The notes under the pieces: generated by a model
What the model was told of the DNA's origin: nothing
Databases searched by the model: none
Seen by the model: only the letters and a program-made list of their open reading frames with translations
Shown: positions 1 to 64,000 of the stretch, in pieces
How the letters are laid out: each line of letters starts with the position of its first letter
How positions within the stretch are numbered: position 1 is the first letter of the stretch
Source of the DNA: Amoebophrya sp. A120
Taxonomy: Eukaryota; Protista; Dinoflagellata
NCBI GenBank assembly: GCA_905178155.1
Contig: CAJINV010000005.1
Span: 8,306,515 to 8,370,514 of the forward strand
DNA length: 64,000 bases
Direction: 5' to 3'
Made by a program: the position numbers and the translations under genes

Positions 1-3000
1 CGGATATGCATTGCAAAAGTTGTATCGTACTAGGTAGTACAAATTGCATATTTCTCAGCGTGAAAAATAAAAATTGAATTTGTCATGCTGTTTTACCTTG
101 GAAATGCGATTTGTAATGCATCACTGCAATTGCTACGAGTGCGATACTTTTGCACAGGATAACGGAGCTGGCGAGCTGATTTTCGCCAAGATTGCGGAGT
201 TACTGGCGCTACTGGAACGGTCGTGCTGCGGCGAGATCGAGTTTTTTTGCGCGATATCAACTGTAGAAATGTCTGGGTCTGGAAGAATGCAACTTGTCAT
301 GCTGATTTTGAATTCTAAAAAAATCTGTATTGCATGGGCAGCAAAGAGAGTCCAAGTTTTGCTACACGGAAAGAGCATTTGTCATGCGGTATAGCATCAG
401 GAAGCCTCACAAAATCTGTGATGCTAGGGCATGCATCACAGACATCAGAAGTCCTGCAAAATGTGCATGACAAACGTGGAAATCTTCCAGACCCAGACAT
501 TTTTACATTTGAAACGCGAAGAAAATTGAGACGGTCATGGTGAAGGACGAGAGCGGCGAGTTTGCGAAGTGGAAAAAGGAAAAGCAGCAGAAGCTCGACG
601 CCGATGGGAGAACGGCTCTGCGCGGGGGAGCTGCTGCGAGCAGCACGACCGCTGGTGCCAGTACAACATCGGACGAACCTCCTTTCCCCTACCCCTGGCC
701 GGTGGCATCGTTCTGTTCGGTGAAAGAGGAGTACGTGCGCAAATTCAGCCTGGCGCGGGAGTTCAAGGACCCAGGTACTGGCACGATATGACAGTGCGCA
801 ACTCCCCCTCCCCCTCATTTGTCATGCAAAAACCCAAATCCAGTTGCTCGTTGTGGCGCCGCGTGCATGACAAATTCCGGAAAGCCCGATAGTACTACAC
901 TCGGAGCATGAACCTGTCATGCACAGGACGCACCTGTACTGGTGTTTGTAATGCTGTTGATGCCACGCAAATGATAATGAGGAGGAGGTGGGGGGGTTGT
1001 GTACTCTCATACACGAACGCGTTGGATGTGAAGCAGTACGAGGTATTTGGAATATCAAATGCAAATATGTCTACTGGGTCTGGAAGTTTGGGATTTGTGA
1101 TGCTAACTCTCGATCCTACAAAAAACTGTATTGCATTACCAGCAAAAGGCGCTCAGATTTTTGCCACGACCCGGATCGGGCATTTCTCATGCAGGATAGG
1201 CATGATGAAGCCTTCGCGAGGGCTGCGATGCTAGAGAATGCACCACAGGCATCGTGGGTCATGTACTATATGCATGACAAACACCCAACTTTTCCAGACC
1301 CAGACATATTTGCAATGCATATGGAGACAAAAGCAACAATAGCAAACCTCCTTCACCGACCGCGTCGCTGTTCACCATGACACAGCGAAAAATGTACAAG
1401 AACTGCGGGCCGATCCCCAATCCCGAGGCAAGGCGGTCGAACTTGGAGGACTTGGTCGGCGACCGGCTGCAGTTTAACACCGGCCAAGCAGTGGAGGATG
1501 AAAAGTGGATCGAGGCGATTCGGGCTGTGTTACCAGTCATTGAATCGGCGGTGCGGGTGTACGATGAGGACTACTTTCACAACTTGCACCATCAGAACGC
1601 GCACGACTACAACCTGCGGGCCTCGAACCCGGAAAGTTCGTCGTCCGAGTGCAAAGTGAACATGAACGAGAAACTTCCGGTCGCAGAATGGCAAGTGGGG
1701 AACAGCTATCAAATGTAAAAGTGTCTGGGTCTGGAAGAATGCAACTTGTGATGCTGCATTTGGATTCCAAAAGAATCTGTATTGCATGAGTACCAAAGGG
1801 AATGTAATTCTTGCTACGCGAAGAGGGCATTTGTCATGCGGAATAGGCATCAAGAAGCTCTCAAAAAATCTGTGATGCTAGGGCATGCATCACAGACATC
1901 AGGGCTCATGCAAAACGTGCATGACAAGTGTCAGAATCTCCCAGACCCAGACATTTTTGCAATGCATAACAGCAACAGCGGGACGCGCGAGTCGAATCAA
2001 GTGCTGATGAACCCAGATCTACCTGCCTCCAAGGATCCCACGGAACCGCAGAACGCCAACCTGCGCGGGTATTTGGAAAACGAAAACCACCCTCTGTACG
2101 ACGGGTCTTTCACCTCCCGTGCACTGCAACCGATCCCAAACTTTTTGATGAAAATTATCCTGAGTAAAAAGAAAAACGTCCCCACCCCATAGTCAAGTTG
2201 GTAAATCTGCAACACAAATCTCCAAGGTTTGGGAGTTGTGCATGACAAGTTTCCATCTGCAGCGTAGTGCGGTGAGCAAGGGAAGCCGCATGAGAATGCC
2301 ACTTTCTCACCCTGGGTACAGCATTACAGATTCCAAAAAACGATTAGAAATGCCTCTCATGGAGATGCGCATTACAAATGTGTCTGTAATCGCAACTCTG
2401 CATGACAGCCATGGAGTGGGGACGTTTTTACTCAGGATACAAATCGAACAGGAGCTGGACGTCGTCATTGCCGACCTGGCGGCAATCACCGGGCTCTTCG
2501 GATTAGCGGTATCAAATGCAAATATGTCTGGGTCTGGAAGAATGCAAGACCTGTCATGCAGATTTTACATCACCCATGACGCCTGTAATGCATAACCTAG
2601 CATCACAGGAGATTTGTTAGAGGGCTTCCTGATGCCTATTCCGCATCAGAAATGCCCTCTCCATGTAGCACAAACTGGGCTCCTCTTGCTGGTCATGCAA
2701 TAAGTACAGATTCTTTTAGAATGTAGAGACAGCATCACAAGTTGCAACCTTCCAGACCCAGACATATTTGCATTCGATAAGCGGCCAGCAGGAACGAGTT
2801 GCTGCACTTCATTCCCACGACGAGAAAAGTGCTGCAGCACCTTGACGAATTGACGACCAGAATTGCCACCATTTTCGAGTACGAGTATTTGGTGCTGAAG
2901 AAAGACGTTTTGGAGCAATATGTGGAACTGTTTCAATACGCAGCCTACGAACGGGTCCGACTGGGAGCGGAGAAGGACAAGAAGCGAAATGCGGACGGCA

Positions 3001-3125
3001 GCGTGGTCGGGTATAGCGGAGCGACCGCGACTACGGGTGGTGCTGGTGGCGCCACTGCTGCTGCGCCCGCGGCAGCGCCGGCCCGAAGCGGGTGGAGTTT
3101 TCCGAGACCGGGCGGGTTCCGATGA
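1..3125 (+). CDS. Gene 1 (5'-partial), unknown protein, 7 TIR introns
   Basis: Elements at 5-161, 255-514, 787-1011, 1053-1321, 1707-1968, 2156-2439, 2510-2779. Removing each with one 5-bp TSD gives one frame: GAGELIFAKIAELL..EFFCAKKIETVMVKDE..GTGTNALDVKQYEVFGDKSN..QVGNSNSGTRES..FLMKIEQELD..FGLAASRNELLHF..PGGFR*, stop at 3125. Confidence 0.88.
255..514. mobile_element. Introner family A (39 copies, about 250-290 bp), representative copy
   Basis: TIR TATCAAATGCAAAWATGTCTGGGTCTGGAA / TTCCAGACCCAGACATWTTTGCATTTGATA; TSD CGCGA. Other starts: 1053, 1707, 2510, 7067, 12011, 12394, 12718, 13638, 13930, 14334, 15606, 16126, 16938, 17239, 18306, 19016, 19553, 22400, 22969, 24145, 24730, 25974, 28249, 32038, 33851, 36329, 38926, 41160, 43676, 51080, 51595, 54675, 55016, 55348, 58324, 59058, 60133, 61268. 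At least two internal subtypes. Confidence 0.95.
787..1011. mobile_element. Introner family E (4 copies), representative copy
   Basis: TIR TATGANAGTGCRCAACTCNCCCTCCCCCTCATTTGT; TSD CACGA. Other starts: 26267, 44952, 58670 (degenerate). Confidence 0.9.
2156..2439. mobile_element. Introner family B (14 copies, about 280-300 bp), representative copy
   Basis: TIR TATCCTGAGTAAAAACGTCCCCACCCCA / TGGGGTGGGGACGTTTTTACTCAGGATA. Other starts: 7781, 17951, 19863, 23261, 23803, 25054, 25648, 31159, 32559, 42222, 44610, 45251 (half), 52752. Confidence 0.95.
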
Positions 3126-3214
3126 GAAGCTCTTTCTGATAGTACTTTTTACCGGTGGTTCTTGTGTCAGACTTCCTATAATATGATTTCAACGCTTTGT
3201 AGAAGGAAATCCAA

Positions 3215-4119
3215 CCTCCTGTGAAGGCCGTCGCCTGAGGAGATCTCCCGGTCGTAACGTGGGGAGAAGCAGGCCGCATGCTCATCAGGGCAAGCGGTTA
3301 GTGGATCTGGTTGAAAGAGTGGCCCCAGTGAATGAGGGCCGCCGCCTCTCATGATGCCACCTCGTAGACCATATATACGCGCTGGCCTTGTTGTTCTACG
3401 GAGAGCTAGCAGCAAGCAGCTCCTTGGCCCATGCGCTTGCGCTGCTGCGCAGGTTCGCAACAAAAAGGCACGCCGCCGCTGTGCTGTTTGTTGCCTGCCA
3501 CCCGGGTGCCGCGGCTGCGCCTCGCGCGTCCACGGGACGCGACGGGGCAGCAAGCCGCGTGGCACCACCGACGAGCGCAGCTGCGCTACCGTTAGGGGAG
3601 CGCAGCCACCCAGATGGCTGGCCACCCCACCCTCCCGGATGCCGCCCCTTATCCGAGCTCGGCCAAGCCCATACCGAGAATTATAGCGCCGACCGTTGAT
3701 AGTGCGCGGCCACCCGGTTGGTCGGTACTATGAAGAGCGCGCCACGACAGGCGAGCCCTGTGGCACCACTGAAACGGCCACACAGCAACACACTGGCGGC
3801 GCACAACCGCCCACGAGTTGAGCGCCCCCAGACATGCAAATGCTTGCTGTAGCTACGCAGTGCAATACCAAATCGGACGAAAATCAACGGCAGTCGTGGG
3901 GAGGTGTTGGTGTTCGCGAGGCACTACGTCCGACGCGCCTCCGAGCCGTGAGGGCACTCGGAAGGGTAGGAGAGAGGGACCGAAAGTGCACCTACTCCGG
4001 GTGCGGGAGATCCTGGCGAGACAGATCCCACATACAACGCACTGAGACCCATCCGTCCCCTTGTACGTGCGATGTTTGTGCACAGTGGTCGGCATCACCT
4101 GTGGCTTCGATAATAATAA
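3215..4119 (+). mobile_element. Non-LTR retroelement fragment or SINE with (TAA)n tail
   Basis: GC-rich block in AT-rich intergenic DNA, flanked by the exact 15-bp repeat TAGAAGGAAATCCAA (3200-3214 and 4120-4134) and ending in TAATAATAA. Confidence 0.8.
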
Positions 4120-5518
4120 TAGAAGGAAATCCAATTTTTATGTACTCTGCAGTTTAAGTTTAACACCTGATGACTTACATCAAATCTTATCAAACTAGTC
4201 CAAGAAGAAATTTTATACAAAATGCGTTATTTCAGCCCAGAAGAAGTTTTAGTTTCACCTGTTGATGTTGTGTTGCGCAATTTTTATCGGAAGAAAGAAA
4301 ATGGAAAATTGATGACCTTAGCAGAAGATGACATTGAAAAGGTCTCCGCGGCGTCCCGAGCTGCAAATGAAAAAAGTTTTTAGAAAGTTTGACTTACTTG
4401 TTCCTCTTGCATCGAATGTGAATTGAAACAAAGAAAAATACTGGTAATACCCAACAAAAAAGGATGAAAATGCACCCCTCTTGTACTTACTTACACCCCT
4501 TTGGTTTAAATTTCGACTTGCGCCAGGATTGATTCGCATGCCAGGTTCTTGATGATGTTATGTGTACAACAAAAATTATGTAAAGGCAATAGCTGTTGTG
4601 TTTATCACAGCCACTACAGGAGAAAATACAAGAAACGGCAAGAACTAAGCTATCTACCACTTCCACCAGCCTTCAATATTTTTTCTGTCACTTGCTGTTC
4701 GCCATCCGCAAGTAGTGAAGGTGGCCCGTAAAATGTTGATGAAAGCGATTTTCGATGACTATAATTGGGGTTTCTTGTGGATGCTCAGGGGGATGAGGTT
4801 GTAGTCATGGTGCAATCGTCTCTACTCTTCTTCACGCTCGAAGACTCATCTCTGTGGGGGTGCAGAGATTACTTATATCTATTCCAACAATTATATCGCG
4901 TTCGCGTAGGTGTACTTGCGTATCTTGTTCCGTTGTAGTTTTTCTCAGGGAAGAAAGATCAAGACATCGTCGTCGCAATAGTCGTCCTCGGTTGATGTAT
5001 ACTTATTCACGACGCAAGCAAGTAGTTTCTCTGCCGCGTTGATTGGTTTATTTATTTCTTGTTGCAGCTCGGGGTAGTCGTAGTCCTTGATAATATGGGG
5101 CGTGGTCGTCTTTGTGGTAGTGGTTGTGGTTCGTATCTGTGGTTCGTATCATCTGTGGGAAGTGGAATCCAAGCACACGGTTGATGACTTCCGTTGCAGG
5201 GGATCGGATTGACACTCATCGATTAGTGGCACGAACACTCAGGACAAGGACCACAACGAATCGATTTCGGTGGTTTCAAAGCAGGGATTCATTTGTAGTC
5301 GAAACCTTCTAGTTAGTTGCACGACCTGTTTAAGTACGTACTTATCATTCTGTCGCAATTTTTCATCTTTTTCTGCTCGCGAGTAGAGTCAGTCGCTTCG
5401 AAATGCTGAACTACACTATACGAGCTGTTTTTTAGAATGAAGGCTAGCTCCGTGGAGTATTCATTGTTGTAAACGTACTAAAGAGAATTGTTCTTCTGTT
5501 TGATTGAAAATAAACCGA

Positions 5519-8500
5519 ATGATCATGAGGCCTCACGTTCCGGCTTCGGTGAGGATGTCCCGGAGGTGGAAAAAAAGGTGTCCAAGAACAGTAGTTTCTG
5601 CACATAAAAAGGTAAAAAATCCACCGGCAGAAGTTGTTGTGCAGCGGCCACTACTGAAGAACAAGAAGCGACCTGAACAAGAATTTCTTCCTTTCTTCCC
5701 GCGACGTTCTTGGTTCCGGTCCTGTCTGCAAATTTTTGTCATTTCTGGGTCGACGTTCTTCCTGCTCTTCCTTGGTCTTTTCTCGTGCGAAAAAGACCAC
5801 GACGACCACGAGCAGCACCATAAGTCCTCCTCCTGCTCGTCCCAGCAACATTGGCAGCATGACGAGCGCCAAACTATCAAAAGCAAAAGGCTTCGCACAG
5901 CACAGCAGCAGGAGCTTTGTCATCTTCGTGACCTCGCGGGAGCAGTACCACAGCCCGCGAATTTTCAACATCTACTTCATCCTGGCGCTTCATTTAGTAC
6001 AATTTTCGTGGCGGCAGCGGCACTAGAAGGAACCACGTCAGGCCGCACCAGAGCAGATGCAGAAAGCAACTCTGTTGTGGAGGATGAAGATCATTCTGCA
6101 GGAATCAAACTGCAACAACTACACGACCGCACGACAGCACGAGGAGGGGCGCAGGCGCAGCATCAGCTTGAAGATGTAGATGGTGAAAACAACATTACGT
6201 CGGCACTTCAGATGAGAAGTAGAACGGTACTAGCGCAAGAAGGACCACAAGCAGAAGTAGACTTGGCAGAAGCCCTGGAGGTGGAACAAGCTGCAGGCAG
6301 TCCAACAGATGACCACGACCTGGTAAACTTTTCGCCCGAGGACGAGAATAGTGAGCCTCAAGATCATCTTCAAAGCGGTGCGGGAGGAGAGCAAGAGCAT
6401 GATGGAAGAAGTTCTTACCTAGATGATGGTGCTGGTGATGTTCTTGTACCACGGCTATTACCACAAGAACAAATCGACCTTGGTCGTGGTGGTGGTGGAG
6501 AAAAAAAGACTACTACTAAAAGCTCTACTTCTACTTCCCCCACCACAGGAGCTGCCGCTTCTCACATCATCAACTCTCGTCCACCCGGAAGTAGCAGTTC
6601 ATTTGTGGACGAGTTCTTCCTGGAGAGCGACGGCGGGTCCTGGACAACATCTTTAGTACCCGCAAGAACTAGTACACCAGCATCTTCTTCACCTAGCCCG
6701 GGCGAGGGCGGTGGTCCTCGGGATGAAGGATGTAGTGAAGAAGACGAAGCAGGTGAAACTGGAACCACAGGTGGAACAACTACAAGGTGTAGCGGAATTG
6801 TTACGCTGAAAGCTTCAACATCTTCTGTGGTGCCAGACGTACAACATCGTGCCTCCGGACAGCAGAAGCTGTCAACAAGAACTTTCGCTTCTTCTACTGC
6901 AGCACCTTCTACAACAAAAACTTCTCTCGCAAGGACTACAACTCCCGAGTCTTTTCTCCAAAAATTTTTCCGGCAGCGTCGAGAAAGCGAAAAGCAGAAA
7001 ACAAGTCGGAAAATTGGAAAGATGGCCAGGGAAGAAGTAGAGCATCAAGTGCAAGAACGCGACGGGTATCAAATGAAAAAATGTCTGGGTCTGGAAAGTT
7101 GCAACTTGTGTTGCTGCCTTTGGAAGGTAAAAAAAATCTGTATTGCATGACCAGCAAGAGGAGCTCAGTTTGTGCTACGCGGAGTGGGCGTGTCTCATGC
7201 GGAATACGCATCAGATTCAGAAGGCCCTTATAAAAATCTATGATGCAGCTTGGTCATGCATTACAGGCATCATGGGTTGTGCAGAATATGCATGACAAAC
7301 CTGGCAGTCTTCCAGACCCAGACATTTCTGCACTTGATAACGGGTCGTACAGTTCCAATGGCGACGAGGACGAGGATGAGGACGGGCACTTTTTGGGTAG
7401 AAAAGATCCGAAGAAGGTCGCCCTCGAGAAACGTCGGAAGGAGGCGAAGCGTCTCGCGCTGGAGGATTTTAAGAAGAAACCGAAGCGGCGCGTGTACGTG
7501 GCCAGCTACAACGTTCTGTCGCTGCTGCAACACCGCAGCTCGGGGGGTCCGGACCTGCGTTCCATGAAATACCAGCTGCCAGACAAAAACAAATTTTTTC
7601 AAAAGTTTCTTAACATAGCGGAAAAAGACTTGCGAGCTGCAAAGTCAACGGAGCGGCCTGCTGCGATGAAGAAACAGAAGGATTACCTCCGCCTGGAGTT
7701 GGCCTGGAAGGAATTTGTTAACGGCCAATTGTGGACGCGGTACCCACTTACCTACTCGCAGCTGAGGGCCGTCGAGGGGTTATCCTGAGTAAAAACGTCC
7801 CCACCCCATAGTCAAGATGGGGACTTTGCAACACAAATCTAGGAGTTTTGGGAGTCACGCATGACAAGTTGCAGTCCGTAGTGTAGTGCAGGGTAGCAAG
7901 TGCAGCCGCATCACAGATCCATCTGCGTATCCTGTTCACAGCATCACAAATTCCAAAACACGACTGGAAATGTCTACCATGGCTATGCGCATCACAAGTG
8001 TCGTTGTCATTGCAAATCCGCATGCACAACCGCAAACGCAAGCGCCACAACTTTTAGCTGCGCAAGAACAACAGCCGCCGGCCCAGATGATGGTAGGAAT
8101 ACGGATGGGGAGGCCACTTAACGCACTAGTAGCTCTACTGCATGAAGTGAACGAACAACTAGACCAAGGAGCAGAAGATGGCCGAGAACGAGAGATAGAC
8201 GATGAGGAGGAGGCGCGAGGCAACGCTGCAATCCTACCGAACCCCAAGTACTACATCAGGACTAAAGACATCAAGAGGACGATGCGAAGGGCGTGGAACA
8301 GCATCAGAAAATGTAAAGAAGAACGAGAACGCAAACGGATCCCGGAGGAGGCAGCGACGGGGAGAAGCTGCTGCAAGGGCGCCGATACGAAAAAGGCAGA
8401 CGAGGGTATAATGAACGGAAGTAGAGGTATGGTTTAAATAAAGACTGCTGTTCTATTTCATAGTAAGAAATTAAATTGTTGATCACATTCACTGTTAAGG

Positions 8501-11500
8501 GCAGGAGGATAGAAGAGGAGAAGCGAAAATATAAGGAAAAGGGAAAAGAGGCGCGAGATACGAACGGGTCTGCAAGCTCCATTCTATGTACTTAGCTGCC
8601 GCGACATAGAATGGTACCCGTCAGGCTCGGGGAGCTACTCTCTATGAAATTGATGCAGGGCACAGACTTCGAATTCACTTTCCATAAAACAAGGGCTGGA
8701 CGGGACAGGTACTGACGTCGAAGCGCTCTGCGCCTGAGACGTCACACATAGCAACAGAGATCAAACGGGCGCCCTGATTCGATAACTACGCCGATGTTGC
8801 TATCTGGGACCAACATGCAGTCGCATCGCACACCCGGGAGAAATATAGTCAGATCATCTAACAAGAAAAGGGAAAGACACGCAACTAGGAACGGCGCGCT
8901 TTTGTGCATCTACTTCTCATCGAGTCCAGCAGAATGAGCCAAGGACACTGCCACCAAATCGACAACGGCCGCCCCGGGGTGGTAAGTGTCGACCAGACCG
9001 ACGGCAACATATTCTGCTGGGTGTGGGGAGTAGATTTCCAAAAGAGGAGGGAAGTATGTCTGAATATGCATGAAAAGCATGGAGATAGTGACCCTGAGTT
9101 ACCTTCATTTTTTCCGAGGGAAAAGTTTTGCATGCGAAGGTAAAGCAGGCTCGCGCTGCAAATCAGTGGGAGGAATGGATAAGTTATAGATTCAGGAAAA
9201 TTCTTGGCTATTTGTATGATTTGCATCTCTATGTATGTAGCAACCTTCACGTGGTGAAGCGTCCGCCAAATTGTATGAAAATTGTATGAGAGATTCCTGT
9301 TGCTATAATTTCTGGCATCATTCTAGCGGCAAGAATTATACCAATCTAAACCTCCGCCGAAATGCAGAGAGACATACTCGAGGCAGGGCGTCTACCTCTT
9401 TGCGTGTAAGGGCACCCGGCCCCTTTTCCTTTTCCTCTTTTTTTTGCATGCGGGTAGCCGAATAGAGGCTGAGCCGCATGCAATCCAAATCCGATTTGCT
9501 TGCTGCTGCTATGTATGCTTTGTATGTTTCCTGCCGCCTTGTAGTCGTTATTAAGCACCTCGTCTTTGCCGCTCTTCGTTTGTTTTGTCCAAGGAGCTAG
9601 ATCGCAAATTCGTGCGCTCCATCGCCTATGAAAAATTAGATCTTCCCTGTGCCCGGTGTTGTCCCATGTAGATTTAGGTCTCTACCCTTTTACAGTCTTT
9701 TGTCGTCTCCTCGCGCTTAGTCTTACTTGATCCACGACTTGTAGCGCTAGTCGTTCCGCGGACCCCGCGTCCTCGCAGGGGCTTTTCTTTTTTTTTCCGC
9801 CTAGCCAGCGGGTTGTTGCTTGGGGGGGTGTCAGCTTTGCGTGGCAACTTTATATGCGTGCTTTATTCCGGTTTTGCATGACAAAGATTTATTGGCTTTA
9901 CTACAGCACCCTGCAGACTATCTGCTTTGACTGCGTAGAGGCAACCGGTGTAGTCTTCCTAGCGCACTAGTTTCGCCCGCTGCTACCGGGTCAGTAGTTA
10001 GAAGAATTCAGGTTGCGCGGTCTCTAAATGGTCCGTGGGGGTGGCTTAAGTTTTGACTGGGTGACTTGTTAGCTCTAGAAAAAGCTCGCTTTCGTATTTC
10101 TAAGAACAGAAATTTTGCATGACAGATTCAGGCTCAGCTAAGCCGGTGTAGATAGTATCCCCCCGCACTGCTATGCCCCCAAACACATCTTTCCGGACGC
10201 TGCAAGATGGAGAGATGTGGCGTGTGCCGCTGCTACCGGCTCGACACGTAAAGGAAAACGAATCCGCGCGCTCGGCTTGGTAGCTACCCCCATGCCGTTC
10301 GGGTTTTAGCTGCCACTGGCGTCATTGATCGGCGTCGCCAATATCTCCATCCCGATGATTTCCATCTCTACGTTTGTGTATGGTGCATAGGAGCTTGCTC
10401 CTTTTTGTGCCGCGGTGTCGGAGGTTTTGCAGCATGCACGCACAAACAGCATTTATGGAAGCGGAGGGGGGGGCGCGGGACCCCCATCAAGTCGTCGCGG
10501 CGCGAAGCCGCAAATCCTTGGGCCACGTCTACCACCAGAAGTATTCCGCCCGGGGGCCGCTCAATCAATAGGCGGGCGCGTCCTATGCGGTCGGGTTTGA
10601 AAGGTACAGTCCGTGCGCCCGCAACTGCCGCAAGGCATCGAATCCGGGGGGTCAATATAAATTTTTTGTAGTGTTTTTTGATGCAATGTAGTGACGATGA
10701 TTCCGTAGCCTGGTTAGCCCGTCCAAACAGGGCAAAGAGCGCAGCGGCTTCCTGCGCAGCGGCTTCCTGCGCAGCGGCTTCCTGCGCAGCGTCGGTTCGT
10801 GCACGTGTGTCGCTCTTCGTTCGTTGCCTTCAGGAGCTTGATCGTAAATTCGTACGCTCCTTCTGCTTTGAAAAATTTCGATCTTCCCATCTGCCCCCAT
10901 CTTCCGATGTAGATTTAGGTCTCTACCCTTTTACTTCTTCTCTCGTGTAGTGTTCGTTGTTGTTTTACCTGACCCGCCTGCTTAGCGCTAGCCCGCGTAG
11001 CCCGCATCCTCGCAGGGGCAGCTGTTTTTTTTTCCGCCTTGCCAGCGGAGTTTGTCGCGGGGAAGAATGCAGTCTGGGTTCAACCGTCCCTCCCTCCCGG
11101 GGTTCAACCGTCCCGCCCCTCCTCATGTAAATAGTGAAAAACTTCTCTTGCGTTTTTAGTCTAGTCCTTTTTCCGTAGATCGTTTTTTATGTTCGACCTT
11201 ATGGCATCGGCGGCTGTCGCATTATGCGCCTGGTGTAGCTGTTCAAAGTCCCTCGGCATAAGGGTCATAGTCTCGTATACAAGGCGCGCGGCAGCTAAAT
11301 GCGCGCTTGGTCGTTCTAGAAAATTAGTACCAACTGACCCATTATCGGCCTATAGTATTCGTGGACCACCCCTTTGAGGAAGCGGGTGCGTTCGGTTGAC
11401 CACTTTCATAGGTTGGTCATGGGGAATTTATTCCCCACCTGTCATGCATGTTGGGTCGCCGAAGTCTCTGTTTTGCATGGCGTGCTCGAGTACCGGGGTG

Positions 11501-14500
11501 CTGGAAGACGAATTAGTTGCTAATAGATAGAATTGAAAAATTTTACTACTCTTCGTGCAGCGGCTTCTGCGCATAACTTTAGTCTCGACCTTTAGCCCCG
11601 CCCCCCCAAAAACATTACATATTTTACTACGTCTCCATCTACGTCCCATCGTAGACGTCTGCCGCGGCTTTCGGCATTAGACGTTAACTAAAACGAGTGC
11701 GTTGCGCGGGTTTAGGGTTCCCCCGGTTTGTATCTCCCGAAGGCATGCTTTGAAGGGTTTAGGGTTTCGAAAGAATTTATACCGCATGACGCGTGACGGG
11801 AGCACGCAATGTAAGCGCAGCGGGCGGGTACCGTTCTCGCCGTAACACAATTCCAGAAAGAAAGAAAAGAAGTGAGCCCCTCCCGCAGGCAAAAAAAAAA
11901 AAAAATCTGCATGACAACTCTGGGGTGGGGACGTTTTTACACAGGATAGGGGTGTGTCAAGAGCTACCCGGCATCGATGACGCCCTGGCGCGTGCCCGAC
12001 AGTGCCGGTCTATGCATTGCAAATATGTCTGGGTCCTCTGGAAGATTCTGAGACCTGTCATGCACGTTTTGCATGAGCCATGATGTCTGTGATGCATGCC
12101 CTAGCATCACAGATTTTTTCAGGGTTTCTTGATGCCTATTCCGCATGACAAAGGTCCTCTCCGCGTTGCAAAAATTCCATTTCCTTTGCTGCCTATGCAA
12201 TACAGATCTTTTTGGAATCCACACGCAGCATCACAAGTTACATCCACCTTCCAGGCCCAGACATTTTTGCACTTGATACGGTCGTCTTGCTTTCGATCAC
12301 GTCACGGCGCCGGGAGGAAAGTATCTTCAGCATCCGGCCATGTGCACCTGGGACGCCGGGCATTGGATCGCGAAATCGCAGTTGAGGTTCCCGTATGAAA
12401 TGCAAAAATGTCTGGGTCTGGAAACTTGTGATGCTAAAATGTGCATGATGACAACACTTCCGAATGCAGTCCGGCATGACAACTTCCCAAAACGCTTTCT
12501 CATAGGCAATCCGCATGAGAAACTCCGTTTTTGCATGACAAAAGAGGCTGCGACTTTTGTTCGTTATGCAATACAGATTTTCTAGGTATGGAAAGCTAGC
12601 ATTACAAGTCCCAACCTTCCAGACCCAGACATTTTTACAATCTATATCCCGTTGGCGCTGCTGGGTGTGCAGGGCTGGCCCGATGTGAAAACCAGCGTCT
12701 TGCCGCAGCAAGTTTCGTATGGATTGCAAATATGTCTTGGTTTGGAAGAATGCAGATGTTTGTCATGCTTGTCTCACATGACTCTTGAACCTGGAATGCG
12801 TGAGCAGGAAAAGACCCTCTTACCTGTCATGCAAAAATGTAGTTTGTCTTTGTCATGCGGAAAGCTAAACACATAGGAGCCCAGAAACTTGTCATGCGTG
12901 GCTGCCTATTGCAGTGTTCCCACAATTCACAAATTAGCATCACAAGTTTCCAGACCCAGACATATTTGCAATGCATATGTCAAGGGGACGTTGGTCCTCG
13001 GCAGGGGAGCAGGAGCAGAGTTTGATATCAAGGAAAAAAACGTTGTTAGTGTAAGTTTGTGATGCGCAACATTCAAGCTGATTGCGTCTGTCATGCTTGG
13101 CATGCGTCGTAGGGTTCATCAAAGGGCGTTTTCAGATAGTATCTGCGCATGACAGGTTTTTGCTGTCATGCGAGAGATATTTGCCATGCTGTTCCTCCAA
13201 AAAAGTTACACCTACAATGTTTTTTTCTTGGATATTTGAGTCCGGATGCTTACAAGTACGCCCTGCCCTTCGCTCATCCGTTTTACGAGACCCGAGCGCG
13301 GTATGGGAGTGTCAGGATCGAAATCGTCAAAGTTGAAATAATCTGTAATGCAAAAGAGCGATACCAGCTGGATAGCCCAGTTTGCAAGTGGCGCATGACA
13401 AATTTTGGCAGCATGGAAATCCAATTTGTCCTGCTGTTTGAGCAGAGAAGACTGCTTTGCTATTTTAGCAGCTCTATCTTACACCCCAAACTGGCTTATA
13501 ATCGGCCTCAGTTGCCTGCTCTGCAAGACAGGCCCACTGCGTCTAGCATTTTATGCATCACAAACTATTTCAACGTTGACCATTTCAATCCTGACGCTTC
13601 CATACGAGGGCCAGGACCTGGCTCCTTGACGGACTCATATCAACCGCAAATTATGATATCTGGGTCTAGAGGAAGAATGCAAGTAAAGTTTGTCATGCTT
13701 GTCTCACATGACTCTTGAATCTGTAATGCATGAGCAGGAAAGCAGCCTCTCACCTGTCATGCGAAAACGCAGTTTGTCATGCGGGAAGCGAAACACATAG
13801 GAGCTCAGAAACTTGTCATGCGCGGCTGCGTAACGAAGTGCGCCCACCATTCACAAACTAGCATCACAAGTTTCCAGACCCAGACATGTTTGCAGGTCAT
13901 AACCCAACGCCAAGGATCCGCAGCGCGAGTATGGATTGCAAATATCCCTGGATGTCTGGAAGGTTGCAACTTGTGATGCTGTCTCTGCATTCCAAAGAAA
14001 TGTGTATTGCATGACCAGCAAGAGAGGTCCTGTTTGTGCTACATGGAGAGGGCGTTTCGCATGCGGAATAGGTATCAGGAAACCCTCTAAAGATCTGTGA
14101 TGCTAGGTTATGCATTACGGGCGTCATGGGTCGTGTAAAATCTACATGACAAGTCTTCCATATTTTCAGAACCAGACATATTTGCATTTCATAGCGAAGA
14201 CGGCAACCGATTGGCAAAGTGGCAACGATTGGCAAAGTTTCAACCCGATCGGAACGCGCGGTGGCAAATTGGCAACGCGCACAGGTCGTGCGCCATCTTG
14301 CTGGACCTCGACACGTTGATGCGGGGCGGGGAATATCAAATGCAAATATGTCTGGGTCTGGAAGATTGCAAGGTTTATTGTCATCCACATTTTGCATGAC
14401 CCGTGATGTTTGTGATGTATGCCCCAGCATCACAAATTTTTTGCGGGCATCTTGACGCCTATCCCGCATGAGAAATCCCCCTATGTCGCGGAGCAAAAAC

Positions 14501-17500
14501 TGGACGCCTCTTGCTGCTCATGCAATACAGATTTTTTTCCCTTCCAAAAATAGCATCACAAGTTCTTGCATTCGTCCGGACCCAGTAGACATTTTTGCAA
14601 TACATAGGGAAATGTCGAACGAGGGGGAGAGGGAGTACAACCCCGACGAGGCGGACGAGGGCGAGGGCCGGCCCGGTATCACGAGGAAAAATCCCCCCTC
14701 CCCATATCAAAAGGAAGTTTCTGATGCTGGATTTGCGTATACAGATCAGGTTTGTCTTGCAGTAGAGGACAGCAGGCTCCTGCCAAGCCTGAGTAGAGAG
14801 CTTTTGGCCTAGGCGCTTAGCATGAGAAACGTCTATGCTGTAGGCCCAGTAGCATCACAAACCGCCTGCATAATGCGGTAGAGCCTGTGGAGTTGTCTTC
14901 TTGCAAGACAGACGTGATTTGTGGCCTCAAATCAGCAAGACAGCGCACCTGTTCGATATGGGGAGGGGGGATTTTTCCTCTCAATACCCGGCGTCGGCTC
15001 GCAGGAGCAGGGGCGGAAGAGAAACAAAAGCCGCGATAAATTTTACCTGGACGAGGAGATTCTGCGTTTTGACACGCACGCAGATTTAGGGTTTGACGGA
15101 GTGGACGAAGACGCGGCGCACAAGCAGCACTTTGTGGAGAAAAACCTCGTTTGCCTCACGGCGATCTACGTCCGGAGGCTGAAACTGGTGTTTGCCAGCG
15201 CAGAGCTTTATGGGCGGAACAGCAATTACGACTGGGAGCACGAGGTCGAGCATATCCTGCTTCCTCCCAAGTTCACGGACACGGAGGTGCGGAAACGAAT
15301 GGAGGCCGACGCGAAGAAGTACAAACTTCGCACGTTTCTGAACAAGGCCGAACCCCCAAACGCAGTCGACAAGGAAAAATGGATCCGAGAAAATGTGCCG
15401 CAGGACAATGCGCGGGACGCGATGCAAACGGTGTGTACGTACCTAGCCAGGATGCTGGAGAAGCGACTGGGAGGTGTAGAAGATACAACTAAGCGGATGG
15501 AAAATAAGAAGCGAGATGCCTCAAGTAATATGCGAGTTAGTGCGAGCAAGGCAGCAGCGAAAACTACGGCGGACGGAGGTCAACGCGAGGTTGTTGACCC
15601 TGGTATATCAAATGCAAAAATGTCTGGGTCTGGAAGACGACAAGTTTGTCATGCGCATTTTCCATGATCATCTACGATGTCTGTTATGCATGCCCTAGCA
15701 TCACAGATTTTTTGGGCGCTTATCGATGCGCATCCCGCATGACAAATGCCCTATCCGTGTAGCCAAATTTGGCTGCTCTTGCTGCTCGTGCAATACAGAT
15801 TTTTTTTTAGCATCCCAATGCAGCATCACAAGTTGCAACCTTCCAGACCCAGACGTATTTGCAGTCCAAATGGCGACGGGTGGTACAATTCGGAGGAGAT
15901 CGATGGAAACGCTGAAACGTTCCGAACGAGTGGTTATAACACGGACGGAGCGGGCGAGGAGGCCGGGGGGTTGTATGACCTGCCAGCACAAAGGGAGAAG
16001 AAGAAGACGAAGCGGGGCGGTGGGTCCTTTTCCGCATTCGTCGAAAAGAGGACTTGGAAACAGAAAAACACCATTTTCGGAAGCAGAAGAACCAGCAAGA
16101 AGCCGAGTGGTAAAGAGCAAGAGCGTATGCATCGCAAGTATGTCTGGGTCTGGAAACTTGTGATGCTACAGTGTGGATGATGGAAACACTTCCGAATGCA
16201 GCCAAGCATAAGAACACTCCAGAACGCTTTCTCATGCGCAGCCCGCATGAGAAACTGCGTTTTTGTATGACAGAATAGGCTGCGGCTTTTGTTGGTCATG
16301 CAACACGACAAATCCCACAGGAATGTAAGACCAGCATTACAAGTTCGAACTTCCCCCCAGACACAGACATATTCGCAGTGGATAGAGCGACGTGGCAAAA
16401 ATCGGCACCATGAGCACCACCGCAGAAAGAGCAGAAAGGGGAAAAGGACTATTGTAAGGAAAAATGCTCCCATCCCAGAACTTGGAAGCATTTGTATTGC
16501 AAACTCTTCCAATGGAAATATTTGCCCTCTTGCATGTATCAGCATCACAATCGTGAATAAAGCAACCTCTTGCATGTATTTTCAATCGTGAATAAAGCAA
16601 AAATTTGCATTGCAAAAGACCCCAGCAAGAGCACTGCTTGTCATGCAAGCGATGCTGTATACCTATACGACTAAAATCTGCATCAGAAAAATTCATAGTC
16701 CTTTCATTGGCAAAAAGTTTTCATTTGGAAACTTCGCATCACAAATTGTCGCAACTTGCGGGGTGGGGGCATTTTTCACTGCAATAAGGCCTGCCGGAAG
16801 TTCCTCCCGAGACCGGCGTGGCAGCAGAAGCCGACGAGAGGGGGATTCCCGTCGAGAGCGCGGGCGTACAAGCCGACCTTCTGAGCGGCGGAGAAAGCTG
16901 CGGCCCCCGCCGGATAAGATTGCGCTAGATGGCAAGTTATCAAATGCAAAAATGTCTGGGTCTGGAATGTTGCCGGCTTTGTCATGCATATTCTGCATGA
17001 CCCAGGATGTCTGTAATGCACGACCTAGCATCACAGATTTTTGGCGGGCTTCCTGATGCCTACTCCGCATGACAAATGCCCTCCCCGCGTAGCACAAACT
17101 AGCCTCCTTCTGCTGGTCATGCAATACAGATTTTTTTAGAATCCAAAGTTAGCATCACAAGTTCCAACCTTCCAGACCCAGACACTTTTACACTTGATAC
17201 AAGTACATGGTGGGGCCGCGATCTTTTGGACCACAGAATATGAAATGCAAAAGTGTCTGGGTCTGGAAGCTTGTAATGCTGGGCGGCGTCTCATGATGAG
17301 GCTACGAATGCTGGCTCAGCATGACAAGTTTCTGAGCTCCTAGGTGTTGCCTATTCTGCATGACAAACTGCGCGTCTGCATCACAGAAAAGCGTAGCTCT
17401 TGGGCAACGTGCATGACAGATTTAAACATCATGCCAGACAAGCATGACAAACATGAATTCTTCCAGACCCAGACATTTTTACACTTGATACAGAACAAAG

Positions 17501-20500
17501 TGCAACCAAACTACAGCACTGCCGCAAGATATGGAAGTGTCAGAACCGAAATTGACAAAATCGAAAAACTTGTGATGCACAAAATCGATGCCAGTTAGAC
17601 CCACAGTTTGTAGTCGGCGCATGACAAATTCTCTTCGTCCTGGAAGCGAATCTGTCATGCGGTTTAGGGCAAAAGAGCTGCCTTCTGTCATGCTAGTCAG
17701 CAGCCCAACACTTATTCCTTGCCAGGACTACAATCCGCCTTCCTTGCATCCTCTGCAACAGAGTCGCTTTTTGCGTAGCATTTTACGCATTACAGAGCAT
17801 TTCGATTTTGTCGATTTCGATCCTGACACTCCCATACATGAAACAGCCAGGCGGCGAATGCGAACCAAGACCAAGGGCGGCAGGCGACTGCACGGGAGCA
17901 GCAAGATGCGGGCGACGGCGCAGGCGGGGAAGAAAATACCGGGTGGCGCATATCCTGAGTAAAAGCGTGGTCTCCATACCAGAGTTGTCATGCAAATGCG
18001 CAATAACAGGAACATTTGTAATGCGCAGCTCCATGAGAAAAGGAATTTCTAATCGTGATTTGGAATTTGTAATGCTGTAAACAGGATGTTAAAATGGCTT
18101 TCTCATGCGGCTTCTCTTACCAATCAGCACTACACTGCAGAGGGAACAAAGAACTTGTCATGCACAGCTCCCAAAGCTACTTGGAGACTTGTGTTGCTAG
18201 ATTCCCAACTTGACTATGGGGTGTGGGCCCCGTTCTTTTTGCTTAGGATAGCGCAGACAAGTGAGCAGAATCATCCTCGCAGTAGACTCGCGCGCGGAAG
18301 ACCGGTATGAAATGCAAATATGTCTGGGTCTGGAAGATTCTAAACTTGTGATGCTGTGTCTGGATTCTAAAAAAATTTGTATTGCATGACCAGCAAGAGG
18401 ACTCCAGTTTGTGCCACGCGGATAGGACATTTCTCATGCGGTAAGGGCATCGCAAAGCCCTCGAAAAAGCTGTGATGCTAGAGCATGCATCACAGACATC
18501 ATAGGCCATTCAAAATATGCATGACAAACCAGGCAATCTTCCAGACCCGGACATTTTTGCATTTGATAACCGGTGGGCGATTGACCAGCTTTTCGCACCA
18601 AGTCGAGACAGCGTATTCGAAGTGGGATATTGTGAGGAAAAATCCCCCCTCCCCATACCAAAGCGGGACTCTTCTGAAAATTTGTGATGCTGATTTGAGG
18701 CCACAAATCGTCTCTGTATTGCACGGAGAGAAATCCAAGAACCCCGCCGCGTTCTGCAGGCAATTTGTAATGCTGTTTGGCCAACGGAGGATATGCCGGC
18801 CTTGCTAGGCGCCTACACCAAAACGTCCCTAGTCCGGCTTTGTATAATCTATCTGGAGTCCTCTGCTGCAAGACAAATTCGATTTGTGTACACAGATCCT
18901 GCATCACAGATTTCCAGTTCGATACGGGGAGGGGGGATTTTTCCTTCTGATATCGGAAAAGGTTCCGGGCTTTTTTTTTACCTGGACGCAGGGAACAACG
19001 AGCTGGGGAGCTGTTTATCAAATGCAAATATCCCTGGATGTCTGGAACATTCTAAACTTGTGATGCTGTCTTTCGATTCTAAAAAAGATTTGTATTGCAT
19101 GACCAGCAAGAGGACTCCAGTTTGTGCCACACGGAGAGGGCATTTCTGATGCGGTAGAGGTATGATCGCAAACCGCTCTAAAAATCTGTGATGCTACGGC
19201 ATGCATCACAGACATCATGGGTCATGGAAAATATGCATGACAAATCTAGTAGAAGTCTTCCAGGCCCAGACAGTTTTGCATTTGATACTGTTGCAAGGGC
19301 GACAATAAGGTCGCGAACGGGCAACGAGTATCCTGTGCAAAAGTACCGTACTCGTATTGCAATCATGCATTACATCAAATCTTTTTTTTTAAAGGTAAAT
19401 TCGCATTACAAATTTTACTTCTCATGCTGAGAATTTGTAATGCATTTATTCGAGTGCGATTACGATACTTTTGCAGTTCATAACAAGTCATGGACGCAGC
19501 TGAGTACGGAAACAGGTATGCAAGTTGGACAGGAGGAGGTCAAGGTAGGGGGTATCAATTGCAAAAATGTCTGGGTCTGGAAGATTGCCAGGTTTGTCAT
19601 GCATATTTTGAATGACCGATGATGTCTGTGATGCATGCCCTAGCGTCACAGATTTTCAGCGGACTTTGTGATGCCTCTACCGCATGAGAAGTGCCCTCTT
19701 CACGTAACACAAACTGGAGTCCTTTTGCTGGTCATGCAATGCAAATTTTTTTAGAATCCAGAGACAGCATTACAAGTTTAGAATCTTCCAGACCCAGACA
19801 TTTTTACATTTGGTAGGGGGCAACCAGAGCCCACTCCCCTCCAGCCGCGGCTTGGAACGACATATCCGATGTAAAAACGTCCCCACCCCATAGTCAAGAT
19901 GGGGTCTCGGCTAGACAAATCCACAAGCTTTGGCTGTTTTGCATGACAGATCTCAGCTCGTCGTGTAGTGCTGTTTGAGCTATTTCAGCAGCATCACATA
20001 TCTAGTACATCATGCTGATTGGAGCATGGCAAATTCCAAAACACGACTGGAAAACCCTTTTCATGGGGCTCCGCATGAGAAACATTTTCAGCATGCAGAC
20101 TTGCACGACAGCTCTGGGGTGGGAACGTTTTTACACAGGATACGACGGGACCGGACTTTATCTTCGATACGGGCCTACATGACCCCAGATTCTATTGCAA
20201 GGAAAAATCCCCCCTCCCCATATCGAAAACGGAATTTCTGATGTTGTATTTGAGTATACAAATCGCCTTGGATTGCTAGAAGGCCAAGTGCCGCAGTTGT
20301 GCCGTCGTTTGCAGGCAACTTGTCATGCTGTTACCCACGTCCCAGCTGCCTCCTATCATGCTGAAGATGCAAGGCTTTCCCACGACGGCCAGTACTACAG
20401 TCCGCGTCTTTTGCCTTGTAGCATGGCAAAGCACCCCACAAATCTGCGTCACAGATTCCAAGAGACTAGTGATAGCGTTACTCCATTGCCGCCTTCGCGA

Positions 20501-21207
20501 TATTTTTTTAGCGGACCCCGCACGAGAACCCTGATGCGTTTCCCGCTTAGTACTGAGCCTGCTTGACTAACGTAGCAAACACATAGACACCCTTCGCTTC
20601 GGCACACCTCACCTGCCTAGTCGCCCCTAGGTAGGTGCAGGAATTTTCTGTGTGGGCTTTTTGTGCTGAATTATTCCAACAGGGGCTGCGTTTTTTTTTT
20701 CTGCCTTGCCAGCAGAGTATGTTTGTATGGGGGGGAATTGACGGAAGTGGCGCGAGACCTTGGTGACGGAGCAGACGACAAGAGCGGAAATGGTACAAAG
20801 CAAAAAAAAAGATGGTGTACACGCGCACTGCTTAACTGTGTGAAAGGTGTCGGCCCTGTGTAACCTGCTGCGGCAGGCAGGTGAATTCGTAGAACTGCAT
20901 CACATGTTAAGTAACGCCCACCGGCCTCCTAGATTAGTGATGAATTTATATGCGTTTTCAGTGTGGGGCCCAATGAAAAAAAAAAAAAAAAAAATCTGCG
21001 TCGAAGATTTCCGGTTTGATATGGGGAGGGGGGATTTTTCCTTGTGATCGATTCGGGGGCGTCACAGCAGAGCAGGGTGCGGCACAGCGAACCCAATTGG
21101 TGCCCGAGATCGAGAATGCGAATTTCGCTCCTCGGGAGTTGCAATCTTATTTTTCTGACCACAAACCCATTATGAAGCCGGTGTATGTGATAGATGACAC
21201 TGAGTAG
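5519..21207 (+). CDS. Gene 2, large protein with N-terminal hydrophobic segment, 25 TIR introns; function unknown
   Basis: First exon 5519-7066 contains LQIFVISGSTFFLLFLGLFSC. Elements at 7067-7339, 7781-11948, 12011-12278, 12394-12646, 12718-12977, 13026-13234, 13302-13604, 13638-13901, 13930-14193, 14334-14606, 14677-14986, 15606-15870, 16126-16384, 16450-16786, 16938-17199, 17239-17490, 17530-17836, 17951-18250, 18306-18568, 18628-18952, 19016-19287, 19329-19482, 19553-19815, 19863-20142, 20193-21049. The spliced frame is open to ..KPVYVIDDTE* (21207). RVYVASYNVLS weakly resembles the first motif of endonuclease/exonuclease/phosphatase domains. Confidence 0.85.
8025..11902 (+). mobile_element. 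Poly(A)-tailed retro-insert nested in family-B introner 7781-11948
   Basis: Host element breaks after AAATCCGCATG (8014-8024) and resumes after an A-tract at AAATCTGCATG (11903-11913). Host TSD GGGGT closes at 11949-11953. The insert starts in an open frame (to 8437); no reverse transcriptase motif recognised. Confidence 0.85.
10739..10791. repeat. 15-bp tandem repeat (GCGCAGCGGCTTCCT) x3.5
   Basis: Directly visible inside the nested insert. Confidence 0.9.
13026..13234. mobile_element. Introner family F (3 copies, about 207 bp), representative copy
   Basis: TIR TATCNANGAAAAAAACGTTGTTAGTGTAA; TSD TTTGA. Others at 29963 and 30264 (reverse orientation). Confidence 0.9.
13302..13604. mobile_element. 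Introner family G (3 copies, about 300-320 bp), representative copy
   Basis: TIR TATGGRAGTGTCAGGATCGAAATCGNCAAA. Others at 17530 and 41553. Confidence 0.9.
14677..14986. mobile_element. Introner family D (11 copies, about 310-330 bp), representative copy
   Basis: TIR TATNNNNAGGAAAAATCCCCCCTCCCCATATC / GATATGGGGAGGGGGGATTTTTCCNNNNNATA; TSD CCCGG. Other starts: 18628, 20193, 27290, 27775, 29154, 30562, 35260, 35952, 43118 (degenerate), 56745. Confidence 0.95.
16450..16786. mobile_element. Introner family H (3 copies, about 305-340 bp), representative copy
   Basis: TIR TATTRYAANGAAAAATGCYCCCACCCC. Others at 26930 and 29516. Confidence 0.88.
19329..19482. mobile_element. Introner family C (8 copies, about 145-190 bp), representative copy
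   Basis: TIR TATNNNNTGCAAAAGTATCGTACT / AGTRCGATACTTTTGCANNNNATA. Other starts: 5, 22709, 23581, 26570, 32873, 59485, 60673. Confidence 0.93.
20451..20991 (+). mobile_element. Poly(A)-tailed retro-insert nested in family-D introner 20193-21049
   Basis: Duplication AAATCTGCGTC at 20440-20450 and 20992-21002, with an A-tract immediately before the second copy. Confidence 0.85.
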
Positions 21208-22337
21208 CGGATCATGCGGAAGGTGGAGTACATATAAGATACTTACGAATATGAATAAGATAAAAACGACTCCTGGTCGTGAAAATAAACCTTTCGGTGT
21301 CCTGTTGTATACGGTGACGTTCATGATAGCAGGGATGATGACGACTGACATAAGCGGCGAATGGGTACTACTGTACTGCAACCCGGAGCATGATGTAGCT
21401 CCCTTCTGGAATAAACACAGAACTATAGCAGAGGACAGCCGTCAACTTCTCGTTCTCTGTCGTGTGTAGTTTCTGATGTACTGGTTCTGTTCGACGAGTG
21501 AACAAGTATTTTGAATACTTTCAATACAGTTGTTGAAGATCCGATTGCTCTTGCAAAAAGTGGAGCGATTTGTGCAAGAATATAGCGTCACACGACGAGG
21601 AAGCCGTTGTGCCAGAGCTGCTGGAGCGCGATTTTCAGAGGAGAGAGTTACCTATCAAGACACAGTTGATTTTTGATTAGAATAAGTACAGTTATCAACT
21701 GGGAGCGGAGCGCTGCAGGATTGATGAGGAGCGCAGAAGTTGATGAACCTACGACTTCGCCGTGGTCTGATAGCAAGAAATCTGTAATTACTCTGACCAC
21801 AGGACCTACTATTTCATTGAAGCGCATTTTTATCGGAACGAAAGAGCCGAAGCCTGTCCGTACTTCCATTTCCATATTCTATTTTCGCAGCGCGCAAGAA
21901 CATCACTTTCGATTAGAAATTCGCCCGGTACTAAAAAACGCAAAACCAAAGCAGAGTATTTTAGCAGATATACATGTCCCCGCTAGCTGGTACACACCAC
22001 GCGTTCATCGTGCACGTCAGTACTTTCTCAGCTGCGCTCTTCGGCGTAGTAGAGCTCATCAACCGGTGGACTTGGTGTCAATATCAGAATATGCAGCCCG
22101 GGAGGACCTCCACGAGCAGCAGCTTCTGCACCAGTTGAGGTTGTTGGTTTCATCCCCGCGGGGGCTCTCGCACGAGGAAGTGGTCAACGTCGTTTTCGTA
22201 CCTAGAAGACTACTAGTAGTACCTCACGAGGACCAGCACAACTGTGGGGAGGTGTAGTAATATTCCACAAGAACGGCTGGCCTTTCGCGCTCGCCTCTGA
22301 AAATTAACGAGAACAGCAGCAGCTTGTTATTGTTTCC

Positions 22338-25300
22338 ATGGGCGCCGCCGCAAGCTCCGCCCTGAAGGGGCCCGGAAAGGGAGGGAATAAAGACGGGGAT
22401 ACCAAATGCAAATATAATGTCTGGGTTTGGAAACTTGTGATGCAAGCCAGGGAATACTGGGCGCACTGTCATGCGTGGGCAAGCATGACAAGTTTTTGAG
22501 CTGCTATGTGTAGCGTATTCCGCATGGCAGACTGCGCTTCGCATCACAGACAAGACGATCTTATTACGCCTTCGCATGACCGGGTTCCGAGTCATGTCAG
22601 ACTAGCATGACAAATCTGGCAATCTTCCACACCCAGACATATTCGCATTTGATAGGGGAGAAAAACAAGCAACCATCGCAGCACCAGCAGTGGCGAAAGC
22701 CTAAAGATTATGCAATGCAAAATTTCGTACCAGTATAAATTACATATACAAATAATTAGCCCAGCATTACAAATTTGAATTTGTAATGCTGATTTACCTT
22801 GAGAAAGAGATTTGTAATGCATAAATGCAATTACTACGAGTACGATACTTTTGCACTGGATAAAGATTTGAAGGAAATCAAAAAGCAGAACGAGCAGCGC
22901 AGGAAAGAGCAAGAGGAGCTGGAGAAGCGACGAAAAGAGGCGGAAGAGAAGCTGAGAAAACAGAAGGGTAGCAAATGCAAATATGTTTGCGTCTGGAAAC
23001 TTGTGATGCTAAAACGTGGATGATGGAAACAGTTCCGCACGCATCCCAGCATGACAACTTTCTGGAACGCTTTCTCATAGGCATGAGAAAGTGCGTTTTT
23101 GTAGTATGTACAAAAGAGGCCCCGACTTCTTTTGTTGGTTATGCAATACAGACTTCCTAGGCATGGAAAGCTAGCATTACAAGTTCCAACCTTCCAGACC
23201 CAGACATTTTTGCATTTGATAAAGGAGCTGCTCGAACAGGAGCGAAAACGGTTGGAAACGTATCCTGAATAAAAACTTCCCCACCCCATAGTCAAAATGG
23301 GAAAGCAAATCTGCTAGACCAATCTACAACCTTAGGGTGTTGCGCATGACAAGTTTGGTCGCGTAGTGTAGTCCTTTTTAGCTCGTTCAGAAGCATCACA
23401 AAACTGCCCCACCGTGCTGATTGGAGCATTACAAATCCCAAAACAGCACGACGAGGAGTCGCTTCCCATCGAGCTCCGCATGAGAAACGTTTTGAGCATG
23501 CGTTTTTGCATGACAGCTTTGGGTTGGGGACGTTTTTACATGGGAGAAAACGGCCGAAGAGATCGACGGAGCAGAAGTCGTATGAACTGCAAAAGTATCG
23601 TACTCGTATTGCAATCATGCATTACAAATCTTTTTCTTGAGGTAAATCCGCATTACAAACCTTATTTCTCATGCTGAGGAAACTTGTAATGCATTCATAC
23701 GAGTACGTTACTTTTGCAATGCATAAGTCGGAGACTACGTCGCGGGGCAAACCACAGCGGGAAACACCGCGAGCAGCCCGGAATTGAGTCAAAACAACGA
23801 CATATCCTATGTAAAAACATCCCCACCCCAGAGTTGTCATGCAGATCTGCAATGACAAGAACATTTCTGATGCGCATCCCGATGATGGGCATTTCCAGTC
23901 GTGATTTGGAACTTGTAATGCTGTAAACGGGATAAGCGGATGGATTTGTAATGCGGCTCTCCACACTAACCTGCACTACAGTACGAACTGAAATTTGTCA
24001 TGCGTGACCACCAAAACTTCTAGGTTTGTGTTGCAAAGTCCCCATCTTGACTCTGTGGTGGGGACGTTTTTACTCAGGATACGACAACTACGGAGCAGGA
24101 GCAGCGGGGCAGAATGGCGAGCAGAACTACAATTTCAACCCTGATATCGAATGCAAATATGTCTGGTTCTGGAAGTAGGTTGCAACTTGTAATGCTGTGC
24201 TTGGATTCTAAAACAGTTATGTATTGCCTGACCAGCAAAAGGAGTGCCGTTCTTCCTACGCGGAGGGGGCATTTATTGTCATGCGCAATAGGCATGATCA
24301 GGGAGCCCTCTAATAATCTGTGATGCTAAGCCGTGTAGTTGTACAGGCATTCTGGGCCATGCACATATGCATGACAAAGAACCTGGCAATCTTCCAGACC
24401 CAGACACGTTTGCTGTTGATGCCTGATTACGTCTTCTTCGACGATCAAACGGGCAAATTATCACAAGAAAAAACTGTTTCACTGTAAACTTGTAATGCAG
24501 AAAATGCATCTGAGAAGTGTTTGTCTTGCTAGTCATGCAAGACAGTGGATTTTTAGCTGTGTTTTCCCTTAGGGATCTCGCATGGCAAATTTTCTCTGTG
24601 AAGATGTAGAGCAAACTTGTGATGCAGAACTTGCAAAATCCTTACAGTGAAACACTTTTTTCGTACGATACAAATACATCGCCTACGACTACGACGAGCA
24701 GGGTAATATCATCAACATGCAGGACGTCTTATCAAATGCAAATATGTCTGGGTCTGGAAGGTCGCCAGACTTGTCATGCAGGTTTTCCATGACGCATGAG
24801 GGCTGTGGCTGTCATATATGAGCTAGCATGACAGATTCTGCGCGACCTCTATCATGCCTCGCCTGCATGAGAAACTGCCTCTCAACTTGGTCAGAAGTGA
24901 GCAGCTTTTGGCAATCACGCAACACAGATTTTCGCACTATCCAGAATTAGCATGACAAGTTCCAGTGTTCCAGACCCAGACATATTTGCAATGCATACGT
25001 CTCGGTGCACTACGAAACGGCGGCCGAGAAAGCGCTGAAGAAAGCGGAACAGGTATCCCCAGTAAAAACAACATCCCCATCCCAGAGTTATGATGCAGAT
25101 TTGCAGTGACAGGAAGACTTGTAACTAATGCGCATCTCCACGAGAGGCATTCGCATTTCCAGTCGTGTTTTGAAATTTGTAATGCGGTAAACAGGATAAG
25201 ATAAGGAGATGGCTTTGTGATGCGAGTTTTCGTACTTGCTACAGTGCACTACAATACACAGAAGATTTTGTCATGCGCGAATTCCAAGGCATGTGGATTT

Positions 25301-28300
25301 GTGTTGCGAGATCCCCATCTCGACTCTGGGTTGGGGACGGTTTTTCACAGGATAGCAGGTCGGGATTTTCGACATTATGGAACACGAAGAGGTTATGCCA
25401 GGAAAAAAGCGTCACAGTTACACATTGTGTTGGAGAACGCGCAAGACAGACAACCTCTCTCATGCTGGAAAGGCATGCGAGCCTCGTTTATTCATACGTG
25501 TTTTCCCTTAGCATCTCTGCATTGCAAGTTTTCTCTGCAATGCAGAGCAAGTTTGTGTTGCTAAAGTTGCAACAAATGTGTAACTGTAACACTTTTTCCC
25601 TGTGATAGAGGTGGTCCCCTCGGAGTACGTGAAGAACCAGGAACGCATATCCTATATAAAGACATCCCCGCCCCAGAGTTGTCATGCAGATTTGCAAGCA
25701 CAAGAGCATTTGTAATGCGCATCCCCATGAGAGGCCTTTTCCACTGTGTTTTGGAACTTGTAATGATGTAAACAGGTTGAGGAGACGGATTTGCTATGCG
25801 GCTTCCCTTGCCAAGCTGCACAACAGTACAGCCTGCAACTTGTCATGCGTGACTCCCAAAAGTTCAAGGTGTGTGTTGCAGAACCCCCTTCTTGACTCTG
25901 GGGTGGGGATGTTTTTGCTTAGGATAACGCAAGGAAATCGAGGAGCGGCTGAAACAAGACGAGATGAAGAGGTTATCAAATGTAAAAATGTCTGGGTCTG
26001 GAAACTTGTGATGCTGAATTGCGCATGTTTGAAGCGCTTCCAATGGCAGCCAAGCATGACAAGTTTTTGAGAGGGCTGCTGATGCCTAGCACGCATTACA
26101 AATTGCGTTTTCGCATGACAAAGAAAGCCTCTGTTTTGCTGCTCATGCAACACAGATTTTCCAGGAATGCATGACACGCATTACAAGTTTCAACTTTCCA
26201 GACCCAGACATTTTTGCACTTGATAGAGGTCCAAGCAGAACGAAATCCTGCAATTGCGGCAAAGGGTATGATAGTGCACAACTGCCCCTCCCCCTCATTT
26301 GTATGGCATGAACAGCATCACAACCACCAACATTCATGGAGCCTGTGCATGACAAGTTCACGCGCCGAGTGTAGTACTGTTTCGGCTTGTTCCGGAATTT
26401 GTAATGCAAATAGTGCCATAAGGCACCAACTGGATATGTGGTTTTGCATTACAAATGAGGGGATGTTGTGCACCGTTATAAAGGGAAGTGAAAACGGGGT
26501 CGATTTTTGGGAATCCGAAAAGAAATTCGGACGTGCTGAACGCAAGTCAGCTGGGGAGCAGTCAAAAATTATGCGATGCAAAACAAGTATCCTACTCGTA
26601 TAAATGCATTACAAATTTCCTCAGCGTGAGAAAATCTGTAATGCGGATTTACCTTTAGAAAAAAATTTGTAATGCATGACTGCAATTACTACGAGTTGTG
26701 CGATACTTTTGCACAGGATAGAAATCCATTGGGACCAACAACAGCCTCCGGTCGAGCCAATTGTCGCTCAACAACACCCAGGATAAGCAGGTTTTACAGC
26801 TGCAGGACGAGTTGGTCTCCAAGCACGAGAAGCTGAAACTACCGGAAAACATGTCCTTAGAAAACACTCTGATTGACGCCGCGAACAAAATCTGGGAGCA
26901 AATTATCCGGGAAAACAAGTCCCGCCGAGTATTACAATGAACAATGCCCCCACCCCCGAACTTGGGAGAATTTGTATTGCAAACCTTTCCAAAAGAAACA
27001 TTCGCCCTCTTGCATCTATCAGCATCACAGATTTCCAATCGTGAATAGCAAAAACTTGTATTGCAAAAGATCCCAGCAAAAGCGGCGCTTGTCATGCAAG
27101 CGATGCGATTCACGCCTAGACCCTGTATCAGAAAGATTCATACTCCTTTCATGCATGACAAAAAGTTTTCTTTTGGAAAATTCGCATCACAAATTTTTGC
27201 AACTGTGGGAGTGGGGGCATTTTTAACTGTAATACCGAGCGGAGTTGAACGCGAGCGGCGGGTTAGGACCCCCGGGCAGCACGTTGACGTATCAAAAGAA
27301 AAAATTCCCCCTCCCCATATCGAAAGCGACATCTGTGACGCTGTATTTGAGTACACAAATCGACTTGTATTGCTAGAAGGCCAAGAGCCGCAGTTGTGGC
27401 CTCGTTTGCAGGCAATTTGTCGTGCTATGTCGCACTTCCAGCTGCCTCCTGTCGTGCTGAAGATGCAAGGCCTTCCCACGCCGCCCAGCACTACAGGCCG
27501 CATCTTTTGTTCCCTTCTAGCATGACACAGCTGATTTGTGACCACAAATCTGCATCACAGATTTCCGCTTTGATATGGGGAGGGGGGATTTTTCTTCTCG
27601 ATATGACGCAGCCGCAGAACAACACGACCAATGCGACGTCGCAGAGAACCAGCACGCGACCCTCGCAAAACAATAACAACTCTCCGGCCAAGGCAAATTT
27701 CGGCAACGACCTGAATAACCCGAACGACCCCACCATTCTGCTCACGCTGAAGAAACAGGTGGAAGAGGCGGCGCTATTGAGAGGAAAAAATCCCCCCTCC
27801 CCATATTGAAAAGGTATGTTTCCGAAAATTTGTGTTGCTGATTTGTGGCCACAATAAATCAGGTTTGTCGTGCAAGAAGACAAGTGCAAAGGCTTCCCTC
27901 CCATTCTGGAAGCGATTTGGCATGCTGTTTGGCCTAGAGGGCAGCCGTTTGCGATGCTAAGCAACTAGATCCAGGCGCACCTATCCAGGCGAAGGATCTG
28001 GCCGCAATGCCTTACAGCAAGACAGAGCGCATTTGCGTACGCAAATTCAGCACGAGAAACTTCGTTTTGATATGGGGAGGGGTGATTTTTCTCCTCGATA
28101 GGCGCACTCTCTGGAGGCGTACGAGAACGACCTGGAGACCTACGCGCAGCAGAAGTATGCGCTCATACACGAACTGGACCAGCTGGTCTTGAAGATCGAG
28201 CCCAACGCGATTTTGGGGTATAACGAGCAATTGGAAACCGCCTACGAATATCCAGTGCAAATATGTCTGCATCTGGAAACTTGTGATGCACAAAAGGAAT

Positions 28301-31300
28301 AAATAGTGAGCACACTCTGATGCGCTGCCAAGCATGACAAGTTTTTTCGTGGTTCTGAGTTGCGTACTCCGCATGAGAAACTGCGTTTTTGCATGACAGG
28401 CAAGAGGAGCCCTTCGCGGCCGCGCAATACAAAGTTCAGAGTCATTCTAGACTAGCATGACAAATCTCGCAATCACCGCCCAGACCCAGACATATTTGCA
28501 GTTGATAACGAATTTGTCGAGGGCGAGTTCGCCATTCGGAAGGGGAAACTGTGCACCATATCGCAAGAAAAAATTGTTTCACTGTAAACTTGTGATGCAT
28601 AGAATGGAGCACAGAAGTGTTTGTCTTGCTACACATGCATAGGGCATTGGAGTTTCAACCGTGTTTTATTCCCTTAATTTTCTTTGTCATGTACAACAAA
28701 TAACCTGTGATGCAAAACAACTTGCAAAAAAATCCTTACAGTGAAGCACTTTTTTCTTGCGATACACCATTCACAAGATCCACCACCAGGAGCTGCCATA
28801 TGGGGTTCTCAAACGTTACATTCTCAACCGTTGCATGATTTGTCATGCAAACTGACCATGAGGCGCCGGACGATGAAGCCGCTTCGCATGAGAAATTCTC
28901 GGAGGGCCAAATAGCACTAGAATCCGCACCAAATCTGTAATGCAAGATGCGCAAGGTTCTCCCTCTCGCCTGTGCTATTCTTGCATTACCAATGCATGTA
29001 ACAGTTGAGAATGTAACAGTTGAGAACGCCATATGCCACCCTACTACGAAGTGAAACCCTACTACCACAACGAAAACTTGACAAACAATTTCACCATGAA
29101 TCAAAACATCATCGGGACCGAGGCGACCAAGCTGAAGGCATTGGGACCGGTGCTATTGAGAGGAAAAATCCCCCCTCCCCATATCAAAACGAAATTTCTG
29201 ATGCTGGATTTGTGTACACAAATCCGAGCTGTCTTGCTGTAGAGCACTGCAGGCGCATACTAAGTGTGAGTAGAGAGGTTTTGGCCTAGGCACTTAGCAT
29301 GAAAAATGTCAGCACTGTAGGCCCAACAGCATGACAAACCGCCTGCACAATGCGGCGGAGCCTGCGGAGTTGCTTTCTTGCAAGACAGACGCGATTTGTG
29401 GCCGCAAATCAGCATCACAAATTTCCAAAAGTATACCTTTTCAGTATGGGGAGGGGGGATTTTTCCTTTTGATAGGTGCAGGCCGGGCAGGTCCGGGCGA
29501 AGATGCGAAGCATTGTATTACAATAAAAAGTGCCTCCATGGCCCCGGGAGTCAGTCGCAACAGTTTCTGAGATGCAAAGTTTCCAAACGGAAACTTTCTG
29601 TCTTGCATGAAATAAGCACTCTGAGTCTTTCTGGCACAGAATCTAGGCTCGCGAGGCACCTTTTGCATGACAGGCCCGGCTGTTGTTGGGCTCTTTAGCA
29701 ACACAAATTTTAAGCTGTTCAGCATCGAAAATTGGCGATGCTGAGACATGCAACACGGGGAATGTTTCTATTGCGAAAGGTTGCAAAAATACGTATGCTC
29801 CCATGCTTCTGGGGTGGGGGCGTTTCTCATTGTAATACATTGATGTGATTGAGTCCAAAGTCGTCGTCGCGGACGAAGGCAAGCGAAACGCGGAACAGGA
29901 CTTGGTCATGAACCACAAGAAGCTAGAGGAGTTGTTTCAAGCCATGAAGCTTGGGAAGGACATATCCAAGAGAAAAACGTTGTTAGTGTAAATTTGTGAT
30001 GCGCAACATGCAGGATTGCGTCTGTCATGCTTGGCATGCATCGTAGGGTCCATTAGCGGGCATTTTCACGTACTATCTGCGCATGACAGGTTTTTGCTGT
30101 CATGCCAGACAAATTTGTAATGCTGTTCCTCCTAAAAAGTTACACCTACAATGTTTTTTTCTTGGATAGGACAATCCGCCCGCGAATCCCGGACCCCCGG
30201 TCACCTTGCCCATCCCAATGCTGCCGACCCAGCCACAGCAGCCCGTGGATTTGAACATGACGATATCCAATAAGAAAAGATTGTAGCTGTAACTTTCTTG
30301 GAGGAATAGCATCACAAATCTGTCTGCGAGCAGAAACCTGTCATGCGCAGACTGTACGTGAAAACGCGCTTGGAAGTAGAGCCTAACGATGCATGCCCAG
30401 CATGACAGCCGCAATCACTTTGCATGTTGCGCATCACAGAGTTACACTAACAATGTTTTCTTCTTCGATAGACAAGAACGCGGGGCATAGCCGCGCAGAA
30501 CATTCCGCGCCCGGTTAGTAGCCGGCCGAAGTGGAAGCCGGGGATGGGGCCGGTGAACATGTATCAAAATGAAAAATCCCCCTTCCCATATCAACGTGGG
30601 AATTTGTGATGCTGATTTGTGGTCACGAATCACCTTTGTCTTGCCTACACGGAAATGGGAACTATGTGGCGCATTCCACAGTCAGTCTGTCATGCGCTTT
30701 CGACTGCTGCAAACCTATTTGCCATGCCTAACGGCTAGCCTTCTGCATACCCAAGAAACAGGCCCAGAAAATGACCCCAACCACTTTCTGCAAGGCAGAC
30801 CTGATTCGTGTATGCAAATCCAGCATCAGAAACCTCGTTTTTTTATATCGGGAGGGGGGATTTTTCCTTGTGATAACATGCCCAGCATTGAAGTCGTGAA
30901 AAAGTGGGCACAGCCGGGTATGCAGGACTACAGTCCGCCACATAATCAGATGGAAAGCGACAACGTCAATTTGAACCAGAACTATAGTCAGAACAACTAT
31001 GGAGGTCCTGGCGCAGGACAGCATTACAACTCTGCGAACCCGACTACCCAATACCAGTACCAGCAGGTGCAGGGCGGCGCGGGCATCTACACGAGTCCGG
31101 TCACGCGAAATTCCAGTGCGTCCAATAGCAAGGAAAAAGAGAAGGAACGGGAGCAGCTTATTGTGTGTAAAAACGTCCCCACCCCATAGACAAGATGAGA
31201 AATCTGCTAGACAAATCAGCCAGCTTTGGCTGTTGGGCATGACAAGTTTGGCTTCGTAGTGTAATCCTGTTGAGCTTGTTCAGCAGCGTCCCAGGTCTTG

Positions 31301-34300
31301 CCTATTATGCTGATTGGAGGGAGCATTTTACAAATTCCAAAACACGGCTTCGAGCAAATGCTTCTCATGGTGCTCCGCATGAGAAACCTTTTTAGCGTGC
31401 AGATTTGCATGACAGCTATCGGGTGGAGATGTTTTCACACAGGATACAGCTCATTTTTCAGCACGGGGAGAAGATGCGACAAGAAGAGTACATGCGCCAA
31501 GAGGAATATCCGAGAAAAAAACTATGTGAGTGTAAGTCTGTGATGCAGAAAATGCAAAACTGTTTACACTTGTCATGCTGCTCTTCCGTACAAAGTTACA
31601 CTTACACAGTTTTTTTGCTGGATACAGAACAGAGAAGCAGCCGAAAAAATTCGAAGTCGCAAAACAGCGTACCGACCACCGGGGGTTTCGGGCTGCCGTC
31701 CATGGAAAAAATGCAGGCGGATAGGGCGAAGTATTTTAATTTGTTTTTTTCAAAGACTGTAAGAAGTACTTTACCAATTATGGCCTCACTGCTGGCAAAA
31801 GATGTTGTTCTTGGCTTGTTCATCTTGCAGTGAAAATAGTAGTTGTCGTCCGGCGGAAGATGTTCTTCCAGTGGGTTTTTTTTGTGAATATAGAGTACGT
31901 TTTATGTTGGTCAAAAATTTTGAAACAGGATGGACCAGCAGCAGCAGCAGCAGCAGACCCAGCAAGCTCAACAGCAGCAACAGGCCGCCCAGCAGCAGCA
32001 GCAAGCCGGGAAGACAAAATGGATTCCCTACTCCACCTATGCATTGCAAATATGTCTGGATCTGGAAAGATGCAACTTGTCATGCTCAATCTGGATCGTG
32101 CCAAAAATTTGTGTTGTATGATCAGAAAGAGATGTCCACTTTTAAACAAGTTCAGATGGAGTTTCTCATGCAGGATAGGCATGACAGAGACCGTACAGAG
32201 TCTGTCATGCTAGGCCCCGCATTCCAGACCTCATGGGTCATGGAAAACCTGCATGACAAGTTTACACTCTTCCAGACCCCGACATATTTGCATTTGATGC
32301 CACCGAAGACGGCAACGTCTTCTACTACAGCGAACAAACGGGCGAATCGGTGTGGGAACTGCCCGCAAACGCAGAAGTCGACTACAGTAACTGCGAAAAC
32401 GACACTAATGTCGAGCAGCAACGGCAGAAAGAGGAGGACGAGTACTACCAACAGTACGGGTACGCAAACCGGCAAGCCTACGAAGACGCTTGGTACAAGG
32501 CGGAGGCAGAGAAACAGGCGAAAGAGCAACAGAAAATAAAGGAACAAAAGCAGGACCCTATCCTGAGTAAAAACGTCCCCACACCAGAGGCAAGATGGGG
32601 ATTTTGCAACACAAGCCTAGAAGCTTTGGGAGTCACGCATGACAAATTGCACTCCGTAGTGCAGTGCAGGATAGCAAGTGCAGCCGCATCACAGATTCAT
32701 CTGCTTATCCTGTTCATAGCATCACAAATTCCAAAACACGATTGGAAATGTTTACCATAGGTATGCGCATCACAAATGTCCTTGCCATTGCAAATCTGCA
32801 TGACAACTCTTGGGTGGGGACGTTTTTCCTCAGGATAGACCCGTTTTACCACTTGCGACAGCACGAGCAGCATATCCTGTGCAAAAGCATCTTCGCACTT
32901 ACTCGTGATGATTGCAGGCATGCATGCATGACAAATTTCCTTTCCAAGGTGAAACAGCACGACAAATTCAATTTTTCATGCTGAGAACATTTGTAATGCA
33001 ATTTATACTAGATAGTGCGATGCTTTTGCAATTCATACAGCAACAGGCACAACAGCAAGCCGAGTGGGCGGAGTGGTACTGCTGTAAATGAGGTTTTATT
33101 TTGGTAAATGCATGGATCGTGTGTGCGCTATGCATGACAGGCAGCTGTTGCGTTGCGCTGCCTCGCATGACAAAGGCAAGTTTCTTCGAAAATATAATCT
33201 ACAGGTACAAGCAATATCAAGCGTGGTACGCCGGGAGTGTGGGTGGACAACAGCACCAACTTATGGGAATGAAATATATACTTCCTGTCATGAGGATGAG
33301 CTTTTGTTTAAATAGCATTTTATGCATGACAAAACCGCTCTGCAGTCATGCAGACTAGGACAGCAAATGACAAGTTTAGTATTTCATCCCCATATTGCAC
33401 AACCAGCAGCAAAACAATCCGTATGGAAATAACAGCAGCCAGCCCTTCGTTGGCAACCCCTACCAAAACCAGCAAAATACCAATGCGGGCTACGGAGCAC
33501 AACAGCAACGGGGACCACACCACAATGCAAACTCCCCCGGTATGGCGTTCTCAAGCGTTACATTCTCAACTGTTACATGAATTTGTAATGCAAGGCTAGC
33601 ACAGGCGAGAGAGAGAACCTTGCGCGTCTTGCATTACAGGTTTGGTGCGGATTACAGTGCTATTTAGCCATCCGGGAATTTGTCATGCGAAGCAGCTCGA
33701 TCGTCTGGCGGGTCATGGTCATTTTGCATGACAAATCGTGTAACAGTTGAGGATGTAACGTTTGAGAACCCCATACCCGGCGGGCCACAGCATCAGCAGA
33801 ACCAGCGACCTCCCACTGGGGGAACCCCGAATTTGCCGCCCGGGGTGCGCTATCAAATGCAAAAGTGTCTGGGTCTGGAAGAATGCGCGATTTACATTAA
33901 CATTGCTTGACTTCCGGGTTCTGGTACGGCATACCCCCAGCGAGAGGTGAACTCGACAGGTGACCTCGACAGGTGACCTTGACAGGTGACCTTGACCGGT
34001 GACCTAGACAGGTGACTTGGACAGGTGACCTGTACAGGTGGCCGCGACAGGTGACGACGACAGGCGAGGCGAGAGGATAAATCACAGGCGAGGCCAGCGC
34101 CTACGCTCGTGTCGTATGTTATTGACGTGAAAAGCAAACATTTGCGACACAGAAAATGAAAAAGAGAAAAGCGCAAAAAAAAAAACTGCGACGCAGAACA
34201 TGAAAAAGATAAGAGCGCAAAAACACAAACTGCCCCCACACACACACAAAGAAGTCTCTGCGTCGCGGTGCAAAAATATTAAAAAAGTGCTTTCTCTTTG

Positions 34301-36658
34301 CAATGCACGCCCAGGGGGAGACGGCTGCTTACTTCGCCTCCGGAATCGGGAATGAGTTGCAGCCGGGCAGAGATAAGTATGTCCTCTGCTTCTATTTCTG
34401 TTTTGTCTTGCAAAATTAATGCAGGGCACCTAATTCATCCTTTTGCCAATAGCGCTTAGCGCACTAAGCCACTATGCGCGCGCCTGGTGAGAGGCGAGGG
34501 GCGGACGCTGTCCGCACCGATGCCGAGCACCCTTCCCCCACTAGCGCTTCGCGCACTAAGCCACTATGCGCGCGCCTGGTGTGAGGCGAGGGGCGGACGC
34601 TGTCCGGCCCGATGCCGAACACCCTTCCCCCACTAGCGTTTCGCGCACTAAGCCACTATGCGCGCGCCTGGTGTGAGGCGAGGGGCGGACGCTGTCCGCC
34701 CCGATGGCGAACACCCTTCCCCCACTAGCGTTTCGCGCACTAAGCCACTATGCGCGCGCCTGGTGTGAGGCGAGGGGCGGACGCTGTCCGCCCCGATGGC
34801 GAACACCCTTCCCCCGCTAGCGTTTCGCGCACTAAGCCACTATGCGCGCGCCTGGTGTGAGGCGAGGGGCGGACGCTGTCCGCCCCGATGGCGAACACCC
34901 TGCCCCCACTAGCGCCACTAGGGACGGGGACAAGGCCCCAGCGTGGGGACCCTGTCCCCACGCGTGGGTCTTGTTTGTCATGCAGCTTTTCCATGACCCA
35001 TGACATGAGGTCTGGAATGCAGGACCTAGCATGACAGATTCTGTGCGATCTCTCTCATGCCTATCCTGCATGAGAAACTCCCTCCCGACTTAGTCAAAAC
35101 TGGACGACTTTTGGTAATCTATCACGCAACACAGATTTTTGCACGTTTTCAGATCTAGCATGACAAGTTGCATTCTTCCAGACCCAGACATTTTTACATT
35201 TGATATGCGCGACCCTAAGTTGAAGCCCATTTTGGACCCACAGTTTGAGGACCGAGCGGTATGGCAAGGAAAAATCCTCCCTCCTCATATTGAAGACGCA
35301 CCTTCTGAAAATTTGTGATGCGGATTTGTGACCACAAATCCTGTCTGTCTTGCGAGAAGGCAAAGCCAGGCTCTCTGACACGCTATGCAGGCGATTTGTA
35401 ATGCTGTAAGGACTGCAGGGCAGCCGTCTACCATGCTAGGCGCCTACACCAAAGAGCCTCTATCTAGGTTGGCGATCAGCGTGCAGTCCTCTACTGCAAC
35501 ACAAATCTGATTTGTGTACGCAAATCCAGCATCACGGATTTCCTTTTCGATATGGGAAGGGAGAGCTTTTCCTTTTGATAAGCGGTTTATCTGATGAAAG
35601 CGGGGATCTTGAAGGAGATGGAACTCATGGTCCAGAATAAAACCTCGATAGAGGATCGGAAGAAGGCGTTGCGAATATGCAACGAAAAAAGTGTTTACAG
35701 TGATACATCCTGTTGCGGAACAAGCAAGACAGACAACCTTTGTCATGCTAGAAATGCTTGCGGCTCTCCGATTTCGTACGTGTTTATTTCCCTTATGATC
35801 GCTGCATTGCATATTTTCTCTGTCATGTTGAACAAACTTGTGTTGCTGAAATTACAACAAAAAGTGTGTTGTAAAACACTTTTTTCTTAGGATAGCAGAA
35901 ACTGAAATTTCAGTGGCACCCGGACAAAAATCCCGAAGACCCGGAGGTGGCTATCAACATGAAAAATCCCCCCTCCCCATACTCAAAGGGAGATTTGTTT
36001 AGCATCATTTGCGATCACAAATCACGTTGCCATGCCAGAATGGAAGATATGCGGATTGTAGGGGTGGCTGGCGTAGGAAAGCATTGCGTCTTCAGCATGA
36101 CAGGAAGCAACTGGAAGTGGGCAACAGCATGACAAATCGCCTGCAAACGAGGCCGCAACTGCCTCTCTTGGCCTTCTAGGAAAACAAGTCGACTTGTGTA
36201 CTCAAACACAGCAACACAAATTTCGTTTGCGATATGGGGAGGGGGGATTTTTTCTCACAATAGTGGCCAAGTCGGTGTTTCAGTTCGTGGAGGAATGCAA
36301 AATTTGGTTTTTGCTCGACGAAGAGGAATATGCATTGCAGATATCGATCTGGGTCTGGAAGAGCCCGAACTTGTGATGCTAGCTCTCGAGCAGACAAAAA
36401 TCTGTATTGCGTGAATGCCAAACGCTGTCCACTTTTGGCTACACAAATAGCGGACTTTTCATGCGCAGCACGCATTAAGAATAAGAACAAGAAGCCTCCG
36501 CAAATAATAAACCTGTAATGCTTTGCGTGCATTCCTGGCCATCCATGTGTTCCAGAAGATGCATGACATTCTAGTGCACTCTTCCAGACCCAGACATATT
36601 TGCATTTGATAAAGGGGGCGAAGGGGGGACGAGTGTCGGGGGCAAGAGTCCGATTTGA
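22338..36658 (+). CDS. Gene 3, WW-domain plus C-terminal J-domain (DnaJ-like) protein with possible N-myristoylation; 38 TIR introns and 2 GT-AG introns
   Basis: Starts MGAAASS. Elements at 22400-22654, 22709-22862, 22969-23221, 23261-23547, 23581-23725, 23803-24081, 24145-24421, 24459-24670, 24730-24997, 25054-25354, 25394-25607, 25648-25926, 25974-26225, 26267-26480, 26570-26720, 26930-27234, 27290-27603, 27775-28100, 28249-28507, 28559-28764, 28799-29033, 29154-29474, 29516-29837, 29963-30168, 30264-30470, 30562-30875, 31159-31446, 31507-31624, 32038-32299, 32559-32837, 32873-33037, 33262-33394, 33541-33775, 33851-35205, 35260-35580, 35676-35894, 35952-36262, 36329-36611. Inferred GT-AG introns at 31731-31928 and 33076-33204. 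Splicing rebuilds KWIPYSTEDGNVFYYSEQTGESVWELP (WW) and RKKALRKLKFQWHPDKNPEDPEVAKSVFQFVEE (J domain). Could be two genes split near 31833/31930. Confidence 0.85.
24459..24670. mobile_element. Introner family I (3 copies, about 210 bp), representative copy
   Basis: TIR TATCNCAAGAAAAAACTGTTTCACTGT; TSD CAAAT. Others at 28559 and 61604. Confidence 0.9.
25394..25607. mobile_element. Introner family J (3 copies, about 210-220 bp), representative copy
   Basis: TIR TATNNCAGGAAAAAAGYGTYACAGTTACACA; TSD GAGGT. Others at 35676 and 61895. Confidence 0.88.
28799..29033. mobile_element. Introner family K (2 copies, 235 bp, opposite orientations)
   Basis: TIR TATGGSGTTCTCAARCGTTACATTCTCAAC; TSD TGCCA. Second copy 33541-33775, TSD CCCGG. 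Confidence 0.92.
31507..31624. mobile_element. Singleton short introner (118 bp)
   Basis: TATCCGAGAAAAAAACTATGTGAGTGTAA ... TTACACTTACACAGTTTTTTTGCTGGATA. TSD diverged (AGGAA/CAGAA); frame restored. Confidence 0.8.
33262..33394. mobile_element. Singleton short introner (133 bp)
   Basis: TIR TATGGGAATGAAATA / TATTTCATCCCCATA. TSD not recognisable, but removing the element plus 5 nt restores the frame. Confidence 0.78.
33944..34066. repeat. 13-bp tandem repeat (GACAGGTGACCTN)n, about 9 degenerate units
   Basis: Directly visible. Confidence 0.9.
34459..34914. repeat. 92-bp tandem repeat x5
   Basis: GCACTAAGCCAC recurs at 34461, 34553, 34645, 34737, 34829. Units contain the hairpin GGGGCGGAC-GCT-GTCCGCCCC. 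Confidence 0.95.
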
Positions 36659-37027
36659 TTGATTAATGAATCAAGATCAGGCTGGGAGTAGGAGTACTGT
36701 TTCCACCCTAGTCGGTCGTCCTCGACGTCTTCCTGTCTTCTCCGGACCACGATGGTGAAAATAAATTCGAGGTGCGCGGCGATGTCATGATTTGTTGGCT
36801 CGCCTCGCTTCTGTCTCCGTGTTGCCCATCCAATGGAGACAACCTGGTGCTGCAGGAGCACTTCCTGTGCGAGCGAGAATTCCTACCCTGGCAGGCGTGC
36901 CTGTGCTACTAACTTGGAGCAGTTCTAAAATTCTATACCCTCTTTCTTCACCCTGTAGTTTTCGTTGTACTTAACTCTTCTACCCACCACGACCTTGAGA
37001 AATGAAACGAATACGTTAAGTGAGTCA

Positions 37028-38390
37028 TAGTCTACTACCACAGTTGCAGTTTCTATTTAAAATACCTTACCTGTTGTTCCTGTTGTACTCAGAAGTCGTC
37101 GAGAGCGCGAGGTTTGACTTGATACTCCTGTATGATGCTCATCATCTTCTCTACTTCTGTACAAAAAGCGCCGGACGGGGAAAAGAACGCACGACCCTTT
37201 TCACTAACAAATTGTTGGTGTAAGAATGAACGTTAAGAGGCTGCACCAAGAGAGCCGAAAATGGAATATTCGTTCCGAACAAGACCCGGCCAAATTTGAA
37301 GGCACGCGGCGGGGGGAGAGGAGACAGAGGAACTGTTCCACCCTCGTCGCACTGGTGCCGCTAAGTAGCAAACACATTCGGATGATTTGTAGTATCCTCT
37401 TTCTGCTTGATGTTTGTAGTATCTTCACTTCACCTCGGATGTCTTTTGCTTGATGTGTAGTCTTCGCGCTCCGACTCCGGCGGAAGGCGGTATCTACGTG
37501 TAAATATAGAAGGCGGCTTTAACCACTTGCTGACGAAGGTAATAACTACATCCTCGGTAGAAGTTCTACAGATTATACTATTTCGTCCGCAACAAGAAGG
37601 ATCGGTTAGGTTTGTTTCGTGCGCAACTGCGCTTCGATCGGTTTGATTCGTACCTACATTAGAATCTTCTCGGTGGACGATGGGCTACGTGCTTATTTTT
37701 CTGTTCACGCATTCGCGTGTAGAAGATGTCGTTCATCATGCTTGGCAAAGATTGAGATCATGGTGAAAAAAATACGCTTCAGTCGTGGACCCTTTTTTCC
37801 ACTTCTTCCCCCTTGTTCCCCGCGAAAAAGAATTCTAGTCGTCTTTAATGTGTTTCTGAAGTTTTGACAAAATTTGTTTTCCTTATTTTCATTTAAGTTC
37901 ATTTTCATCTTCCATTCGAGACCCAGACATATTTTTATTTGCACTTGATAGCGAAGCAGAGGCAGTAGCGGAGCAAGACGATGGCGACGAAAACGGCCGC
38001 CGCGCTCCTGTGCGCGTACCTGGTTTTGTTCGACGGCCCTATTGGTTTCCTGTTCGTGTCCGCGGTGGCGCGCCACTTTCTCGAGCCGACGCGGGAGCGG
38101 GGAAGCACAACCTCTGACGAAAATACGGCCGCGGGAAATGAGAGGATTCTAACGGCGGTGACCATCGGCGCAGATAGCGAGACGGAACCTGCTCCGGCGC
38201 AGTCTACTACTTTTGTCGACCACGAAGAGGCGACGCCCGCGGCGAAGGGCGAAATCGATGCAGCTGTGGACACGACTGCAAGCAGCGCAGCGAGCGAAAC
38301 GGCGCCACCCGGCGAGGTCGTGGTTGCGCGAGAAACTGCGCCTGCAGCCGGGGACGGCGCGACGGGCACTCTGTTTCTTGAACGAGAAGC
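37028..38390 (+). repeat. Segmental duplication, copy 1 (upstream region plus N-terminus of gene 4)
   Basis: Aligns by eye with 45998-46920 plus 49951-50440, e.g. shared GTTGGTGTAAGAATGAACGTTAAGAGGCTGCA. Confidence 0.9.
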
Positions 38391-41300
38391 AGCAGCTGTG
38401 GACCGGCGGGGAGAACAGTCTTCACGTGAATTCGCCGAAGACCCCCGTTTCGGATCGATCGCACACGGTAAGGCACTTGTGGAAAAAGCTATGGACAAGC
38501 AAAATGGAAAATGGGTATCTCGATTTGACGTCAACCCCGTCCTTGATGAATACCGGGTTGCTTTCCGGCTCGTGCTCCAGAAGAACGCGCTCAAACAGGA
38601 CGCGTGCCCAATCCAGATGACCAGCGCTGAGATTCAATCTTCTGACCCCGCCACGAGTTCTGAGGCACAGGTTGAACACGCCACGAGGTCTGCGCCTGAG
38701 GCTTCTTCTCCGCATGATTCTTGTGCGGAAGAAGTGTTGCAGTGGGTACGCGGAAGATTTTTGGTTGAAGATGATAATGCGGTTGGTGTCCATGAGAATC
38801 CATTCTTGACCTTGCACTCGCACCTCCTCGTCGATTTGAACGGAAGTGAAACTTCATCGAATTTGCGGACCGTGTGCCAGGGGGAAATCACAAAGCTCAA
38901 GAAGGCAGCAACGGAGTCTGGTCCGTAGGCACTGCAAATATGTCTTGGTCTGGAAACTTGCGATGCTGGTTGATCGCAGTGATCGAGCATCGTCTCCAGT
39001 GCGGCCAAGCATGGCAAATTTCTGTGACGCCTTCTCATGCGTAGCGCTCATTAGAGACTGCTTATTTTTTGCCAAAAAATAAAAGAAGTCGCGCTTTTGT
39101 TAGTCACGCAACACAGATTTCGCAGTCATGTACGCCAGGCAATACACAAGGGACAGGCTCCACTTTTCCAGACCCAGGAGACATATTTGCACTTAATACT
39201 GTGTCGTGGTGGGCAAATTTTAAGGCCAGAACGCACTTTCGTCTTTTTCCAGTGTATGCCAAGAAAAAAGTGTTAGAGTACTAGATGTGCACATACGTTG
39301 ATTGTGTATTGTAGTTTCTGGCCAAGCACGTGCACGACTGCAGCGAAGGTCTGCAATGCAAGACATGCTCAAGAACACGAGTCTAGGTTCAGCATCCGTG
39401 CTGTTTTCCCTCATGATCATCTCTGCATTGAAAATTTGCTCGGTGATGAGGTAGGAGGAAACCTGTGTTGCTGGAGTTACAGCAAATCTGTGAAGAAGAC
39501 TGTAGGTCCTAACACTTTTGTTTTCTTGGCATACAGAATACGCGACCAAGCGGTATGTGGTGCTGCCGTTGCTGAAAAAGGCACTGCATCGCTGCGAGGA
39601 ATTTGCCTCCGAGGAGCTTGCGCGGTCGAAGGCTGCAGATGAACGAACTGGAGCTGAAAAGCGCTTTTCTACAGAAGGCCCACCGGCAGGTGCACCAGGA
39701 CCGGCACGTGCACCAGGCGAGGCAGGAGCTGGACGGGGAGTCGCGTCAGGGCCCGCGGTCGAGCTGCGTCAGGGCGCCACTGCCGCAGCCGCGTCACGCA
39801 TCGAACCCGCCGCACCCGCCGCAGCCGCGTCACGCATCGAATTCGCCGCACCCGGCGCAGCTGCGTCACCGATCGCACCGGCAGCAGCCGCCGACCGGCC
39901 CGCAGTCAAAGGCGCACCAGCGGGTGCTTCTCCAGCTCACAGTGGGCCTGCGAGGCCCTCGGGTGTGGGCGTGAGCGAGCCGAGCCGGCCCGGGTCTGCT
40001 TCCCCCGCACCCGGCGGGCATCAACGTGCGAATCCCTCGGATCCGGGAGCAGGTAAGCGCACGCCTATAGCAGCCCATGAATGCATACGCATGTTGACAA
40101 ACCGCATGACACAATACGCCACCAACCCAAAATAAAAAAAAAAAACAACAGCGCCACCAGGAGCGGCGGGAGCTGCCGCAGCTGCGCCACCGGTCGCACC
40201 GATCGCACCGTTCTGGCAAGAACAAGAGGACCTACCCAATCCGCAGCCAGGTACCTTGCAAGTTTTTTTCTTTCCGTCAGCATGATTGGAGGAGGAGGTC
40301 CCAGTGCACTGACTTCTTGCTTGCGACAAACCCAAGGATTTGGCGCACGCTCGCATCTTCCCAAAGAGATGCAACAGGCGCGGCGCCGTTGTAAAGCCTG
40401 AACTGACAATTTCTATAACTCAACTATACGATTAGATGTTGTAGTCGAGACAATGAGGTGCAGGTGGAGTACTAAGATTAGCATGAAGAAAGAAGCCAAG
40501 TAGCGCTTGTCCACGACTTCTACTCGAATGCCTGCTCAAGGGATCGATGGGGCGACTAATTGGACTACTAGCAAATTAATGTTGCTCACAGGAAATTTCG
40601 ATGTTCCGTATGCATACTCGTAGAAATGTGGTTTCTGAATGAAAAAAGGTTCTTTCGATCCTATTTATTGAGCAGCAGCGTCCTCACGAGTGGCATGCTC
40701 TATGTACGAAAAAAACTTGACGACATTTATTCTTGTGATGCATTTATATGCGAAATTACTATCTCTTCCCTCGCAGGAGTCGACGAGCAAGGTGCGACCC
40801 CCTCGGATAAGGGTGTTCGCGAGCCGAACCAGCGCGGGAAGTGGATGGGCTACGACGTGAACGATGCCATGGATCCCGGGCAAGATAGAGGCAGTGGCTT
40901 CGTTTTTGCTGCCAGATTCAAGGACGACTTGGAAACCGGGGCAAAGGGGGTGGCGCTCGCGTATCCAAGGCAAGACGGGGTGGAAAAGGGAAAAGTAAAG
41001 GTGTTGATCGTGCCATTCAAGCCCGGGGGGGAGGAGTCTCCCGTGCGGATCGAAATGGTCTCGGCGGACGACCTCGTTCTCTCGCTCGCGTTGCCGCAGC
41101 TCGGATATGGACGCGGAAGTAAAGCGACACTGGAAAACGCTTTGCTCGGCCCGGATTCCTATGCAATGTAAAAATGTCTGTGTCTGGAAGGTTGCAACCT
41201 GTAATGCTAATTCTGGATCGTGCAAAAATCTGTGTTGCATGAATGCCAAAAGCTGTCCACTTTTGACCAAGTTGAGAGGAAGTTTCTCATGCAGGATAGG

Positions 41301-44300
41301 CACGGTACGGATCTCACAGAATCTGTCATGCTAGGTCTCGCATTCCAGACCTCATGGCTTATGCAAAACGTGCATGACAAGTCTCAGAACCTTCCAGACC
41401 CAGACATTTTTGCATTTCATAATTCCATGGTGCGCGGGGTGTCGGTGAAATTTTCGGACCACGGACAAGACGCAAAAGAGATTTTTTTCTCCGCGGCCGC
41501 GTGCGCCAGGTCCTTCGGGTGGACAGCGGGGTTTTACGTGCAACAGCCTGACTATGGGAGTGTAGTCAGGATTGAAATCGACAAAGTTGAAATAACTTAT
41601 AATGCATAAAGCCGATACCAGTTGGAGGCCTAATTTTAAAGCGGTGCATGACAAATTTCGGCACCGTCTAAAGTCAGTTTGTTACGCTGTTTGGGCACAG
41701 AAGACGGCTTTTGTCATGCTAGTTTAGTAGCTCTATTTCAAACCCTAAACAGGCTCACAATCGCCCTCACTTGCCATCCCGGCAAGACAGGCACTTCATG
41801 CCTTGCATTTTCTGCATGACAAGTTATTTTTTCAACTTTGTCGATTTCAAGATCAAGCCTGACGCTTCCATACTGACGCCGGTGGCGCGGCACCAGCCAC
41901 GGAGAAGCCGAAGTTCGCCGCCGCAGATGTTGTGCTGCGTGATCCTGCGACAAGCACTGATTTGGAAGTCCACGTTTTGGAGGCTGTCGGATGGCCTTAC
42001 GGACGCGGCGGGGACGGACTCGATTATGCGCTCAATAAGTTGCCTTTGCCACTAACGATCGGCGATGCTGACGGTCTCGACACCAAACCCAGGACGACTC
42101 TGTTCGCACAAAACGCGTTTTTCTACATCTTGCAGCAGACAGAAGACGCATCCATGGTAAATATGCAACTGCGGAGCTTTCGGCGTATGTGTCCTGGCAA
42201 CTTTGAGAAAGAGGTGTGCCGTATCCTCAATGAAAACGTCTTAGACCAACCAGTTTCAGCTTGGGAACTCTGCAACACAAATCCAGAAGTTTTGGAAGTC
42301 ACGAGTGTGTGGCCGCAACTTCGTCTCTGTATTGTGGCGCAGCTGGCTAGCAAGGACAGTCGGGCCATGATATCCATATCCTGTGTAGTGCTCACAGCAT
42401 TACAAATGCCAAGGCACGATTGAAAATGGCACTCATGAGAATGCGCATTACGAGAAGGGTGCCTGTGATTGCGTGAAATCTACTGCATTACAAGTCTGGG
42501 GTGGGGACGTTTTTTGCGCAGGATATGCCAGGGTGATCAAAGCAAAGCAAAACATGAAAAGCACAAAGGCTCCAGCTGCAGCGCGGGCTGGAGTGGGATT
42601 CCAGACTTCGGGCAGTTCTCCGTCATGACGCATTGGCGGGACAGATTCTTGACGGGGCTGATTATCAATCCAGATGTATCATGTGCATTTGGCATCCCAA
42701 CATGCCGCCACATCTTTATGGGTCTCCAAGGCCGCGGCTATTGCATGCGCTTGAGGTCCTGTTGCAATATGACGCGCCGCGGCTCGTCAAGCTTTTGCCC
42801 AATTACTCCAAAATGCTCATAACTCACGATGCAGGTAAGCGCTTCACACTGGTACAACTTTTAGTATACAAATAAGAGGATCTGGGCCGGGCTGTGCGTC
42901 ATGTCTTTTATGTGCAGCTCGAGGGCTTGTGCGGTGCGAGCTTGGCTTGTTTTATACGTCGGAAAACCGGCTCAAGGAGGTGGTAGCATTCGCTTGCAGC
43001 CTGAACACAAGCCGAGCACTCGCATCACAATAGCCCTCCTTCGAGTATACCTTACAACTTCTTCGCGCTAGTAAATAAGTTTTCAGAAAAATCTTTGACG
43101 TTCGCTGTGGCCTGAAGTATCAAAACAAAAATGCCTTCCTCCTCATAATTTTAAACACCATGGGAGTAAGAAAAATGGTTTACGAGGGCAATCGAGAGCG
43201 CTTGGTTCTATTTTGTAGACGATTTGTTTCTGTTCTTGTCTAGTTTGCAGACGATTTCTACTGAGCCAGCATCTGTCTTCATGCCGCATAACCAGAATTC
43301 GACTCGCCGCACAGGCTAGAAATCCGAGGGCCTGCTCGTCGCTGCAACACGACAAACTAATTTGTGTACTACACAAATTATTTGATCATGCTTGATCAGA
43401 AATTTCTTTTTGAGCAGTATGAGGAGGGGGGCATCTTCCTCACAATAATTCGGATGATATTGGCACATCATACACTATGGTACATGCCGCGTATGCTATG
43501 CGCGATCACGTACACTCGGCTAGTTTGTTAGAATGGGGCTGCGAAAGCCGTGAAATGACCAAGACTACCTCGATACAAGAGCAAACCCAGCAGGGAACGT
43601 ACTACGGTCGAAAAAATCATTACGGTCACCTCAAGGGCAGCACGAAGATTGAGGCCGACTACTCGAAGTACGATTTATCCACAGCAAAGAGATCTGGGTC
43701 TGGAAGATTGCCAGGTTTCTCGTGCATATTTTGCATGATCCATGATGCCTGTCGTGCATGGCCGAGCTTCCCACATTTGTGGAGTGCTTTCTGATGCCTA
43801 TGCCGCATGTGTAGAAATGCCGTACCCGCGTAGCACAAACTAGACTTCTGTAACTTGGTGGTCATGCTACACAGATTTTTTTAGAATTGAAAGACAGGCA
43901 GCGTCACACCAGGCCTAGACATAATAAGTATTTGCATTGCATACGATTTGTTGAAAGACGAATGGAGGGGTCCTCTGAAAACGAAAGAGATCGGTAGCCT
44001 TGATCGTTTCGCGAGGAGTAGTGCTGACGAGCAAGCGAAAACGACGAATGAGGCCATTGTGTGCCAACGTAGCGAGGCCGACAACCCGGTCGAGGGTCTC
44101 CTGCTCCTCCTCCCGAAGCCCGATCAGCAACTGGTGGGAGGAACCTCGGCACCGTTTGCGAAGCCCAACGAGGCGATGAAGTTTCGGGACTTCCTAGAAA
44201 AGTACAAACATCTGCGACTTTTCCTGCGCGGGCCGGACAACGAACCCTTCAACATGCGTGTGTTCGACAACGCAGAGGGGAAAAAACTCTTGAACAAGCT

Positions 44301-45284
44301 GGCAACGGAGGACGAGCAGGCGAAGATTACGTGGGAGGCGCTGGTTGGTGGAAAAGTTGGCGGTAATCAAGGAAAAAGGAGCCAGTCACGATGTGCCTTT
44401 CGCGTTTTTTATTTTTTGCCACGGCATTGGTATTTGAATTTCGTTTGTCATCAAGATATGCATTTGTTGTGTCTGTGTGTATAGGAAGTCGATGAAAACA
44501 ACATTATATATAATTGTCTTTGTCGATGTTTTGTACCATGACGCCTTGATGCAGTCGCTTCTGTAGAAGTGAGATGGCAAGCCGCGAAAAGCGTTTCCTC
44601 AGCACGGGATATCCTGAGTAAAAACATCCCCACACCAGGGTCAAGATGGGGATTTTGCAACACAAACCTAGAACTTTTGGGGGTCACGCATCACAAGTTG
44701 CAGTCCGTAGTGTAGCGCAGGTTCGCAAGGCCAGCTGCATCAGAAATCCATCTGCTCATCCTGTTTACAGCATTACAAATTCCAAAACACGACTAAAATA
44801 AAATGCCTCTCCTGGCGATGCGCATTACAAATGTTCCTGTCATTGCAAATCTGCATGACAACTCTGGTGTGGGGACGTTTTTACTCAGGATACGGGAACT
44901 GGCGTGCTTATATAGCATGAGCGATCCTCGTGATGAAGTTTCTTTCTTGCATATGAGAGTGCACAACTCACCCTCCCCCTCATTTGTAGGGCATGAGGAG
45001 CAATACAAGCGTCGGCAAGAGTGCAGGCTTTGCATGACGAATTCGCCCCGGATGGTAGGGTTGTTTGGGCTGCCAGAATCTGTCATGCAAAGAAGTGCCA
45101 CGAGGCAAACGGAAAGGCGCGTTTGGTATTCAACATGACAAATGAAGAGGGGGAGGGGGAGTTGTGCACCCTCATATTGCATACCTGGCATCGAGAAGCC
45201 TCGGGTCTGGAGGGGAGAGATGCGCCCGCCAACAGGGAATGGGGATTAGGTATCCTGGGTAAAAACGTCTCCATCTTCCGGTAG
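37981..45284 (+). CDS. Gene 4, putative secreted/surface protein (paralogue A); 3' end appears truncated
   Basis: Signal-peptide-like start MATKTAAALLCAYLVLFDGPIGFLFVSAVA. Elements at 38926-39198, 39255-39533, 41160-41421, 41553-41872, 42222-42525, 43118-43447, 43676-43943, 44610-44892, 44952-45176, and a half element from 45251. Inferred GT-AG introns at 40053-40151, 40251-40776 and 44363-44566. I could not resolve the frame between about 42670 and 43090 (frameshift or unseen exons). Confidence 0.65.
39255..39533. mobile_element. Introner family L (2 copies at the homologous site of genes 4 and 5)
   Basis: TIR TATGCCAAGAAAAA / TTTTCTTGGCATA. Second copy 53281-53567. Confidence 0.88.
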
Positions 45285-45997
45285 TTGTCATGCGAACTTC
45301 TTTTTTTCGTAGGCGTACTATCTAGTTTGTTTTCATGGCTGCACTTTGATTTTTTCTTTCTGTTTTTGAGTAAGTGTAAGTGACTGCTTTTTTCGATTAA
45401 GTACCTGAGGTTGCTCGGCTTTCACTTTGACATGATAATCTTGAGTTTTTTTGAACATAGTTCCTTCTGACGTAATTTTTTCACCACGATCGATTCGCTA
45501 TTAGCTTTTCTCTTTTGTTTTTGTCGATGTATGTCATCCTACTTTCTCCAAGCGTTTCGGTTTGACTTTCAAGACTCCCAACTTACTCATAAGCCTACTT
45601 TCATTCGTGCTTCCCCTTTCCAAGTAAGTACTGCGCGAGACACTGTTCTTCACTTCCACAGCATGTAGCAAATCGATAAAATAAAAAATCCACAAACATG
45701 ATCAAGAGAGCACGAATAAAAGCAGAAGAAACCGCTCTTCCCTCTCAAGCTCTACGGCATTCCTTCTTTTTTTCGCACACTTTCGAAAACAGAAACTCAA
45801 AAAAGAATAGAGCTTTTCTAAATTTTTCAAACATTTTTTTCGCTAACAACCAACATTCATATCAGTTTTAATACGTTTTTTGCAGATGCAAACGCCGCCC
45901 TATTCATTTTGTCACTGCAAGGTGGAAGCAGCTTCGTGTCACAGCCCCCGTCGCAGTTCGCAGGTGAAAAATCTATCACCGAAGCGCCACGATAAGC

Positions 45998-46920
45998 TAG
46001 TCTACTACCGCAGTAGTTGCAGTTTCTATTATTTTTATTCTATTTGAAATACTAGGCCTGTTGTTCCTGTTGTAGCAGGCGTATTTTTGATTATGTTGTC
46101 AGAAGTTGAGCGAGGTTTGACTTGATACTCCTGTATGATTTTCAACATGATCTTTACACTTCTGTTCAAAAAGCGCCGAACGGGAAAAAGAACGCACGAA
46201 CCTTTTCAATAGCAAATTGTTGGTGTAAGAATGAACGTTAAGAGGCTGCATCAAGAGAGCCGAAAATGGCATATCGTGGCGGGACCGGAGAAAGAGGAAC
46301 TGTTCCACCCTCGTCGTTCAGGTGCCGCTAAGTAGCAAACACGACCTTCGGATGAGCTGTATCCTCTTTTTGCTTGATGTTTGTACGTAGCATCTTCACT
46401 TCACCTCGGATGTCTTTTTGCTTGATGTGTAGTCTTCGCGCTCCGGCGGAAGGCGGTAACCACGTAGAGAAGTTTGTTTACTGTTGACAAAGGTAAGAAC
46501 GTCCTCGGTAGAAGTTCCGCACATACGTATTAATTTCGTCCGCAACATCAAGAAGGATCGGTTTGTTTCGTGTGCAACTACGCTTCGATCGGTAGTTTTA
46601 TTCGTACTTCTGACACGAGAATCTTCTCGGTGGACGATGGTCTATCTTCGATTTCTTGACGTCCGTCGAAGAATTCGCTCTCGCTTCGTCCATAGTTCAT
46701 CAAAACCGTGCAAATAAGAATGTCGTTGTGCTTTTGCTTAGTGCTATTTTCACGCATTTGCGTGTAGAAGATGTCGCTCGTCATGCTTGGAAAGGATTGA
46801 GATCATTGTGAAAAAAATACGCTTCAGTGGACAACTCTTTTTTCCACTTCTTCCCCCTAGTTCCCCGCGAAAAAGAATTTTTGTCGTCTTTAACGTGTTC
46901 CTCAAGTTTTGACAAAGACT
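45998..46920 (+). repeat. Segmental duplication, copy 2 (upstream region of gene 5)
   Basis: Homologous to 37028-37870. Confidence 0.9.
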
Positions 46921-58121: not shown

Positions 58122-61100
58122 ATGGCCACCTCCCGTACCCGCCCCCCCTCCGATCGGGAATTGGACCAGACTTTCGCCAAACTTGCTGACCAAATCCGGG
58201 CCCAACTTGAGGTGTTCGTGGACCCTAGCAAAACGAGTGCTGGGGGTAAGTCCGTCGTTTTCGGGAAGATCGGAGGGAGCAGGAATCAGACAGCTGGAAG
58301 GACTTTCTCATCGAGGAGCGCACTATCAAATGCAAATATGTCTGGGTCTGGGAGTGGGAGACTGCTAATTTGTCGTGCTTGTCTCGCATGATTCTCAAAT
58401 CTGTGATGCAGGAGGAACAGAGGAAAACCACTTTGCCTGTCATGCAAAAGCGCAGTGTGCCATGCGGAATGCGCAACACATAGTGGCTGCAAAACTTGTC
58501 ATGCTCGGCTGCGTACTGCAGTGCGCCCATCACTGGCGGACTTGCATTACAAGTTTCCAGGCCCAGACATATTTGCAAGGCATACGCACACGTCCAACAC
58601 CATTTCCCCAAGCCCCAGCTGTACCGCTGCTCGAACACCGACCGCAACCAGCATCACAGACTGTCGAAATATGGAAGTGCACAGCTGTAGTAAGTACCTC
58701 TCGTGGTCCCCAGGTCTCATTTGTAAGTTTGTAGTTTTGTGATGCAAAAATACCAGAATCCCAGACCAGTCGTGTCTTCTCGACGTATGCCACTGTTAAT
58801 GAAGAACTCAACGGACACAGCACTACAACGATCCGAGCAGGAACCAAGATTTCTCTCTATGAACGTTGCAGAAGCCGCTTGGTTCTTTCTTCTCGCTGTA
58901 GCAGCCTTTGCTTTATCGATGCCCTTTATTTTTCGATACGGGAAATTTATTTTTGGCGGGAGGTGGTGTGCACTCTCATACGAAAGCGTTGAACGCTTGG
59001 CTCGACAAATTTTACCACGATGTGTTCTCTGAAGACGAACGGGCAATCTGGGCCTACTATCAAGTGCAAAACTGTCTGGGTCTGGAAACTTGTGATGCAA
59101 AAAGTGAATGGTAGACGGACTGCAATACGCAGCTATTCATGACAAATTTTTTGGCTCCCATGTCTTACGTATTCCGCACGACAAACTGCGTTTCTGCATG
59201 ACAGGTAAGAGGGCCTTTTCGTGCCTGTGCAACACAGATTCTCGAGTCATGCTAGACACGCATGACAAACTTGCACTCTTCCAGACCCAGACATTTTTAC
59301 ACTTGATACCTACACCGAAGAATTCAATCTTCCATCTTCCACTACCGCATCACAACTGTACCGCGCAAAAGAAGCAACGGTGGAGGCGAACAGGAATAGT
59401 GTGAAATCGCTCCGGAACGCCCATGCGGCGGCGCTGTTGCTGGGGTTGATCGATGTGGACGTGCCGTTGCTGGACCGCTTCAATTATGAACTGCAAAAGT
59501 ATCGTACTCGTATAAATGCATTACAAATTTCCTCAGCATGACAAATAAAGTTTGTAATGCGGATTTCCCTTAAGAAAAAAATTTGTATGCAAGGCGTTGG
59601 GTTACCCGGTCGGCAGAGCCGATCCACAACGAGCGAATGACTGCAATACGAGTGCGATGCTTTTGCACACGATATCAAAAAGCCGCCCCACCTCGGGCCG
59701 TTGCGACCGTTGCCGAGCGGGTTTGTGCTGCGAGTGCGACATCTGAAACTGCAAGCCAGGACCAATGCGCTGTCGGGGTTTGAGTTCGGGGGAACCTGTG
59801 GTACAACTACGGGGGCGATGTTTGCGCCGCAGACAAGAAGTGGTAGTTGTACAACTTCTAGGGGAATGAACAACTTCTACAATAAAGCGATCGTTTGTGG
59901 CAGACATCAAAATCTCCTGCCAGATAACTTTCTCCTCTTCGACAACAAAAATTCCTCCAGCAGCACACGAGTCCACTACCTGGAGCACTTATTGCACGAA
60001 ACTCGGGACAAATTTTCTAAAACCGCGGACGAGCGGCGTAAGCTGATGCGGAAAATTGAAGTTTTGCAGGAAGACAACCGGCGGCTGCGGACGAAAATGG
60101 TCACGAAGGTGAATTCAGCGGCGAGTCTGGAGTATGAAATGCAAATATGTCTGGGTTTGGAAGATTAAAACTTGTCATGCTAAATCTGAATGATGCAAAA
60201 ATCTGTGTTGCGTGACTACCAAAAGCTGTCCCCTTTTGACCAAATTGAGTTGGAGTTTCTCATGCAGGAAAGGCATGATAAAGACCTAAAAGAATCTGTC
60301 ATGCTAGTTCTCGCATTTCGATTTCAGACCTCATGGCTCATGCAAAACGTGCATGACAAGTCGCAGCATACTCCAGACCCAGACATTTTTGCATTTGATA
60401 TGGAGAATACTACAACTGCCGTGGTCGCGAATGCGAAGCAGGAAACGCAATTTCATTTGAACCGTGTTGAGGCTCATTCTGGAAACAAGGAAAACTTGGA
60501 AACCACCTTTGACGAGGTTTTGTCGCATCTGGAACCGAACTGGAACCACGCGAATGATAACAATAACACCAGAGCAGGACCACTTTCCTCTGTCCGTCGG
60601 AACTCCACCCGGGTGCTTGAATATGACGATCCAGGAACAAGAACAATCTACGGCAAAAACATGGGCAACACCTATCCTGTGCAAAAGTATCGTACTCGTA
60701 GTAATCGCAGGCATGCATTACAAATTTTTTTCCTAAGGTCAATCAGCATTACAAATTCCATTTCTCATGCGGAGAAAATTTGTAATGCAATTCATACTAG
60801 AACTAGTGCGATACTTTTGCAATGCATAACACAAGCACAGCAACGAAGCCGAATTTTTCCGCTTTGTCGCACGACCATCACAAGTTTTCTGTGGAACAAG
60901 GTGACGAACAAATACAGTTGCAAACGCTGACGGATTTCAGTACTGGGGAGATCATACGGAAGAACAACGCCAACTCACAGCAACTCCTGCGAGATGAAAA
61001 TTGTTCTCGCGATGAACAGACCTCCGCAATGTTGACCGCTCATGATTTCCAGCTCCAGTCTCGTTTCGCGGAGAACGAACGGATTTTGGAAACGGAAGCA

Positions 61101-62430
61101 GAGTTTGTTCGGAGCCGGGGTTTGCGCGGAATGCCAGTGCCGAAAGCGGATTTGGTAGATGGGACGGATAGTAGTTGTGAGAATTCAAAGATCGAGGTAG
61201 AAGCAGAACAAAAAGTAGACCACGACTCGCCCGAGAAGATTGAAACGTACTTGAACGGAAAATTGCCTACGCATTGCAAATATGTAGTCTGGGTCTGGAA
61301 CGAAGGAAGGATGACACTTGTGATGCTGCATTTGGATTCTACAAAAATCTGTATTGCATGAACCACAAGAGAGATCCAATTTTTGCTACAGCGAGAAGGT
61401 ACTTAATTCTCATGCAGTATAGGCATCCGGAATCCCTCGCAAAATCTGTGATGCAAGGGCATGCATCGCAAGACATCAGGAGTCCTGCAAAATGCGCATG
61501 ACAAGCCTTGCATCTTTCCACACCCAGACACATTTGCGATTCATATTGCCGGAGTGTTTGCTAAACGAAACCATGACCACAACTTCGGGAGTACAACCAG
61601 GTATATCCCACGAAAAAACTGTTTCACTGTGAACTTGCGATGCATAGAATGGAGCACAGAACTATCTGTCTTGCTACACCTGCAAGACCTTGACTCTTTA
61701 GTGGTGTTTAGTTCCCCTTGAAAGCGCGCATGGCACATTTTCCGTGTCATGTGTAACAAACTTGTGATGCAGATCTTGCAAAATCATCACAGTGAAACAG
61801 TTTTTTCGTGGGATAAGCAAGTTCTAGTTTTTATTCCGGAGTAGAACACACGACCGGTCAGCCGGCGATCATGCTGGGAGCAACCTTCACCAGCTATCGC
61901 AGGAAAAAAGTGTTACAGTTACACATTGTGTTGCAAGCCCAGCATGACAGACAGCCTCTGTCATGCCGGATAAACCTAGAAGCCTTGTTTCATACGTGTT
62001 TTCCCGTAGGATTTCTGCACTGCAAGTTTTCTCTCTAATGCAGAGAAATTTGTGTTGCTGCATTGACAACAAATGTGTAACTGTATCACTTTTTTCTTGG
62101 GATACCTGCGCAGCTACAGGTACTAGTAGTTCTACTACAGGAGTAGACCGGTTGGCTCTGAGCACCACAATCGGGGCGGGGAATATGGAAACGTATTTGA
62201 ACGGACGGCTGCCGGATGTGTTGTTGTTGTCCAACGCGAACAATAAACAGGCTGCTGCAGCTCCTGCTGCCTCCCAACACAGGCGGGAACAACTACACGA
62301 TGATATAGTAAACACGGAGGAACAGATTGTGTCAAGTCCGAAAAATAAACCCGTTCGTACCGCAGAGGACAAATTTGCTTCGTACTTGACCAAATTTACA
62401 ATGGAAACCACGGAACTGCTGAAGCGGTAA
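58122..62430 (+). CDS. Gene 7, unknown protein with a coiled-coil segment; 9 TIR introns
   Basis: Elements at 58324-58584, 58670-58980, 59058-59308, 59485-59674, 60133-60400, 60673-60828, 61268-61545, 61604-61815, 61895-62104. Frame open from MATSRTRPP to ..TELLKR*. Internal repeat ETYLNGKLPECLL / ETYLNGRLPDVLL. GTAAGT at 62427 may be a donor to further exons. Confidence 0.82.
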
Positions 62431-64000
62431 GTGGGTGGAGATTTACTTGGGTAGTAATCGGGAAAAAAAAATTTTGCGCTTCTTCGTTTTCCGGGGTGAT
62501 TTTTCGATAAACTATCAGTTCGAGTTCGTCGTTTCAGTTTTATTTCACCGCACGAGAGTTTCGTTATCAGCCTCTGTTTATGCCGCGTTGTGTTCGTCGT
62601 TGCAGACTTTGATTTCTGTCAACGCCGGCGGGTCTTGCGCAAGAACTAAGATGATTTCACAACTTGGTCGTGCCGAAAGTAATGTTTCAGTTTCAAAATG
62701 TAAGCACAGCTGCAGGATGAATGTTTCCGCCTCATCGCGAAGAGGAGGATGGCAAGAACGTGCTGCGCAACTTGCCGCGCCTTTGTGGAGAAATAGATCA
62801 AGCAGGAGAAAGATTTGAGTATGCATTTTTTGTACGCGAAGCGAACGACTTGATCTTGAAGCCGTTGTCGTTCTTGACTTTGAATTTGAAACACCAAAGA
62901 CGAAGGAGTGCAGCACATCTACTTACTGTGTGGGGCTCGAGAAGTGGCTTCTGCACCAGCGAAACAGTCATGTTCAATAAAATGCAAGTATACTACAACA
63001 CGGAAGATAATGAACATCAGGAAGTTGCTGTGATACGACTCGCGCAAGGAAAACAAGATCCTGAATCCACCGCTATAGAAAAGAGCGCGCAGTGATTGTC
63101 ATTGTGATTGACCTGTTTGTTTGCTAGAGGCTTTTTGTTGATGTTGCTCCTTTTAGTCCGAGACGAACAATATTAAAGCGAGATGAAGCAGCGAACGACA
63201 ACCACTGTAGAGACGTTTTTTACGCTGTCGAGAACGAAGTTGTACATTTAAAGCTGTGATTAACGTTCTGGCTTCTATTTTCTACGTGTGATAATTCTTC
63301 TATTCAAGAGACGAGTTGCGTGATTGACTCTTTTGCTCAAGGACCTCCTTTTTGACAAACATAAGCATAAATCAGTAGTATAGTCTTACATCATCCTATC
63401 ACGGCAACTGATCTCATCTCTTTTGCTAGGTAAAACTCATATTTAAAGTCTGAATTCAAATCGAAACGAAAAACTTCTGCCAACATTTTTTTCTTTTTAA
63501 CATTCATAGGATTGCACAAACCACTTAGCCGGTGGTTGCAAGCACATAGATGTACGTAGTCGGGTGAAAAGCCATTGCCAATTTTAAGTCGTTTTTTTCA
63601 TATAGGTTTACATCGCGACTACATCTGCTTTTTTTGAAACGTGCTGGCAAATTATGCACTACCTTCACGGGCAGCAGCTTCTCTTCCTTCCCACGACATC
63701 AAGCCGGAGGGGAACAACTGTCTCGACGTTGTGCGACGCTTGTCCGACGTGCCGCTCGATGCAGAACGGCCTGTCGTGCTTCGTAGCAGTGTCAGGAGGG
63801 CTTCTTCTTGTCACAAACAATAGCGAAGGACAGTAAAACCGACAAAATGGTGGTCGATTATTTTCTGTGTGGTGAGCAGAAGGGCAACAACGTCGGCTGC
63901 ACCAACTGCCGTGGAGATGAAGGACCATTTGACTTTCTTCACATGTGTTCCTGGGACAAGGCTTCTTCGATAGGCGGGCATGAAGTAGATCATGACGCAG

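What the first reader, a model, noticed from the sequence alone, without database searches (positions are those of the whole stretch)
5..62104. 97 TIR/5-bp-TSD transposon-like elements from about 14 families act as non-GT-AG introns in every gene
Seen: each element runs TA(T)...ATA with roughly 15-30 bp TIRs and a 5-bp direct repeat (e.g. CGCGA 255-514, CACGA 787-1011, ACAGC 1707-1968). Removing the element plus one repeat copy restores a continuous frame across 25 consecutive elements in gene 2 and 38 in gene 3, and rebuilds WW, J and RING domains. Most borders cannot be read as GT-AG. Known: inverted-repeat introner elements with short direct repeats and non-canonical splice sites were reported in Amoebophrya (Farhat et al. 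2021); to my knowledge the removal mechanism and the transposase are unresolved. Inference: one mobilisation/excision system serves many unrelated TIR families. TAT..ATA ends with a 5-bp TSD match no superfamily signature I know (Transib has 5-bp TSDs but CAC..GTG ends).
Basis: partly seen in the sequence, partly recalled or inferred. Interest (0 to 1): 0.92.

Follow-up and report, generated by a model that had tools for sequence, protein, structure and literature searches.

The report
Hairpin transposon introns of Amoebophrya type
Nearly half of this DNA is 96 small transposon-like copies inside protein-coding frames, matching a type already published for the parasite Amoebophrya; they lie in either orientation, and the cell likely removes them from its RNA by recognising their paired ends rather than ordinary intron signals.

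Summary
I find 96 TAT...ATA elements (47.5% of the window) with a 5-bp duplication. Removing element plus 5 nt opens frames across 25 and 28 consecutive copies; gene 3's 38 also need two predicted GT-AG introns. They match the Amoebrophya A120 introners of Farhat 2021, and Gozashti 2025 already lists '5-bp TSD, TA/TA termini, Ginger' for one A120 family.

Not found in the papers I read, from the window plus 411 copies in metagenome contigs:
(1) copies lie in both orientations (19:19), with symmetric ends and no GT-AG excess;
(2) 14 of 15 families share an internal motif, often 31-33 bp apart;
(3) insertion sites carry a one-sided, family-specific motif 10-13 bp from the duplication (T-N-G in 224 of 289; 14-55 at shifted offsets), independent of element and gene orientation;
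(4) removing a 4.2-kb cargo-laden copy also restores the frame.

Likely mechanism: integrase-type transposases insert them, and a hairpin-recognising cut-and-ligate route, like a precise SOS splicing, removes them from RNA (about 50%). No RNA was tested and no transposase was found. The scan's earlier notes held nothing relevant.

The parts
2..3122 (+). Gene 1 (5' end cut by the window): 453 codons after removing 7 elements (5-161, 255-514, 787-1011, 1053-1321, 1707-1968, 2156-2439, 2510-2779)
255..514 (.). Typical element of the largest family F0 (38 copies, about 260 bp, 19 in each orientation); duplication CGCGA
5504..21204 (+). Gene 2: 1445 codons stop to stop after removing 25 elements; no Pfam family above cut-off on the two exons scanned
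7781..11948 (.). 4168-bp element of the 280-bp family, duplication GGGGT, carrying a poly(A)-tailed insert of about 3.9 kb (about 8031-11905); removing element+5 restores the gene 2 frame; no transposase domain in its longest ORF
17530..17836 (.). Element whose downstream duplication copy would put a stop in frame, so the upstream copy must supply at least 3 of the 5 bases
20193..21049 (.). 857-bp element with a nested poly(A)-tailed insert (about 20458-20990); duplication GATTC
22308..36655 (+). Gene 3 (WW and J motifs): 38 elements plus two predicted GT-AG introns
31731..31928 (+). Predicted ordinary GT-AG intron in gene 3
   Evidence: inferred from frame only
33076..33204 (+). Predicted ordinary GT-AG intron in gene 3; holds two copies of the elements' internal motif
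   Evidence: inferred from frame only
33851..35205 (.). 1355-bp F0 element with internal tandem-repeat cargo; duplication TGCGC
36329..36611 (.). F0 element with 3 of 5 duplication mismatches; locus L054 (91% identical downstream) lacks it and matches the upstream copy
37969..40132 (+). Gene 4: 534 codons, 2 elements (38926-39198, 39255-39533); paralogue of gene 6, which lacks the first element and shares the second
40572..45250 (+). Coding region with 7 elements (41160, 41553, 42222, 43118, 43676, 44610, 44952); ORF pieces of 449 and 265 codons; other introns not resolved
50049..53758 (+). Gene 6: 858 codons, 4 elements
54590..57133 (+). Gene 7: 470 codons, 4 elements; C3HC4 RING split by element 56745-57068
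58029..62427 (+). Gene 8: 739 codons, 9 elements, the last at 61895-62104
16920..16923 (+). Example of the one-sided target motif (TTGC, 13 to 10 bases before the duplication of element 16938-17199); 27 of 45 window copies of F0 and the 150-bp family have T-Y-G on exactly one side, none on both

Best explanation
These are 96 short TAT...ATA inverted-repeat elements of the published Amoebophrya introner type, lying in either orientation inside reading frames, and they are likely inserted as DNA by integrase-type transposases and likely removed from pre-mRNA by a hairpin-recognising cut-and-ligate route that does not use GT-AG. Insertion (inferred): a few related DDE transposases of the Ginger/IS3EU kind would bind the repeated internal motif (A)AYYTGTVATGC and the family-specific inner TIR, recognise a 3-4 base motif on one side of the target 10-13 bp from the cut, and join the element in either direction with a 5-bp stagger. 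Removal (inferred): the two ends would pair, up to 4.2 kb apart; the conserved TAT-N7-AAA stem would be measured so that the element and exactly one copy's worth of duplication leave; and the exons would be joined by an RNA ligase, as in SOS splicing but precise. The cut likely falls near the upstream TAT, with the downstream duplication copy leaving with the intron. Shown: anatomy, frames, orientation, motifs. Not shown: transcripts, enzymes, exact cut.
For: Frame restored only by element+5 (90 of 95). F0 lies 19:19 in + strand genes. With strand-called contig copies, 8 of 9 families are compatible with 50:50. The 5' and 3' ends have the same base profile on the sense strand in 251 copies. 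There is no consensus in the duplication and no GT-AG excess. TAT deviates 1.3% against 6.6% at internal A/T sites in families not used for the search, and 1.7% against 6.4% duplication mismatch. Arms are predicted to pair in 89 of 92 copies on both strands, and in the three long copies. 31 of 95 duplications are imperfect (11 with 2 or more mismatches) while 93 of 95 junctions sit in open frames, so repeat identity seems dispensable. 96 copies lie in about 19.6 kb of coding sequence and none in 13.5 kb of non-coding. The internal motif is at 18.7/kb inside against 0.33/kb outside, in 14 of 15 families, and 210 of 1012 same-direction pairs are 31-33 bp apart. The target motif is T 83%, Y 81%, G 89% in 237 F0 sites. 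Published: over 60% non-canonical RNA-supported introns and U1 snRNA not found; TIR pairing triggers RTCB-dependent, apparently spliceosome-independent excision in animals.
Against: No RNA data were obtained for this window. No transposase domain was found in 16 ORFs from the window and L021 or in the 100 longest contig ORFs (100 of 198 scanned). There is no clear G-U over A-C excess in the stems (54:60 in the window at positions 1-13; 146:109, p=0.024 at 14-24 combined, but 81:68 in the contigs alone), so selection on RNA pairing is not shown. Predicted hairpins follow from any TIR. TAT conservation may partly reflect transposition rather than splicing. SOS splicing is imprecise and leaves indels, unlike what is needed here. 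Amoebophrya keeps nearly all spliceosome proteins and U2/U4/U6. The 212-bp family is skewed 18:6 (p=0.02, one of nine tests). Codon likelihood favours the upstream copy at duplication positions 1-3 (32:18) but not 4-5 (19:24), and one synonymous empty-site case matches the downstream copy.
Confidence: 0.5

Rival explanations
1. A modified, U1-independent spliceosome removes the elements: the hairpin brings the ends together and replaces donor and acceptor recognition, while U2/U5/U6 still do the chemistry.
For: 83 of 89 spliceosome proteins and U2/U4/U6 are present, U1 snRNA was not found. Ordinary GT-AG introns appear to coexist in gene 3. Tunicates process TIR-derived non-canonical introns with an altered spliceosome (listing and passages). 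A slight 5' bias in conservation of base 1 (1 against 7 deviations, p=0.07).
Against: Both orientations occur, so a branch point and 3' signal would have to exist on both strands of every family. The ends are symmetric, and the 3' junction has no fixed base in any register. Both-orientation introners in Polarella still recruit G-N and AG from a constrained duplication; here the duplication is unconstrained.
Confidence: 0.35
2. The elements are excised from DNA, as in ciliate IES removal, in a transcribed stage or genome copy.
For: TA-bounded ends, DNA-type internal motifs in helical phase and independence from orientation all fit a DNA-acting enzyme.
Against: The elements persist in this assembly and in environmental DNA contigs of a related genome. 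Duplications decay without loss of frame. The published introns were defined from RNA against the DNA assembly. A separate somatic genome is not known in this group (recalled).
Confidence: 0.07
3. The polymerase skips the hairpin or cruciform by template switching between the direct repeats, or the published junctions are partly reverse-transcriptase skipping artefacts.
For: A hairpin flanked by short direct repeats is the classic substrate for template switching (recalled). The published junction positions are ambiguous.
Against: Open frames across 25-28 consecutive copies mean real removal must occur. 11 of 95 copies have 2-4 mismatches in the 5-bp repeat, and a 4.2-kb copy restores the frame.
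Confidence: 0.08

Closest known systems
Amoebophrya A120 introner elements (Farhat et al. 2021, PMC7789003; sections 10-12 and 16 read whole, supplement legends and Tables S4, S5, S7 seen, figures not visible)
   Same: Ends start TAT, then 7 variable bases, then 3 or more A; 3-5 nt direct repeats with a 5-bp example; about 240 nt average for non-canonical introns; many families; non-canonical borders; co-oriented genes.
   Different: Nothing that separates the class. Orientation independence, the shared internal motif and the one-sided target motif are not in the parts read (word search for 'orientation' and 'excision'). That paper found no transposase in A120.
A120 family 38 and other A120 TIR introners (Gozashti et al. 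2025, PMC12130899; passages, and 50 of 58 A120 rows of Dataset S2)
   Same: [quoted passage not shown]
   Different: fam38 is 808 bp with Copia/Gypsy-like ORF homology; no window copy is of that kind. Most other rows are 'Unknown', with automated TSD calls of 2-6 bp.
IS3EU/GingerRoot and Ginger2 DNA transposons (PMC10045372, PMC6839031, PMC12730594; passages)
   Same: TA..TA ends; fungal IS3EU end TAYGG, as two window families do; integrase-type DDE enzymes; Ginger2 makes 4-5 bp duplications by one source.
   Different: IS3EU/GingerRoot duplications are usually 6 bp; Ginger ends are TG..CA; GingerRoot shows no base preference in the duplication; no transposase was available here.
hAT5 (cited in PMC12730594; passage only)
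   Same: 5-bp duplication; Dfam hAT5/hAT6 terminus models hit one A120 family; repeated subterminal motifs are typical of hAT (recalled).
   Different: No hAT transposase seen; hAT5 end sequences were not compared.
SOS splicing (Zhao et al. 2025, PMC12779559; abstract, passages, Discussion whole)
   Same: Removes TIR transposons from mRNA, triggered by pairing of the ends, rarely at GU-AG, apparently without the spliceosome.
   Different: Imprecise, leaves indels, works with scrambled ends, shown in worms and human cells; the paper has no mention of Amoebophrya or introners. Here removal must be precise and TAT is conserved.
Euglenid nonconventional introns (PMC12501133, PMC11282704; passages)
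   Same: Paired ends, direct repeats at junctions, lengths up to kilobases, unknown route.
   Different: Signature N3CDG...CH'GN5-6|R with a purine rule at the junction; circles reported; no such junction rule is seen here.
Asymmetric target of barley Helitrons (PMC5738225; passages)
   Same: A short motif on one side of the insertion, about one helical turn away.
   Different: Helitrons are polar and make no duplication; here a TIR element inserts either way round relative to the motif, and the motif differs by family.

Membership tests
Amoebophrya A120-type introner elements | Inverted repeats starting TAT, 7 variable bases, then 3 or more A | tested here: met
   TA at 96 of 96 5' ends; A at positions 11-13 in 85-88 of 96; definition
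Amoebophrya A120-type introner elements | Direct repeat of 3-5 nt at the borders | tested here: met
   5 bp, at most 1 mismatch in 84 of 95
Amoebophrya A120-type introner elements | Repeated families, non-GT-AG borders, inside genes | tested here: met
Amoebophrya A120-type introner elements | Host in the Amoebophrya lineage | tested here: met
   Indirect: contigs with the same families include L054, 91% identical to the end of gene 3; an L008 protein's best named hit is Amoebophrya sp. A25, E=2e-85. Window exons gave no hits
Amoebophrya A120-type introner elements | Removal shown by RNA reads | not testable with these tools
IS3EU/GingerRoot | TA..TA termini | tested here: met
   definition
IS3EU/GingerRoot | 6-bp duplication | tested here: not met
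   6 bp exact in 0 of 95
IS3EU/GingerRoot | Integrase-type DDE transposase in an autonomous copy | tested here: inconclusive
   None in 116 ORFs scanned; no genome was held
Ginger2/TDD | TG..CA (TGT..ACA) termini | tested here: not met
   TAT at 394 and 395 of 411 contig ends, TGT at 4 and 1
Ginger2/TDD | 4-5 bp duplication | tested here: met
   definition (one search gives 6 bp for Ginger2)
hAT5 | 5-bp duplication | tested here: met
hAT5 | hAT transposase and hAT5 end sequence | not tested
   No transposase found; no reference ends at hand
Transib | CAC..GTG ends (recalled; CA..TG for the CMCT clade) | tested here: not met
   Ends are TAT..ATA
SOS splicing substrates | Ends able to base-pair in the transcript, junctions rarely GU-AG | tested here: met
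   Predicted pairing only
SOS splicing substrates | Imprecise excision with indels | tested here: inconclusive
   Frames over 25-28 consecutive copies imply precision, but no RNA was seen
SOS splicing substrates | Needs RTCB, AKAP17A, CAAP1 | not testable with these tools
   No host genome or experiment
Spliceosomal introners (Polarella/Aureococcus type) | GT/GC/GA and AG carried or recruited from the duplication | tested here: not met
   GT-AG 6, GA-AG 4, GC-AG 1 of 95 over all registers; chance level nearby

The most novel reading that the evidence does not exclude
This lineage runs a precise, spliceosome-independent splicing pathway for tens of thousands of coding introns, triggered by paired TAT-N7-AAA ends at any distance and in either orientation. 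It is fed by an undescribed clade of integrase-type transposases that each read their own short motif on one side of the target, about one helical turn from a 5-bp cut.
Probability: 0.38. Interest if true: 0.88.

Novelty: already known. Interest (0 to 1): 0.55.

Why it matters
The elements are known, but how they are removed and what moves them is open in the papers I read. The new measurements turn both questions into direct tests. Orientation independence and symmetric ends predict no lariats and dependence on an RNA ligase. The internal motif and the family-specific one-sided target motifs give a fingerprint for finding and assaying the missing transposases. If the best reading holds, a eukaryote depends on a second, structure-guided mRNA splicing route for much of its proteome, a precise counterpart of SOS splicing. 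That would also explain how TIR transposons can fill coding sequence at little cost.

Tried and rejected
Host genome: none held.

RNA evidence: not obtained, so removal at RNA level stays open for this window.

Annotated full-length proteins, to read the splice register: two searches with gene 2 exons found none among 7983 and 932 candidates.

Autonomous element: no match for three TIR patterns in viral contigs or one in prokaryote genomes. No transposase family in the ORFs scanned (98 of 198 contig ORFs not scanned). The long copies inspected hold poly(A)-tailed inserts, tandem repeats or other cargo.

Guide pairing between variable TIR bases and the flanks: the best p was 2e-4 in 1280 tests, so nothing survives correction. 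An apparent link at flank -15 was family confounding with the target motif.

G-U wobble excess: not replicated.

Donor/acceptor asymmetry of the ends: seemed present in the window alone, but was not significant with 251 copies.

Target motif as a codon-phase or gene-strand effect: rejected; it is present in all three phases, 50 upstream against 48 downstream.

The L013/L034 empty site as evidence for the cut: dropped, gene strand unresolved.

Rfam: no hit in the window.

Earlier scan notes: none by words, one unrelated by sequence.

No paper linking SOS splicing or RTCB to Amoebophrya, or reporting this target motif, appeared in the listings of searches. The library lacks most subscription papers and Repbase Reports, and I could not see supplementary figures.
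Full report
Verdict. The elements are the published Amoebophrya A120-type introners, so the class is known. What the tools add is a sharper anatomy that narrows how they are inserted and removed. No transcript and no transposase was seen.

Catalogue. An unbiased scan for direct repeats around inverted repeats returned TAT...ATA elements, including the three named ones. A targeted scan gave 125 candidates, 76 of them strong, against 1 and 4 in two shuffles. I kept 81 by eye, dropped 44 weak ones and added 15 by homology. The 96 copies cover 30,404 bases, 47.5% of the window; the median length is 268 and the range 118-4168 (which lists all coordinates). Clustering gives 12-20 families, 15 at the middle threshold, the largest with 38 copies. 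The duplication is 5 bp: identity across the junction is 87-93% at five positions and 15-33% at all others.

Frames. Removing element+5 gives ORFs of 453, 1445, 807, 534, 449, 858, 470 and 739 codons, all on the + strand. Other cut lengths fail (90 of 95 against 22-26). Gene 3 needs two further predicted GT-AG introns. A copy at 7781-11948 is 4168 bp long because of a nested insert, and its removal still restores gene 2. All 96 copies lie in about 19.6 kb of coding sequence and none in 13.5 kb of non-coding sequence. I drew those boundaries from my own ORFs.

More copies. One end motif found 176 stretches in metagenome contigs, all listed ones from a single assembly prefix, held as 162 loci. 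I dropped 6 overlapping loci, trimmed 3, and found 411 elements in 562 kb without using bases 1-3; the same method recovers 84 of the 96 window copies with no extras. In the 307 copies on loci of 2 kb or more, element+5 is again the best cut, though with less contrast (184 against 115-131). L054 matches the end of gene 3 at 91%. An L008 protein's best named relative is Amoebophrya sp. A25. Copies of the largest family in these loci were selected by the search pattern, so I report conservation for the other families. L034 was left out from then on in the flank and alignment analyses, as it overlaps L013 and L025.

Removal signals. The largest family lies 19 sense and 19 antisense. Adding 158 strand-called contig copies (of 411), eight of nine families fit 50:50 and one is 18:6. 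The two ends look alike on the sense strand. GT-AG is no more available than chance, and the duplication has no consensus. TAT is conserved beyond internal sites (1.3% against 6.6%, p=1e-8) and beyond the duplication clock (1.7% against 6.4%). Arms are predicted to pair on both strands (89 of 92), which any TIR would do, and a wobble-pair test gave no firm sign of selection on RNA.

Where the cut falls. Three cases favour keeping the upstream duplication copy: a stop codon at 17530, the L054 empty site and an L008 paralogue. One synonymous case matches the downstream copy, and codon likelihood supports the upstream copy only for bases 1-3. The exact cut is unresolved.

Insertion signals. The families are not unrelated. 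A motif TGT-V-W-TGC occurs at 18.7 per kb inside and 0.33 per kb outside, in 14 of 15 families. The stricter TGT-V-ATGC is in 473 of 493 copies; it usually starts 33-45 bp from an end, and 210 of 1012 same-direction pairs are 31-33 bp apart, three helical turns. It diverges half as fast as its surroundings (3% against 6.5-7.5%). I read it as a transposase binding site; that is inference.

Target motif. The flanks hold a motif at 13 to 10 bases from the duplication. For the largest family and the 150-bp family, T-N-G is on the left only in 105 sites, right only in 106, both in 13 and neither in 65 of 289; shifted offsets give 14-55. In the window alone T-Y-G is on one side in 27 of 45 and never on both. 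A two-sided mixture fit gives T 83%, Y 81%, G 89%, Y 75% for 237 sites, with a control maximum of 0.13 bits. The side is independent of element orientation (42/42/38/37) and of gene strand (50 against 48). The 280-bp family has T-N-A at the same distance (17 of 33 against 24 of 237, p=1e-7). Smaller families show other or unclear patterns and are too few to trust. This is a DNA-level signal and suggests several related enzymes with different target contacts. No base-pairing guide between ends and flanks was found.

What is known. Farhat 2021 (PMC7789003) describes A120 ends as TAT, seven variable bases and three or more A, with 29,850 repeated introns in 1954 families. It reports over 60% non-canonical RNA-supported introns and no U1 snRNA, and no transposase in A120. 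Gozashti 2025 (PMC12130899) reports a TIR family with Copia/Gypsy-like homology and tabulates it as Ginger with 5-bp TSD and TA/TA termini. IS3EU/GingerRoot share TA..TA ends but make 6 bp; hAT5 makes 5 bp. So the elements work like integrase-type TIR MITEs but fail one defining test each for IS3EU and Ginger2. SOS splicing (PMC12779559) is the closest worked-out removal route but is imprecise. Both-orientation introners in Polarella still use spliceosomal bases. An asymmetric target is reported for Helitrons. I saw no report of the internal motif, the target motif or orientation independence for Amoebophrya in the parts read; supplementary figures, 8 of 58 A120 table rows and subscription papers were not seen and could hold them.

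Scores. Membership in the published class about 0.93. Mechanism: hairpin-guided cut-and-ligate 0.5, modified spliceosome 0.35, template switching 0.08, DNA excision 0.07. Interest 0.55: not a new system, but the added anatomy makes an open question directly testable.

Noticed in passing
window 8031-11905 and 20458-20990: Two poly(A)-tailed inserts nested in elements, each between about 11-bp repeats beginning AAATC, sharing a 43-bp segment; the shorter insert has relatives in L063 and L100. They look like retro-insertions that favour one site type inside the elements.
   Followed up: partly
element ends, positions 4, 5, 7 and 10 (window and loci): These positions differ in 25-45% of nearest-neighbour pairs whose interiors differ by only about 8% (positions 7 and 10 already 25-29% at 3%). 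The two ends of a copy match at 4, 5 and 7 no more than at random. Unexplained; end swapping or local hypermutation are possible.
   Followed up: partly
window 37913-37950 and 49990-50030: Single right ends of the largest family about 30 bases before the start codons of paralogous genes 4 and 6, preceded by pyrimidine-rich DNA; possibly decayed copies outside coding sequence.
   Followed up: no
window 45251-45296: Lone left end of the 280-bp family, without a partner, near the edge of a duplicated segment.
   Followed up: no
window 33076-33204: The predicted GT-AG intron holds two copies of the internal motif; it may be a decayed element that became canonical.
   Followed up: no
window 36650-40132 and 46038-53758: Tandem duplication of an intergenic stretch and a gene; the second copy has about 3 kb of GCGCGC-rich repeats inserted at about 46900-49950.
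   Followed up: partly
window 33894-34973: Cargo of tandem repeats with a period of 92 bases, plus a shorter repeat, inside the 1355-bp element.
   Followed up: no
window 11710-11770: Two telomere-like GGGTTTAGGG units inside the 4.2-kb cargo (label recalled).
   Followed up: no
window and strand-called loci: Junction phase is uneven, 79:115:57 in 251 copies, probably a result of the target motif meeting codon structure.
   Followed up: partly
L018:2635-6090: A C-5 cytosine DNA methylase split over two adjacent ORFs.
   Followed up: no
L016:290-840: A 551-bp element enclosing what looks like a fragment of a host hydrolase gene, read by eye.
   Followed up: no

Follow-up and report, generated by a model that had tools for sequence, protein, structure and literature searches.

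An internal gapped octamer in the introner elements of Amoebophrya sp. A120 as a putative array of DNA binding sites for mobilisation

The element at positions 255 to 514 of the window (the whole 64-kb stretch of Amoebophrya sp. A120 DNA that we analysed) carries several copies of one octamer, and the same word recurs in elements of other families. This locus therefore raises the question of what the word is and whether it is read by a protein on DNA, by a factor on RNA, or by nothing at all. The initial annotation had listed six words at 290..475. We found all six there, although TGTATTGC is inexact, with one mismatch (Table 1). As RNA, this element forms a single extended hairpin (-109.8 kcal/mol; z -8.97 against shuffles).

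Table 1. Features of the element at 255..514 and of six other elements in the window (a dot marks a feature given without strand).
Feature	Position	Strand	Remarks
Target-site duplication CGCGA, left copy	250..254	.	Perfect duplication beside the inverted repeats
Family A introner MITE, 260 bp	255..514	.	Carries the noted octamers
Left terminal inverted repeat	255..285	+	TAT tip, seven variable bases, A-run, GTCTGGGTCTGGAAG
Motif TGTCATGC	295..302	-	Outermost left site, tip 41 nt away
TGTATTGC, one-mismatch variant (TGTNTTGC class)	326..333	-	Family A column matches TGT..TGC in 20/25 copies
Motif TGTCATGC	380..387	-	Column is TCTCATGC in many family A copies
Motif TGTGATGC	417..424	-	Left half of close inverted pair
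Motif GCATCACA	433..440	+	Right half of close inverted pair; start-to-start distance 16 bp
Motif GCATGACA	465..472	+	Outermost right site, right tip 42 nt away
Right terminal inverted repeat	484..514	-	Tip decayed to TTT
Target-site duplication CGCGA, right copy	515..519	.	
Family D element, 154 bp	22709..22862	.	Joint 22701 to 22861
Family B element, opposite orientation	23259..23545	.	Four copies, all GCATNACA on +; absent from RNA contig, joint 23255 to 23548
Family B element	23803..24081	.	Four copies, all TGTNATGC on +; absent from the RNA contig that lacks 23259..23545, joint 23796 to 24081
Family E2 element	25394..25607	.	No exact copy, six one-mismatch copies; absent from RNA contig, joint 25387 to 25607
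Family C element	27775..28100	.	No exact copy, six one-mismatch copies; element plus one duplication copy absent from RNA, contig pieces stop at 27769 and restart at 28101
Family B element	52752..53031	.	Duplication CTGCG, inverted repeat 20/20; four exact copies, all TGTNATGC on +

We counted 298 exact matches to GCATNACA/TGTNATGC on the two strands of the window, against a mean of 10.0 (sd 3.4, maximum 19) in 100 dinucleotide-preserving shuffles. In the window, no other 8-mer is as frequent as the form GCATGACA/TGTCATGC (n = 143). Elements recognised by their inverted repeat and target duplication held 206 matches in 17,171 bp (12.0/kb), other repeats held 76 in 8,790 bp (8.7/kb), and the remaining 38,039 bp held 16 (0.42/kb). 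At least 4 of these 16 (45286; 33132-33324) lie within truncated or decayed elements, and two more (9876 and 10117) probably do, for a total of 6. Element interiors, counted without the 31-nt ends, contained 195 matches in 12,061 bp, compared with 1.5 expected (maximum, 5) in mononucleotide shuffles. We found at least one exact copy in 62 of the 65 annotated elements, and the other three carry six one-mismatch copies each, compared with 0.6 to 0.95 expected; no element among the 65 was without motif-like sites. An element carries about six copies. The motif ranked first among gapped words and was present in at least half of the members in each of the 11 named families, and the other top words common to families were parts or flanks of it. 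GCATNACA is the only internal word common to all 11 families. These counts bear out the initial annotation, which had described octamers that recur on both strands in every family and look rare in exons and intergenic DNA.

We found the same word beyond the window. On other contigs of one public assembly, 46 elements picked independently of the word held 117 copies in 10,858 bp, and 44 of the 46 had at least one. A metagenome scan by motif-pair pattern returned at least 134 loci, at least 57 of which share the families of the window, every one on contigs of one assembly (JACKZZ01...). Five loci (L083, L095, L096, L119, and L127) were rejected as unrelated motif-dense tandem repeats in which TGTCATGC occurs by chance. 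In an Rfam search of the window, no family reached its gathering score.

The motif carriers are MITEs of 150 to 330 bp with a 5-bp target duplication and an inverted repeat of about 31 nt that starts with TAT, an anatomy of the cut-and-paste type. We found 56 nonoverlapping pairs of perfect 5-bp duplication plus inverted repeat in the window, compared with 2 to 5 in shuffles, and 50 of the 56 start with TAT. The tips read TAT, seven bases, and AAA(A) in families A, B, C, D, E, G, and H, and family A insertions lie 12 in one orientation and 13 in the other. Beyond the motif, we detected no similarity between the interiors of different families. The families had been called otherwise unrelated, which does not hold for their ends: the TAT tip, an A-run about 10 nt in, the length of the inverted repeat, and the length of the duplication are common to them. 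Common descent of the families is likely because they share the tip and both of these lengths. We found no transposase domain by Pfam in eight large ORFs of the window, which gave a RING finger and a sub-threshold KilA-N match only, and none in the seven ORFs within a 4.2-kb stretch bounded by family B.

These elements fit the published introner elements of Amoebophrya A120 (PMC7789003). As the text of that paper describes them, the introners are about 240 nt long, belong to very many families, and have an inverted repeat made of TAT, about seven less conserved bases, and an A-run of at least three, with short direct repeats (3 to 5 nt) at the borders; they form an RNA hairpin, have non-canonical borders, and are removed exactly. 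We saw every one of these features in the window, and the direct repeat here is a clean 5-bp duplication adjoining the TAT tip. The text of Farhat et al. 2021 reports no transposase for A120 (PMC7789003), and the accessible text of Gozashti et al. 2025 classes the A120 families as "TIR DNA, Unknown." We could name no superfamily that matches the 5-bp duplication together with the TAT tip. An internal shared word is absent from the text and supplement text of PMC7789003, the figures or logos of which might show one, and we found no description of the motif in print.

The motif consists of seven fixed bases and a free N, and the octamer is the core of a site of roughly 12 nt, AAYYTGTVATGC, the logo of which is identical in family A (98 sites) and the remaining families (104 sites). 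The 231 fixed motif columns had a mean pairwise identity of 0.88 and the 33 N columns one of 0.62; the values were 0.69 in 1,352 other internal columns and 0.84 in 558 inverted-repeat columns. Motif columns lie above the other internal columns (Mann-Whitney p = 1.5e-17). Among the 298 matches, the N of GCATN is G in 143 (48%), C in 89, T in 62, and A in 4. Avoidance of T at N as a guard against a false TAT tip was considered and rejected: TAA and TTA are depleted inside elements like TAT and ATA, and a general scarcity of TpA explains the pattern. The motif has no strand bias relative to transcription, with 156 matches on + and 142 on - while genes are read on + (transcription on + throughout the window is taken from the ORFs and one RNA contig).

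The copies are placed with some regularity. The first copy usually lies 33 to 46 nt from each tip, and 73 of 130 element ends have their first exact copy no more than 50 nt from the tip, in the sense that reads TGTNATGC inward. Copies are spread along the entire element, beyond the subterminal parts. We found that 31 of 88 adjacent same-sense pairs are 31 to 33 bp apart and that this spacing is seen in 9 of 12 families, compared with, on average, 3.3 pairs (at most 10) and 2.3 families (at most 6) in shuffles. The spacers within these pairs are, by eye, unrelated from family to family. We infer that the spacing corresponds to about three turns of B-DNA. Each site would be read singly, without a duplex partner: of 24 elements, 5 have complementary N bases in the outermost left and right copies, 3 have G.U, and 16 have a mismatch (chance complementarity, 0.375), and the four to five copies of a family B element all lie in one sense. 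Close inverted pairs (up to 45 bp) have an identical N, and form a perfect palindrome, in 19 of 26 cases against a chance value of 0.36. With fixed bases conserved as the inverted repeats are, an N that drifts, and a 31- to 33-bp spacing, the proposal of a common cis code is upheld.

We then considered what happens to the elements in RNA. Putative RNA contigs (three runs, all from one sample) lack elements of families A, B, C, D, E, E2, and J together with one copy of the duplication, exactly to the base. Two raw RNA runs under the same species label gave 4 and 0 reads on the window. We examined 15 of 39 removal joints, each of which takes out the element plus the duplication with 4 to 8 ambiguous bases. 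Among these 15 joints, 12 cannot be read as GT..AG and 3 can be shifted to GT..AG. One RNA contig lacks family B copies of both orientations. Removal cannot depend on a sense-specific RNA reader, because family B RNA has only GCAUNACA or only UGUNAUGC according to orientation and is removed in either case.

Three RNA signals resemble the motif. RBFOX-type splicing enhancers have the consensus (U)GCAUG, and GCATG lies within the commonest form, GCATGACA. This reading, which the initial annotation had offered, fails because N is G in fewer than half of the matches and because there is no sense dependence, family B being removed in both orientations; the G of GCAUG, the fifth base, is a free position here, the conserved part reaches ACA, and both strands are equal. 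The PUF/Pumilio element has the consensus UGUANAUA, and the other sense of the motif likewise starts with UGU and has one free middle base. However, the fourth base of the motif is free rather than A, its end is AUGC rather than AUA, and it shows no dependence on sense. The branch-point consensus is yUnAy, and U-N-A-C lies within GCAUNACA; most families have such a copy 33 to 46 nt from the 3' border, which is a typical branch distance. In contrast to a branch point, family D carries the reverse sense at this place, half of the insertions of family B carry this sense nowhere and are still removed, and six copies per element exceed what a branch point needs. A transcript-sense copy 18 to 40 nt before the 3' border is thus missing from family D and from half of the family B insertions.

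We compared the decay of the motif after insertion with that of the target duplication. Among 50 elements whose inverted repeat scored 19/24 or better, the duplication was perfect in 38, had one mismatch in 8, and had two mismatches in 4. Over 250 site pairs this makes 16 mismatches, or about 0.032 changes per site (estimates, 0.03 to 0.04), a clock that may be slow, the duplications lying partly in coding sequence. On terminal branches, which in this 64-kb sample mix history before and after insertion, the motif changed at 0.052 per site, the inverted repeat at 0.064, and other columns at 0.115. The rate of motif and inverted repeat is about half that of the other columns (odds ratio, 0.42; p = 6e-15). 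Once inserted, the motif looks to decay near neutrally. According to the initial annotation, neutral decay in old copies would refute its cis code, and the motif rate, next to the duplication clock, comes close to such decay. The faster change of the other columns fits diversity among source elements; the halved rate could also be constraint in place.

Known transposons offer a partial parallel. According to the accessible text of the respective papers, hAT transposases (through the BED domains of Hermes) bind short subterminal repeats besides the inverted repeat (PMC10368747), the pogo-type Lemi1 binds short subterminal repeats of the Emigrant MITE (PMC1636448), and Ds families and Ac have only terminal and subterminal repeats in common (PMC3260210). 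The motif is likewise a short word in both senses inside inverted-repeat ends, in an arrangement that differs between the ends, and nonautonomous families share little besides ends and repeats. The word here is longer, with seven fixed bases plus flanks against 4 to 6 bases in those repeats, and unlike them it occurs throughout the element, at a 31- to 33-bp spacing and in families with different inverted-repeat cores.

We tentatively read the motif as a putative array of DNA binding sites used in the mobilisation of all families; on the sequence evidence, we rate this reading at a little below even. According to this model, a transposase or its partner would read the motif on double-stranded DNA, and one protein would bind tip and motif sites together, assembling both element ends. 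Spread would be restricted to source elements that keep the array, and through such array-dependent spread the word would survive across families that have diverged beyond recognition elsewhere. Sites, once inserted, would decay roughly neutrally. The initial annotation had left the choice between DNA sites for a transposase or chromatin protein and an RBFOX-type splicing site; the DNA sites fit best, and the splicing site fails. Against mobilisation stand the lack of a transposase domain in the ORFs that we searched, the spread of sites over the entire element and the reversed sites of family D, the outermost copies of which (22709..22862) have GCATNACA reading inward. One word over families with different inverted-repeat cores is also unusual for element-specific sites and fits a host factor as well.

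Another reading, close to the true intron-definition signal suggested in the initial annotation, is that the sites are an excision code by which a host factor, on RNA or cotranscriptionally on DNA, marks the element for exact removal and so stands in for ordinary recognition of splice sites. We consider this somewhat unlikely. It is in line with the base-exact absence of elements plus one duplication from the RNA contigs and with the 12 listed joints that are not GT..AG. The introns of A120 are mostly non-canonical and no U1 snRNA is reported in the text of PMC7789003, and therefore another signal is needed. Motif-like sites in every annotated element and the halved terminal-branch rate also speak for an excision code. 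However, family B is removed in either orientation, the strands are used about equally (156 versus 142), the decay rate of the motif matches the target-duplication clock, and a 31- to 33-bp spacing has no obvious meaning for single-stranded RNA. Mismatches between the inverted-repeat arms are 81 G.U versus 74 A.C on the transcribed strand (p = 0.63), and this lack of a G.U preference offers no hint that the hairpin is under selection as RNA. A more specific form of this idea, which we think unlikely, is that the array of AAYYTGTVATGC is the recognition code for thousands of transposon-derived introns that lack splice signals. A site-specific factor, perhaps a tamed transposase, would then bind the array and direct exact removal of the element plus one duplication, and array-guided removal would replace U1-type recognition of splice sites.

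The motif might also have no reader and be conserved merely as a hairpin stem, in RNA or as a DNA cruciform. The minimum-energy fold of the element at 255..514 pairs 294-302 with 465-473, which extends the terminal stem, and makes the inner pair a local hairpin; folds exceed their shuffles in stability by a wide margin (z -8.97 and -11.95), and the close inverted pairs are palindromic more often than by chance. But stems need complementarity, and yet the identical seven bases occur in 11 of 11 families. Paired partners did not covary in the outer pair, where N is complementary in 5 of the 24 elements, and did so partly in the close pairs. Family B has its one-sense copies without exact partners, the two arms are unlike between inverted repeat and motif yet retain the motif, and the arms lack a bias of G.U over A.C. 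We regard a stem without a reader as very doubtful. Silencing, marking, or packaging of the elements, with no part in movement or excision, by a host transcription or chromatin factor, for which AP2-type proteins are a lead from other alveolates, is quite improbable though less so. The free middle base, the near-three-turn spacing, and the lack of sense dependence fit DNA binding, and occurrence in all families fits one factor; such a factor leaves unexplained the fixed place of the first copy inside each inverted repeat and why source elements keep the sites to spread. We give hardly any credence to a relic, in which the short internal repeat of one ancestor persists by inertia. The common tip, inverted-repeat length, and duplication length agree with a relic, but the rest of the interior has diverged beyond detection while the seven bases stand at 0.88 and N at background, and the spacing is kept although the spacers have been replaced.

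Whichever factor may read it, the motif is a handle on two features of A120: the movement of its elements, for which the text of PMC7789003 names no transposase, and their exact removal without normal splice signals or, according to the same text, a detectable U1. As a DNA or RNA probe, the 12-nt word offers a route to its putative binding factor, and it can be used to trace autonomous relatives and decayed copies that escape similarity searches. Should its reader act in excision, this would be a new mode of intron definition. If the reader is a transposase, it would be the mobiliser so far missing for an introner population that ranks among the largest known.

The word GCATNACA, with seven fixed bases and a free middle base N (TGTNATGC in the opposite sense), is enriched beyond chance. 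We found 298 matches on both strands of the window, compared with 10.0 ± 3.4 (maximum, 19) in 100 dinucleotide-preserving shuffles. The commonest 8-mer of the window, GCATGACA/TGTCATGC (143 copies), outranks every inverted-repeat word. Elements with an inverted repeat and a duplication hold 206 matches in 17,171 bp (12.0 per kb), and other repeats hold 76 in 8,790 bp (8.7 per kb). The rest of the window holds 16 in 38,039 bp (0.42 per kb), and at least 4 (probably 6) of these lie within truncated or decayed elements. With the 31-nt ends cut off, the 12,061 bp of element interiors retain 195 copies, and shuffles give 1.5. The 65 elements average 3.1 exact and 3.1 one-mismatch copies; exact copies are present in 62, and the three that lack them have six one-mismatch copies each. 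Among the one-mismatch forms, TGTNTTGC occurs 79 times in elements and 11 outside, TCTNATGC 46 and 2 times, and TGCNATGC 39 and 10 times. The words first noticed at positions 290 to 475 all lie in one family A element, where TGTATTGC is a one-mismatch variant.

At the middle base, the 298 copies have G 143 times, C 89 times, T 62 times, and A 4 times. General scarcity of TpA within elements explains why A (T in the opposite sense) is almost missing there. Across the window, element interiors contain about 2.5-fold fewer TpA-containing trinucleotides than expected (TAT, 112 versus 263; TAA, 93 versus 260). Flanking conservation lengthens the site to AAYYTGTVATGC, and the extended logo is alike for the 98 sites of family A and the 104 sites of the other families pooled.

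Coordinates of elements, motif copies, and other features (window positions unless a metagenome locus is named)
Feature	Position	Details
Family A element	255-514	260 bp
Perfect 5-bp duplication CGCGA	250-254 and 515-519	Flanks the 255-514 element
31-nt inverted repeats	255-285 and 484-514	Close the 255-514 element
TGTCATGC	295-302 and 380-387	Motif copies, 255-514 element
TGTGATGC	417-424	Motif copy, same element
GCATCACA	433-440	Motif copy, same element
GCATGACA	465-472	Motif copy, same element
TGTATTGC	326-333	One-mismatch variant, same element
Family B copy	23259-23545	GCATNACA on plus strand; missing from RNA contig
Family B copies	23803-24081, 25053-25354, 25648-25926	TGTNATGC on plus strand; missing from the same contig
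Skip over a family C element	27769 to 28101	Skipped in putative RNA contigs
Plus-strand frame	26722-31830	541 residues, 13 junctions
Run of elements	22394-26722	At least 15 consecutive, crossed by one transcript
Family D tips compared	22709-22862, 23581-23725, 60673-60828	Also metagenome loci L009, L017, L037, L078
Extra short family	L022 2395-2557, L066 938-1105, L075 1178-1348	Metagenome loci; poorest motif carrier seen
Family B inverted repeats (19/20)	7781-11948	4,168 bp; perfect duplication GGGGT
Family A inverted-repeat pair (18/20)	33851-35205	1,355 bp; duplication TGCGC
Tandem arrays within 33851-35205	34446-34915; 33941-34064	5.1 copies of a 92-bp unit; 13-bp array
GC-rich coding repeat	38046-38383, 50129-50442, 52116-52438	Three copies; probably a small gene family
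ORF	50049-51251	Sub-threshold KilA-N match (E = 7e-4; 19.8 bits, cut-off 23.8)
Low-complexity ORF	55518-56801	C3HC4 RING finger at end (PF13920; 27.1 bits, cut-off 27)

The window contains 56 non-overlapping pairs of inverted ends with a perfect 5-bp duplication, compared with 2 to 5 in shuffled sequence, and 50 of the 56 start with TAT. We annotated 65 elements of 118 to 337 bp; 3 are unassigned, and the others belong to 11 named families (25 in A, 8 in B, 7 in C, 4 each in D and G, 3 each in E and J, and 2 each in E2, F, H, and I). Putative RNA contigs from three runs, all of one sample, lack elements to the exact base, the joint removing the element and one duplication copy. Each of the 15 joints listed (of 39) has 4 to 8 ambiguous bases; these joints cover families A, B, D, E, E2, and J, and a family C element is likewise skipped. 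Shifting the joint permits a GT..AG reading in 3 of the 15. In silico deletion of each element with one duplication yields long plus-strand frames, one of 541 residues and a second of 546 residues across 5 junctions. In the run of at least 15 elements in the table, exons are only about 27 to 86 nt and element sequence exceeds 85%. Over 20 kb of the window, two RNA-seq runs (X7 and X8, 2026) under the same species label as the DNA matched with 4 reads and 0 reads, respectively, and may represent another strain or chiefly host reads.

PMC7789003 describes A120 introners with an inverted repeat of TAT, seven less conserved bases, and at least three A's, with direct repeats of 3 to 5 nt and an intron length of about 240 nt; it also reports hairpins, non-canonical borders, and a failure to find U1. 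The window elements match this description. Gozashti et al. (2025; PMC12130899) list 58 A120 introner families under the class "TIR DNA, Unknown." Together, the two descriptions suggest that the window comes from A120 or a close relative. We found no description of the word in the text and supplement text of PMC7789003, in passages and supplement rows of PMC12130899, or among papers on introners of Amoebophrya and of dinoflagellates including Polarella, although a figure logo may show it; the matches listed in a literature search for the octamer strings have titles on unrelated subjects.

All families have a TAT tip, in most cases extended to TATC or TATG, with an A-run about 10 nt from the end, an inverted repeat of about 31 nt, and the 5-bp duplication. 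These common ends make it very likely that all families use one kind of mobilising enzyme. No internal similarity linking the families was found. When gapped words of the form XXXXNXXX were ranked, GCATNACA came first, in at least half of the members of 11 of 11 families, and the other top-ranked words were pieces of it or of its flank. The initial description of the families as otherwise unrelated thus fits their interiors but not their tips, A-run, inverted repeat, and duplication. Family D tips differ consistently at positions 4 to 8 (TATGCAYTGC at one end and TATCCTGTGC at the other), so the ends are distinct and pairing of the outermost bases is not required. In the stretch between distant family B repeats, the left 250 bp is nearly a whole B element and the final 50 bp a B end; motif copies are few in the 3.9 kb between these parts, where seven ORFs yielded no Pfam domain. 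A large insertion may have split a B element here, or the stretch may be a long relative.

Of the 130 element ends, 73 have as their first exact copy an inward TGTNATGC within 50 nt of the tip, mostly at 33 to 46 nt; the first copy has the opposite sense at 13 ends, all those of family D among them. Among 88 pairs of adjacent same-sense copies, 31 are spaced 31 to 33 bp apart, and these come from 9 of 12 families and 28 of 65 elements; with shuffled positions, the means are 3.3 such pairs (maximum, 10) and 2.3 such families (maximum, 6). The spacers of these pairs differ from family to family. A distance of 31 to 33 bp would correspond to about three turns of B-DNA and would place the sites on one face.

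We compared mean pairwise column identity in nine family alignments. Identity was 0.88 at the seven fixed bases (231 columns), 0.62 at N (33), 0.69 at other internal columns (1,352), and 0.84 in the 31-nt inverted-repeat ends (558); motif columns exceeded other internal columns (p = 1.5e-17). In family A, motif columns reach 0.83 against 0.56 for the interior, and single sites match in 20 to 23 of 25 copies. The word therefore persists in very diverged copies, as initially proposed. Parsimony on family trees gave terminal-branch rates of 0.052 changes per cell for the fixed bases (79/1,518), 0.064 for the inverted repeat (186/2,910), 0.134 for N (29/217), and 0.115 for other internal columns (814/7,072), an odds ratio of 0.42 for motif versus other columns (p = 6e-15). 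By itself, this contrast looks like constraint in place. Terminal branches hold much history of unsampled sources, since 64 kb was sampled from a genome in which copies number in the tens of thousands. The two copies of a target duplication are identical when an element inserts, which provides an independent clock. Where inverted repeats are good (50 elements), the duplication has no mismatch in 38 elements, one in 8, and two in 4, for a total of 16 over 250 site pairs (about 0.032 per site); a looser element set gave about 0.04, and 86 elements on other contigs gave about 0.03. Against this clock, the motif and inverted repeat change at about its rate or slightly above, and diversity among source elements is the best reading of the faster change in the other columns. 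On neutral decay, which the initial annotation held would count against a common cis code, the comparison of 0.052 with about 0.03 to 0.04 is suggestive rather than decisive, because the duplications lie partly in coding sequence, which may slow the clock.

Scanning metagenomes for a two-site motif pattern gave at least 134 loci. At least 57 carry the window's families at 72 to 97% identity, all on contigs of one assembly (JACKZZ01...). These loci hold at least 82 elements; the 46 without the search pattern hold 117 motif copies in 10,858 bp, with at least one copy in 44. Other motif-dense loci among the matches listed were rejected as carriers, being unrelated tandem repeats. Since the family-bearing loci belong to one assembly and the other dense loci are tandem repeats, the scan gives no cross-species evidence. 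The extra short family (163 to 171 bp; tips TATCCCAGAGAAAAA..GGCAGGGCATATTTG), which is absent from the window, has 0, 0, and 2 exact copies.

The initial annotation also suggested an intron-definition signal, possibly an RBFOX-type site. The motif has no bias with respect to transcription (156 copies on the plus strand versus 142 on the minus), and family A insertions split 12 to 13 between the two orientations. Family B elements have four or five copies, all of the same sense. One putative RNA contig, which bears the 541-residue frame, lacks B copies of both senses (one with GCATNACA and three with TGTNATGC on the plus strand). Removal therefore cannot require an RNA reader that is specific to one sense. 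What stands of the suggestion is a sense-blind form, with a factor that acts co-transcriptionally on DNA or recognises duplex RNA; we consider it unlikely but keep it in view, in part because every element here carries motif-like copies and none in the window is motif free.

Pairing does not account for the fixed bases. The outermost left-right motif pair was compared in 24 elements: the two N bases are complementary in 5 of them, form G.U in 3, and mismatch in 16 (chance level, 0.375). Of the close inverted pairs, 19 of 26 are palindromic, and thus local hairpins exist too. In the inverted-repeat arms, 1,814 of 2,123 positions are Watson-Crick, and plus-strand mismatches (81 G.U versus 74 A.C; p = 0.63) give no sign that RNA wobble is favoured. 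Element folds are highly stable (z, -8.97 and -11.95) because of the inverted repeats.

Subterminal repeats are a known arrangement in some MITEs and in elements of the hAT, CACTA, pogo, and Tc1 types (PMC10368747, PMC1636448, PMC3260210), and the motif array of the window elements resembles it. We tentatively favour, at a little under even chances, the simplest account, that the word forms a putative array of protein-binding sites, which would be read on double-stranded DNA and would be required for the elements to spread.

Follow-up and report, generated by a model that had tools for sequence, protein, structure and literature searches.

A polyadenylated insert nested within a terminal-inverted-repeat introner of Amoebophrya sp. 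A120

An enlarged family-B introner in a protein-coding gene

The gene considered here encodes an Amoebophrya sp. A120 protein deposited as 'unnamed protein product, partial' (P0001; 100% identity over 146 aa). It is interrupted at 7781-11948 of the window, the whole 64-kb stretch of DNA that was analysed, by a family-B element of 4,168 bp with terminal inverted repeats (TIRs) and a target site duplication (TSD). A second, inner TSD lies within the element. The features at the locus are as follows.

7340-7780 (+): upstream host exon, ending ...SQLRAVEG; an X3 contig lies on 7340-7774
7776-7780 and 11949-11953: left and right copies of the outer TSD, GGGGT, 5 bp
7775-11947 (+): 4,173 nt that the transcript contigs lack, made up of the element and one TSD copy
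7781-7808 and 11921-11948: left and right TIRs, 1 mismatch in 28 nt
7781-8024 (+): left arm of the introner, equal to copy positions 1-244 without gaps; 90.6% identity to 32559-32837
8014-8024: left copy of the inner TSD, 11 nt, AAATCCGCATG
8025-11890 (+): insert body, 3,866 bp, without recognisable protein or RNA family
8087-8437 (+): ATG frame of 116 codons, at the insert's 5' end, without relative
9567-9811 (+): internal duplicated unit, copy 1, ~76% identity to 10808-11048
10808-11048 (+): internal duplicated unit, copy 2, holding the module CAGGGGC-N5-T9-CCGCCTTGCCAGCGG, common to insert 2 (described below)
11891-11905 (+): poly(A) tail, A15, whose last 3 A overlap the TSD and can be assigned to it
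11903-11913: right copy of the inner TSD, 11 nt, AAATCTGCATG
11914-11948 (+): right-arm remainder, 35 nt, containing the right TIR
11954-12010 (+): downstream exon, 57 nt, CVKSYPASMTPWRVPDSAG, followed by a family-A introner at 12011-12278

The inverted arms of the element extend over 47 nt at 81%, and the left TIR starts with TAT-CCTGAGT-AAAAA, which fits TAT, 7 nt and AAAAA. Shuffles predicted 0 matches to the TIR pattern in the window, where 17 were found. Our census of the window counted 41 normal-sized elements with TIRs and a perfect 5-bp TSD and 3 oversize ones, and the family is repeated in the metagenome set (92 stretches). Intact family-B copies, which include 32559-32837, 44610-44892, 23803-24081, and 52752-53031, are 279-283 bp long and have 5-bp TSDs. 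Introner elements (IEs) of A120 are described in the intron passages of Farhat et al. 2021 (PMC7789003) as having inverted repeats (8-20 nt or more) at each end of the intron, a 3-5-nt direct repeat that overlaps the exon/intron borders, and an inverted-repeat motif of TAT, 7 variable nt, and at least 3 A. Inverted ends, direct repeat, motif, a repeated family, and non-canonical removal (in runs presumed to be RNA) were all found at 7781-11948.

The layout read by the initial annotation was borne out by alignment to the intact copies 32559-32837 and 23803-24081 (reverse complement), which served as breakpoint references. The left arm ends at 8024, where 3,878 bp ending in A15 interrupt the family-B copy at its position 244, and the right arm picks up ~3.9 kb further on, past the A tract, with 11903-11948 equal to copy positions 234-279. 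The matching outer GGGGT copies stand as well. The inner TSD corresponds to copy positions 234-244 of the intact copies, so exactly 11 nt were duplicated, and 244 + 46 - 11 gives 279, the canonical length.

The nested insert and its poly(A) tail

In a tree of family-B copies, the joined arms of the split copy were sister to 32559-32837 (ultrafast bootstrap 98, SH-aLRT 96) within a 100/100 subfamily of seven rows, where its tip was the shortest (0.035). Because the split copy nests deep among short copies, the insertion is the derived state. The two copies of the inner TSD differ only at one position (C at 8019, T at 11908). The TSD begins with AAA, and the nick site in the target is GC|AAAT. 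There are 14 homopolymer runs of at least 9 in the window, and A runs of at least 15 occur only as the tails of inserts 1 and 2. Hallmarks of L1-type target-primed reverse transcription (TPRT) are a 3' poly(A) abutting the TSD, a TSD of ~7-20 bp, and an A/T-rich nick site. The anatomy of the insert is supported as a fit to TPRT by these sequence features, and the idea of a poly(A) retro-insert hidden in an introner was upheld by an A15 that abuts the right TSD copy, an 11-nt TSD, and the derived position in the tree.

The insert is not itself the full-length element with reverse transcriptase and endonuclease domains that had been hoped for: it encodes neither domain, and neither was found across the 64-kb window. 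The stop-to-stop frame 8027-8434 had 0 matches among 1.84 billion representatives. No Pfam family reached the curated cut-off in 84 frames of at least 35 aa from inserts 1 and 2, a search that returned five chance-level matches (E 0.0014-0.049), and none was found in 11 larger frames. The insert had 0 Rfam matches and 0 tRNAs, and the 92 metagenome loci held no copy of it. Elsewhere in the window, insert 1 has a counterpart only for a single module of ~43-45 nt; the offset matches of the internal duplicated units extend to 10082 and 11323. The insert also lacks any introner copy; this agrees with a retrocopy without being decisive. Core dinoflagellate retrogenes carry a DinoSL relic; the A120 insert differs, as the 13-nt motif had 0 matches in the window with up to 2 mismatches. 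Judged by this sequence content, insert 1 is a non-autonomous retrocopy that was likely mobilised in trans.

Removal of the enlarged element from transcripts

Contigs from three of the four runs X3-X6 (X3, X4, and X6), which stem from one sample of one study and are only tentatively taken to be RNA, carry a joint 7774>11948, with exactly 4,173 nt left out. The first X3 record, 4,186 nt long with a depth of 26, covers 6500-7061, 7340-7774, and 12279-12388, and its 58 intervening letters are 11948-12005. Five neighbouring introners are skipped by the same contigs. The bins of 8089-8542 had zero cover in all four runs though a contig joins across them, and three RNA raw-read runs gave 0-4 reads. 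Public protein P0001 reads ...AVEGCVKSYP... across the site (stretch RAVEGCVKSYPASMTPWRVPDSAGRLAFDH), so both protein and contigs agree with the in-frame union AVEG|CVKSYP that had been proposed. The initial annotation's 4168-bp TIR intron was right in the length of the element, while the stretch removed is instead 4,173 nt, as it adds one TSD copy. The cut may sit 0-6 nt further right because AGGGGT repeats (a 6-nt joint ambiguity), and GT..AG is found in none of the seven possible cuts (AG..AT, GG..TA, GG..AG, GG..GG, GT..GG, TT..GG, and TA..GT). U1 snRNA was absent from the genome in a published search, as stated in PMC7789003.

The predicted terminal duplex has an energy of -61.3 kcal/mol; four intact family-B copies range from -56 to -75, and shuffles give -23 +/- 4.6. 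In the minimum free energy (MFE) fold of 7761-11968, 7781-7812 pairs with 11917-11948, and the 31-bp terminal stem is kept. The earlier suggestion that removal tolerates length thus gains from an element 15 times the canonical length that is nevertheless absent from transcripts and keeps its terminal stem in the MFE fold. The natural insertion and the folding energies together argue that the cis requirement may be bounded to the terminal stems.

Other nested inserts

A second case lies in the same window.

20193-21049 (+): family-C introner of 857 bp with outer TSD GATTC; intact copies are ~294-325 bp

Its insert is ~0.5 kb long and ends in A19 (20976-20994), and its inner TSD, AAATCTGCGTC, occurs at 20440 and 20992 and reaches ~21 nt if mismatches are allowed. 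Across 20193-21049, which is annotated as an intron, public protein P0002 reads ...GLHDPRF|GGVTAEQ.... A third insert with poly(A) and TSD was found at metagenome locus L040 (A15, 11-nt TSD). The bodies and 3' ends of these poly(A) inserts are unrelated to one another, and their target sites are GC|AAAT (case 1), AC|AAAT (case 2), and GC|AAAG (L040). With five further nested inserts, eight were validated. In six of the eight, one boundary lies 31-37 nt from an end of the element: 35 (case 1), 37 (case 2), 31-36 (window 33851-35205), 36 (L040), 35 (L031), and ~31 (L014). The proposal that introners act as safe havens for other elements is strengthened by the seven nested inserts beyond case 1, yet introns of a compact genome ordinarily meet this fate.

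Proposed history and alternative explanations

We hold with high confidence that a family-B introner created the intron, that a polyadenylated RNA of 3.9 kb later struck it 35 nt short of the 3' end (likely through TPRT), and that the enlarged element with one copy of the 5-bp duplication is what the contigs lack. After the TIR introner had created an intron in the host gene, a non-LTR retrotransposon enzyme encoded elsewhere would have made a nick in the bottom strand at 5'-GCAGATTT|GC. The resulting T-rich end would have served as primer on the poly(A) tail of a transcript that is unrelated and either non-coding or orphan, and a second nick 11 nt off would have yielded the TSD. As for the enzyme, a source within the genome is inferred from PMC7789003 only, where autonomous non-LTR retrotransposons are reported in A120. 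Removal from RNA would proceed as for ordinary A120 introners, in that the paired TIRs would unite the exon ends and the non-canonical cut would fall at the direct repeat. It would need the terminal ~35-46 nt on the 3' side and their 5' pairing partner, while a loop of up to 4.1 kb would be irrelevant.

We weighed this history against readings in which the insertion, the DNA, or the RNA step is not what it seems. If the 4.2-kb form were ancestral, the 279-bp copies would be deletions between the two 11-nt repeats, and such a deletion does leave one repeat copy, as in the short copies. This is very improbable: the split copy is nested at a tip of subfamily B1 (98/96) and does not fall as an outgroup, the uninterrupted junction is shared by a second subfamily (100/100), the interior holds no transposase or other domain, a pure A15 adjoins the repeat, and the 5' 560 bp of the insert are single-copy in the DNA-like run X1. 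The same run bears on an assembly artefact, in which unrelated DNA was misplaced within an ordinary introner. High-copy repeats flank the region, and the right-hand junction (~11890-11913) is absent among the X1 contig pieces listed, but an independent X1 unitig (775 nt) runs across the left junction, spanning 7946-8720 with 0 differences at a single-copy depth of 42. A misjoin would not yield an 11-nt duplication with A15, nor arms that sum to the canonical length, and the same layout recurs at two further loci, which leaves misassembly with almost no credence. Precise excision of the DNA in expressing nuclei, like that of ciliate IESs, would also give contigs lacking the element. The missing part, element plus one TSD copy, is what a footprint-free product would lack, and no GT-AG reading is available. 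Nevertheless, X1 depth is 42-48 in the insert's unique part (8022-8582), equal to that of the neighbouring exon (46 over 7461-7647), 7774>11948 is not among the 15 X1 joints listed (119 further joints exist in X1), and Farhat et al. treat such elements as introns validated by RNA-seq in the passages concerned (PMC7789003). Loss at the DNA level is accordingly most improbable.

Two further readings concern how the insert entered. A 13-nt TSD with an expanded A3 instead of an A tail is formally possible, as GC precedes both the A run in case 1 and L040 and the AAA in the target, but unlikely, as three independent tracts of A15-A19 speak against it. The same retro-derived insert could also have been primed at a pre-existing, structure-dependent break atop the terminal stem, ~35 nt from the end, instead of at a position selected by a retrotransposon endonuclease, which would make introners mutational hot spots and more than tolerant sites. 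The clustering of six of eight boundaries at 31-37 nt has a binomial tail of 1.6e-6 (0.0044 for a window of 31-58), both windows being post hoc. Case 1 and L031 share the identical phosphodiester, copy 244|245, despite TSDs of 11 and 17 nt, different tail types, and different orientation. TSD length varies among the poly(A) inserts (11, ~21, and 11) while the near-end boundary is constant, and the site maps to a 5-nt internal loop above the terminal stem when an intact copy is folded. Against such a break, the TSDs of all three poly(A) inserts start with AAA after C, as expected of an L1-like endonuclease; few inserts are involved, and the window was set once the data had been seen; and two inserts lie elsewhere, at copy positions ~79 and ~140. 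Because family-B ends are inverted repeats, a preference for TTGC|AAA would mimic the distance rule for two of the six. On balance, we regard priming at such a break in case 1 as unlikely. We give slightly more room, though still with doubt, to the broader notion that Amoebophrya introners are insertion hot spots, in which a stem-top break ~35 nt from either end is a recurrent entry for retro-copied RNAs and other DNA and the composites can be remobilised. If true, either the enzyme that mobilises the introner itself or a nuclease that processes hairpins could make the break, the TIR-flanked composites could remobilise as new, longer introners, and A120 introners that mix DNA-transposon ends with retroelement-like interiors would be explained.

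Comparison with known systems

Our preferred history, an introner later struck by a polyadenylated RNA, likens insert 1 to L1-type non-autonomous retroposition (processed pseudogenes, SVA- or Alu-like elements). The resemblance lies in the poly(A), in TSDs of 11, ~21, and 11 nt that start with A's, in unrelated insert bodies and 3' ends, and in the lack of coding capacity for reverse transcriptase or endonuclease. A spliced or 5'-truncated source is putative.

The outer element resembles the A120 IEs of Farhat et al. 2021 (PMC7789003) in its TAT, 7 nt, and at least 3 A, in border repeats of 3-5 nt, and in having no GT-AG. As described there, IEs also share many copies of ~240-280 nt, removal confirmed by RNA, and a hairpin model that unites the exon ends, whereas 7781-11948 reaches 4,168 bp through nested insertion. 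The intron analysis in that paper retained only introns of 40-1000 bp, so a copy of 4,168 bp would fall outside its IE statistics, and its passages on introns and introner elements make no mention of nested inserts. Nonconventional introns of euglenids, as described in PMC11282704, leave as circular RNA and likewise have non-canonical borders, TSD-like repeats, and inverted ends that pair in RNA. Their lengths, from dozens to several thousand nt, provide a precedent for length tolerance in end-paired introns. They differ in lineage and element families, and with the ends TATCCTG...CAGGATA of 7781-11948 the euglenid CAG/CTG pairing motif is not at the positions stated in that paper.

Long TIR-flanked introners have already been reported in A120 by Gozashti et al. 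2025 (PMC12130899), in whose main text the word 'nested' does not occur. Their 'family 38' and similar families are alike in being long introners with TIRs and a retroelement-related interior that are still introns. Those families, as presented there, have several near-identical copies and ORFs homologous to Copia/Gypsy, and are read as one unusual transposon. Insert 1, in contrast, is single-copy and domain-free, with a poly(A) and its own TSD, which clearly marks a secondary nested event.

Implications for Amoebophrya introners

Amoebophrya has thousands of introns with hairpin ends and no GT-AG, and the locus serves as a natural insertion experiment on the way they are removed. That removal is still exact when the loop is 15 times as long and the element is broken 35 nt short of its 3' end argues against a measurement of length. 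Poly(A)-type retroposition of non-coding RNAs appears to be active in the compact A120 genome, and the clustering of nested inserts at 31-37 nt offers a lead on introner insertion sites. Retro-derived DNA can lurk in TIR introners, and introner families could therefore be misassigned to retroelement classes.

A family-B introner split by a poly(A) insert

We scanned the whole window for elements with "TAT..." ends whose inverted arms measure 24 nt and whose flanks carry a perfect 5-bp repeat. This identified 41 elements between 145 and 337 bp long, three that are oversize (4,168, 857 and 1,355 bp), and one match that is a cross-pair of two adjoining elements. The ends of the window elements obey the A120 introner rule as worded in the relevant passages of Farhat et al. 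(PMC7789003), namely TAT, seven variable bases and at least three A. As a separate observation, two family-B copies (19863-20142 and 23803-24081) lie 3.7 kb apart in opposite orientation with near-equal TSDs (CGACA/CGACG and CGACA/CGACA, respectively), which may reflect either coincidence or a common target preference.

The largest element, 7781-11948, carries family-B TIRs (28 nt with one mismatch) and an outer TSD of GGGGT. Alignment to two intact 279-bp reference copies (32559-32837 and 23803-24081) resolved it into two arms:

Left arm, 7781-8024: positions 1-244 of the intact copy, ungapped
Right arm, 11903-11948: positions 234-279 of the intact copy

Because the arms overlap in copy positions, 11 nt (AAATCYGCATG) are present exactly twice, and removing one of them regains the canonical family-B length (244 + 46 - 11 = 279). 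The insert between the arms is 3,878 bp long, with A15 at its 3' end (11891-11905). The initial annotation was accurate in every coordinate that it gave, and the split introner with its insert is a genuine feature.

The direction of the event was evaluated using a maximum-likelihood tree in which the two arms of 7781-11948, joined, were placed among ten family-B copies. The joined arms were sister to 32559-32837 (support 98/96) within a seven-row subfamily (support 100/100) and had the shortest tip of all. The junction was uninterrupted in the second family-B subfamily as well. This nesting, together with the uninterrupted junction, indicates that the short form is ancestral and that the 3.9 kb were inserted later.

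Removal of the split introner from transcripts

Contigs from three of the four runs of one study (X3, X4 and X6; one sample, with their RNA nature only guessed) join 7774 to 11948, omitting 4,173 nt. The X3 contig (4,186 nt) reads 6500-7061, 7340-7774, 11948-12005, 12279-12388 and onward, without six consecutive introners. By the coordinates of the record, the 57-58-nt exon has exactly 58 letters to occupy, so there is nothing else at the 7774/11948 joint. The joints along this transcript are:

7061>7340, 7774>11948, 12005>12279, 12388>12647, 12714>12980, 13020>13235

All six introns of this stretch (7061-13235) are TIR/TSD introners, each removed as the element plus one TSD copy, with a border ambiguity of 2-6 nt and no GT-AG reading. 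For 7781-11948 the cut could fall at any of seven places across AGGGGT, and GT..AG results from none of them. Contigs from these runs join across the unique stretch of the insert (8089-8542), and no contig covers it. As far as contigs can show, 7781-11948 is an intron. Three RNA raw-read runs (X8-X10) contributed 0, 2 and 4 placed reads, respectively.

Exon 7342-7779 is 100% identical to the NCBI "unnamed protein product, partial [Amoebophrya sp. A120]" (P0001), a protein in which no Pfam domain was found. The P0001 sequence runs over the join (...SQLRAVEGCVKSYPASMTPWRVPDSAGRLAFDH...), and the database annotation therefore already models this intron. The omission in the contigs and the continuity of P0001 agree with the earlier proposal of an intron that leaves the host frame intact. 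The intron analysis described in Farhat et al. (PMC7789003) was limited to 40-1000 bp, so this intron would lie outside the introner statistics of that study. Elsewhere in the window, two long open frames (50049-51254 and 55518-56804) gave only weak or small domain matches, namely a KilA-N match that falls short of the cut-off (E 7e-4) and a RING finger that reaches it.

The end duplex of 7781-11948 was calculated at -61.3 kcal/mol, against -56 to -75 for four intact family-B copies and about -23 for shuffles. When the 4,208-nt stretch is folded as a whole, the minimum-energy structure pairs 7781-7812 with 11917-11948, and folding of an intact copy places the insertion point in an internal loop immediately above the terminal stem. 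The terminal inverted repeats may pair with the insert looped out. The 3' cis requirement would thus be bounded to the last 35 nt (46 including the TSD copy), and the locus shows that a 4.1-kb loop is tolerated, in line with the suggestion in the initial annotation that removal is length-tolerant and defined by the ends. Euglenid nonconventional introns, which are likewise end-paired, can be as long as several thousand nt (PMC11282704). The 7781-11948 element fits the published hairpin model without proving it.

Further nested inserts

The family-B TIR 20-mer was used to scan a metagenome set, which gave 92 loci (371 kb) carrying the same introner families. Two further oversize introners in the window and five in these loci hold inserts.

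Introners with inserts other than 7781-11948 (positions in the window or in the named metagenome locus)
Window, 20193-21049 (case 2): family-C introner, 857 bp, outer TSD GATTC; ~0.5-kb insert with A19 end, TSD-flanked
Window, 33851-35205: family-A introner, 1,355 bp, outer TSD TGCGC; 1.09-kb insert, left break 31-36 nt from the end
L040, 227-2783: family-B element; 2.25-kb insert, A15 end, TSD (A)AAGTCCCCAT
L031, 1547-2930: 1.08-kb insert, 17-nt TSD, (TC)n end, no poly(A)
L014, 1255-1671: ~135-bp insert, TSD ~8-10 nt, no poly(A)
L003, 632-1465: insert without TSD
L018, 3392-4539: insert without TSD

The inner TSD of case 2 starts AAATCTGCGTC and, when two substitutions and one indel are allowed for, reaches about 21 nt; a public protein (P0002) spans this element with ...GLHDPRF and GGVTAEQ... 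joined. The insert in 33851-35205 has abundant tandem repeats (one unit of 92 bp present about five times, another of 12-13 nt), with neither poly(A) nor TSD, and a protein search with the neighbouring exon (33380-33538) had no matches. Of the five metagenome inserts, only that of L040 combines poly(A) with a TSD, and its nine frames matched no Pfam family. Another two are TSD-flanked but lack poly(A), and the remaining two lack a TSD. When a perfect outer TSD is required throughout, 5 of 206 elements are longer than 400 bp. Three further candidates (L060, L075, L010) were dropped for mismatched outer flanks and another (L026) as ambiguous. A generic inverted-repeat listing and a split-HSP scan each returned mostly pairs of adjoining elements. 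Also in the window, 59511-60795 is a candidate introner-within-introner, in which an outer pair spanning 1,285 bp (five TIR mismatches, 4/5 TSD) encloses a 268-bp element (60133-60400).

Nature of the inserts

A tail, a TSD and an AAA-initial target are hallmarks of target-primed reverse transcription. The A15 tail, 11-nt TSD and AAA-initial target of the insert in 7781-11948 (insert 1) support its earlier reading as a poly(A) retro-insert. No Pfam family was found at the curated cut-off in its 11 larger frames, or in 84 frames of at least 35 aa from inserts 1 and 2 (case 2), where five matches were at chance level. Searches of insert 1 for Rfam matches, tRNAs, a DinoSL (spliced-leader) relic and an introner copy were also negative, and its 5' frame (8027-8434) had no relatives among 1.84 billion representative proteins. 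The enzyme for its reverse transcription must have come from elsewhere. Autonomous non-LTR retrotransposons are reported for A120 in sections of Farhat et al. (PMC7789003); none was found in the window.

Within the window, insert 1 matches solely its own ~250-bp internal duplication (76%) and a 43-nt stretch of insert 2, and the 92 metagenome loci hold no insert copies bar a 40-nt low-complexity match. Depth in a DNA-like read run (X1) was 42-48 over its first 560 bp (single-copy), compared to 46 on the exon. Depth over the remainder was about 70-330, and contigs there show a few percent divergence, so insert 1 belongs in part to a low-copy repeat.

We rejected the grouping of inserts 1 and 2 as one family, their common part being solely a 43-56-nt module; their 5' and 3' ends aligned no better than shuffles. 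The 45-nt module (CAGGGGC-N5-T9-10-CYGCCTWGCCAGCRG) has three matches in the window, all in these two inserts and in equal orientation relative to the tails (9776-9811, 11013-11048 and 20680-20722), and none in the 92 metagenome loci.

Comparison with published introners and insertion sites

TE insertions within introns are commonplace. The introners of A120, their odd borders and their hairpins have already been published, and PMC12130899 describes long A120 introners that have TIRs at their ends and retroelement-like DNA inside, interpreted there as unusual transposons. We found no dated, TSD-bounded poly(A) retro-insert in a still exactly removed introner among the introner papers covered, partly as titles and abstract starts. 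Neither PMC12130899 nor PMC11282704 nor the 2020 Polarella preprint uses the word "nested" in its main text. The overall reading of 7781-11948 is supported.

The target sequence AAATCTGC is common to case 1 (7781-11948) and case 2. The window contains 17 sites of this kind, and P(TCTGC|AAA) is 0.0043. The idea of a site-specific target is weakened by L040, in which the TSD is instead AAAGTCCCCAT. There are eight nested composites in all (three in the window and five in metagenome loci), and in six of them one boundary falls at a distance of 31-37 nt from one end of the element. Case 1 and L031 are broken at the identical bond (copy position 244|245) though they differ in TSD length, orientation and tail. 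Binomial tail probabilities are 1.6e-6 with a window of 31-37 and 0.0044 with a more generous one of 31-58, the two windows having been set post hoc. A possible insertion hot spot in introners is the most promising lead from this locus.

What the first reader, a model, noticed from the sequence alone, without database searches (positions are those of the whole stretch)
17525..17841. End asymmetry and diverged TSDs point to a relaxed N|TA donor one base upstream of the TIR
Seen: the transcript-5' end began with TA in every copy I read (variants only at position 3: TAC 22400 and 61268; TAG 22969, 38926, 51080). The 3' ATA has decayed to AAA (514, 15870), ATC (21049), AGA (23547), ATG (24421, 32299) and GTA (19815). 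At 17530 the TSD copies are CAAGA/CATGA, and keeping the right copy gives an in-frame TGA, so the left copy must be exonic through position 3. At 35676 (GCGAA/GCAGA) the left copy gives the J-domain-like ALRKL. At 22969 (AAGGG/AAGGA) the right copy's last base gives KELLEQ. Inference: the junction lies after TSD base 4, so the intron starts NTA.., placing T and A at the +2 and +3 positions of a spliceosomal GTA donor with G1 and the AG acceptor unconstrained. That suggests a modified spliceosome guided by the TIR stem.
Basis: partly seen in the sequence, partly recalled or inferred. Interest (0 to 1): 0.88.

Follow-up and report, generated by a model that had tools for sequence, protein, structure and literature searches.

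The report
Fixed splice register in transposon introns
Transposon-derived introns without GT-AG ends in this likely Amoebophrya parasite are cut out of the RNA at joints that all fit one position, one base before and four bases after their terminal repeats, and only three bases near the ends resist mutation, which likely reveals the code read by a relaxed splicing machine.

Summary
The elements are known; the rule is new as far as my searches reach. The window holds 94 catalogued TAT...ATA inverted-repeat elements with 5-bp target duplications (TSDs), matching published Amoebophrya A120-type introner elements, whose splice position was reported as variable or unknown. RNA contigs join all 13 elements of the tested stretch, each removing element+5 nt. 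Seven have mismatched TSDs; only a cut after TSD base 4 fits all 13, and one junction (15604/15875) allows nothing else. The intron is therefore N-TA...ATA-NNNN. The 5' TA is broken in 1 of 374 oriented elements, its 3' mirror in 17 (p=1.4e-4); this replicates in 280 elements outside the window (1 vs 11). Its first A, 7 nt before the acceptor, is instead the conserved one (3 vs 15 variants), a candidate branch point. G+1 and AG show no clear preference. Spliceosome involvement and stem guidance are inferred, not shown. RNA evidence is one gene in one sample, contigs only.

The parts
17525..17529 (+). Left TSD copy CAAGA; bases 1-3 shown exonic by RNA, base 4 exonic and base 5 first intron base under the common register
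   Evidence: joint 17527>17840, slide 2 (k=3-5), runs X1-X3; k<=2 gives TGA in frame
17530..17836 (+). 307-nt TIR element TAT...ATA (non-autonomous, introner type); long terminal stem predicted
   Evidence: fold -125.3 kcal/mol, z=-7.2 for 17510-17856
17837..17841 (+). Right TSD copy CATGA; bases 1-3 shown intronic, so the intron ends in TG at k=4, not AG
17529..17840 (+). Intron at the common register (AT..TG), 312 nt; exact ends inferred from the register, RNA allows one base of slide either way
17530..17531 (+). Constrained TA at intron +2/+3
   Evidence: broken in 1 of 374 oriented elements at the 5' end vs 17 at the 3' mirror
17834..17834 (+). First A of the 3' ATA, 7 nt before the acceptor; candidate branch nucleotide (inferred)
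   Evidence: A in 371 of 374, G in 3; 5' mirror varies in 15
15605..15874 (+). Intron with uniquely fixed ends (AT..GC); TSD TGGTA/TGGCG, 3' TIR end decayed to AAA
   Evidence: joint 15604>15875, slide 0, X1-X3; DNA-type run X5 covers 14959-15629 with no other letters
16449..16790 (+). Intron CT..GC; TSD AGGAC/AGGCC gives k>=4
   Evidence: joint 16448>16791, X1-X4
12717..12981 (+). Intron GT..TC at k=4; TSD TTTCG/TGTCA gives k=2-4
   Evidence: joint 12714>12980, X1-X4
13929..14197 (+). Intron GT..GA at k=4; TSD GCGAG/GCGAA gives k<=4
   Evidence: joint 13924>14194, X1-X2
13301..13608 (+). Intron that reads GT..AG at k=4; TSD CGCGG/CGAGG gives k=3-5
   Evidence: joint 13299>13608, X1, X2, X4
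13637..13905 (+). Intron AT..CC at k=4; TSD ACTCA/ACCCA gives k=3-5
   Evidence: joint 13635>13905, X1, X2, X4
5504..21204 (+). Host gene: 1445-codon open frame after removing 25 elements plus one TSD copy each; protein of unknown family
   Evidence: its 203-aa exon has no Pfam hit and no homologue among longer proteins

Best explanation
These are transposon-derived (introner) introns that are removed from the RNA at joints all fitting one register, N-TA...ATA-NNNN, and they are likely excised by a relaxed U2-type spliceosome that reads the repeat's TA as donor positions +2/+3 and would place the acceptor by distance instead of by AG. Shown: insertion makes a 5-bp duplication; RNA lacks element+5 nt; the register fits only k=4; +2 T, +3 A and (more weakly) the A at -7 are under transcript-oriented constraint; +1 and -2/-1 show no clear preference. 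Inferred: the spliceosome is the catalyst; the A at -7 is the branch nucleotide, so the acceptor falls a fixed 7 nt on; the TIR stem brings the ends together, perhaps replacing U1. Because the cut falls inside both TSD copies, any insertion in either orientation restores the exon exactly, which would explain how the element spread into tens of thousands of coding sites.
For: 13 of 13 elements in 12650-17945 are joined in RNA contigs with exactly element+5 nt skipped; compatible registers k=0..5 fit 7, 7, 8, 11, 13, 10 of 13, and the chance that all windows contain 4 under a uniform register is 0.003. Record positions of a second 4331-nt contig match removal of element+5 nt at 3 of 3 checkpoints out to 30885. 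5' TA broken 1 vs 17 of 374; third base 15 vs 3; both replicate outside the window (1 vs 11; 10 vs 2 of 280) and in the subset free of the search pattern (1 vs 8; 8 vs 0 of 176). TIR positions 4-24 are symmetric, 224 vs 232; A>G vs T>C on the sense strand 78 vs 77, so strand-biased mutation does not explain it. Elements lie in both polarities (23 vs 24; 40 vs 23). G at +1 33% vs 30% in flanks; AG 35 vs 27 expected; 14 of 374 are GT..AG. Published A120 keeps U1-70K, U1A, U1C, Prp8 and U2/U4/U5/U6 while U1 snRNA was not found, and all nine 'predominant' A120 motifs in its Table S4 have T second (PMC7789003). Fixed branch-to-acceptor distances of this size exist in Yarrowia, Trichomonas and Giardia (PMC2483917).
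Against: RNA: one gene, one sample (X1-X4), contigs only, which drop rare joints and give no strand; only one junction is uniquely fixed, two give k>=4 and three give k<=4. A codon-likelihood test in the loci favoured the left copy at TSD positions 1-4 (39 vs 18) but also at position 5 (7 vs 3), against k=4 (weak). One element starts TTT (L031). Branch-like YTRAY ends are not preferred at the 3' end (57 vs 63), only 125 of 374 fit YTRAY at -7 and 3 have G there; the -7 deficit alone is p=0.02 against background. In the predicted stem the -7 A is paired with +4 U (mean pair probability 0.75) and would have to be unwound. No lariat, snRNA or Prp8 evidence was obtained. Euglena has stem-measured non-GT-AG introns thought not to use the ordinary spliceosome (PMC12501133).
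Confidence: 0.57

Rival explanations
1. Same fixed register, but a non-spliceosomal or separate machine measures from the TIR stem (1 nt before, 4 nt after) and ligates the exons, as proposed for Euglena nonconventional introns that leave as full-length circles; the three constrained bases are a protein-recognition motif.
For: No G+1 or AG requirement; no U2-pairing signal around -7; strong stem; U1 snRNA not found in A120; Euglena signature N3CDG...CH'G-N5-6|R is also a stem at fixed offsets (PMC12501133 abstract and discussion).
Against: The constrained bases fall exactly on +2 U, +3 A and a short-distance A, the positions a U2-type spliceosome reads (established knowledge, recalled); RNA-confirmed introns have only 8-11 of 12 terminal pairs; no significant excess of G-U-keeping changes (136 vs 112, p=0.14).
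Confidence: 0.25
2. A relaxed spliceosome uses N|TA, but the branch point lies elsewhere and the -7 signal is chance or a by-product; the acceptor is set by the stem.
For: -7 constraint is modest (3 observed vs 9.0 expected, p=0.02); part of the 15 vs 3 contrast is an excess at the 5' side; A>G variants exist.
Against: The contrast replicates in window (5 vs 1) and loci (10 vs 2; 8 vs 0 in the pattern-free subset); 5' changes there break the pair, so pairing is not what is kept.
Confidence: 0.12
3. The register is variable within the TSD (as the published figure legend says) and the tested gene happens to fit k=4; mismatches could also be RNA editing or assembly error.
For: Only 7 informative joints in one gene; contigs hide minor forms; published annotations show mixed splice dinucleotides within families (PMC12130899 Dataset S2); position-5 codon test 7 vs 3.
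Against: p=0.003 under a uniform register; DNA-type run X5 shows the reference letters at the left TSDs of 12718 and 15606 and the right TSD of 13930; editing would need G>A and C>A changes at three sites; slidable junctions make annotated dinucleotides arbitrary; a variable register gives no reason for base-specific constraint at +2/+3.
Confidence: 0.06

Closest known systems
Amoebophrya A120 introner elements (Farhat et al. 2021, PMC7789003; sections 10-12, 16, part of Methods and supplement parts 1-3 read; figures not visible)
   Same: IR starting TAT, seven variable bases, then AAA; 3-5-nt direct repeats (5 bp in Fig. S19 legend); about 240-260 nt; non-GT-AG ends; very dense in coding genes
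   Different: That paper calls the splice position relative to the hairpin variable and the border unknown; here it fits one register and three bases are shown under transcript-oriented constraint. I did not see this in the parts read.
Amoebophrya A120 introner families in Gozashti et al. 2025 (PMC12130899; passages, 11 of 58 A120 rows of Dataset S2 plus one more search row set; files 13-14 not searched)
   Same: Classified mostly as non-autonomous TIR DNA elements, splice sites co-opted from the TSD
   Different: Automated calls give mixed dinucleotides, TSD 2-5 and differing mechanisms; no single register in the rows seen
Euglena nonconventional introns (Nomura et al. 2025, PMC12501133; abstract, first results section, discussion passages)
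   Same: Majority non-GT-AG introns, direct repeats make most junctions slidable, stem at a fixed offset from both ends, code found from non-slidable cases
   Different: Different motif and offsets (N3CDG...CH'G-N5-6|R); thought to use other factors and to leave as circles; here the fixed bases coincide with spliceosomal positions
Fritillaria borealis non-canonical introns (review PMC11282704 section 6; bioRxiv 10.1101/2025.08.15.670264 and PMC13326754 passages; Henriet 2019 not read)
   Same: TIR/TSD-derived introns handled by a modified U2-type spliceosome
   Different: Preferred end dinucleotides remain (AG-AC, AG-AT), U1 snRNA is kept, U2AF duplicated; here both end dinucleotides are mostly host-derived and free except +2
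Fixed branch-to-acceptor introns of Yarrowia, Trichomonas, Giardia (PMC2483917, passages)
   Same: Branch motif anchored a few bases before the acceptor (2-4 nt between motif and AG)
   Different: They keep a strong ACTAAC motif and AG; here only one A is weakly constrained and branching is not shown

Membership tests
Amoebophrya A120-type introner elements | IR begins TAT, seven variable bases, then AAA | tested here: met
   TAT in about 96% of 5' ends; A at positions 11-13 in 330, 342, 350 of 375
Amoebophrya A120-type introner elements | Short direct repeats at the borders | tested here: met
   5-bp TSD, perfect in 282 of 374 (detection in loci required at least 3 of 5)
Amoebophrya A120-type introner elements | Repeated, spliced, mostly non-GT-AG introns | tested here: met
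   13 of 13 joined in RNA, 1 of 13 can read GT..AG; repeat families
Amoebophrya A120-type introner elements | Host organism is Amoebophrya | tested here: inconclusive
   Inferred from the element anatomy only; no genome held, no homologue found
Non-autonomous TIR DNA transposon (MITE-like) | TIRs, constant-length TSD, no transposase | tested here: met
   median 262 nt; 4 ORFs of the 4.2-kb copy have no Pfam hit
Non-autonomous TIR DNA transposon (MITE-like) | Cognate transposase in the genome | not testable with these tools
   no genome held
U2-type spliceosomal intron | GT (GC) donor and AG acceptor | tested here: not met
   14 of 374 GT..AG at k=4; G+1 33%, AG 9%; only +2 T is kept
U2-type spliceosomal intron | Branch adenosine in a U2-pairing motif | tested here: inconclusive
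   A at -7 in 371 of 374, but YTRAY in 125 and no 3' preference
U2-type spliceosomal intron | Lariat intermediate and snRNP dependence | not testable with these tools
   only contigs were available for the matching strain
Euglenid nonconventional intron | Terminal stem at fixed offsets from the junctions | tested here: met
   offsets 1 and 4 nt; stem predicted
Euglenid nonconventional intron | N3CDG...CH'G-N5-6|R signature | tested here: not met
   ends are N-TAT...ATA-N4; first exon base is purine in 235 of 374 only
Euglenid nonconventional intron | Release as full-length circle | not testable with these tools
   no raw reads of the matching strain

The most novel reading that the evidence does not exclude
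The transposon's symmetric TAT...ATA terminus is a complete portable splice signal in either orientation: the 5' copy supplies donor +2/+3, the 3' copy supplies the branch adenosine at -7, and a U1-less spliceosome that has dropped the G+1/AG check counts to the acceptor, so that any insertion anywhere in an exon is spliced out without a trace.
Probability: 0.3. Interest if true: 0.88.

Novelty: new variant of a known kind. Interest (0 to 1): 0.7.

Why it matters
Amoebophrya has one of the highest known shares of non-GT-AG introns, and how they are spliced was left open because direct repeats hide the junction. A single register turns the apparent chaos of end dinucleotides into one rule, allows tens of thousands of introns to be re-annotated, and names three bases and one candidate branch point to test by lariat sequencing or reporter mutation. 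If spliceosomal, it shows which splice-site contacts the catalytic core can drop (G+1, AG) and which it keeps (U+2, A+3, a branch A), and how a transposon can make itself harmless at any insertion site.

Tried and rejected
No genome held for the window. Including DNA-type run X5 swamped the joint table, so only contig pieces were usable there. Longer stretches of the metagenome records were not held; the viral collection had no match. Earlier scan notes: nothing. Rfam: no snRNA or other family in the window. Ab initio prediction of ordinary GT-AG introns, meant to compare their donor and branch positions, gave imprecise borders (54 candidates, several plainly wrong) and was discarded. Codon-likelihood test of which TSD copy is exonic was too weak and pointed the wrong way at position 5. 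Selection on the stem (G-U test) was inconclusive and confounded by a C>T sense bias (58 vs 35). Preference for branch-like or GTATG-like ends by transcript side: none. Covariation of +1 with -1: only TA avoidance and TT excess, G/G 44 vs 44.1 expected from margins. Roy et al. 2023 (Curr Biol) is not held and may bear on novelty. Rows dropped before counting: of 365 locus calls, 30 duplicates, 54 without clear orientation, and L112 (misregistered by 2; keeping it gives 2 vs 12 in loci). Left out of the window count: the edge element ending at 161, the truncated one at 45251, and 33262-33394 found later.

Full report
1. Observation. The window is packed with short inverted-repeat elements. A family-agnostic search and hand curation gave 94 elements that start TA and end near ATA, each flanked by a 5-bp duplication. 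Removing each element plus one duplication opens long frames, all on the + strand: 1445 codons across 25 elements, 807 across 28, 739 across 9; WW and RING exons confirm the strand.

2. What the elements are. Their anatomy matches the introner elements described for Amoebophrya A120: IR = TAT, seven variable bases, AAA, with short direct repeats (PMC7789003). The organism is inferred from this match only. [quoted passage not shown] A 2025 survey lists A120 families with mixed dinucleotides and differing automated mechanisms (11 of 58 rows seen). Five searches with Amoebophrya terms showed no paper stating a fixed register; Roy 2023 was not held and figures were not visible, so novelty is bounded by that.

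3. The junction. Contigs of runs X1-X4 (one sample; RNA is the tool's guess, but they skip the elements while X5 reads through) join 13 of 13 elements in 12650-17945, each skipping element+5 nt. With k the number of TSD bases kept from the left copy, the seven informative joints allow: 12718 k2-4; 13302 k3-5; 13638 k3-5; 13930 k0-4; 15606 k4 only; 16450 k4-6; 17530 k3-5. Registers 0-5 fit 7, 7, 8, 11, 13 and 10 of 13; under a uniform register the chance that all windows contain 4 is 0.003, and 4 was predicted beforehand. X5 shows the reference letters at three of the diagnostic TSD copies. A 4331-nt contig of the next gene matches the predicted spliced positions at 3 of 3 checkpoints out to 30885, across copies with TAC, TAG, AGA and ATG ends, and gives k>=1 at 26570. 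At k=4 the confirmed introns start GT, AT, CT or TT and end in TC, TG, AG, CC, GA, CG or GC; one of 13 is GT..AG. Limits: one gene, one sample, no strand, rare joints dropped.

4. End asymmetry. To leave the window I fetched 151 loci of another assembly with the same repeat families, detected elements without scoring the first three bases, and oriented them with a codon model (93 of 93 leave-one-gene-out calls right, all on + strand genes). After dropping 30 duplicates, 54 unoriented calls and one misregistered call, 280 remained. 5' TA broken vs 3' mirror: window 0 vs 6, loci 1 vs 11, all 1 vs 17 of 374 (p=1.4e-4). Third base: 5 vs 1, 10 vs 2, all 15 vs 3 (p=0.008). Both hold in the pattern-free subset, in perfect-TSD copies (1 vs 12; 9 vs 3 of 282) and on both strands. 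Against a background of 9.0 expected variants per position, the six terminal bases show 0, 1, 15 (5') and 10, 7, 3 (3'). Positions 4-24 are symmetric (224 vs 232) and there is no A>G/T>C strand bias (78 vs 77). Transposition cannot see transcript direction, so the constraint acts on RNA (inference). The constrained bases are +2 U, +3 A and, more weakly, the A at -7.

5. What is free. G at +1 is 33% against 30% in flanks, AG at -2/-1 is 35 against 27 expected, and TSD mismatches drift neither to G+1 (7 vs 8) nor to AG (6 vs 6). A small residual preference is not excluded.

6. Mechanism. Shown: register and constraints. Inferred: a U2-type spliceosome reads U+2/A+3; the paired loss of G+1 and the AG fits the recalled structural fact that these bases check each other in the second step; the A at -7 would be the branch point, at a distance like that of Yarrowia, Trichomonas and Giardia introns (PMC2483917). 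Against this, no U2-pairing context is selected (57 vs 63), three copies have G at -7, one copy starts TTT, the codon test at TSD position 5 went 7 vs 3 the wrong way, and the -7 A is predicted to sit in the stem. The stem's role is untested: confirmed introns have 8-11 of 12 terminal pairs and the G-U test was inconclusive. The main rival is a Euglena-like, stem-measuring machine (PMC12501133). A published hint: all nine predominant A120 motifs in Table S4 have T second and all nine A25 motifs start TT; how slidable joints were placed there is not stated in what I read, so this is a lead only.

7. Verdict. Known elements, new rule. Register fixed at k=4: about 0.88. Spliceosomal: about 0.65. 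Branch at -7: about 0.3. Interest 0.70, because it makes a stated open question directly testable, on RNA evidence that is still narrow.

Noticed in passing
window 7781-11948: 4168-nt element with the usual TIR ends and a perfect GGGGT duplication; removing it joins the 1445-codon frame. Four of its ORFs have no Pfam hit.
   Followed up: partly
window 33851-35205 and 20193-21049: Expanded elements (1355 nt with a 92-nt tandem array; 857 nt) with intact ends and TSDs, so intron length seems free.
   Followed up: no
window 33262-33394; also 38926, 36329, 43118: TIR copies whose flanks match in only 0-2 of 5 bases, yet removal of element+5 nt keeps the frame; if spliced, TSD identity is not needed for splicing.
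   Followed up: partly
window 37969-40132 and 50049-53758: Duplicated gene pair sharing one element site (39255/53281) and carrying private insertions, useful for dating element gain; weak KilA-N hit below the Pfam cut-off in the second copy.
   Followed up: partly
window 22308-36655: One gene with about 37 TIR introns, a WW-like exon and a J-domain-like end (HPDKN motif, recalled), plus two likely ordinary GT-AG introns near 31730-31928 and 33076-33204 (not RNA-checked).
   Followed up: partly
window 54590-57133: Gene ending in a C3HC4 RING finger (PF13920, E=1.4e-6) that is interrupted by a TIR intron.
   Followed up: partly
L031 4549-4793: The one element of 374 whose transcript-5' end is TTT; a natural test of the +3 A requirement.
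   Followed up: no
TIR positions 4-24, all elements: C>T exceeds G>A on the sense strand (58 vs 35, p=0.02), as expected from transcription-associated deamination or G-U tolerance.
   Followed up: no

Follow-up and report, generated by a model that had tools for sequence, protein, structure and literature searches.

In a stretch of 64,000 nucleotides from Amoebophrya sp. A120 (GCA_905178155.1 CAJINV010000005.1:8306515-8370514; hereafter the window), two poly(A)-tailed inserts interrupt two different introners at what appears to be the same site, which raises the question whether a retrotransposon can use introners as its regular landing place. The original prediction was that one sequence-specific non-LTR family parasitizes introners by recognizing the word AAATCYGCRT. 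The parallel duplications are confirmed here, and targeting of a site is supported in part, on the basis of few events: a fixed site and orientation within a repeat were found in all five events with clear junctions, next to one doubtful miss.

The window is eukaryotic DNA crowded with elements of 200-340 bp, which carry inverted repeats and 5-bp direct repeats. BLAST-based introner annotation gave 104 hits comprising 23,015 bases, or 39% of the window outside inserts, and 73 of 83 candidate introners have near-perfect TAT/ATA ends together with at least 4/5 repeat matches. The host elements show TAT-N7-AAA inverted repeats and short direct repeats, i.e., the definition of A120 introners; portions of PMC7789003 describe this signature as inverted repeats starting with TAT, followed by seven variable bases and As, plus short direct repeats. 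GCATNACA occurs 298 times in the window, 276 times in annotated introners and 22 times outside. Window-wide, the outermost GCATNACA-type box mostly lies 32-33 or 40-45 bp from the introner ends, depending on the family. Other inserts were also seen. A 1.1-kb insert (33887-34971) with 13-bp and 92-bp tandem arrays, lacking a tail and an evident duplication, lies 36 bp inside a family-A introner end. A 3-kb insert (46917-49954) has imperfectly inverted ends as well as dispersed repeats rich in GC, and interrupts one member of a locally duplicated gene pair (37051-39629 vs. 46038-53663). Outside introners, an insert of about 0.9 kb (3200-4135, or 3215-4120 in another delimitation) has a tail of the (TAA)n type and is flanked by a duplication of 15 bp without mismatch; a Pfam search of it gave no hits. 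It probably belongs to another non-LTR family and offers a natural control that is not targeted.

Table 1. Coordinates of the two inserts, their host introners and associated features in the window.
Feature	Position	Strand	Remark
Family-B introner enlarged by insert 1	7781..11948	+	4168 bp
Left duplication, insert 1	8014..8030	+	11-bp core, extendable to 16
Insert 1	8031..11905	+	3.9-kb modular element, A15 tail
Right duplication, insert 1	11903..11918	+	46 bp from introner end
Family-D TIR introner split by insert 2	20193..21049	+	flanking 5-bp repeat 20188-20192, 21050-21054
Left target-site duplication, insert 2	20440..20459	+	about 20 bp; 11 bp form the core
Insert 2 ("family S")	20460..20975	+	5'-truncated, non-coding, multicopy element
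Hairpin kept between insert 2 and the L001 copy	20610..20637	+	predicted fold
Motif common to both insert families	20680..20716	+	CAGGGGC, T tract, 5-bp hairpin with CUWGCCA loop
A19 tail of insert 2	20976..20994	+	last three As also open the right duplication
Right duplication, insert 2	20992..21012	+	starts 58 bp from introner end
Orphan 43-bp family-B end after A-rich run near insert-1 site	45251..45310	-	partner half absent in window

The flanks of insert 2 (20199-20457 and 20992-21040) together align to an uninterrupted family-D copy, and AAATCTGCGTC is found at 20440-20450 and again at 20992-21002, where the A tail runs into the right copy. On the left, the duplication follows the uninterrupted family-D copy at 27546 through ACAGATT; on the right, its start precedes the outermost GCATNACA-type box by 6 bp. 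Both copies agree over about 20 bp with two mismatches and one indel. Insert 1 has the same orientation: its flanks (7781-8030 and 11903-11948) align to uninterrupted family-B copies, AAATC(C/T)GCATG is present at 8014 and 11903, and the A15 run occupies 11891-11905. Its duplication can be read as 16 bp with one mismatch and one extra base, or as 11 bp plus microhomology. Since uninterrupted relatives carry the site once, the repeats flanking both inserts are true duplications. Thus, the predicted parallel duplications in a family-D and a family-B introner, in the same orientation and with the A tail meeting AAA, were confirmed at both sites, but the predicted length of 11 bp describes only their core.

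Inserts 1 and 2 share only a motif of about 37 bp (up to about 40 bp) and the A tail. Because there is no BLAST similarity beyond these, they are two families instead of the single one proposed. The motif itself, claimed at 20680, 9776 and 11013, stood up: these are the only matches in the window, all within the two inserts, and none of 100 shuffles matched. All 25 cells of its hairpin are paired, with one compensatory pair, which is not significant as 55 of 500 shuffles scored as high. The hairpin kept between insert 2 and its L001 relative (see below) has two compensatory pairs among 42 predicted pairs in an alignment of two sequences only. Scans of viral and prokaryotic collections with the shared motif gave no match in either. 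Rfam and tRNA scans of the window, where insert 2 is truncated at its 5' end, gave no hits. An internal T9-10 tract on the sense strand argues against Pol III, making transcription by this polymerase unlikely. A spliced-leader-like word was not found at the insert heads, and an HDV-like descriptor had no hits in inserts 1, 2 and the L001 insert and one implausible hit in L002. The idea of a ribozyme was dropped, as a single loose hammerhead-core match (in L001) and an empty Rfam search were all it yielded. A raw RNA run (X9) contained only 139 partly matching reads and is uninformative on expression.

A metagenome collection was scanned once with the internal motif, resulting in three loci of one assembly which contains the same introner families. 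L001 was thereby recovered without reference to the target site. Its insert of about 680 nt is 71-73% identical to insert 2 over 329-344 nt, has the same 3' end and is about 200 nt longer on the 5' side. The host is a family-A introner of an RPB1 gene, the duplication is a perfect 19 bp (2548-2566 and 3258-3276), and the target AAA-TAT-GCATGACA is in the same register as in the window inserts. Over 3.4 kb, L002 and L003 hardly differ; they were counted once and contribute two events with one junction each. In the first, an A15 tail meets a family-B introner near its opposite end (TTGC/AAAGTCCCC) and is followed by GTCCCCATC, without the downstream box. In the second, an insert-1-type unit starts inside the family-D end of a kinase gene with a 4-base spacer. 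Relatives of insert 1 at these loci are 76% identical over 1003 nt. In total, three events show both junctions and two show one, and the tails at the four 3' junctions read A19, A15, A9GA7 and A15. That unrelated introner families (A, B and D) were each entered independently is supported.

In a DNA-like run, 63 contigs with many variants matched insert 2, and its summed depth was 300-3100 in most bins compared to 41-55 for unique contigs, a figure which is not a copy number. Compared outside 20964-21004, these contigs yielded no additional target sites. Three contigs continue 5' of 20467 with L001-like sequence (compared by eye), in one contig the motif is followed by the variant seen in L001, with one difference in 30 (by eye), and loose contig ends fall on insert 2 at 20467 and 20482 (among 6 of 11 loose ends listed). 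Since contigs depart from the window sequence on the 5' side of 20467 and become L001-like, insert 2 is 5'-truncated and begins near 20460. We conclude that it is a dispersed multicopy element with another locus copy in L001. The poly(A) tail, duplications of about 20, 16 (or 11) and 19 bp, 5' truncation and many copies are hallmarks of non-LTR elements, and this anatomy gives good support to retrotransposition primed at the poly(A) tail (target-primed reverse transcription), with loss of the 5' part.

The coding capacity of the inserts was assessed as well. Six-frame translation of insert 2 revealed no open frame of note. Insert 1 is composed of a 136-aa orphan frame (8027-8437), without homologues in protein searches, two units of about 245 bp (9567-9811 and 10808-11048; 76% identical), each ending in the shared motif, and two TTTAGGG motifs (11711 and 11758), which we take to be a telomere-type repeat. 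The alignment of both units has no compensatory pairs (0/42). The endonuclease envisaged in the original prediction was not found: a Pfam search of 14 frames from insert 1 and of 12 read-through frames detected neither a reverse transcriptase nor an endonuclease. Two stretches near 8790-9050, one YAD-like and one RPG-like, resembled a decayed reverse transcriptase or endonuclease by eye but were rejected, as the Pfam read-through search was empty. Because neither enzyme was found, the inserts are treated as non-autonomous or truncated. TTTAGGG words recur in insert-1-type units, also at 516, 3742 and 3889 of L002. Further, an insert-1-type unit followed by a CAAGAA microsatellite occupies 2461-4370 of L003 and 2461-4130 of L002; an ATG-initiated, low-complexity frame of 113 aa comes after the microsatellite in L003, and L002 diverges at the same point. 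The insert-1-type unit possibly serves as a module of promoters or 5' UTRs which is also present at 3' ends.

What all five events have in common is their place. The distances from AAA to the tail-facing introner end are 46 bp for insert 1, 58 bp for insert 2, 56 bp for L001, 47 bp for the L002 tail and an inferred 58-59 bp for the L002 head, i.e., 46-47 bp in family B and 56-59 bp in families A and D. This is the site of the outermost GCATNACA box or, in one case, the site where the box would lie. All five are in the sense of the host gene and at the downstream intron end, regardless of introner orientation. The five junctions share nothing beyond C/AAA, and the box is absent in one. To judge this regularity, only the two window events were used to define distance classes (46±2 and 58±2, i.e., 44-48 and 56-60 bp), and AAA sites of this window, with 71 clean introners of the 83 candidates, served as background. 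The classes hold 65 of the 823 AAA sites in clean introners (7.9%) and 65 of the 2214 in the window. Both outside 3' junctions fall within them (p = 0.006 given an introner; p = 0.0009 overall), and adding the half-event and counting the orphan of Table 1 as a miss gives three of four (p = 0.002). This orphan is about 49 bp from the end, outside the distance class and antisense; it is possibly an old sixth event. By themselves, the two window events are weak to modest evidence, as random pairs of AAA sites agree at 6 or more of the 8 bases that come next with p = 0.0098 (p = 0.021 for sites in introners).

Based on these results, we lean slightly towards the view that insert 2 was copied in trans by a LINE which homes in on a fixed position within introners, 46-58 bases from their ends. 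The alternative closest to the original prediction is a strictly sequence-specific endonuclease, Tx1-like or restriction-like, which reads AAA-N3-GCATNACA and for which the end distance is a by-product. All three events with two junctions indeed have AAA-N3-box, a word present at only 36 of 2214 AAA sites, and target choice is mainly set by the endonuclease according to portions of PMC4494074. Moreover, 22 of 30 intronic AAA-N3-box sites are within 62 bp of an end regardless, so that box and position are confounded. However, the A15 junction of L002/L003 lacks the box, the family-D half-event has a spacer of four bases, and the spacers differ elsewhere (TCT, TCC, TAT). The preference for position over sequence rests on this one box-less junction, whose 5' end is unseen, and the evidence favours position; we regard strict reading of the box as rather unlikely. 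Correspondingly, the claimed overlap of the target with the motif common to introners holds for the three complete events but not for the A15 junction, and strict AAATCYGCRT specificity is not supported, given the TAT spacer of L001 and the same junction. L001, unselected for its target, lands at AAA-N3-GCATGACA, and one outside junction is without the box. What stands of the predicted sequence-specific non-LTR introner parasite is retrotransposition, the three introner families and a non-random site, but not the strict word.

All sites are survivors of selection, and an ordinary L1-type element inserting at any TTT/R could leave a similar pattern if exonic hits were purged and splicing-safe sense insertions near the 3' end remained. 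Introners take up a large part of the window (see above), and five sense insertions at the downstream intron end can be produced by selection in a sample this small. However, two classes 5 bp wide, with 7.9% of intronic AAA sites, are not readily selected, since interior sites spare the terminal repeats too, and the different, TAA-tailed insert persists outside introners (3215-4120). We therefore consider survivorship improbable as an explanation. That the inserts were carried along by a mobile introner, or arose as artefacts of assembly or recombination, is very improbable and largely refuted by L001: the near-identity of L002 and L003 shows that duplicated or redundant assembly exists, but copies of family S occupy two different introner families, differ at the 5' end and each have a duplication of their own, and contigs of two runs span the left junctions with no differences (7946-8720 in X1; 20343-20523 in X3).

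The consequences for the host gene can be followed for insert 1. One contig of run X3, guessed to be RNA, looks like a transcript; it aligns to 5437-7061, 7340-7774, 14987-15604 and 15875-16119 and leaves 590 nt between 7774 and 14987, the joint itself not being displayed. After removing the 4168-bp element and the eight following introners with one repeat each, the predicted exons sum to exactly 590, and the predicted spliced host frame is open for 1065 codons. Thus, the enlarged family-B introner is likely spliced out as one unit together with insert 1. For insert 2, removal of the family-D introner together with one repeat in silico leaves the host frame open as well; among the displayed contigs, no transcript contig bridging this introner was seen.

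Returning to copying in trans at a fixed spot, a loosely specific endonuclease would open a nick in the bottom strand (TTT/G), whose Ts would pair with the A tail. The spot would be set mainly by position, probably via some protein or structural feature of the introner end; the box would assist without being essential. With the terminal repeats intact, the host would remove introner and passenger together, and insertion would thereby be close to harmless, as suggested by the one transcript contig. The element RNA would probably come from Pol II or from host read-through, and the stem, U tract and hairpin common to both families are a candidate cis signal. The retrotransposon likely aims at these introns, so that its copies would be spliced from host messages. 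More tentatively, and on balance doubtful, a LINE lineage and several non-coding passengers may have evolved to dock on an introner-end protein or structure common to all Amoebophrya introners. Landing just within the downstream end and in the sense of the host, they would be transcribed along with host genes and then spliced out. If this is true, they are hyperparasites, for which the self-removing transposon introns offer a genome-wide safe harbour, and insert footprints would map the binding place of the introner machinery.

More generally, coding genes, RPB1 among them, can take up insertions at almost no cost, and the landing spot marks a feature common to all A120 introners, which is a testable handle on the mobilizing or splicing machinery. 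It also bears on annotation. In the accessible parts of supplement file 8 of PMC12130899 (rows 557, 588 and 605), A120 families 16, 6 and 2 have LINE peptide hits and are classed as TIR DNA or unknown. Nested LINEs could be the cause of these hits, as we infer, and some published "LINE-like" introner families of this genome may be TIR introners with nested retroelements. No report of introner-targeting retroelements was found in the literature searched, which left out most subscription journals and covered supplements in part. Retroelements nested at a fixed introner place are not described in portions of PMC7789003 and PMC12130899, and no LINE or SINE text occurs in the accessible supplement of PMC7789003. 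Three motif words are absent from the accessible part of supplement file 3 of PMC12130899, and two are absent from 13 of 14 files, in which long cells are incomplete.

Known systems with a DNA transposon as landing site provide the closest comparison. Transposons are among the known targets of non-LTR elements (PMC4640811, in part), and the Tx1 clade is described as found in animals in portions of PMC4494074, on which the following rests. SINEU/Tx1-Mar of crocodilians is alike in being non-autonomous and in having a fixed position and orientation in an abundant non-autonomous DNA transposon, Mariner-N4_AMi; the expected duplication of SINEU-3 is 16 bp, and truncated copies show independent insertion. 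Unlike in SINEU, neither an snRNA-derived head (Rfam, window) nor a partner LINE was found here. Similarly, Tx1 (Tx1L) of Xenopus inserts into Tx1D, and Tx1-9_AMi into three Harbinger families, whose sequences are about 90% identical around the site, whereas the introner targets share a short box and the distance to the end. The target of SINEU/Tx1-Mar is one transposon family and its relatives (PMC4494074, in part), whereas three families with unrelated bodies, probably spliced as introns of coding genes, are used here. Thus, known targeting of DNA transposons in animals concerns one family or near-identical families, while the elements described here enter unrelated families that are at the same time introns.

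Follow-up and report, generated by a model that had tools for sequence, protein, structure and literature searches.

How can copies of one intron family be removed from messenger RNA whichever way they lie in the gene? The question is raised by a 64,000-nucleotide stretch of the Amoebophrya sp. A120 genome (the window), in which a reading of the sequence alone had noted introners of five families in both orientations, in genes all placed on the + strand. With a probability of about 0.8, we consider these to be the non-autonomous inverted-repeat introner elements of A120, inserted both ways in + strand genes and removed exactly, as the element together with one copy of its flanking duplication.

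Elements were located by a strict scan. A hit had to begin with TAT and end with ATA, match at 10 or more of 14 inverted-repeat positions and be flanked by a perfect 5-bp duplication. This gave 51 elements in the window, and none in any of five shuffles or in the reversed sequence. A relaxed scan, allowing one duplication mismatch, gave 181 window hits against 41–44 in shuffles, and its hits were kept only after a family-membership filter. The 102 pooled arms have the consensus TAT, about seven variable positions and an A-run; TAT occupied positions 1–3 in 102/102, and positions 11–15 were A in 81–95. Seventy-six elements were grouped into 11 families, with no inconsistent link among 359 signed similarity links (families A and C of the sequence-only reading are families 0 and 3 in this grouping). 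Terminal inverted repeats, a target duplication of fixed length, small size and many copies are the features of non-autonomous DNA transposons (MITEs). Rfam, searched with the whole window at gathering thresholds, gave no matches. The inverted-repeat ends and the fixed 5-bp target-site duplication fit the origin by DNA transposition proposed from the sequence. Reverse splicing would yield a single orientation and no duplication.

The copies named in the earlier reading do lie in opposite orientations. A repeat search paired the two K copies as inverted arms of 235 nt with 89% complementarity. Comparison of their interiors, after trimming of the ends, gave 88% identity for the reverse complement and 61% for the direct orientation, against a shuffled baseline of 56%, so the inversion is real and not due to a palindrome. 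In the other four pairs the reverse complement also scored higher than the direct comparison. For interiors trimmed by 40 nt per end, identities were 77% against 62% for the A pair, 70% against 58% for the B pair (2156-2439 and 23803-24081) and 84% against 58% for the F pair; for the C pair, local alignment scores were 61 and 29. Coordinates of the copies are listed in the table.

Table. Elements, introns and host gene in the window. Positions are those of the window; a joint a>b skips the nucleotides between a and b.
Feature	Position	Strand	Details
Family K, copy 1	28799..29033	+	235 nt; plus orientation in the family frame; duplication TGCCA at 28794-28798 and 29034-29038; joint 28793>29034, 240 nt skipped, in contigs of four runs
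Family K, copy 2	33541..33775	-	inverted relative to copy 1; CCCGG duplication on both sides; joint 33535>33776, 240 nt skipped
Family F	29963..30168	+	duplication GGACA; joint 29956>30168, 211 nt skipped
Family F	30264..30470	-	inverted; decayed duplication GACGA / GACAA; joint 30262>30475
Family B	32559..32837	+	joint 32553>32838, 284 nt skipped
Family B, further copies	23261-23547, 31159-31446	+	oriented as 32559-32837
Family B	23803..24081	-	inverted; joint 23796>24081, 284 nt skipped
Family B, further copy	25648-25926	-	inverted; joint 25641>25926, 284 nt skipped
Family A	255..514	+	removal inferred only from the open frame after excision
Family A	2510..2779	-	inverted relative to 255-514; removal inferred only from the open frame
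Family C	5..161	-	at window edge; inverted relative to 19329-19482
Family C	19329..19482	+	by family assignment and alignment
Small inverted-repeat element	33262..33394	.	flanking duplication unrecognisable; still removed with 5 extra nt; joint 33259>33398
Family 0	22969..23221	-	duplication decayed at fifth position, AAGGG / AAGGA
1.36-kb intron	33851..35205	.	family-0-type inverted ends; duplication TGCGC; 92-nt tandem array inside
Host gene	22338..35240	+	start codon ATG at 22338; 36 introns or more; WW-domain-like, glutamine-rich protein

Orientation is near even across the window, without significant bias: the 11 families gave 17:16, 6:4, 3:5, 4:3, 1:2, 2:1, 3:0, 2:1, 2:0, 2:0 and 1:1. 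On the tree of family 0, copies that pair as sisters with SH-aLRT values of 97–99 are oppositely oriented; the two subfamilies of this family show skews of 9:2 and 15:7. The orientation label changes nine times on this tree, against a shuffled mean of 11.4, with 45–50 of 500 shuffles as low. A modest bias in family 0 (n=33), of the kind seen in Polarella, is compatible with these counts.

Removal was followed in one host gene, of which 33 introns, counted up to 33860, are inverted-repeat elements. Transcript contigs from four runs (X1–X4, one study, two samples) join across 27 of its introns, which include the two K copies, the two F copies and B copies lying either way, and extend to about 37250. 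The joints remove exactly the element and one copy of the 5-bp duplication, their positions being ambiguous by 5–6 nt. At the 1.36-kb intron, an X1 contig departs from the window sequence after 33850 and goes on with the letters from 35211 on. Among the 29 family-assigned elements of the gene, both orientations are removed in one mRNA for seven families. The contigs report the presence of the spliced form and not the level of retention, and all of the RNA evidence comes from this one study and the public annotation. The view that frames are restored either way is thus borne out by RNA for K, F and B, and for A and C it is suggested by the open frame after excision.

Removing 35 introns leaves 1014 codons without a stop on the + strand. 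These comprise the 27 contig-joined introns and eight further joints, seven placed from element and duplication boundaries and the eighth, 31731>31930, from contig record positions. The spliced model is identical to an 803-residue Amoebophrya sp. A120 protein (P0001) over its first 764 residues, and the public gene model loses the frame following one intron. Exon 30875-31153 alone matches P0001 at 100% identity over 93 residues, which places the window in A120. Pfam searches of seven exon or reading-frame translations and P0001 gave only a sub-threshold KilA-N match. For two other genes of the window, exons 1329-1706 and 15863-16123 had no match among longer proteins, and a search of representative proteins returned only a 97-residue fragment. 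The placement of all genes on the + strand is supported, though unproven: after excision that strand has 11 long frames of 319–1024 codons, and those of the minus strand are shorter, the longest (498 codons) being antisense to the glutamine-rich gene. Over 20 kb, the raw-read RNA runs X7–X9, of the same species label, yielded only 4, 2 and 42 reads, respectively. Those of the last run are partial matches at 30063-30095 that continue into unrelated letters, and the three runs are silent on strand, starts and efficiency.

Direct repeats around a stable hairpin are a classic setting for template switching, and the apparent introns could in principle be jumps of reverse transcriptase between the 5-bp repeats, across the hairpin, during cDNA synthesis. 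Every joint is indeed ambiguous by the length of its repeat. Such jumping is nevertheless very improbable as the explanation, because the gene frame is open only when the introns are taken out, and because the interiors of some introns (for example 29580-29751) have a depth of 0 to about 1 in X1–X4. Elements with decayed repeats are also still removed with the same geometry: the repeats at 30264, 31507 and 33262 match at 4/5, 3/5 and 1/5 positions. Another reading is programmed excision of the elements from the DNA of the expressing cells, and precise transposon excision should also lose the element and one duplication copy. The fraction of the region's sampled words was 0.59–0.63 in runs X5 and X6, and 0.22–0.27 in X1–X4. 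These values fit, indirectly, DNA that retains the elements and RNA that lacks them. DNA excision is considered extremely unlikely.

The repeat ambiguity might instead mask the true borders of ordinary introns, of GT-AG or U12-type AT-AC class. At some allowed register a GT/GC-AG reading can be found for 7 of the 36 introns, and a TATCC end resembles the U12 5′ consensus. Against this, no register provides GT/GC-AG in the other 29, TATCA or TATG, rather than TATCC, stands at many ends, and under the register that best fits the junctions (below) the first intron base is mixed (A 8, G 8, T 7, C 3; n=26). When the elements were compared with the U12-type 5′ end /RTATCCTT, a pyrimidine preceded TAT in 10/26, and position 5, after TAT-C/G, was mostly A. 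Farhat 2021 (PMC7789003) reports that neither U11, U12, U4atac and U6atac snRNAs nor U1 were found in A120. Masked conventional borders are thus most unlikely.

Only junctions with decayed duplications are informative about the position of the cuts. We expressed this as d5, the number of nucleotides between the exon end and TAT. The joint across the inverted F copy is ambiguous by 1 nt, which leaves the 5′ cut at 0–1 nt ahead of TAT and the 3′ one at 4–5 nt past ATA. That across the small element at 33262, also ambiguous by 1 nt, places the 5′ cut 1–2 nt before TAT. At the junction of the family-0 copy with a decayed fifth position, P0001 has E and not G, indicating that the fifth duplicated base of the mRNA comes from the 3′ copy. 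Six junctions constrain d5 to {0,1}, {1,2}, ≥1, ≤3, ≤4 and ≤4, and the sole value compatible with all six is d5 = 1, with 4 nt after ATA. Taken together, junctions with decayed duplications place the cuts 0–2 nt ahead of the element on its 5′ side and 3–5 nt beyond it on its 3′ side. A single register, with the 5′ cut one base ahead of TAT and the 3′ cut four bases beyond ATA, therefore fits the six. It is tentative, the junctions being few: tight bounds come from only three of them, and for one of these three the source is an annotated protein rather than reads. The 1.36-kb intron was considered as a contradiction of this register and dropped, its perfect duplication being uninformative. Excision is asymmetric about the element, and its polarity must come from the transcript.

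Inside the elements a single motif is strongly enriched. Across the window, the octamer TGTSATGC or its complement, GCATSACA, turns up 294 times, where shuffles give 5.1; elements contain 244 of these copies. In families 0 and K the octamers mirror one another, each some 40 nt from an end, and whichever way an element lies, the A-run of its ends appears as a U-run 10–14 nt upstream of the 3′ boundary. Removal both ways could accordingly depend on strand-specific spliceosomal signals carried on both strands, such as inverted pairs of branch-point-like octamers. This is unlikely to be the explanation, since the family B octamers run one way only (five GCATSACA and no complement in 32559-32837; four TGTSATGC and no complement in the inverted copy 23803-24081), yet copies of this family are spliced whichever way they lie, and several spliced elements, such as 25394-25607 and 27775-28100, contain no octamer. 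The bidirectional internal motifs postulated by the sequence-only reading are unneeded for the same reason. Its proposal of symmetric signals holds for the inverted-repeat ends, and fails for the interior and for the geometry of excision.

The ends are also complementary within the RNA. All 26 inverted-repeat introns tested, in both orientations, folded into a terminal stem of 19–39 terminal pairs, with z-scores of -2.7 to -14.3; the sense RNA of K copy 1 forms such a stem (z -7.5), and the fold of copy 2 has z -11.4. A test for selection on the stem at the RNA level, on the sense strand, gave a null result (65 G-U and 73 A-C mismatches). The ends could thus be read as sequence rather than as a stem.

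We suggest the following for the A120 introners. The elements would insert as DNA transposons, blind to the strand of the gene, and the machinery that removes them would likely read just the two ends, which present the same sequence in either orientation. The ends may pair into a long terminal stem, bringing the two duplication copies together. The cuts would then probably be set by distance from the ends, at 1 nt ahead of the 5′ TAT and 4 nt past the 3′ ATA. Were that so, the junction could have any bases, and the direction of the RNA, rather than the element, would be the source of the asymmetry. It is conceivable, though we hold it to be less probable than not, that this amounts to a polarity-aware N1...N4 code, in which machinery blind to junction bases and element orientation measures from paired ends. 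If true, such a code would remove exactly one copy of the 5-bp duplication. It could also point to splicing that is heavily altered or bypasses the spliceosome, and would allow DNA transposons to land harmlessly in exons.

Exact removal, whatever the orientation and junction sequence, makes almost any insertion into a coding exon harmless. This would explain how 36 introns came to occupy about 3 kb of message, and tens of thousands the A120 genome. Gene prediction in such genomes depends on introner removal, and the public model of the host gene is an example of a lost frame. Decayed duplications offer a cheap genome-wide route to the true cut sites, which were left open by the original description and bear on the involvement of the spliceosome.

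Removal in either orientation is real and informative, and mostly known already. The elements of the window are the same as the introner elements described in A120 (Farhat 2021, PMC7789003), with no difference in kind in what is described there. They share the host organism, the inverted repeat of TAT and an A-run, direct repeats, non-canonical borders and predicted hairpins, as well as the many strain-specific families and the co-oriented blocks of genes. The published elements are about 240 nt long, with 5-bp direct repeats in the example figure. The window elements likewise lie in the A120 genome, have terminal repeats of TAT, about seven variable positions and at least three A, carry short direct repeats (3–5 nt) at their borders and are removed at borders that are mostly not GT-AG. 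Neither the main text nor the supplementary legends of that paper take up how elements are oriented with respect to the transcript, and the legend of its Fig. 3 gives the intron border position as 'unknown'. Our search of the literature on A120 introners found no paper on element orientation or cut register; the supplements of Gozashti 2022/2025 may hold orientation data. To the A120 picture we add a count of orientations, proof from RNA that a single mRNA loses copies of both orientations, and a candidate register for the cuts.

Introners in either orientation have been described in Polarella glacialis (classes 6, 8, 10, 2, 7 and 3; Roy et al., 10.1101/2020.10.14.339549) and in Aureococcus anophagefferens (Huff et al. 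2016, as cited there). As in A120, one family gives rise to introns both ways, and removal leaves mRNA length unchanged. In those species, as described, GT/GC/GA...AG sites are supplied by the duplication or by the element end, whereas here such sites are possible in only the seven introns noted above. An orientation bias is reported for every Polarella class, and none was significant in the A120 window.

The nonconventional introns of euglenids (Nomura et al. 2025, PMC12501133; PMC11282704), as described, also have non-GT-AG borders, inverted ends that pair, and direct repeats resembling duplications, by which the junction is blurred. They belong to another lineage, for which circular excision products are reported (in Euglena), and their signature, 5′-N3 CDG ... 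CHG N5-6, differs from the ends found here in both pairing motif (CDG/CHG against TAT/ATA) and spacer lengths, the fitting values here being 1 and 4 nt. The resemblance is functional and not one of class membership. In euglenids, and in the register proposed here, the spacers are asymmetric, the 3′ spacer exceeding the 5′ by 2–3 nt, and the N1...N4 code, if true, would parallel the N3...N5-6 code of euglenids.

A strict scan of the window for TAT...ATA ends, with at least 10 of 14 inverted-repeat positions matching and perfect direct repeats of 5 bp on either side, returned 51 elements; none was found in five shuffles or in the reversed sequence. The pooled end consensus was TAT, about seven variable positions and then an A-run, and the duplicated 5-mers were without consensus (G+C 61%). 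Exon 30875-31153 was 100% identical to an 803-aa Amoebophrya sp. A120 protein (P0001). Farhat et al. (2021; PMC7789003) describe A120 introners as non-canonical introns of about 240 nt with predicted hairpins, inverted repeats with TAT at the start and an A stretch at the end, and direct repeats of 3-5 nt. The window repeats are therefore these published introners.

The two copies of element family K (K1, 28799-29033; K2, 33541-33775), which the sequence-only reading had taken to be mutually inverted, were recovered by a repeat search as 235-nt arms with 89% complementarity. With the ends trimmed, their interiors were 88% identical as reverse complements and 61% identical directly (shuffled baseline 56%), so the likeness goes beyond a common palindrome. 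The pairs from families A, B, C and F had also been called inverted, and in all four the reverse complement gave the better match (see table; interiors were compared after trimming 40 nt from each end).

Inverted pairs, RNA joints and constraints on the cut position (d5, nucleotides from the exon end to the 5′ TAT of the element)
Feature	Positions	Source	Result
Pair A	255-514 vs 2510-2779		reverse complement 77%, direct 62%
Pair B	2156-2439 vs 23803-24081		reverse complement 70%, direct 58%
Pair F	29963-30168 vs 30264-30470		reverse complement 84%, direct 58%
Pair C	5-161 vs 19329-19482		local score: reverse complement 61, direct 29
Joint, K1	28793>29034		240 nt skipped
Joint, K2	33535>33776		240 nt skipped
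Joint, F, one orientation	29956>30168		211 nt skipped
Joint, F, inverted	30262>30475		212 nt skipped
Joint, B, one orientation	32553>32838		284 nt skipped
Joint, B, inverted	23796>24081		284 nt skipped
Joint, B, inverted	25641>25926		284 nt skipped
Cut	30264-30470	contigs	5′ cut 0-1 nt upstream of TAT, 3′ cut 4-5 nt downstream of ATA
Cut	33262-33394	contigs	5′ cut 1-2 nt upstream of TAT, 3′ cut 3-4 nt downstream of ATA
Cut	31507-31624	contigs	d5 at most 3
Cut	26570-26720	contigs	d5 at most 4
Cut	25054-25354	contigs	d5 at most 4
Cut	22969-23221	public protein P0001	d5 at least 1

An all-against-all comparison across the window sorted 76 elements into 11 families. None of 359 signed similarity links was inconsistent, and element orientation is thus well defined. 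The two orientations were found in ratios of 17:16 in family 0 (A), 6:4 in family 1 (B), 3:5 in family 2, 4:3 in family 3 (C), 1:2 in family 4, 2:1 in family 5 (F), 3:0 in family 6, 2:1 in family 7, 2:0 in families 8 and 9, and 1:1 in family 10 (K). In the family 0 tree, opposite-orientation sister copies were well supported and two subfamilies were skewed 9:2 and 15:7; orientation changed nine times against a shuffled mean of 11.4, with 45-50 of 500 shuffles as low. Census and tree together therefore give no significant orientation bias for the 76 elements and 11 families of the window; a modest bias is possible. The elements were inserted both ways, with the marks of DNA transposition.

With the elements excised, 11 long reading frames (319-1024 codons) were present on the + strand and those on the - strand were shorter, in agreement with the claim that all genes lie on the + strand. 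A120 genes are described as arranged in co-oriented blocks (PMC7789003). The + strand frames 37969-38925 and 50049-51683 are nearly alike over their first 40 residues and are therefore probably tandem paralogues; in the latter, a match to KilA-N (E 0.0006, 20.1 bits) stays below the cutoff of 23.8 bits. Exon 1329-1706 is 93% identical, in the region of about 1490-1670, to a 97-aa database protein fragment (P0002). Beyond KVNM this fragment reads into an apparent unspliced family-2-type element absent at that window site; relatives or paralogues may differ here by an insertion.

Of the words sampled from the region, contigs of four sequence runs (X1-X4; one study, two samples) contained a fraction of only 0.22-0.27. 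No run is recorded as RNA, and it is by their behaviour that the contigs are judged to act like cDNA. One contig per run, of 3.6-4.4 kb, spanned 27 introns by joints within 23255-33776, in a + strand gene (22338..35240) for a WW-domain-like and glutamine-rich protein. At every joint the element and 5 nt were gone, with the position ambiguous over the length of the direct repeat. Eight joints were added to the spliced model, seven from element/duplication boundaries and the eighth (31731>31930) from contig record positions. The model is a stop-free + strand frame of 1014 codons, equal to P0001 over the first 764 of its 803 residues. This frame and the K, F and B joints bear out, for these three families, the claim that frames are restored in either orientation. 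All 29 family-assigned elements of the gene were removed, seven families being present in both orientations, and a GT/GC-AG reading was impossible for 29 of 36 introns at any repeat-permitted register. Both orientations are thus removed exactly, at non-canonical borders.

The P0001 model is out of frame past intron 31731>31930 (window 31731-32032) and terminates at 803 aa; the frame that the contigs back goes on through a WW-like domain and is at least 1014 codons long. The 1.36-kb intron 33851-35205 has family-0-type inverted ends and a perfect 5-bp duplication, and one contig appears to bridge it; about five 92-nt units are arrayed in tandem within this intron (34436-35006).

Symmetric signals had been proposed both at the ends and as bidirectional internal motifs, and only the first part held. 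In all 26 inverted-repeat introns tested, in either orientation, the first 45 nt paired with the last 45 nt by 19-39 base pairs, with fold z of -2.7 to -14.3 (K1 -7.5, K2 -11.4). The window has 294 copies of the octamer TGTSATGC or its complement GCATSACA, 244 of them inside elements; shuffled sequence gave 5.1. Families 0 and K have it in mirror arrangement, roughly 40 nt in from either end. In family B all octamers point one way and elements of both orientations are nonetheless spliced, so the octamer cannot be a required sense-strand signal. It is common to otherwise unrelated families and may be a transposase binding site. Stem mismatches on the sense strand (G-U 65, A-C 73) gave no sign of selection on RNA pairing.

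A perfect duplication hides the cut and a decayed one makes it visible. At 22969-23221, P0001 has E where G is expected if all five 5′ bases were kept, and the fifth duplicated base therefore came from the 3′ copy. A single register, with the 5′ cut 1 nt upstream of TAT and the 3′ cut 4 nt downstream of ATA, fits all six constraints and is permitted at all remaining joints. It is tentative, since tight bounds come from three junctions only, one of them annotation-based. The first intron base would then be A 8, G 8, T 7 and C 3 times (n=26), and so unconstrained. AG/GT-like words occur in the duplications of the elements at 25394, 25974, 25054, 29154 and 27775 (GAGGT twice), making an alternative GT/GC-AG reading possible for five inverted-repeat introns and for 7 of 36 introns overall. 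This is above chance expectation and hints at target preference or selection.

We infer that the removal machinery recognises the identical element ends, either as sequence or as stem, and that the cuts would be positioned by distance along the RNA; element orientation would then be irrelevant. U1 and minor-spliceosome snRNAs were not found in A120 in the account of Farhat et al. (PMC7789003).

Introners in either orientation, with an orientation bias, are reported for Polarella (10.1101/2020.10.14.339549) and, by reference within that paper, for Aureococcus, and the method of Gozashti 2022 itself accommodates opposite-orientation matches. The main text and supplementary legends of Farhat 2021 (PMC7789003) are without discussion of element orientation, and the legend to their Fig. 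3 labels the intron border position unknown. No later paper on A120 introner orientation or cut position was found in the literature searched. The either-orientation introners of A120 are a real finding in a system already known, to which we add a direct demonstration of removal in either orientation and a testable cut register. The euglenid code N3-CDG...CHG-N5-6, as set out in PMC12501133, is a functional parallel to this register.
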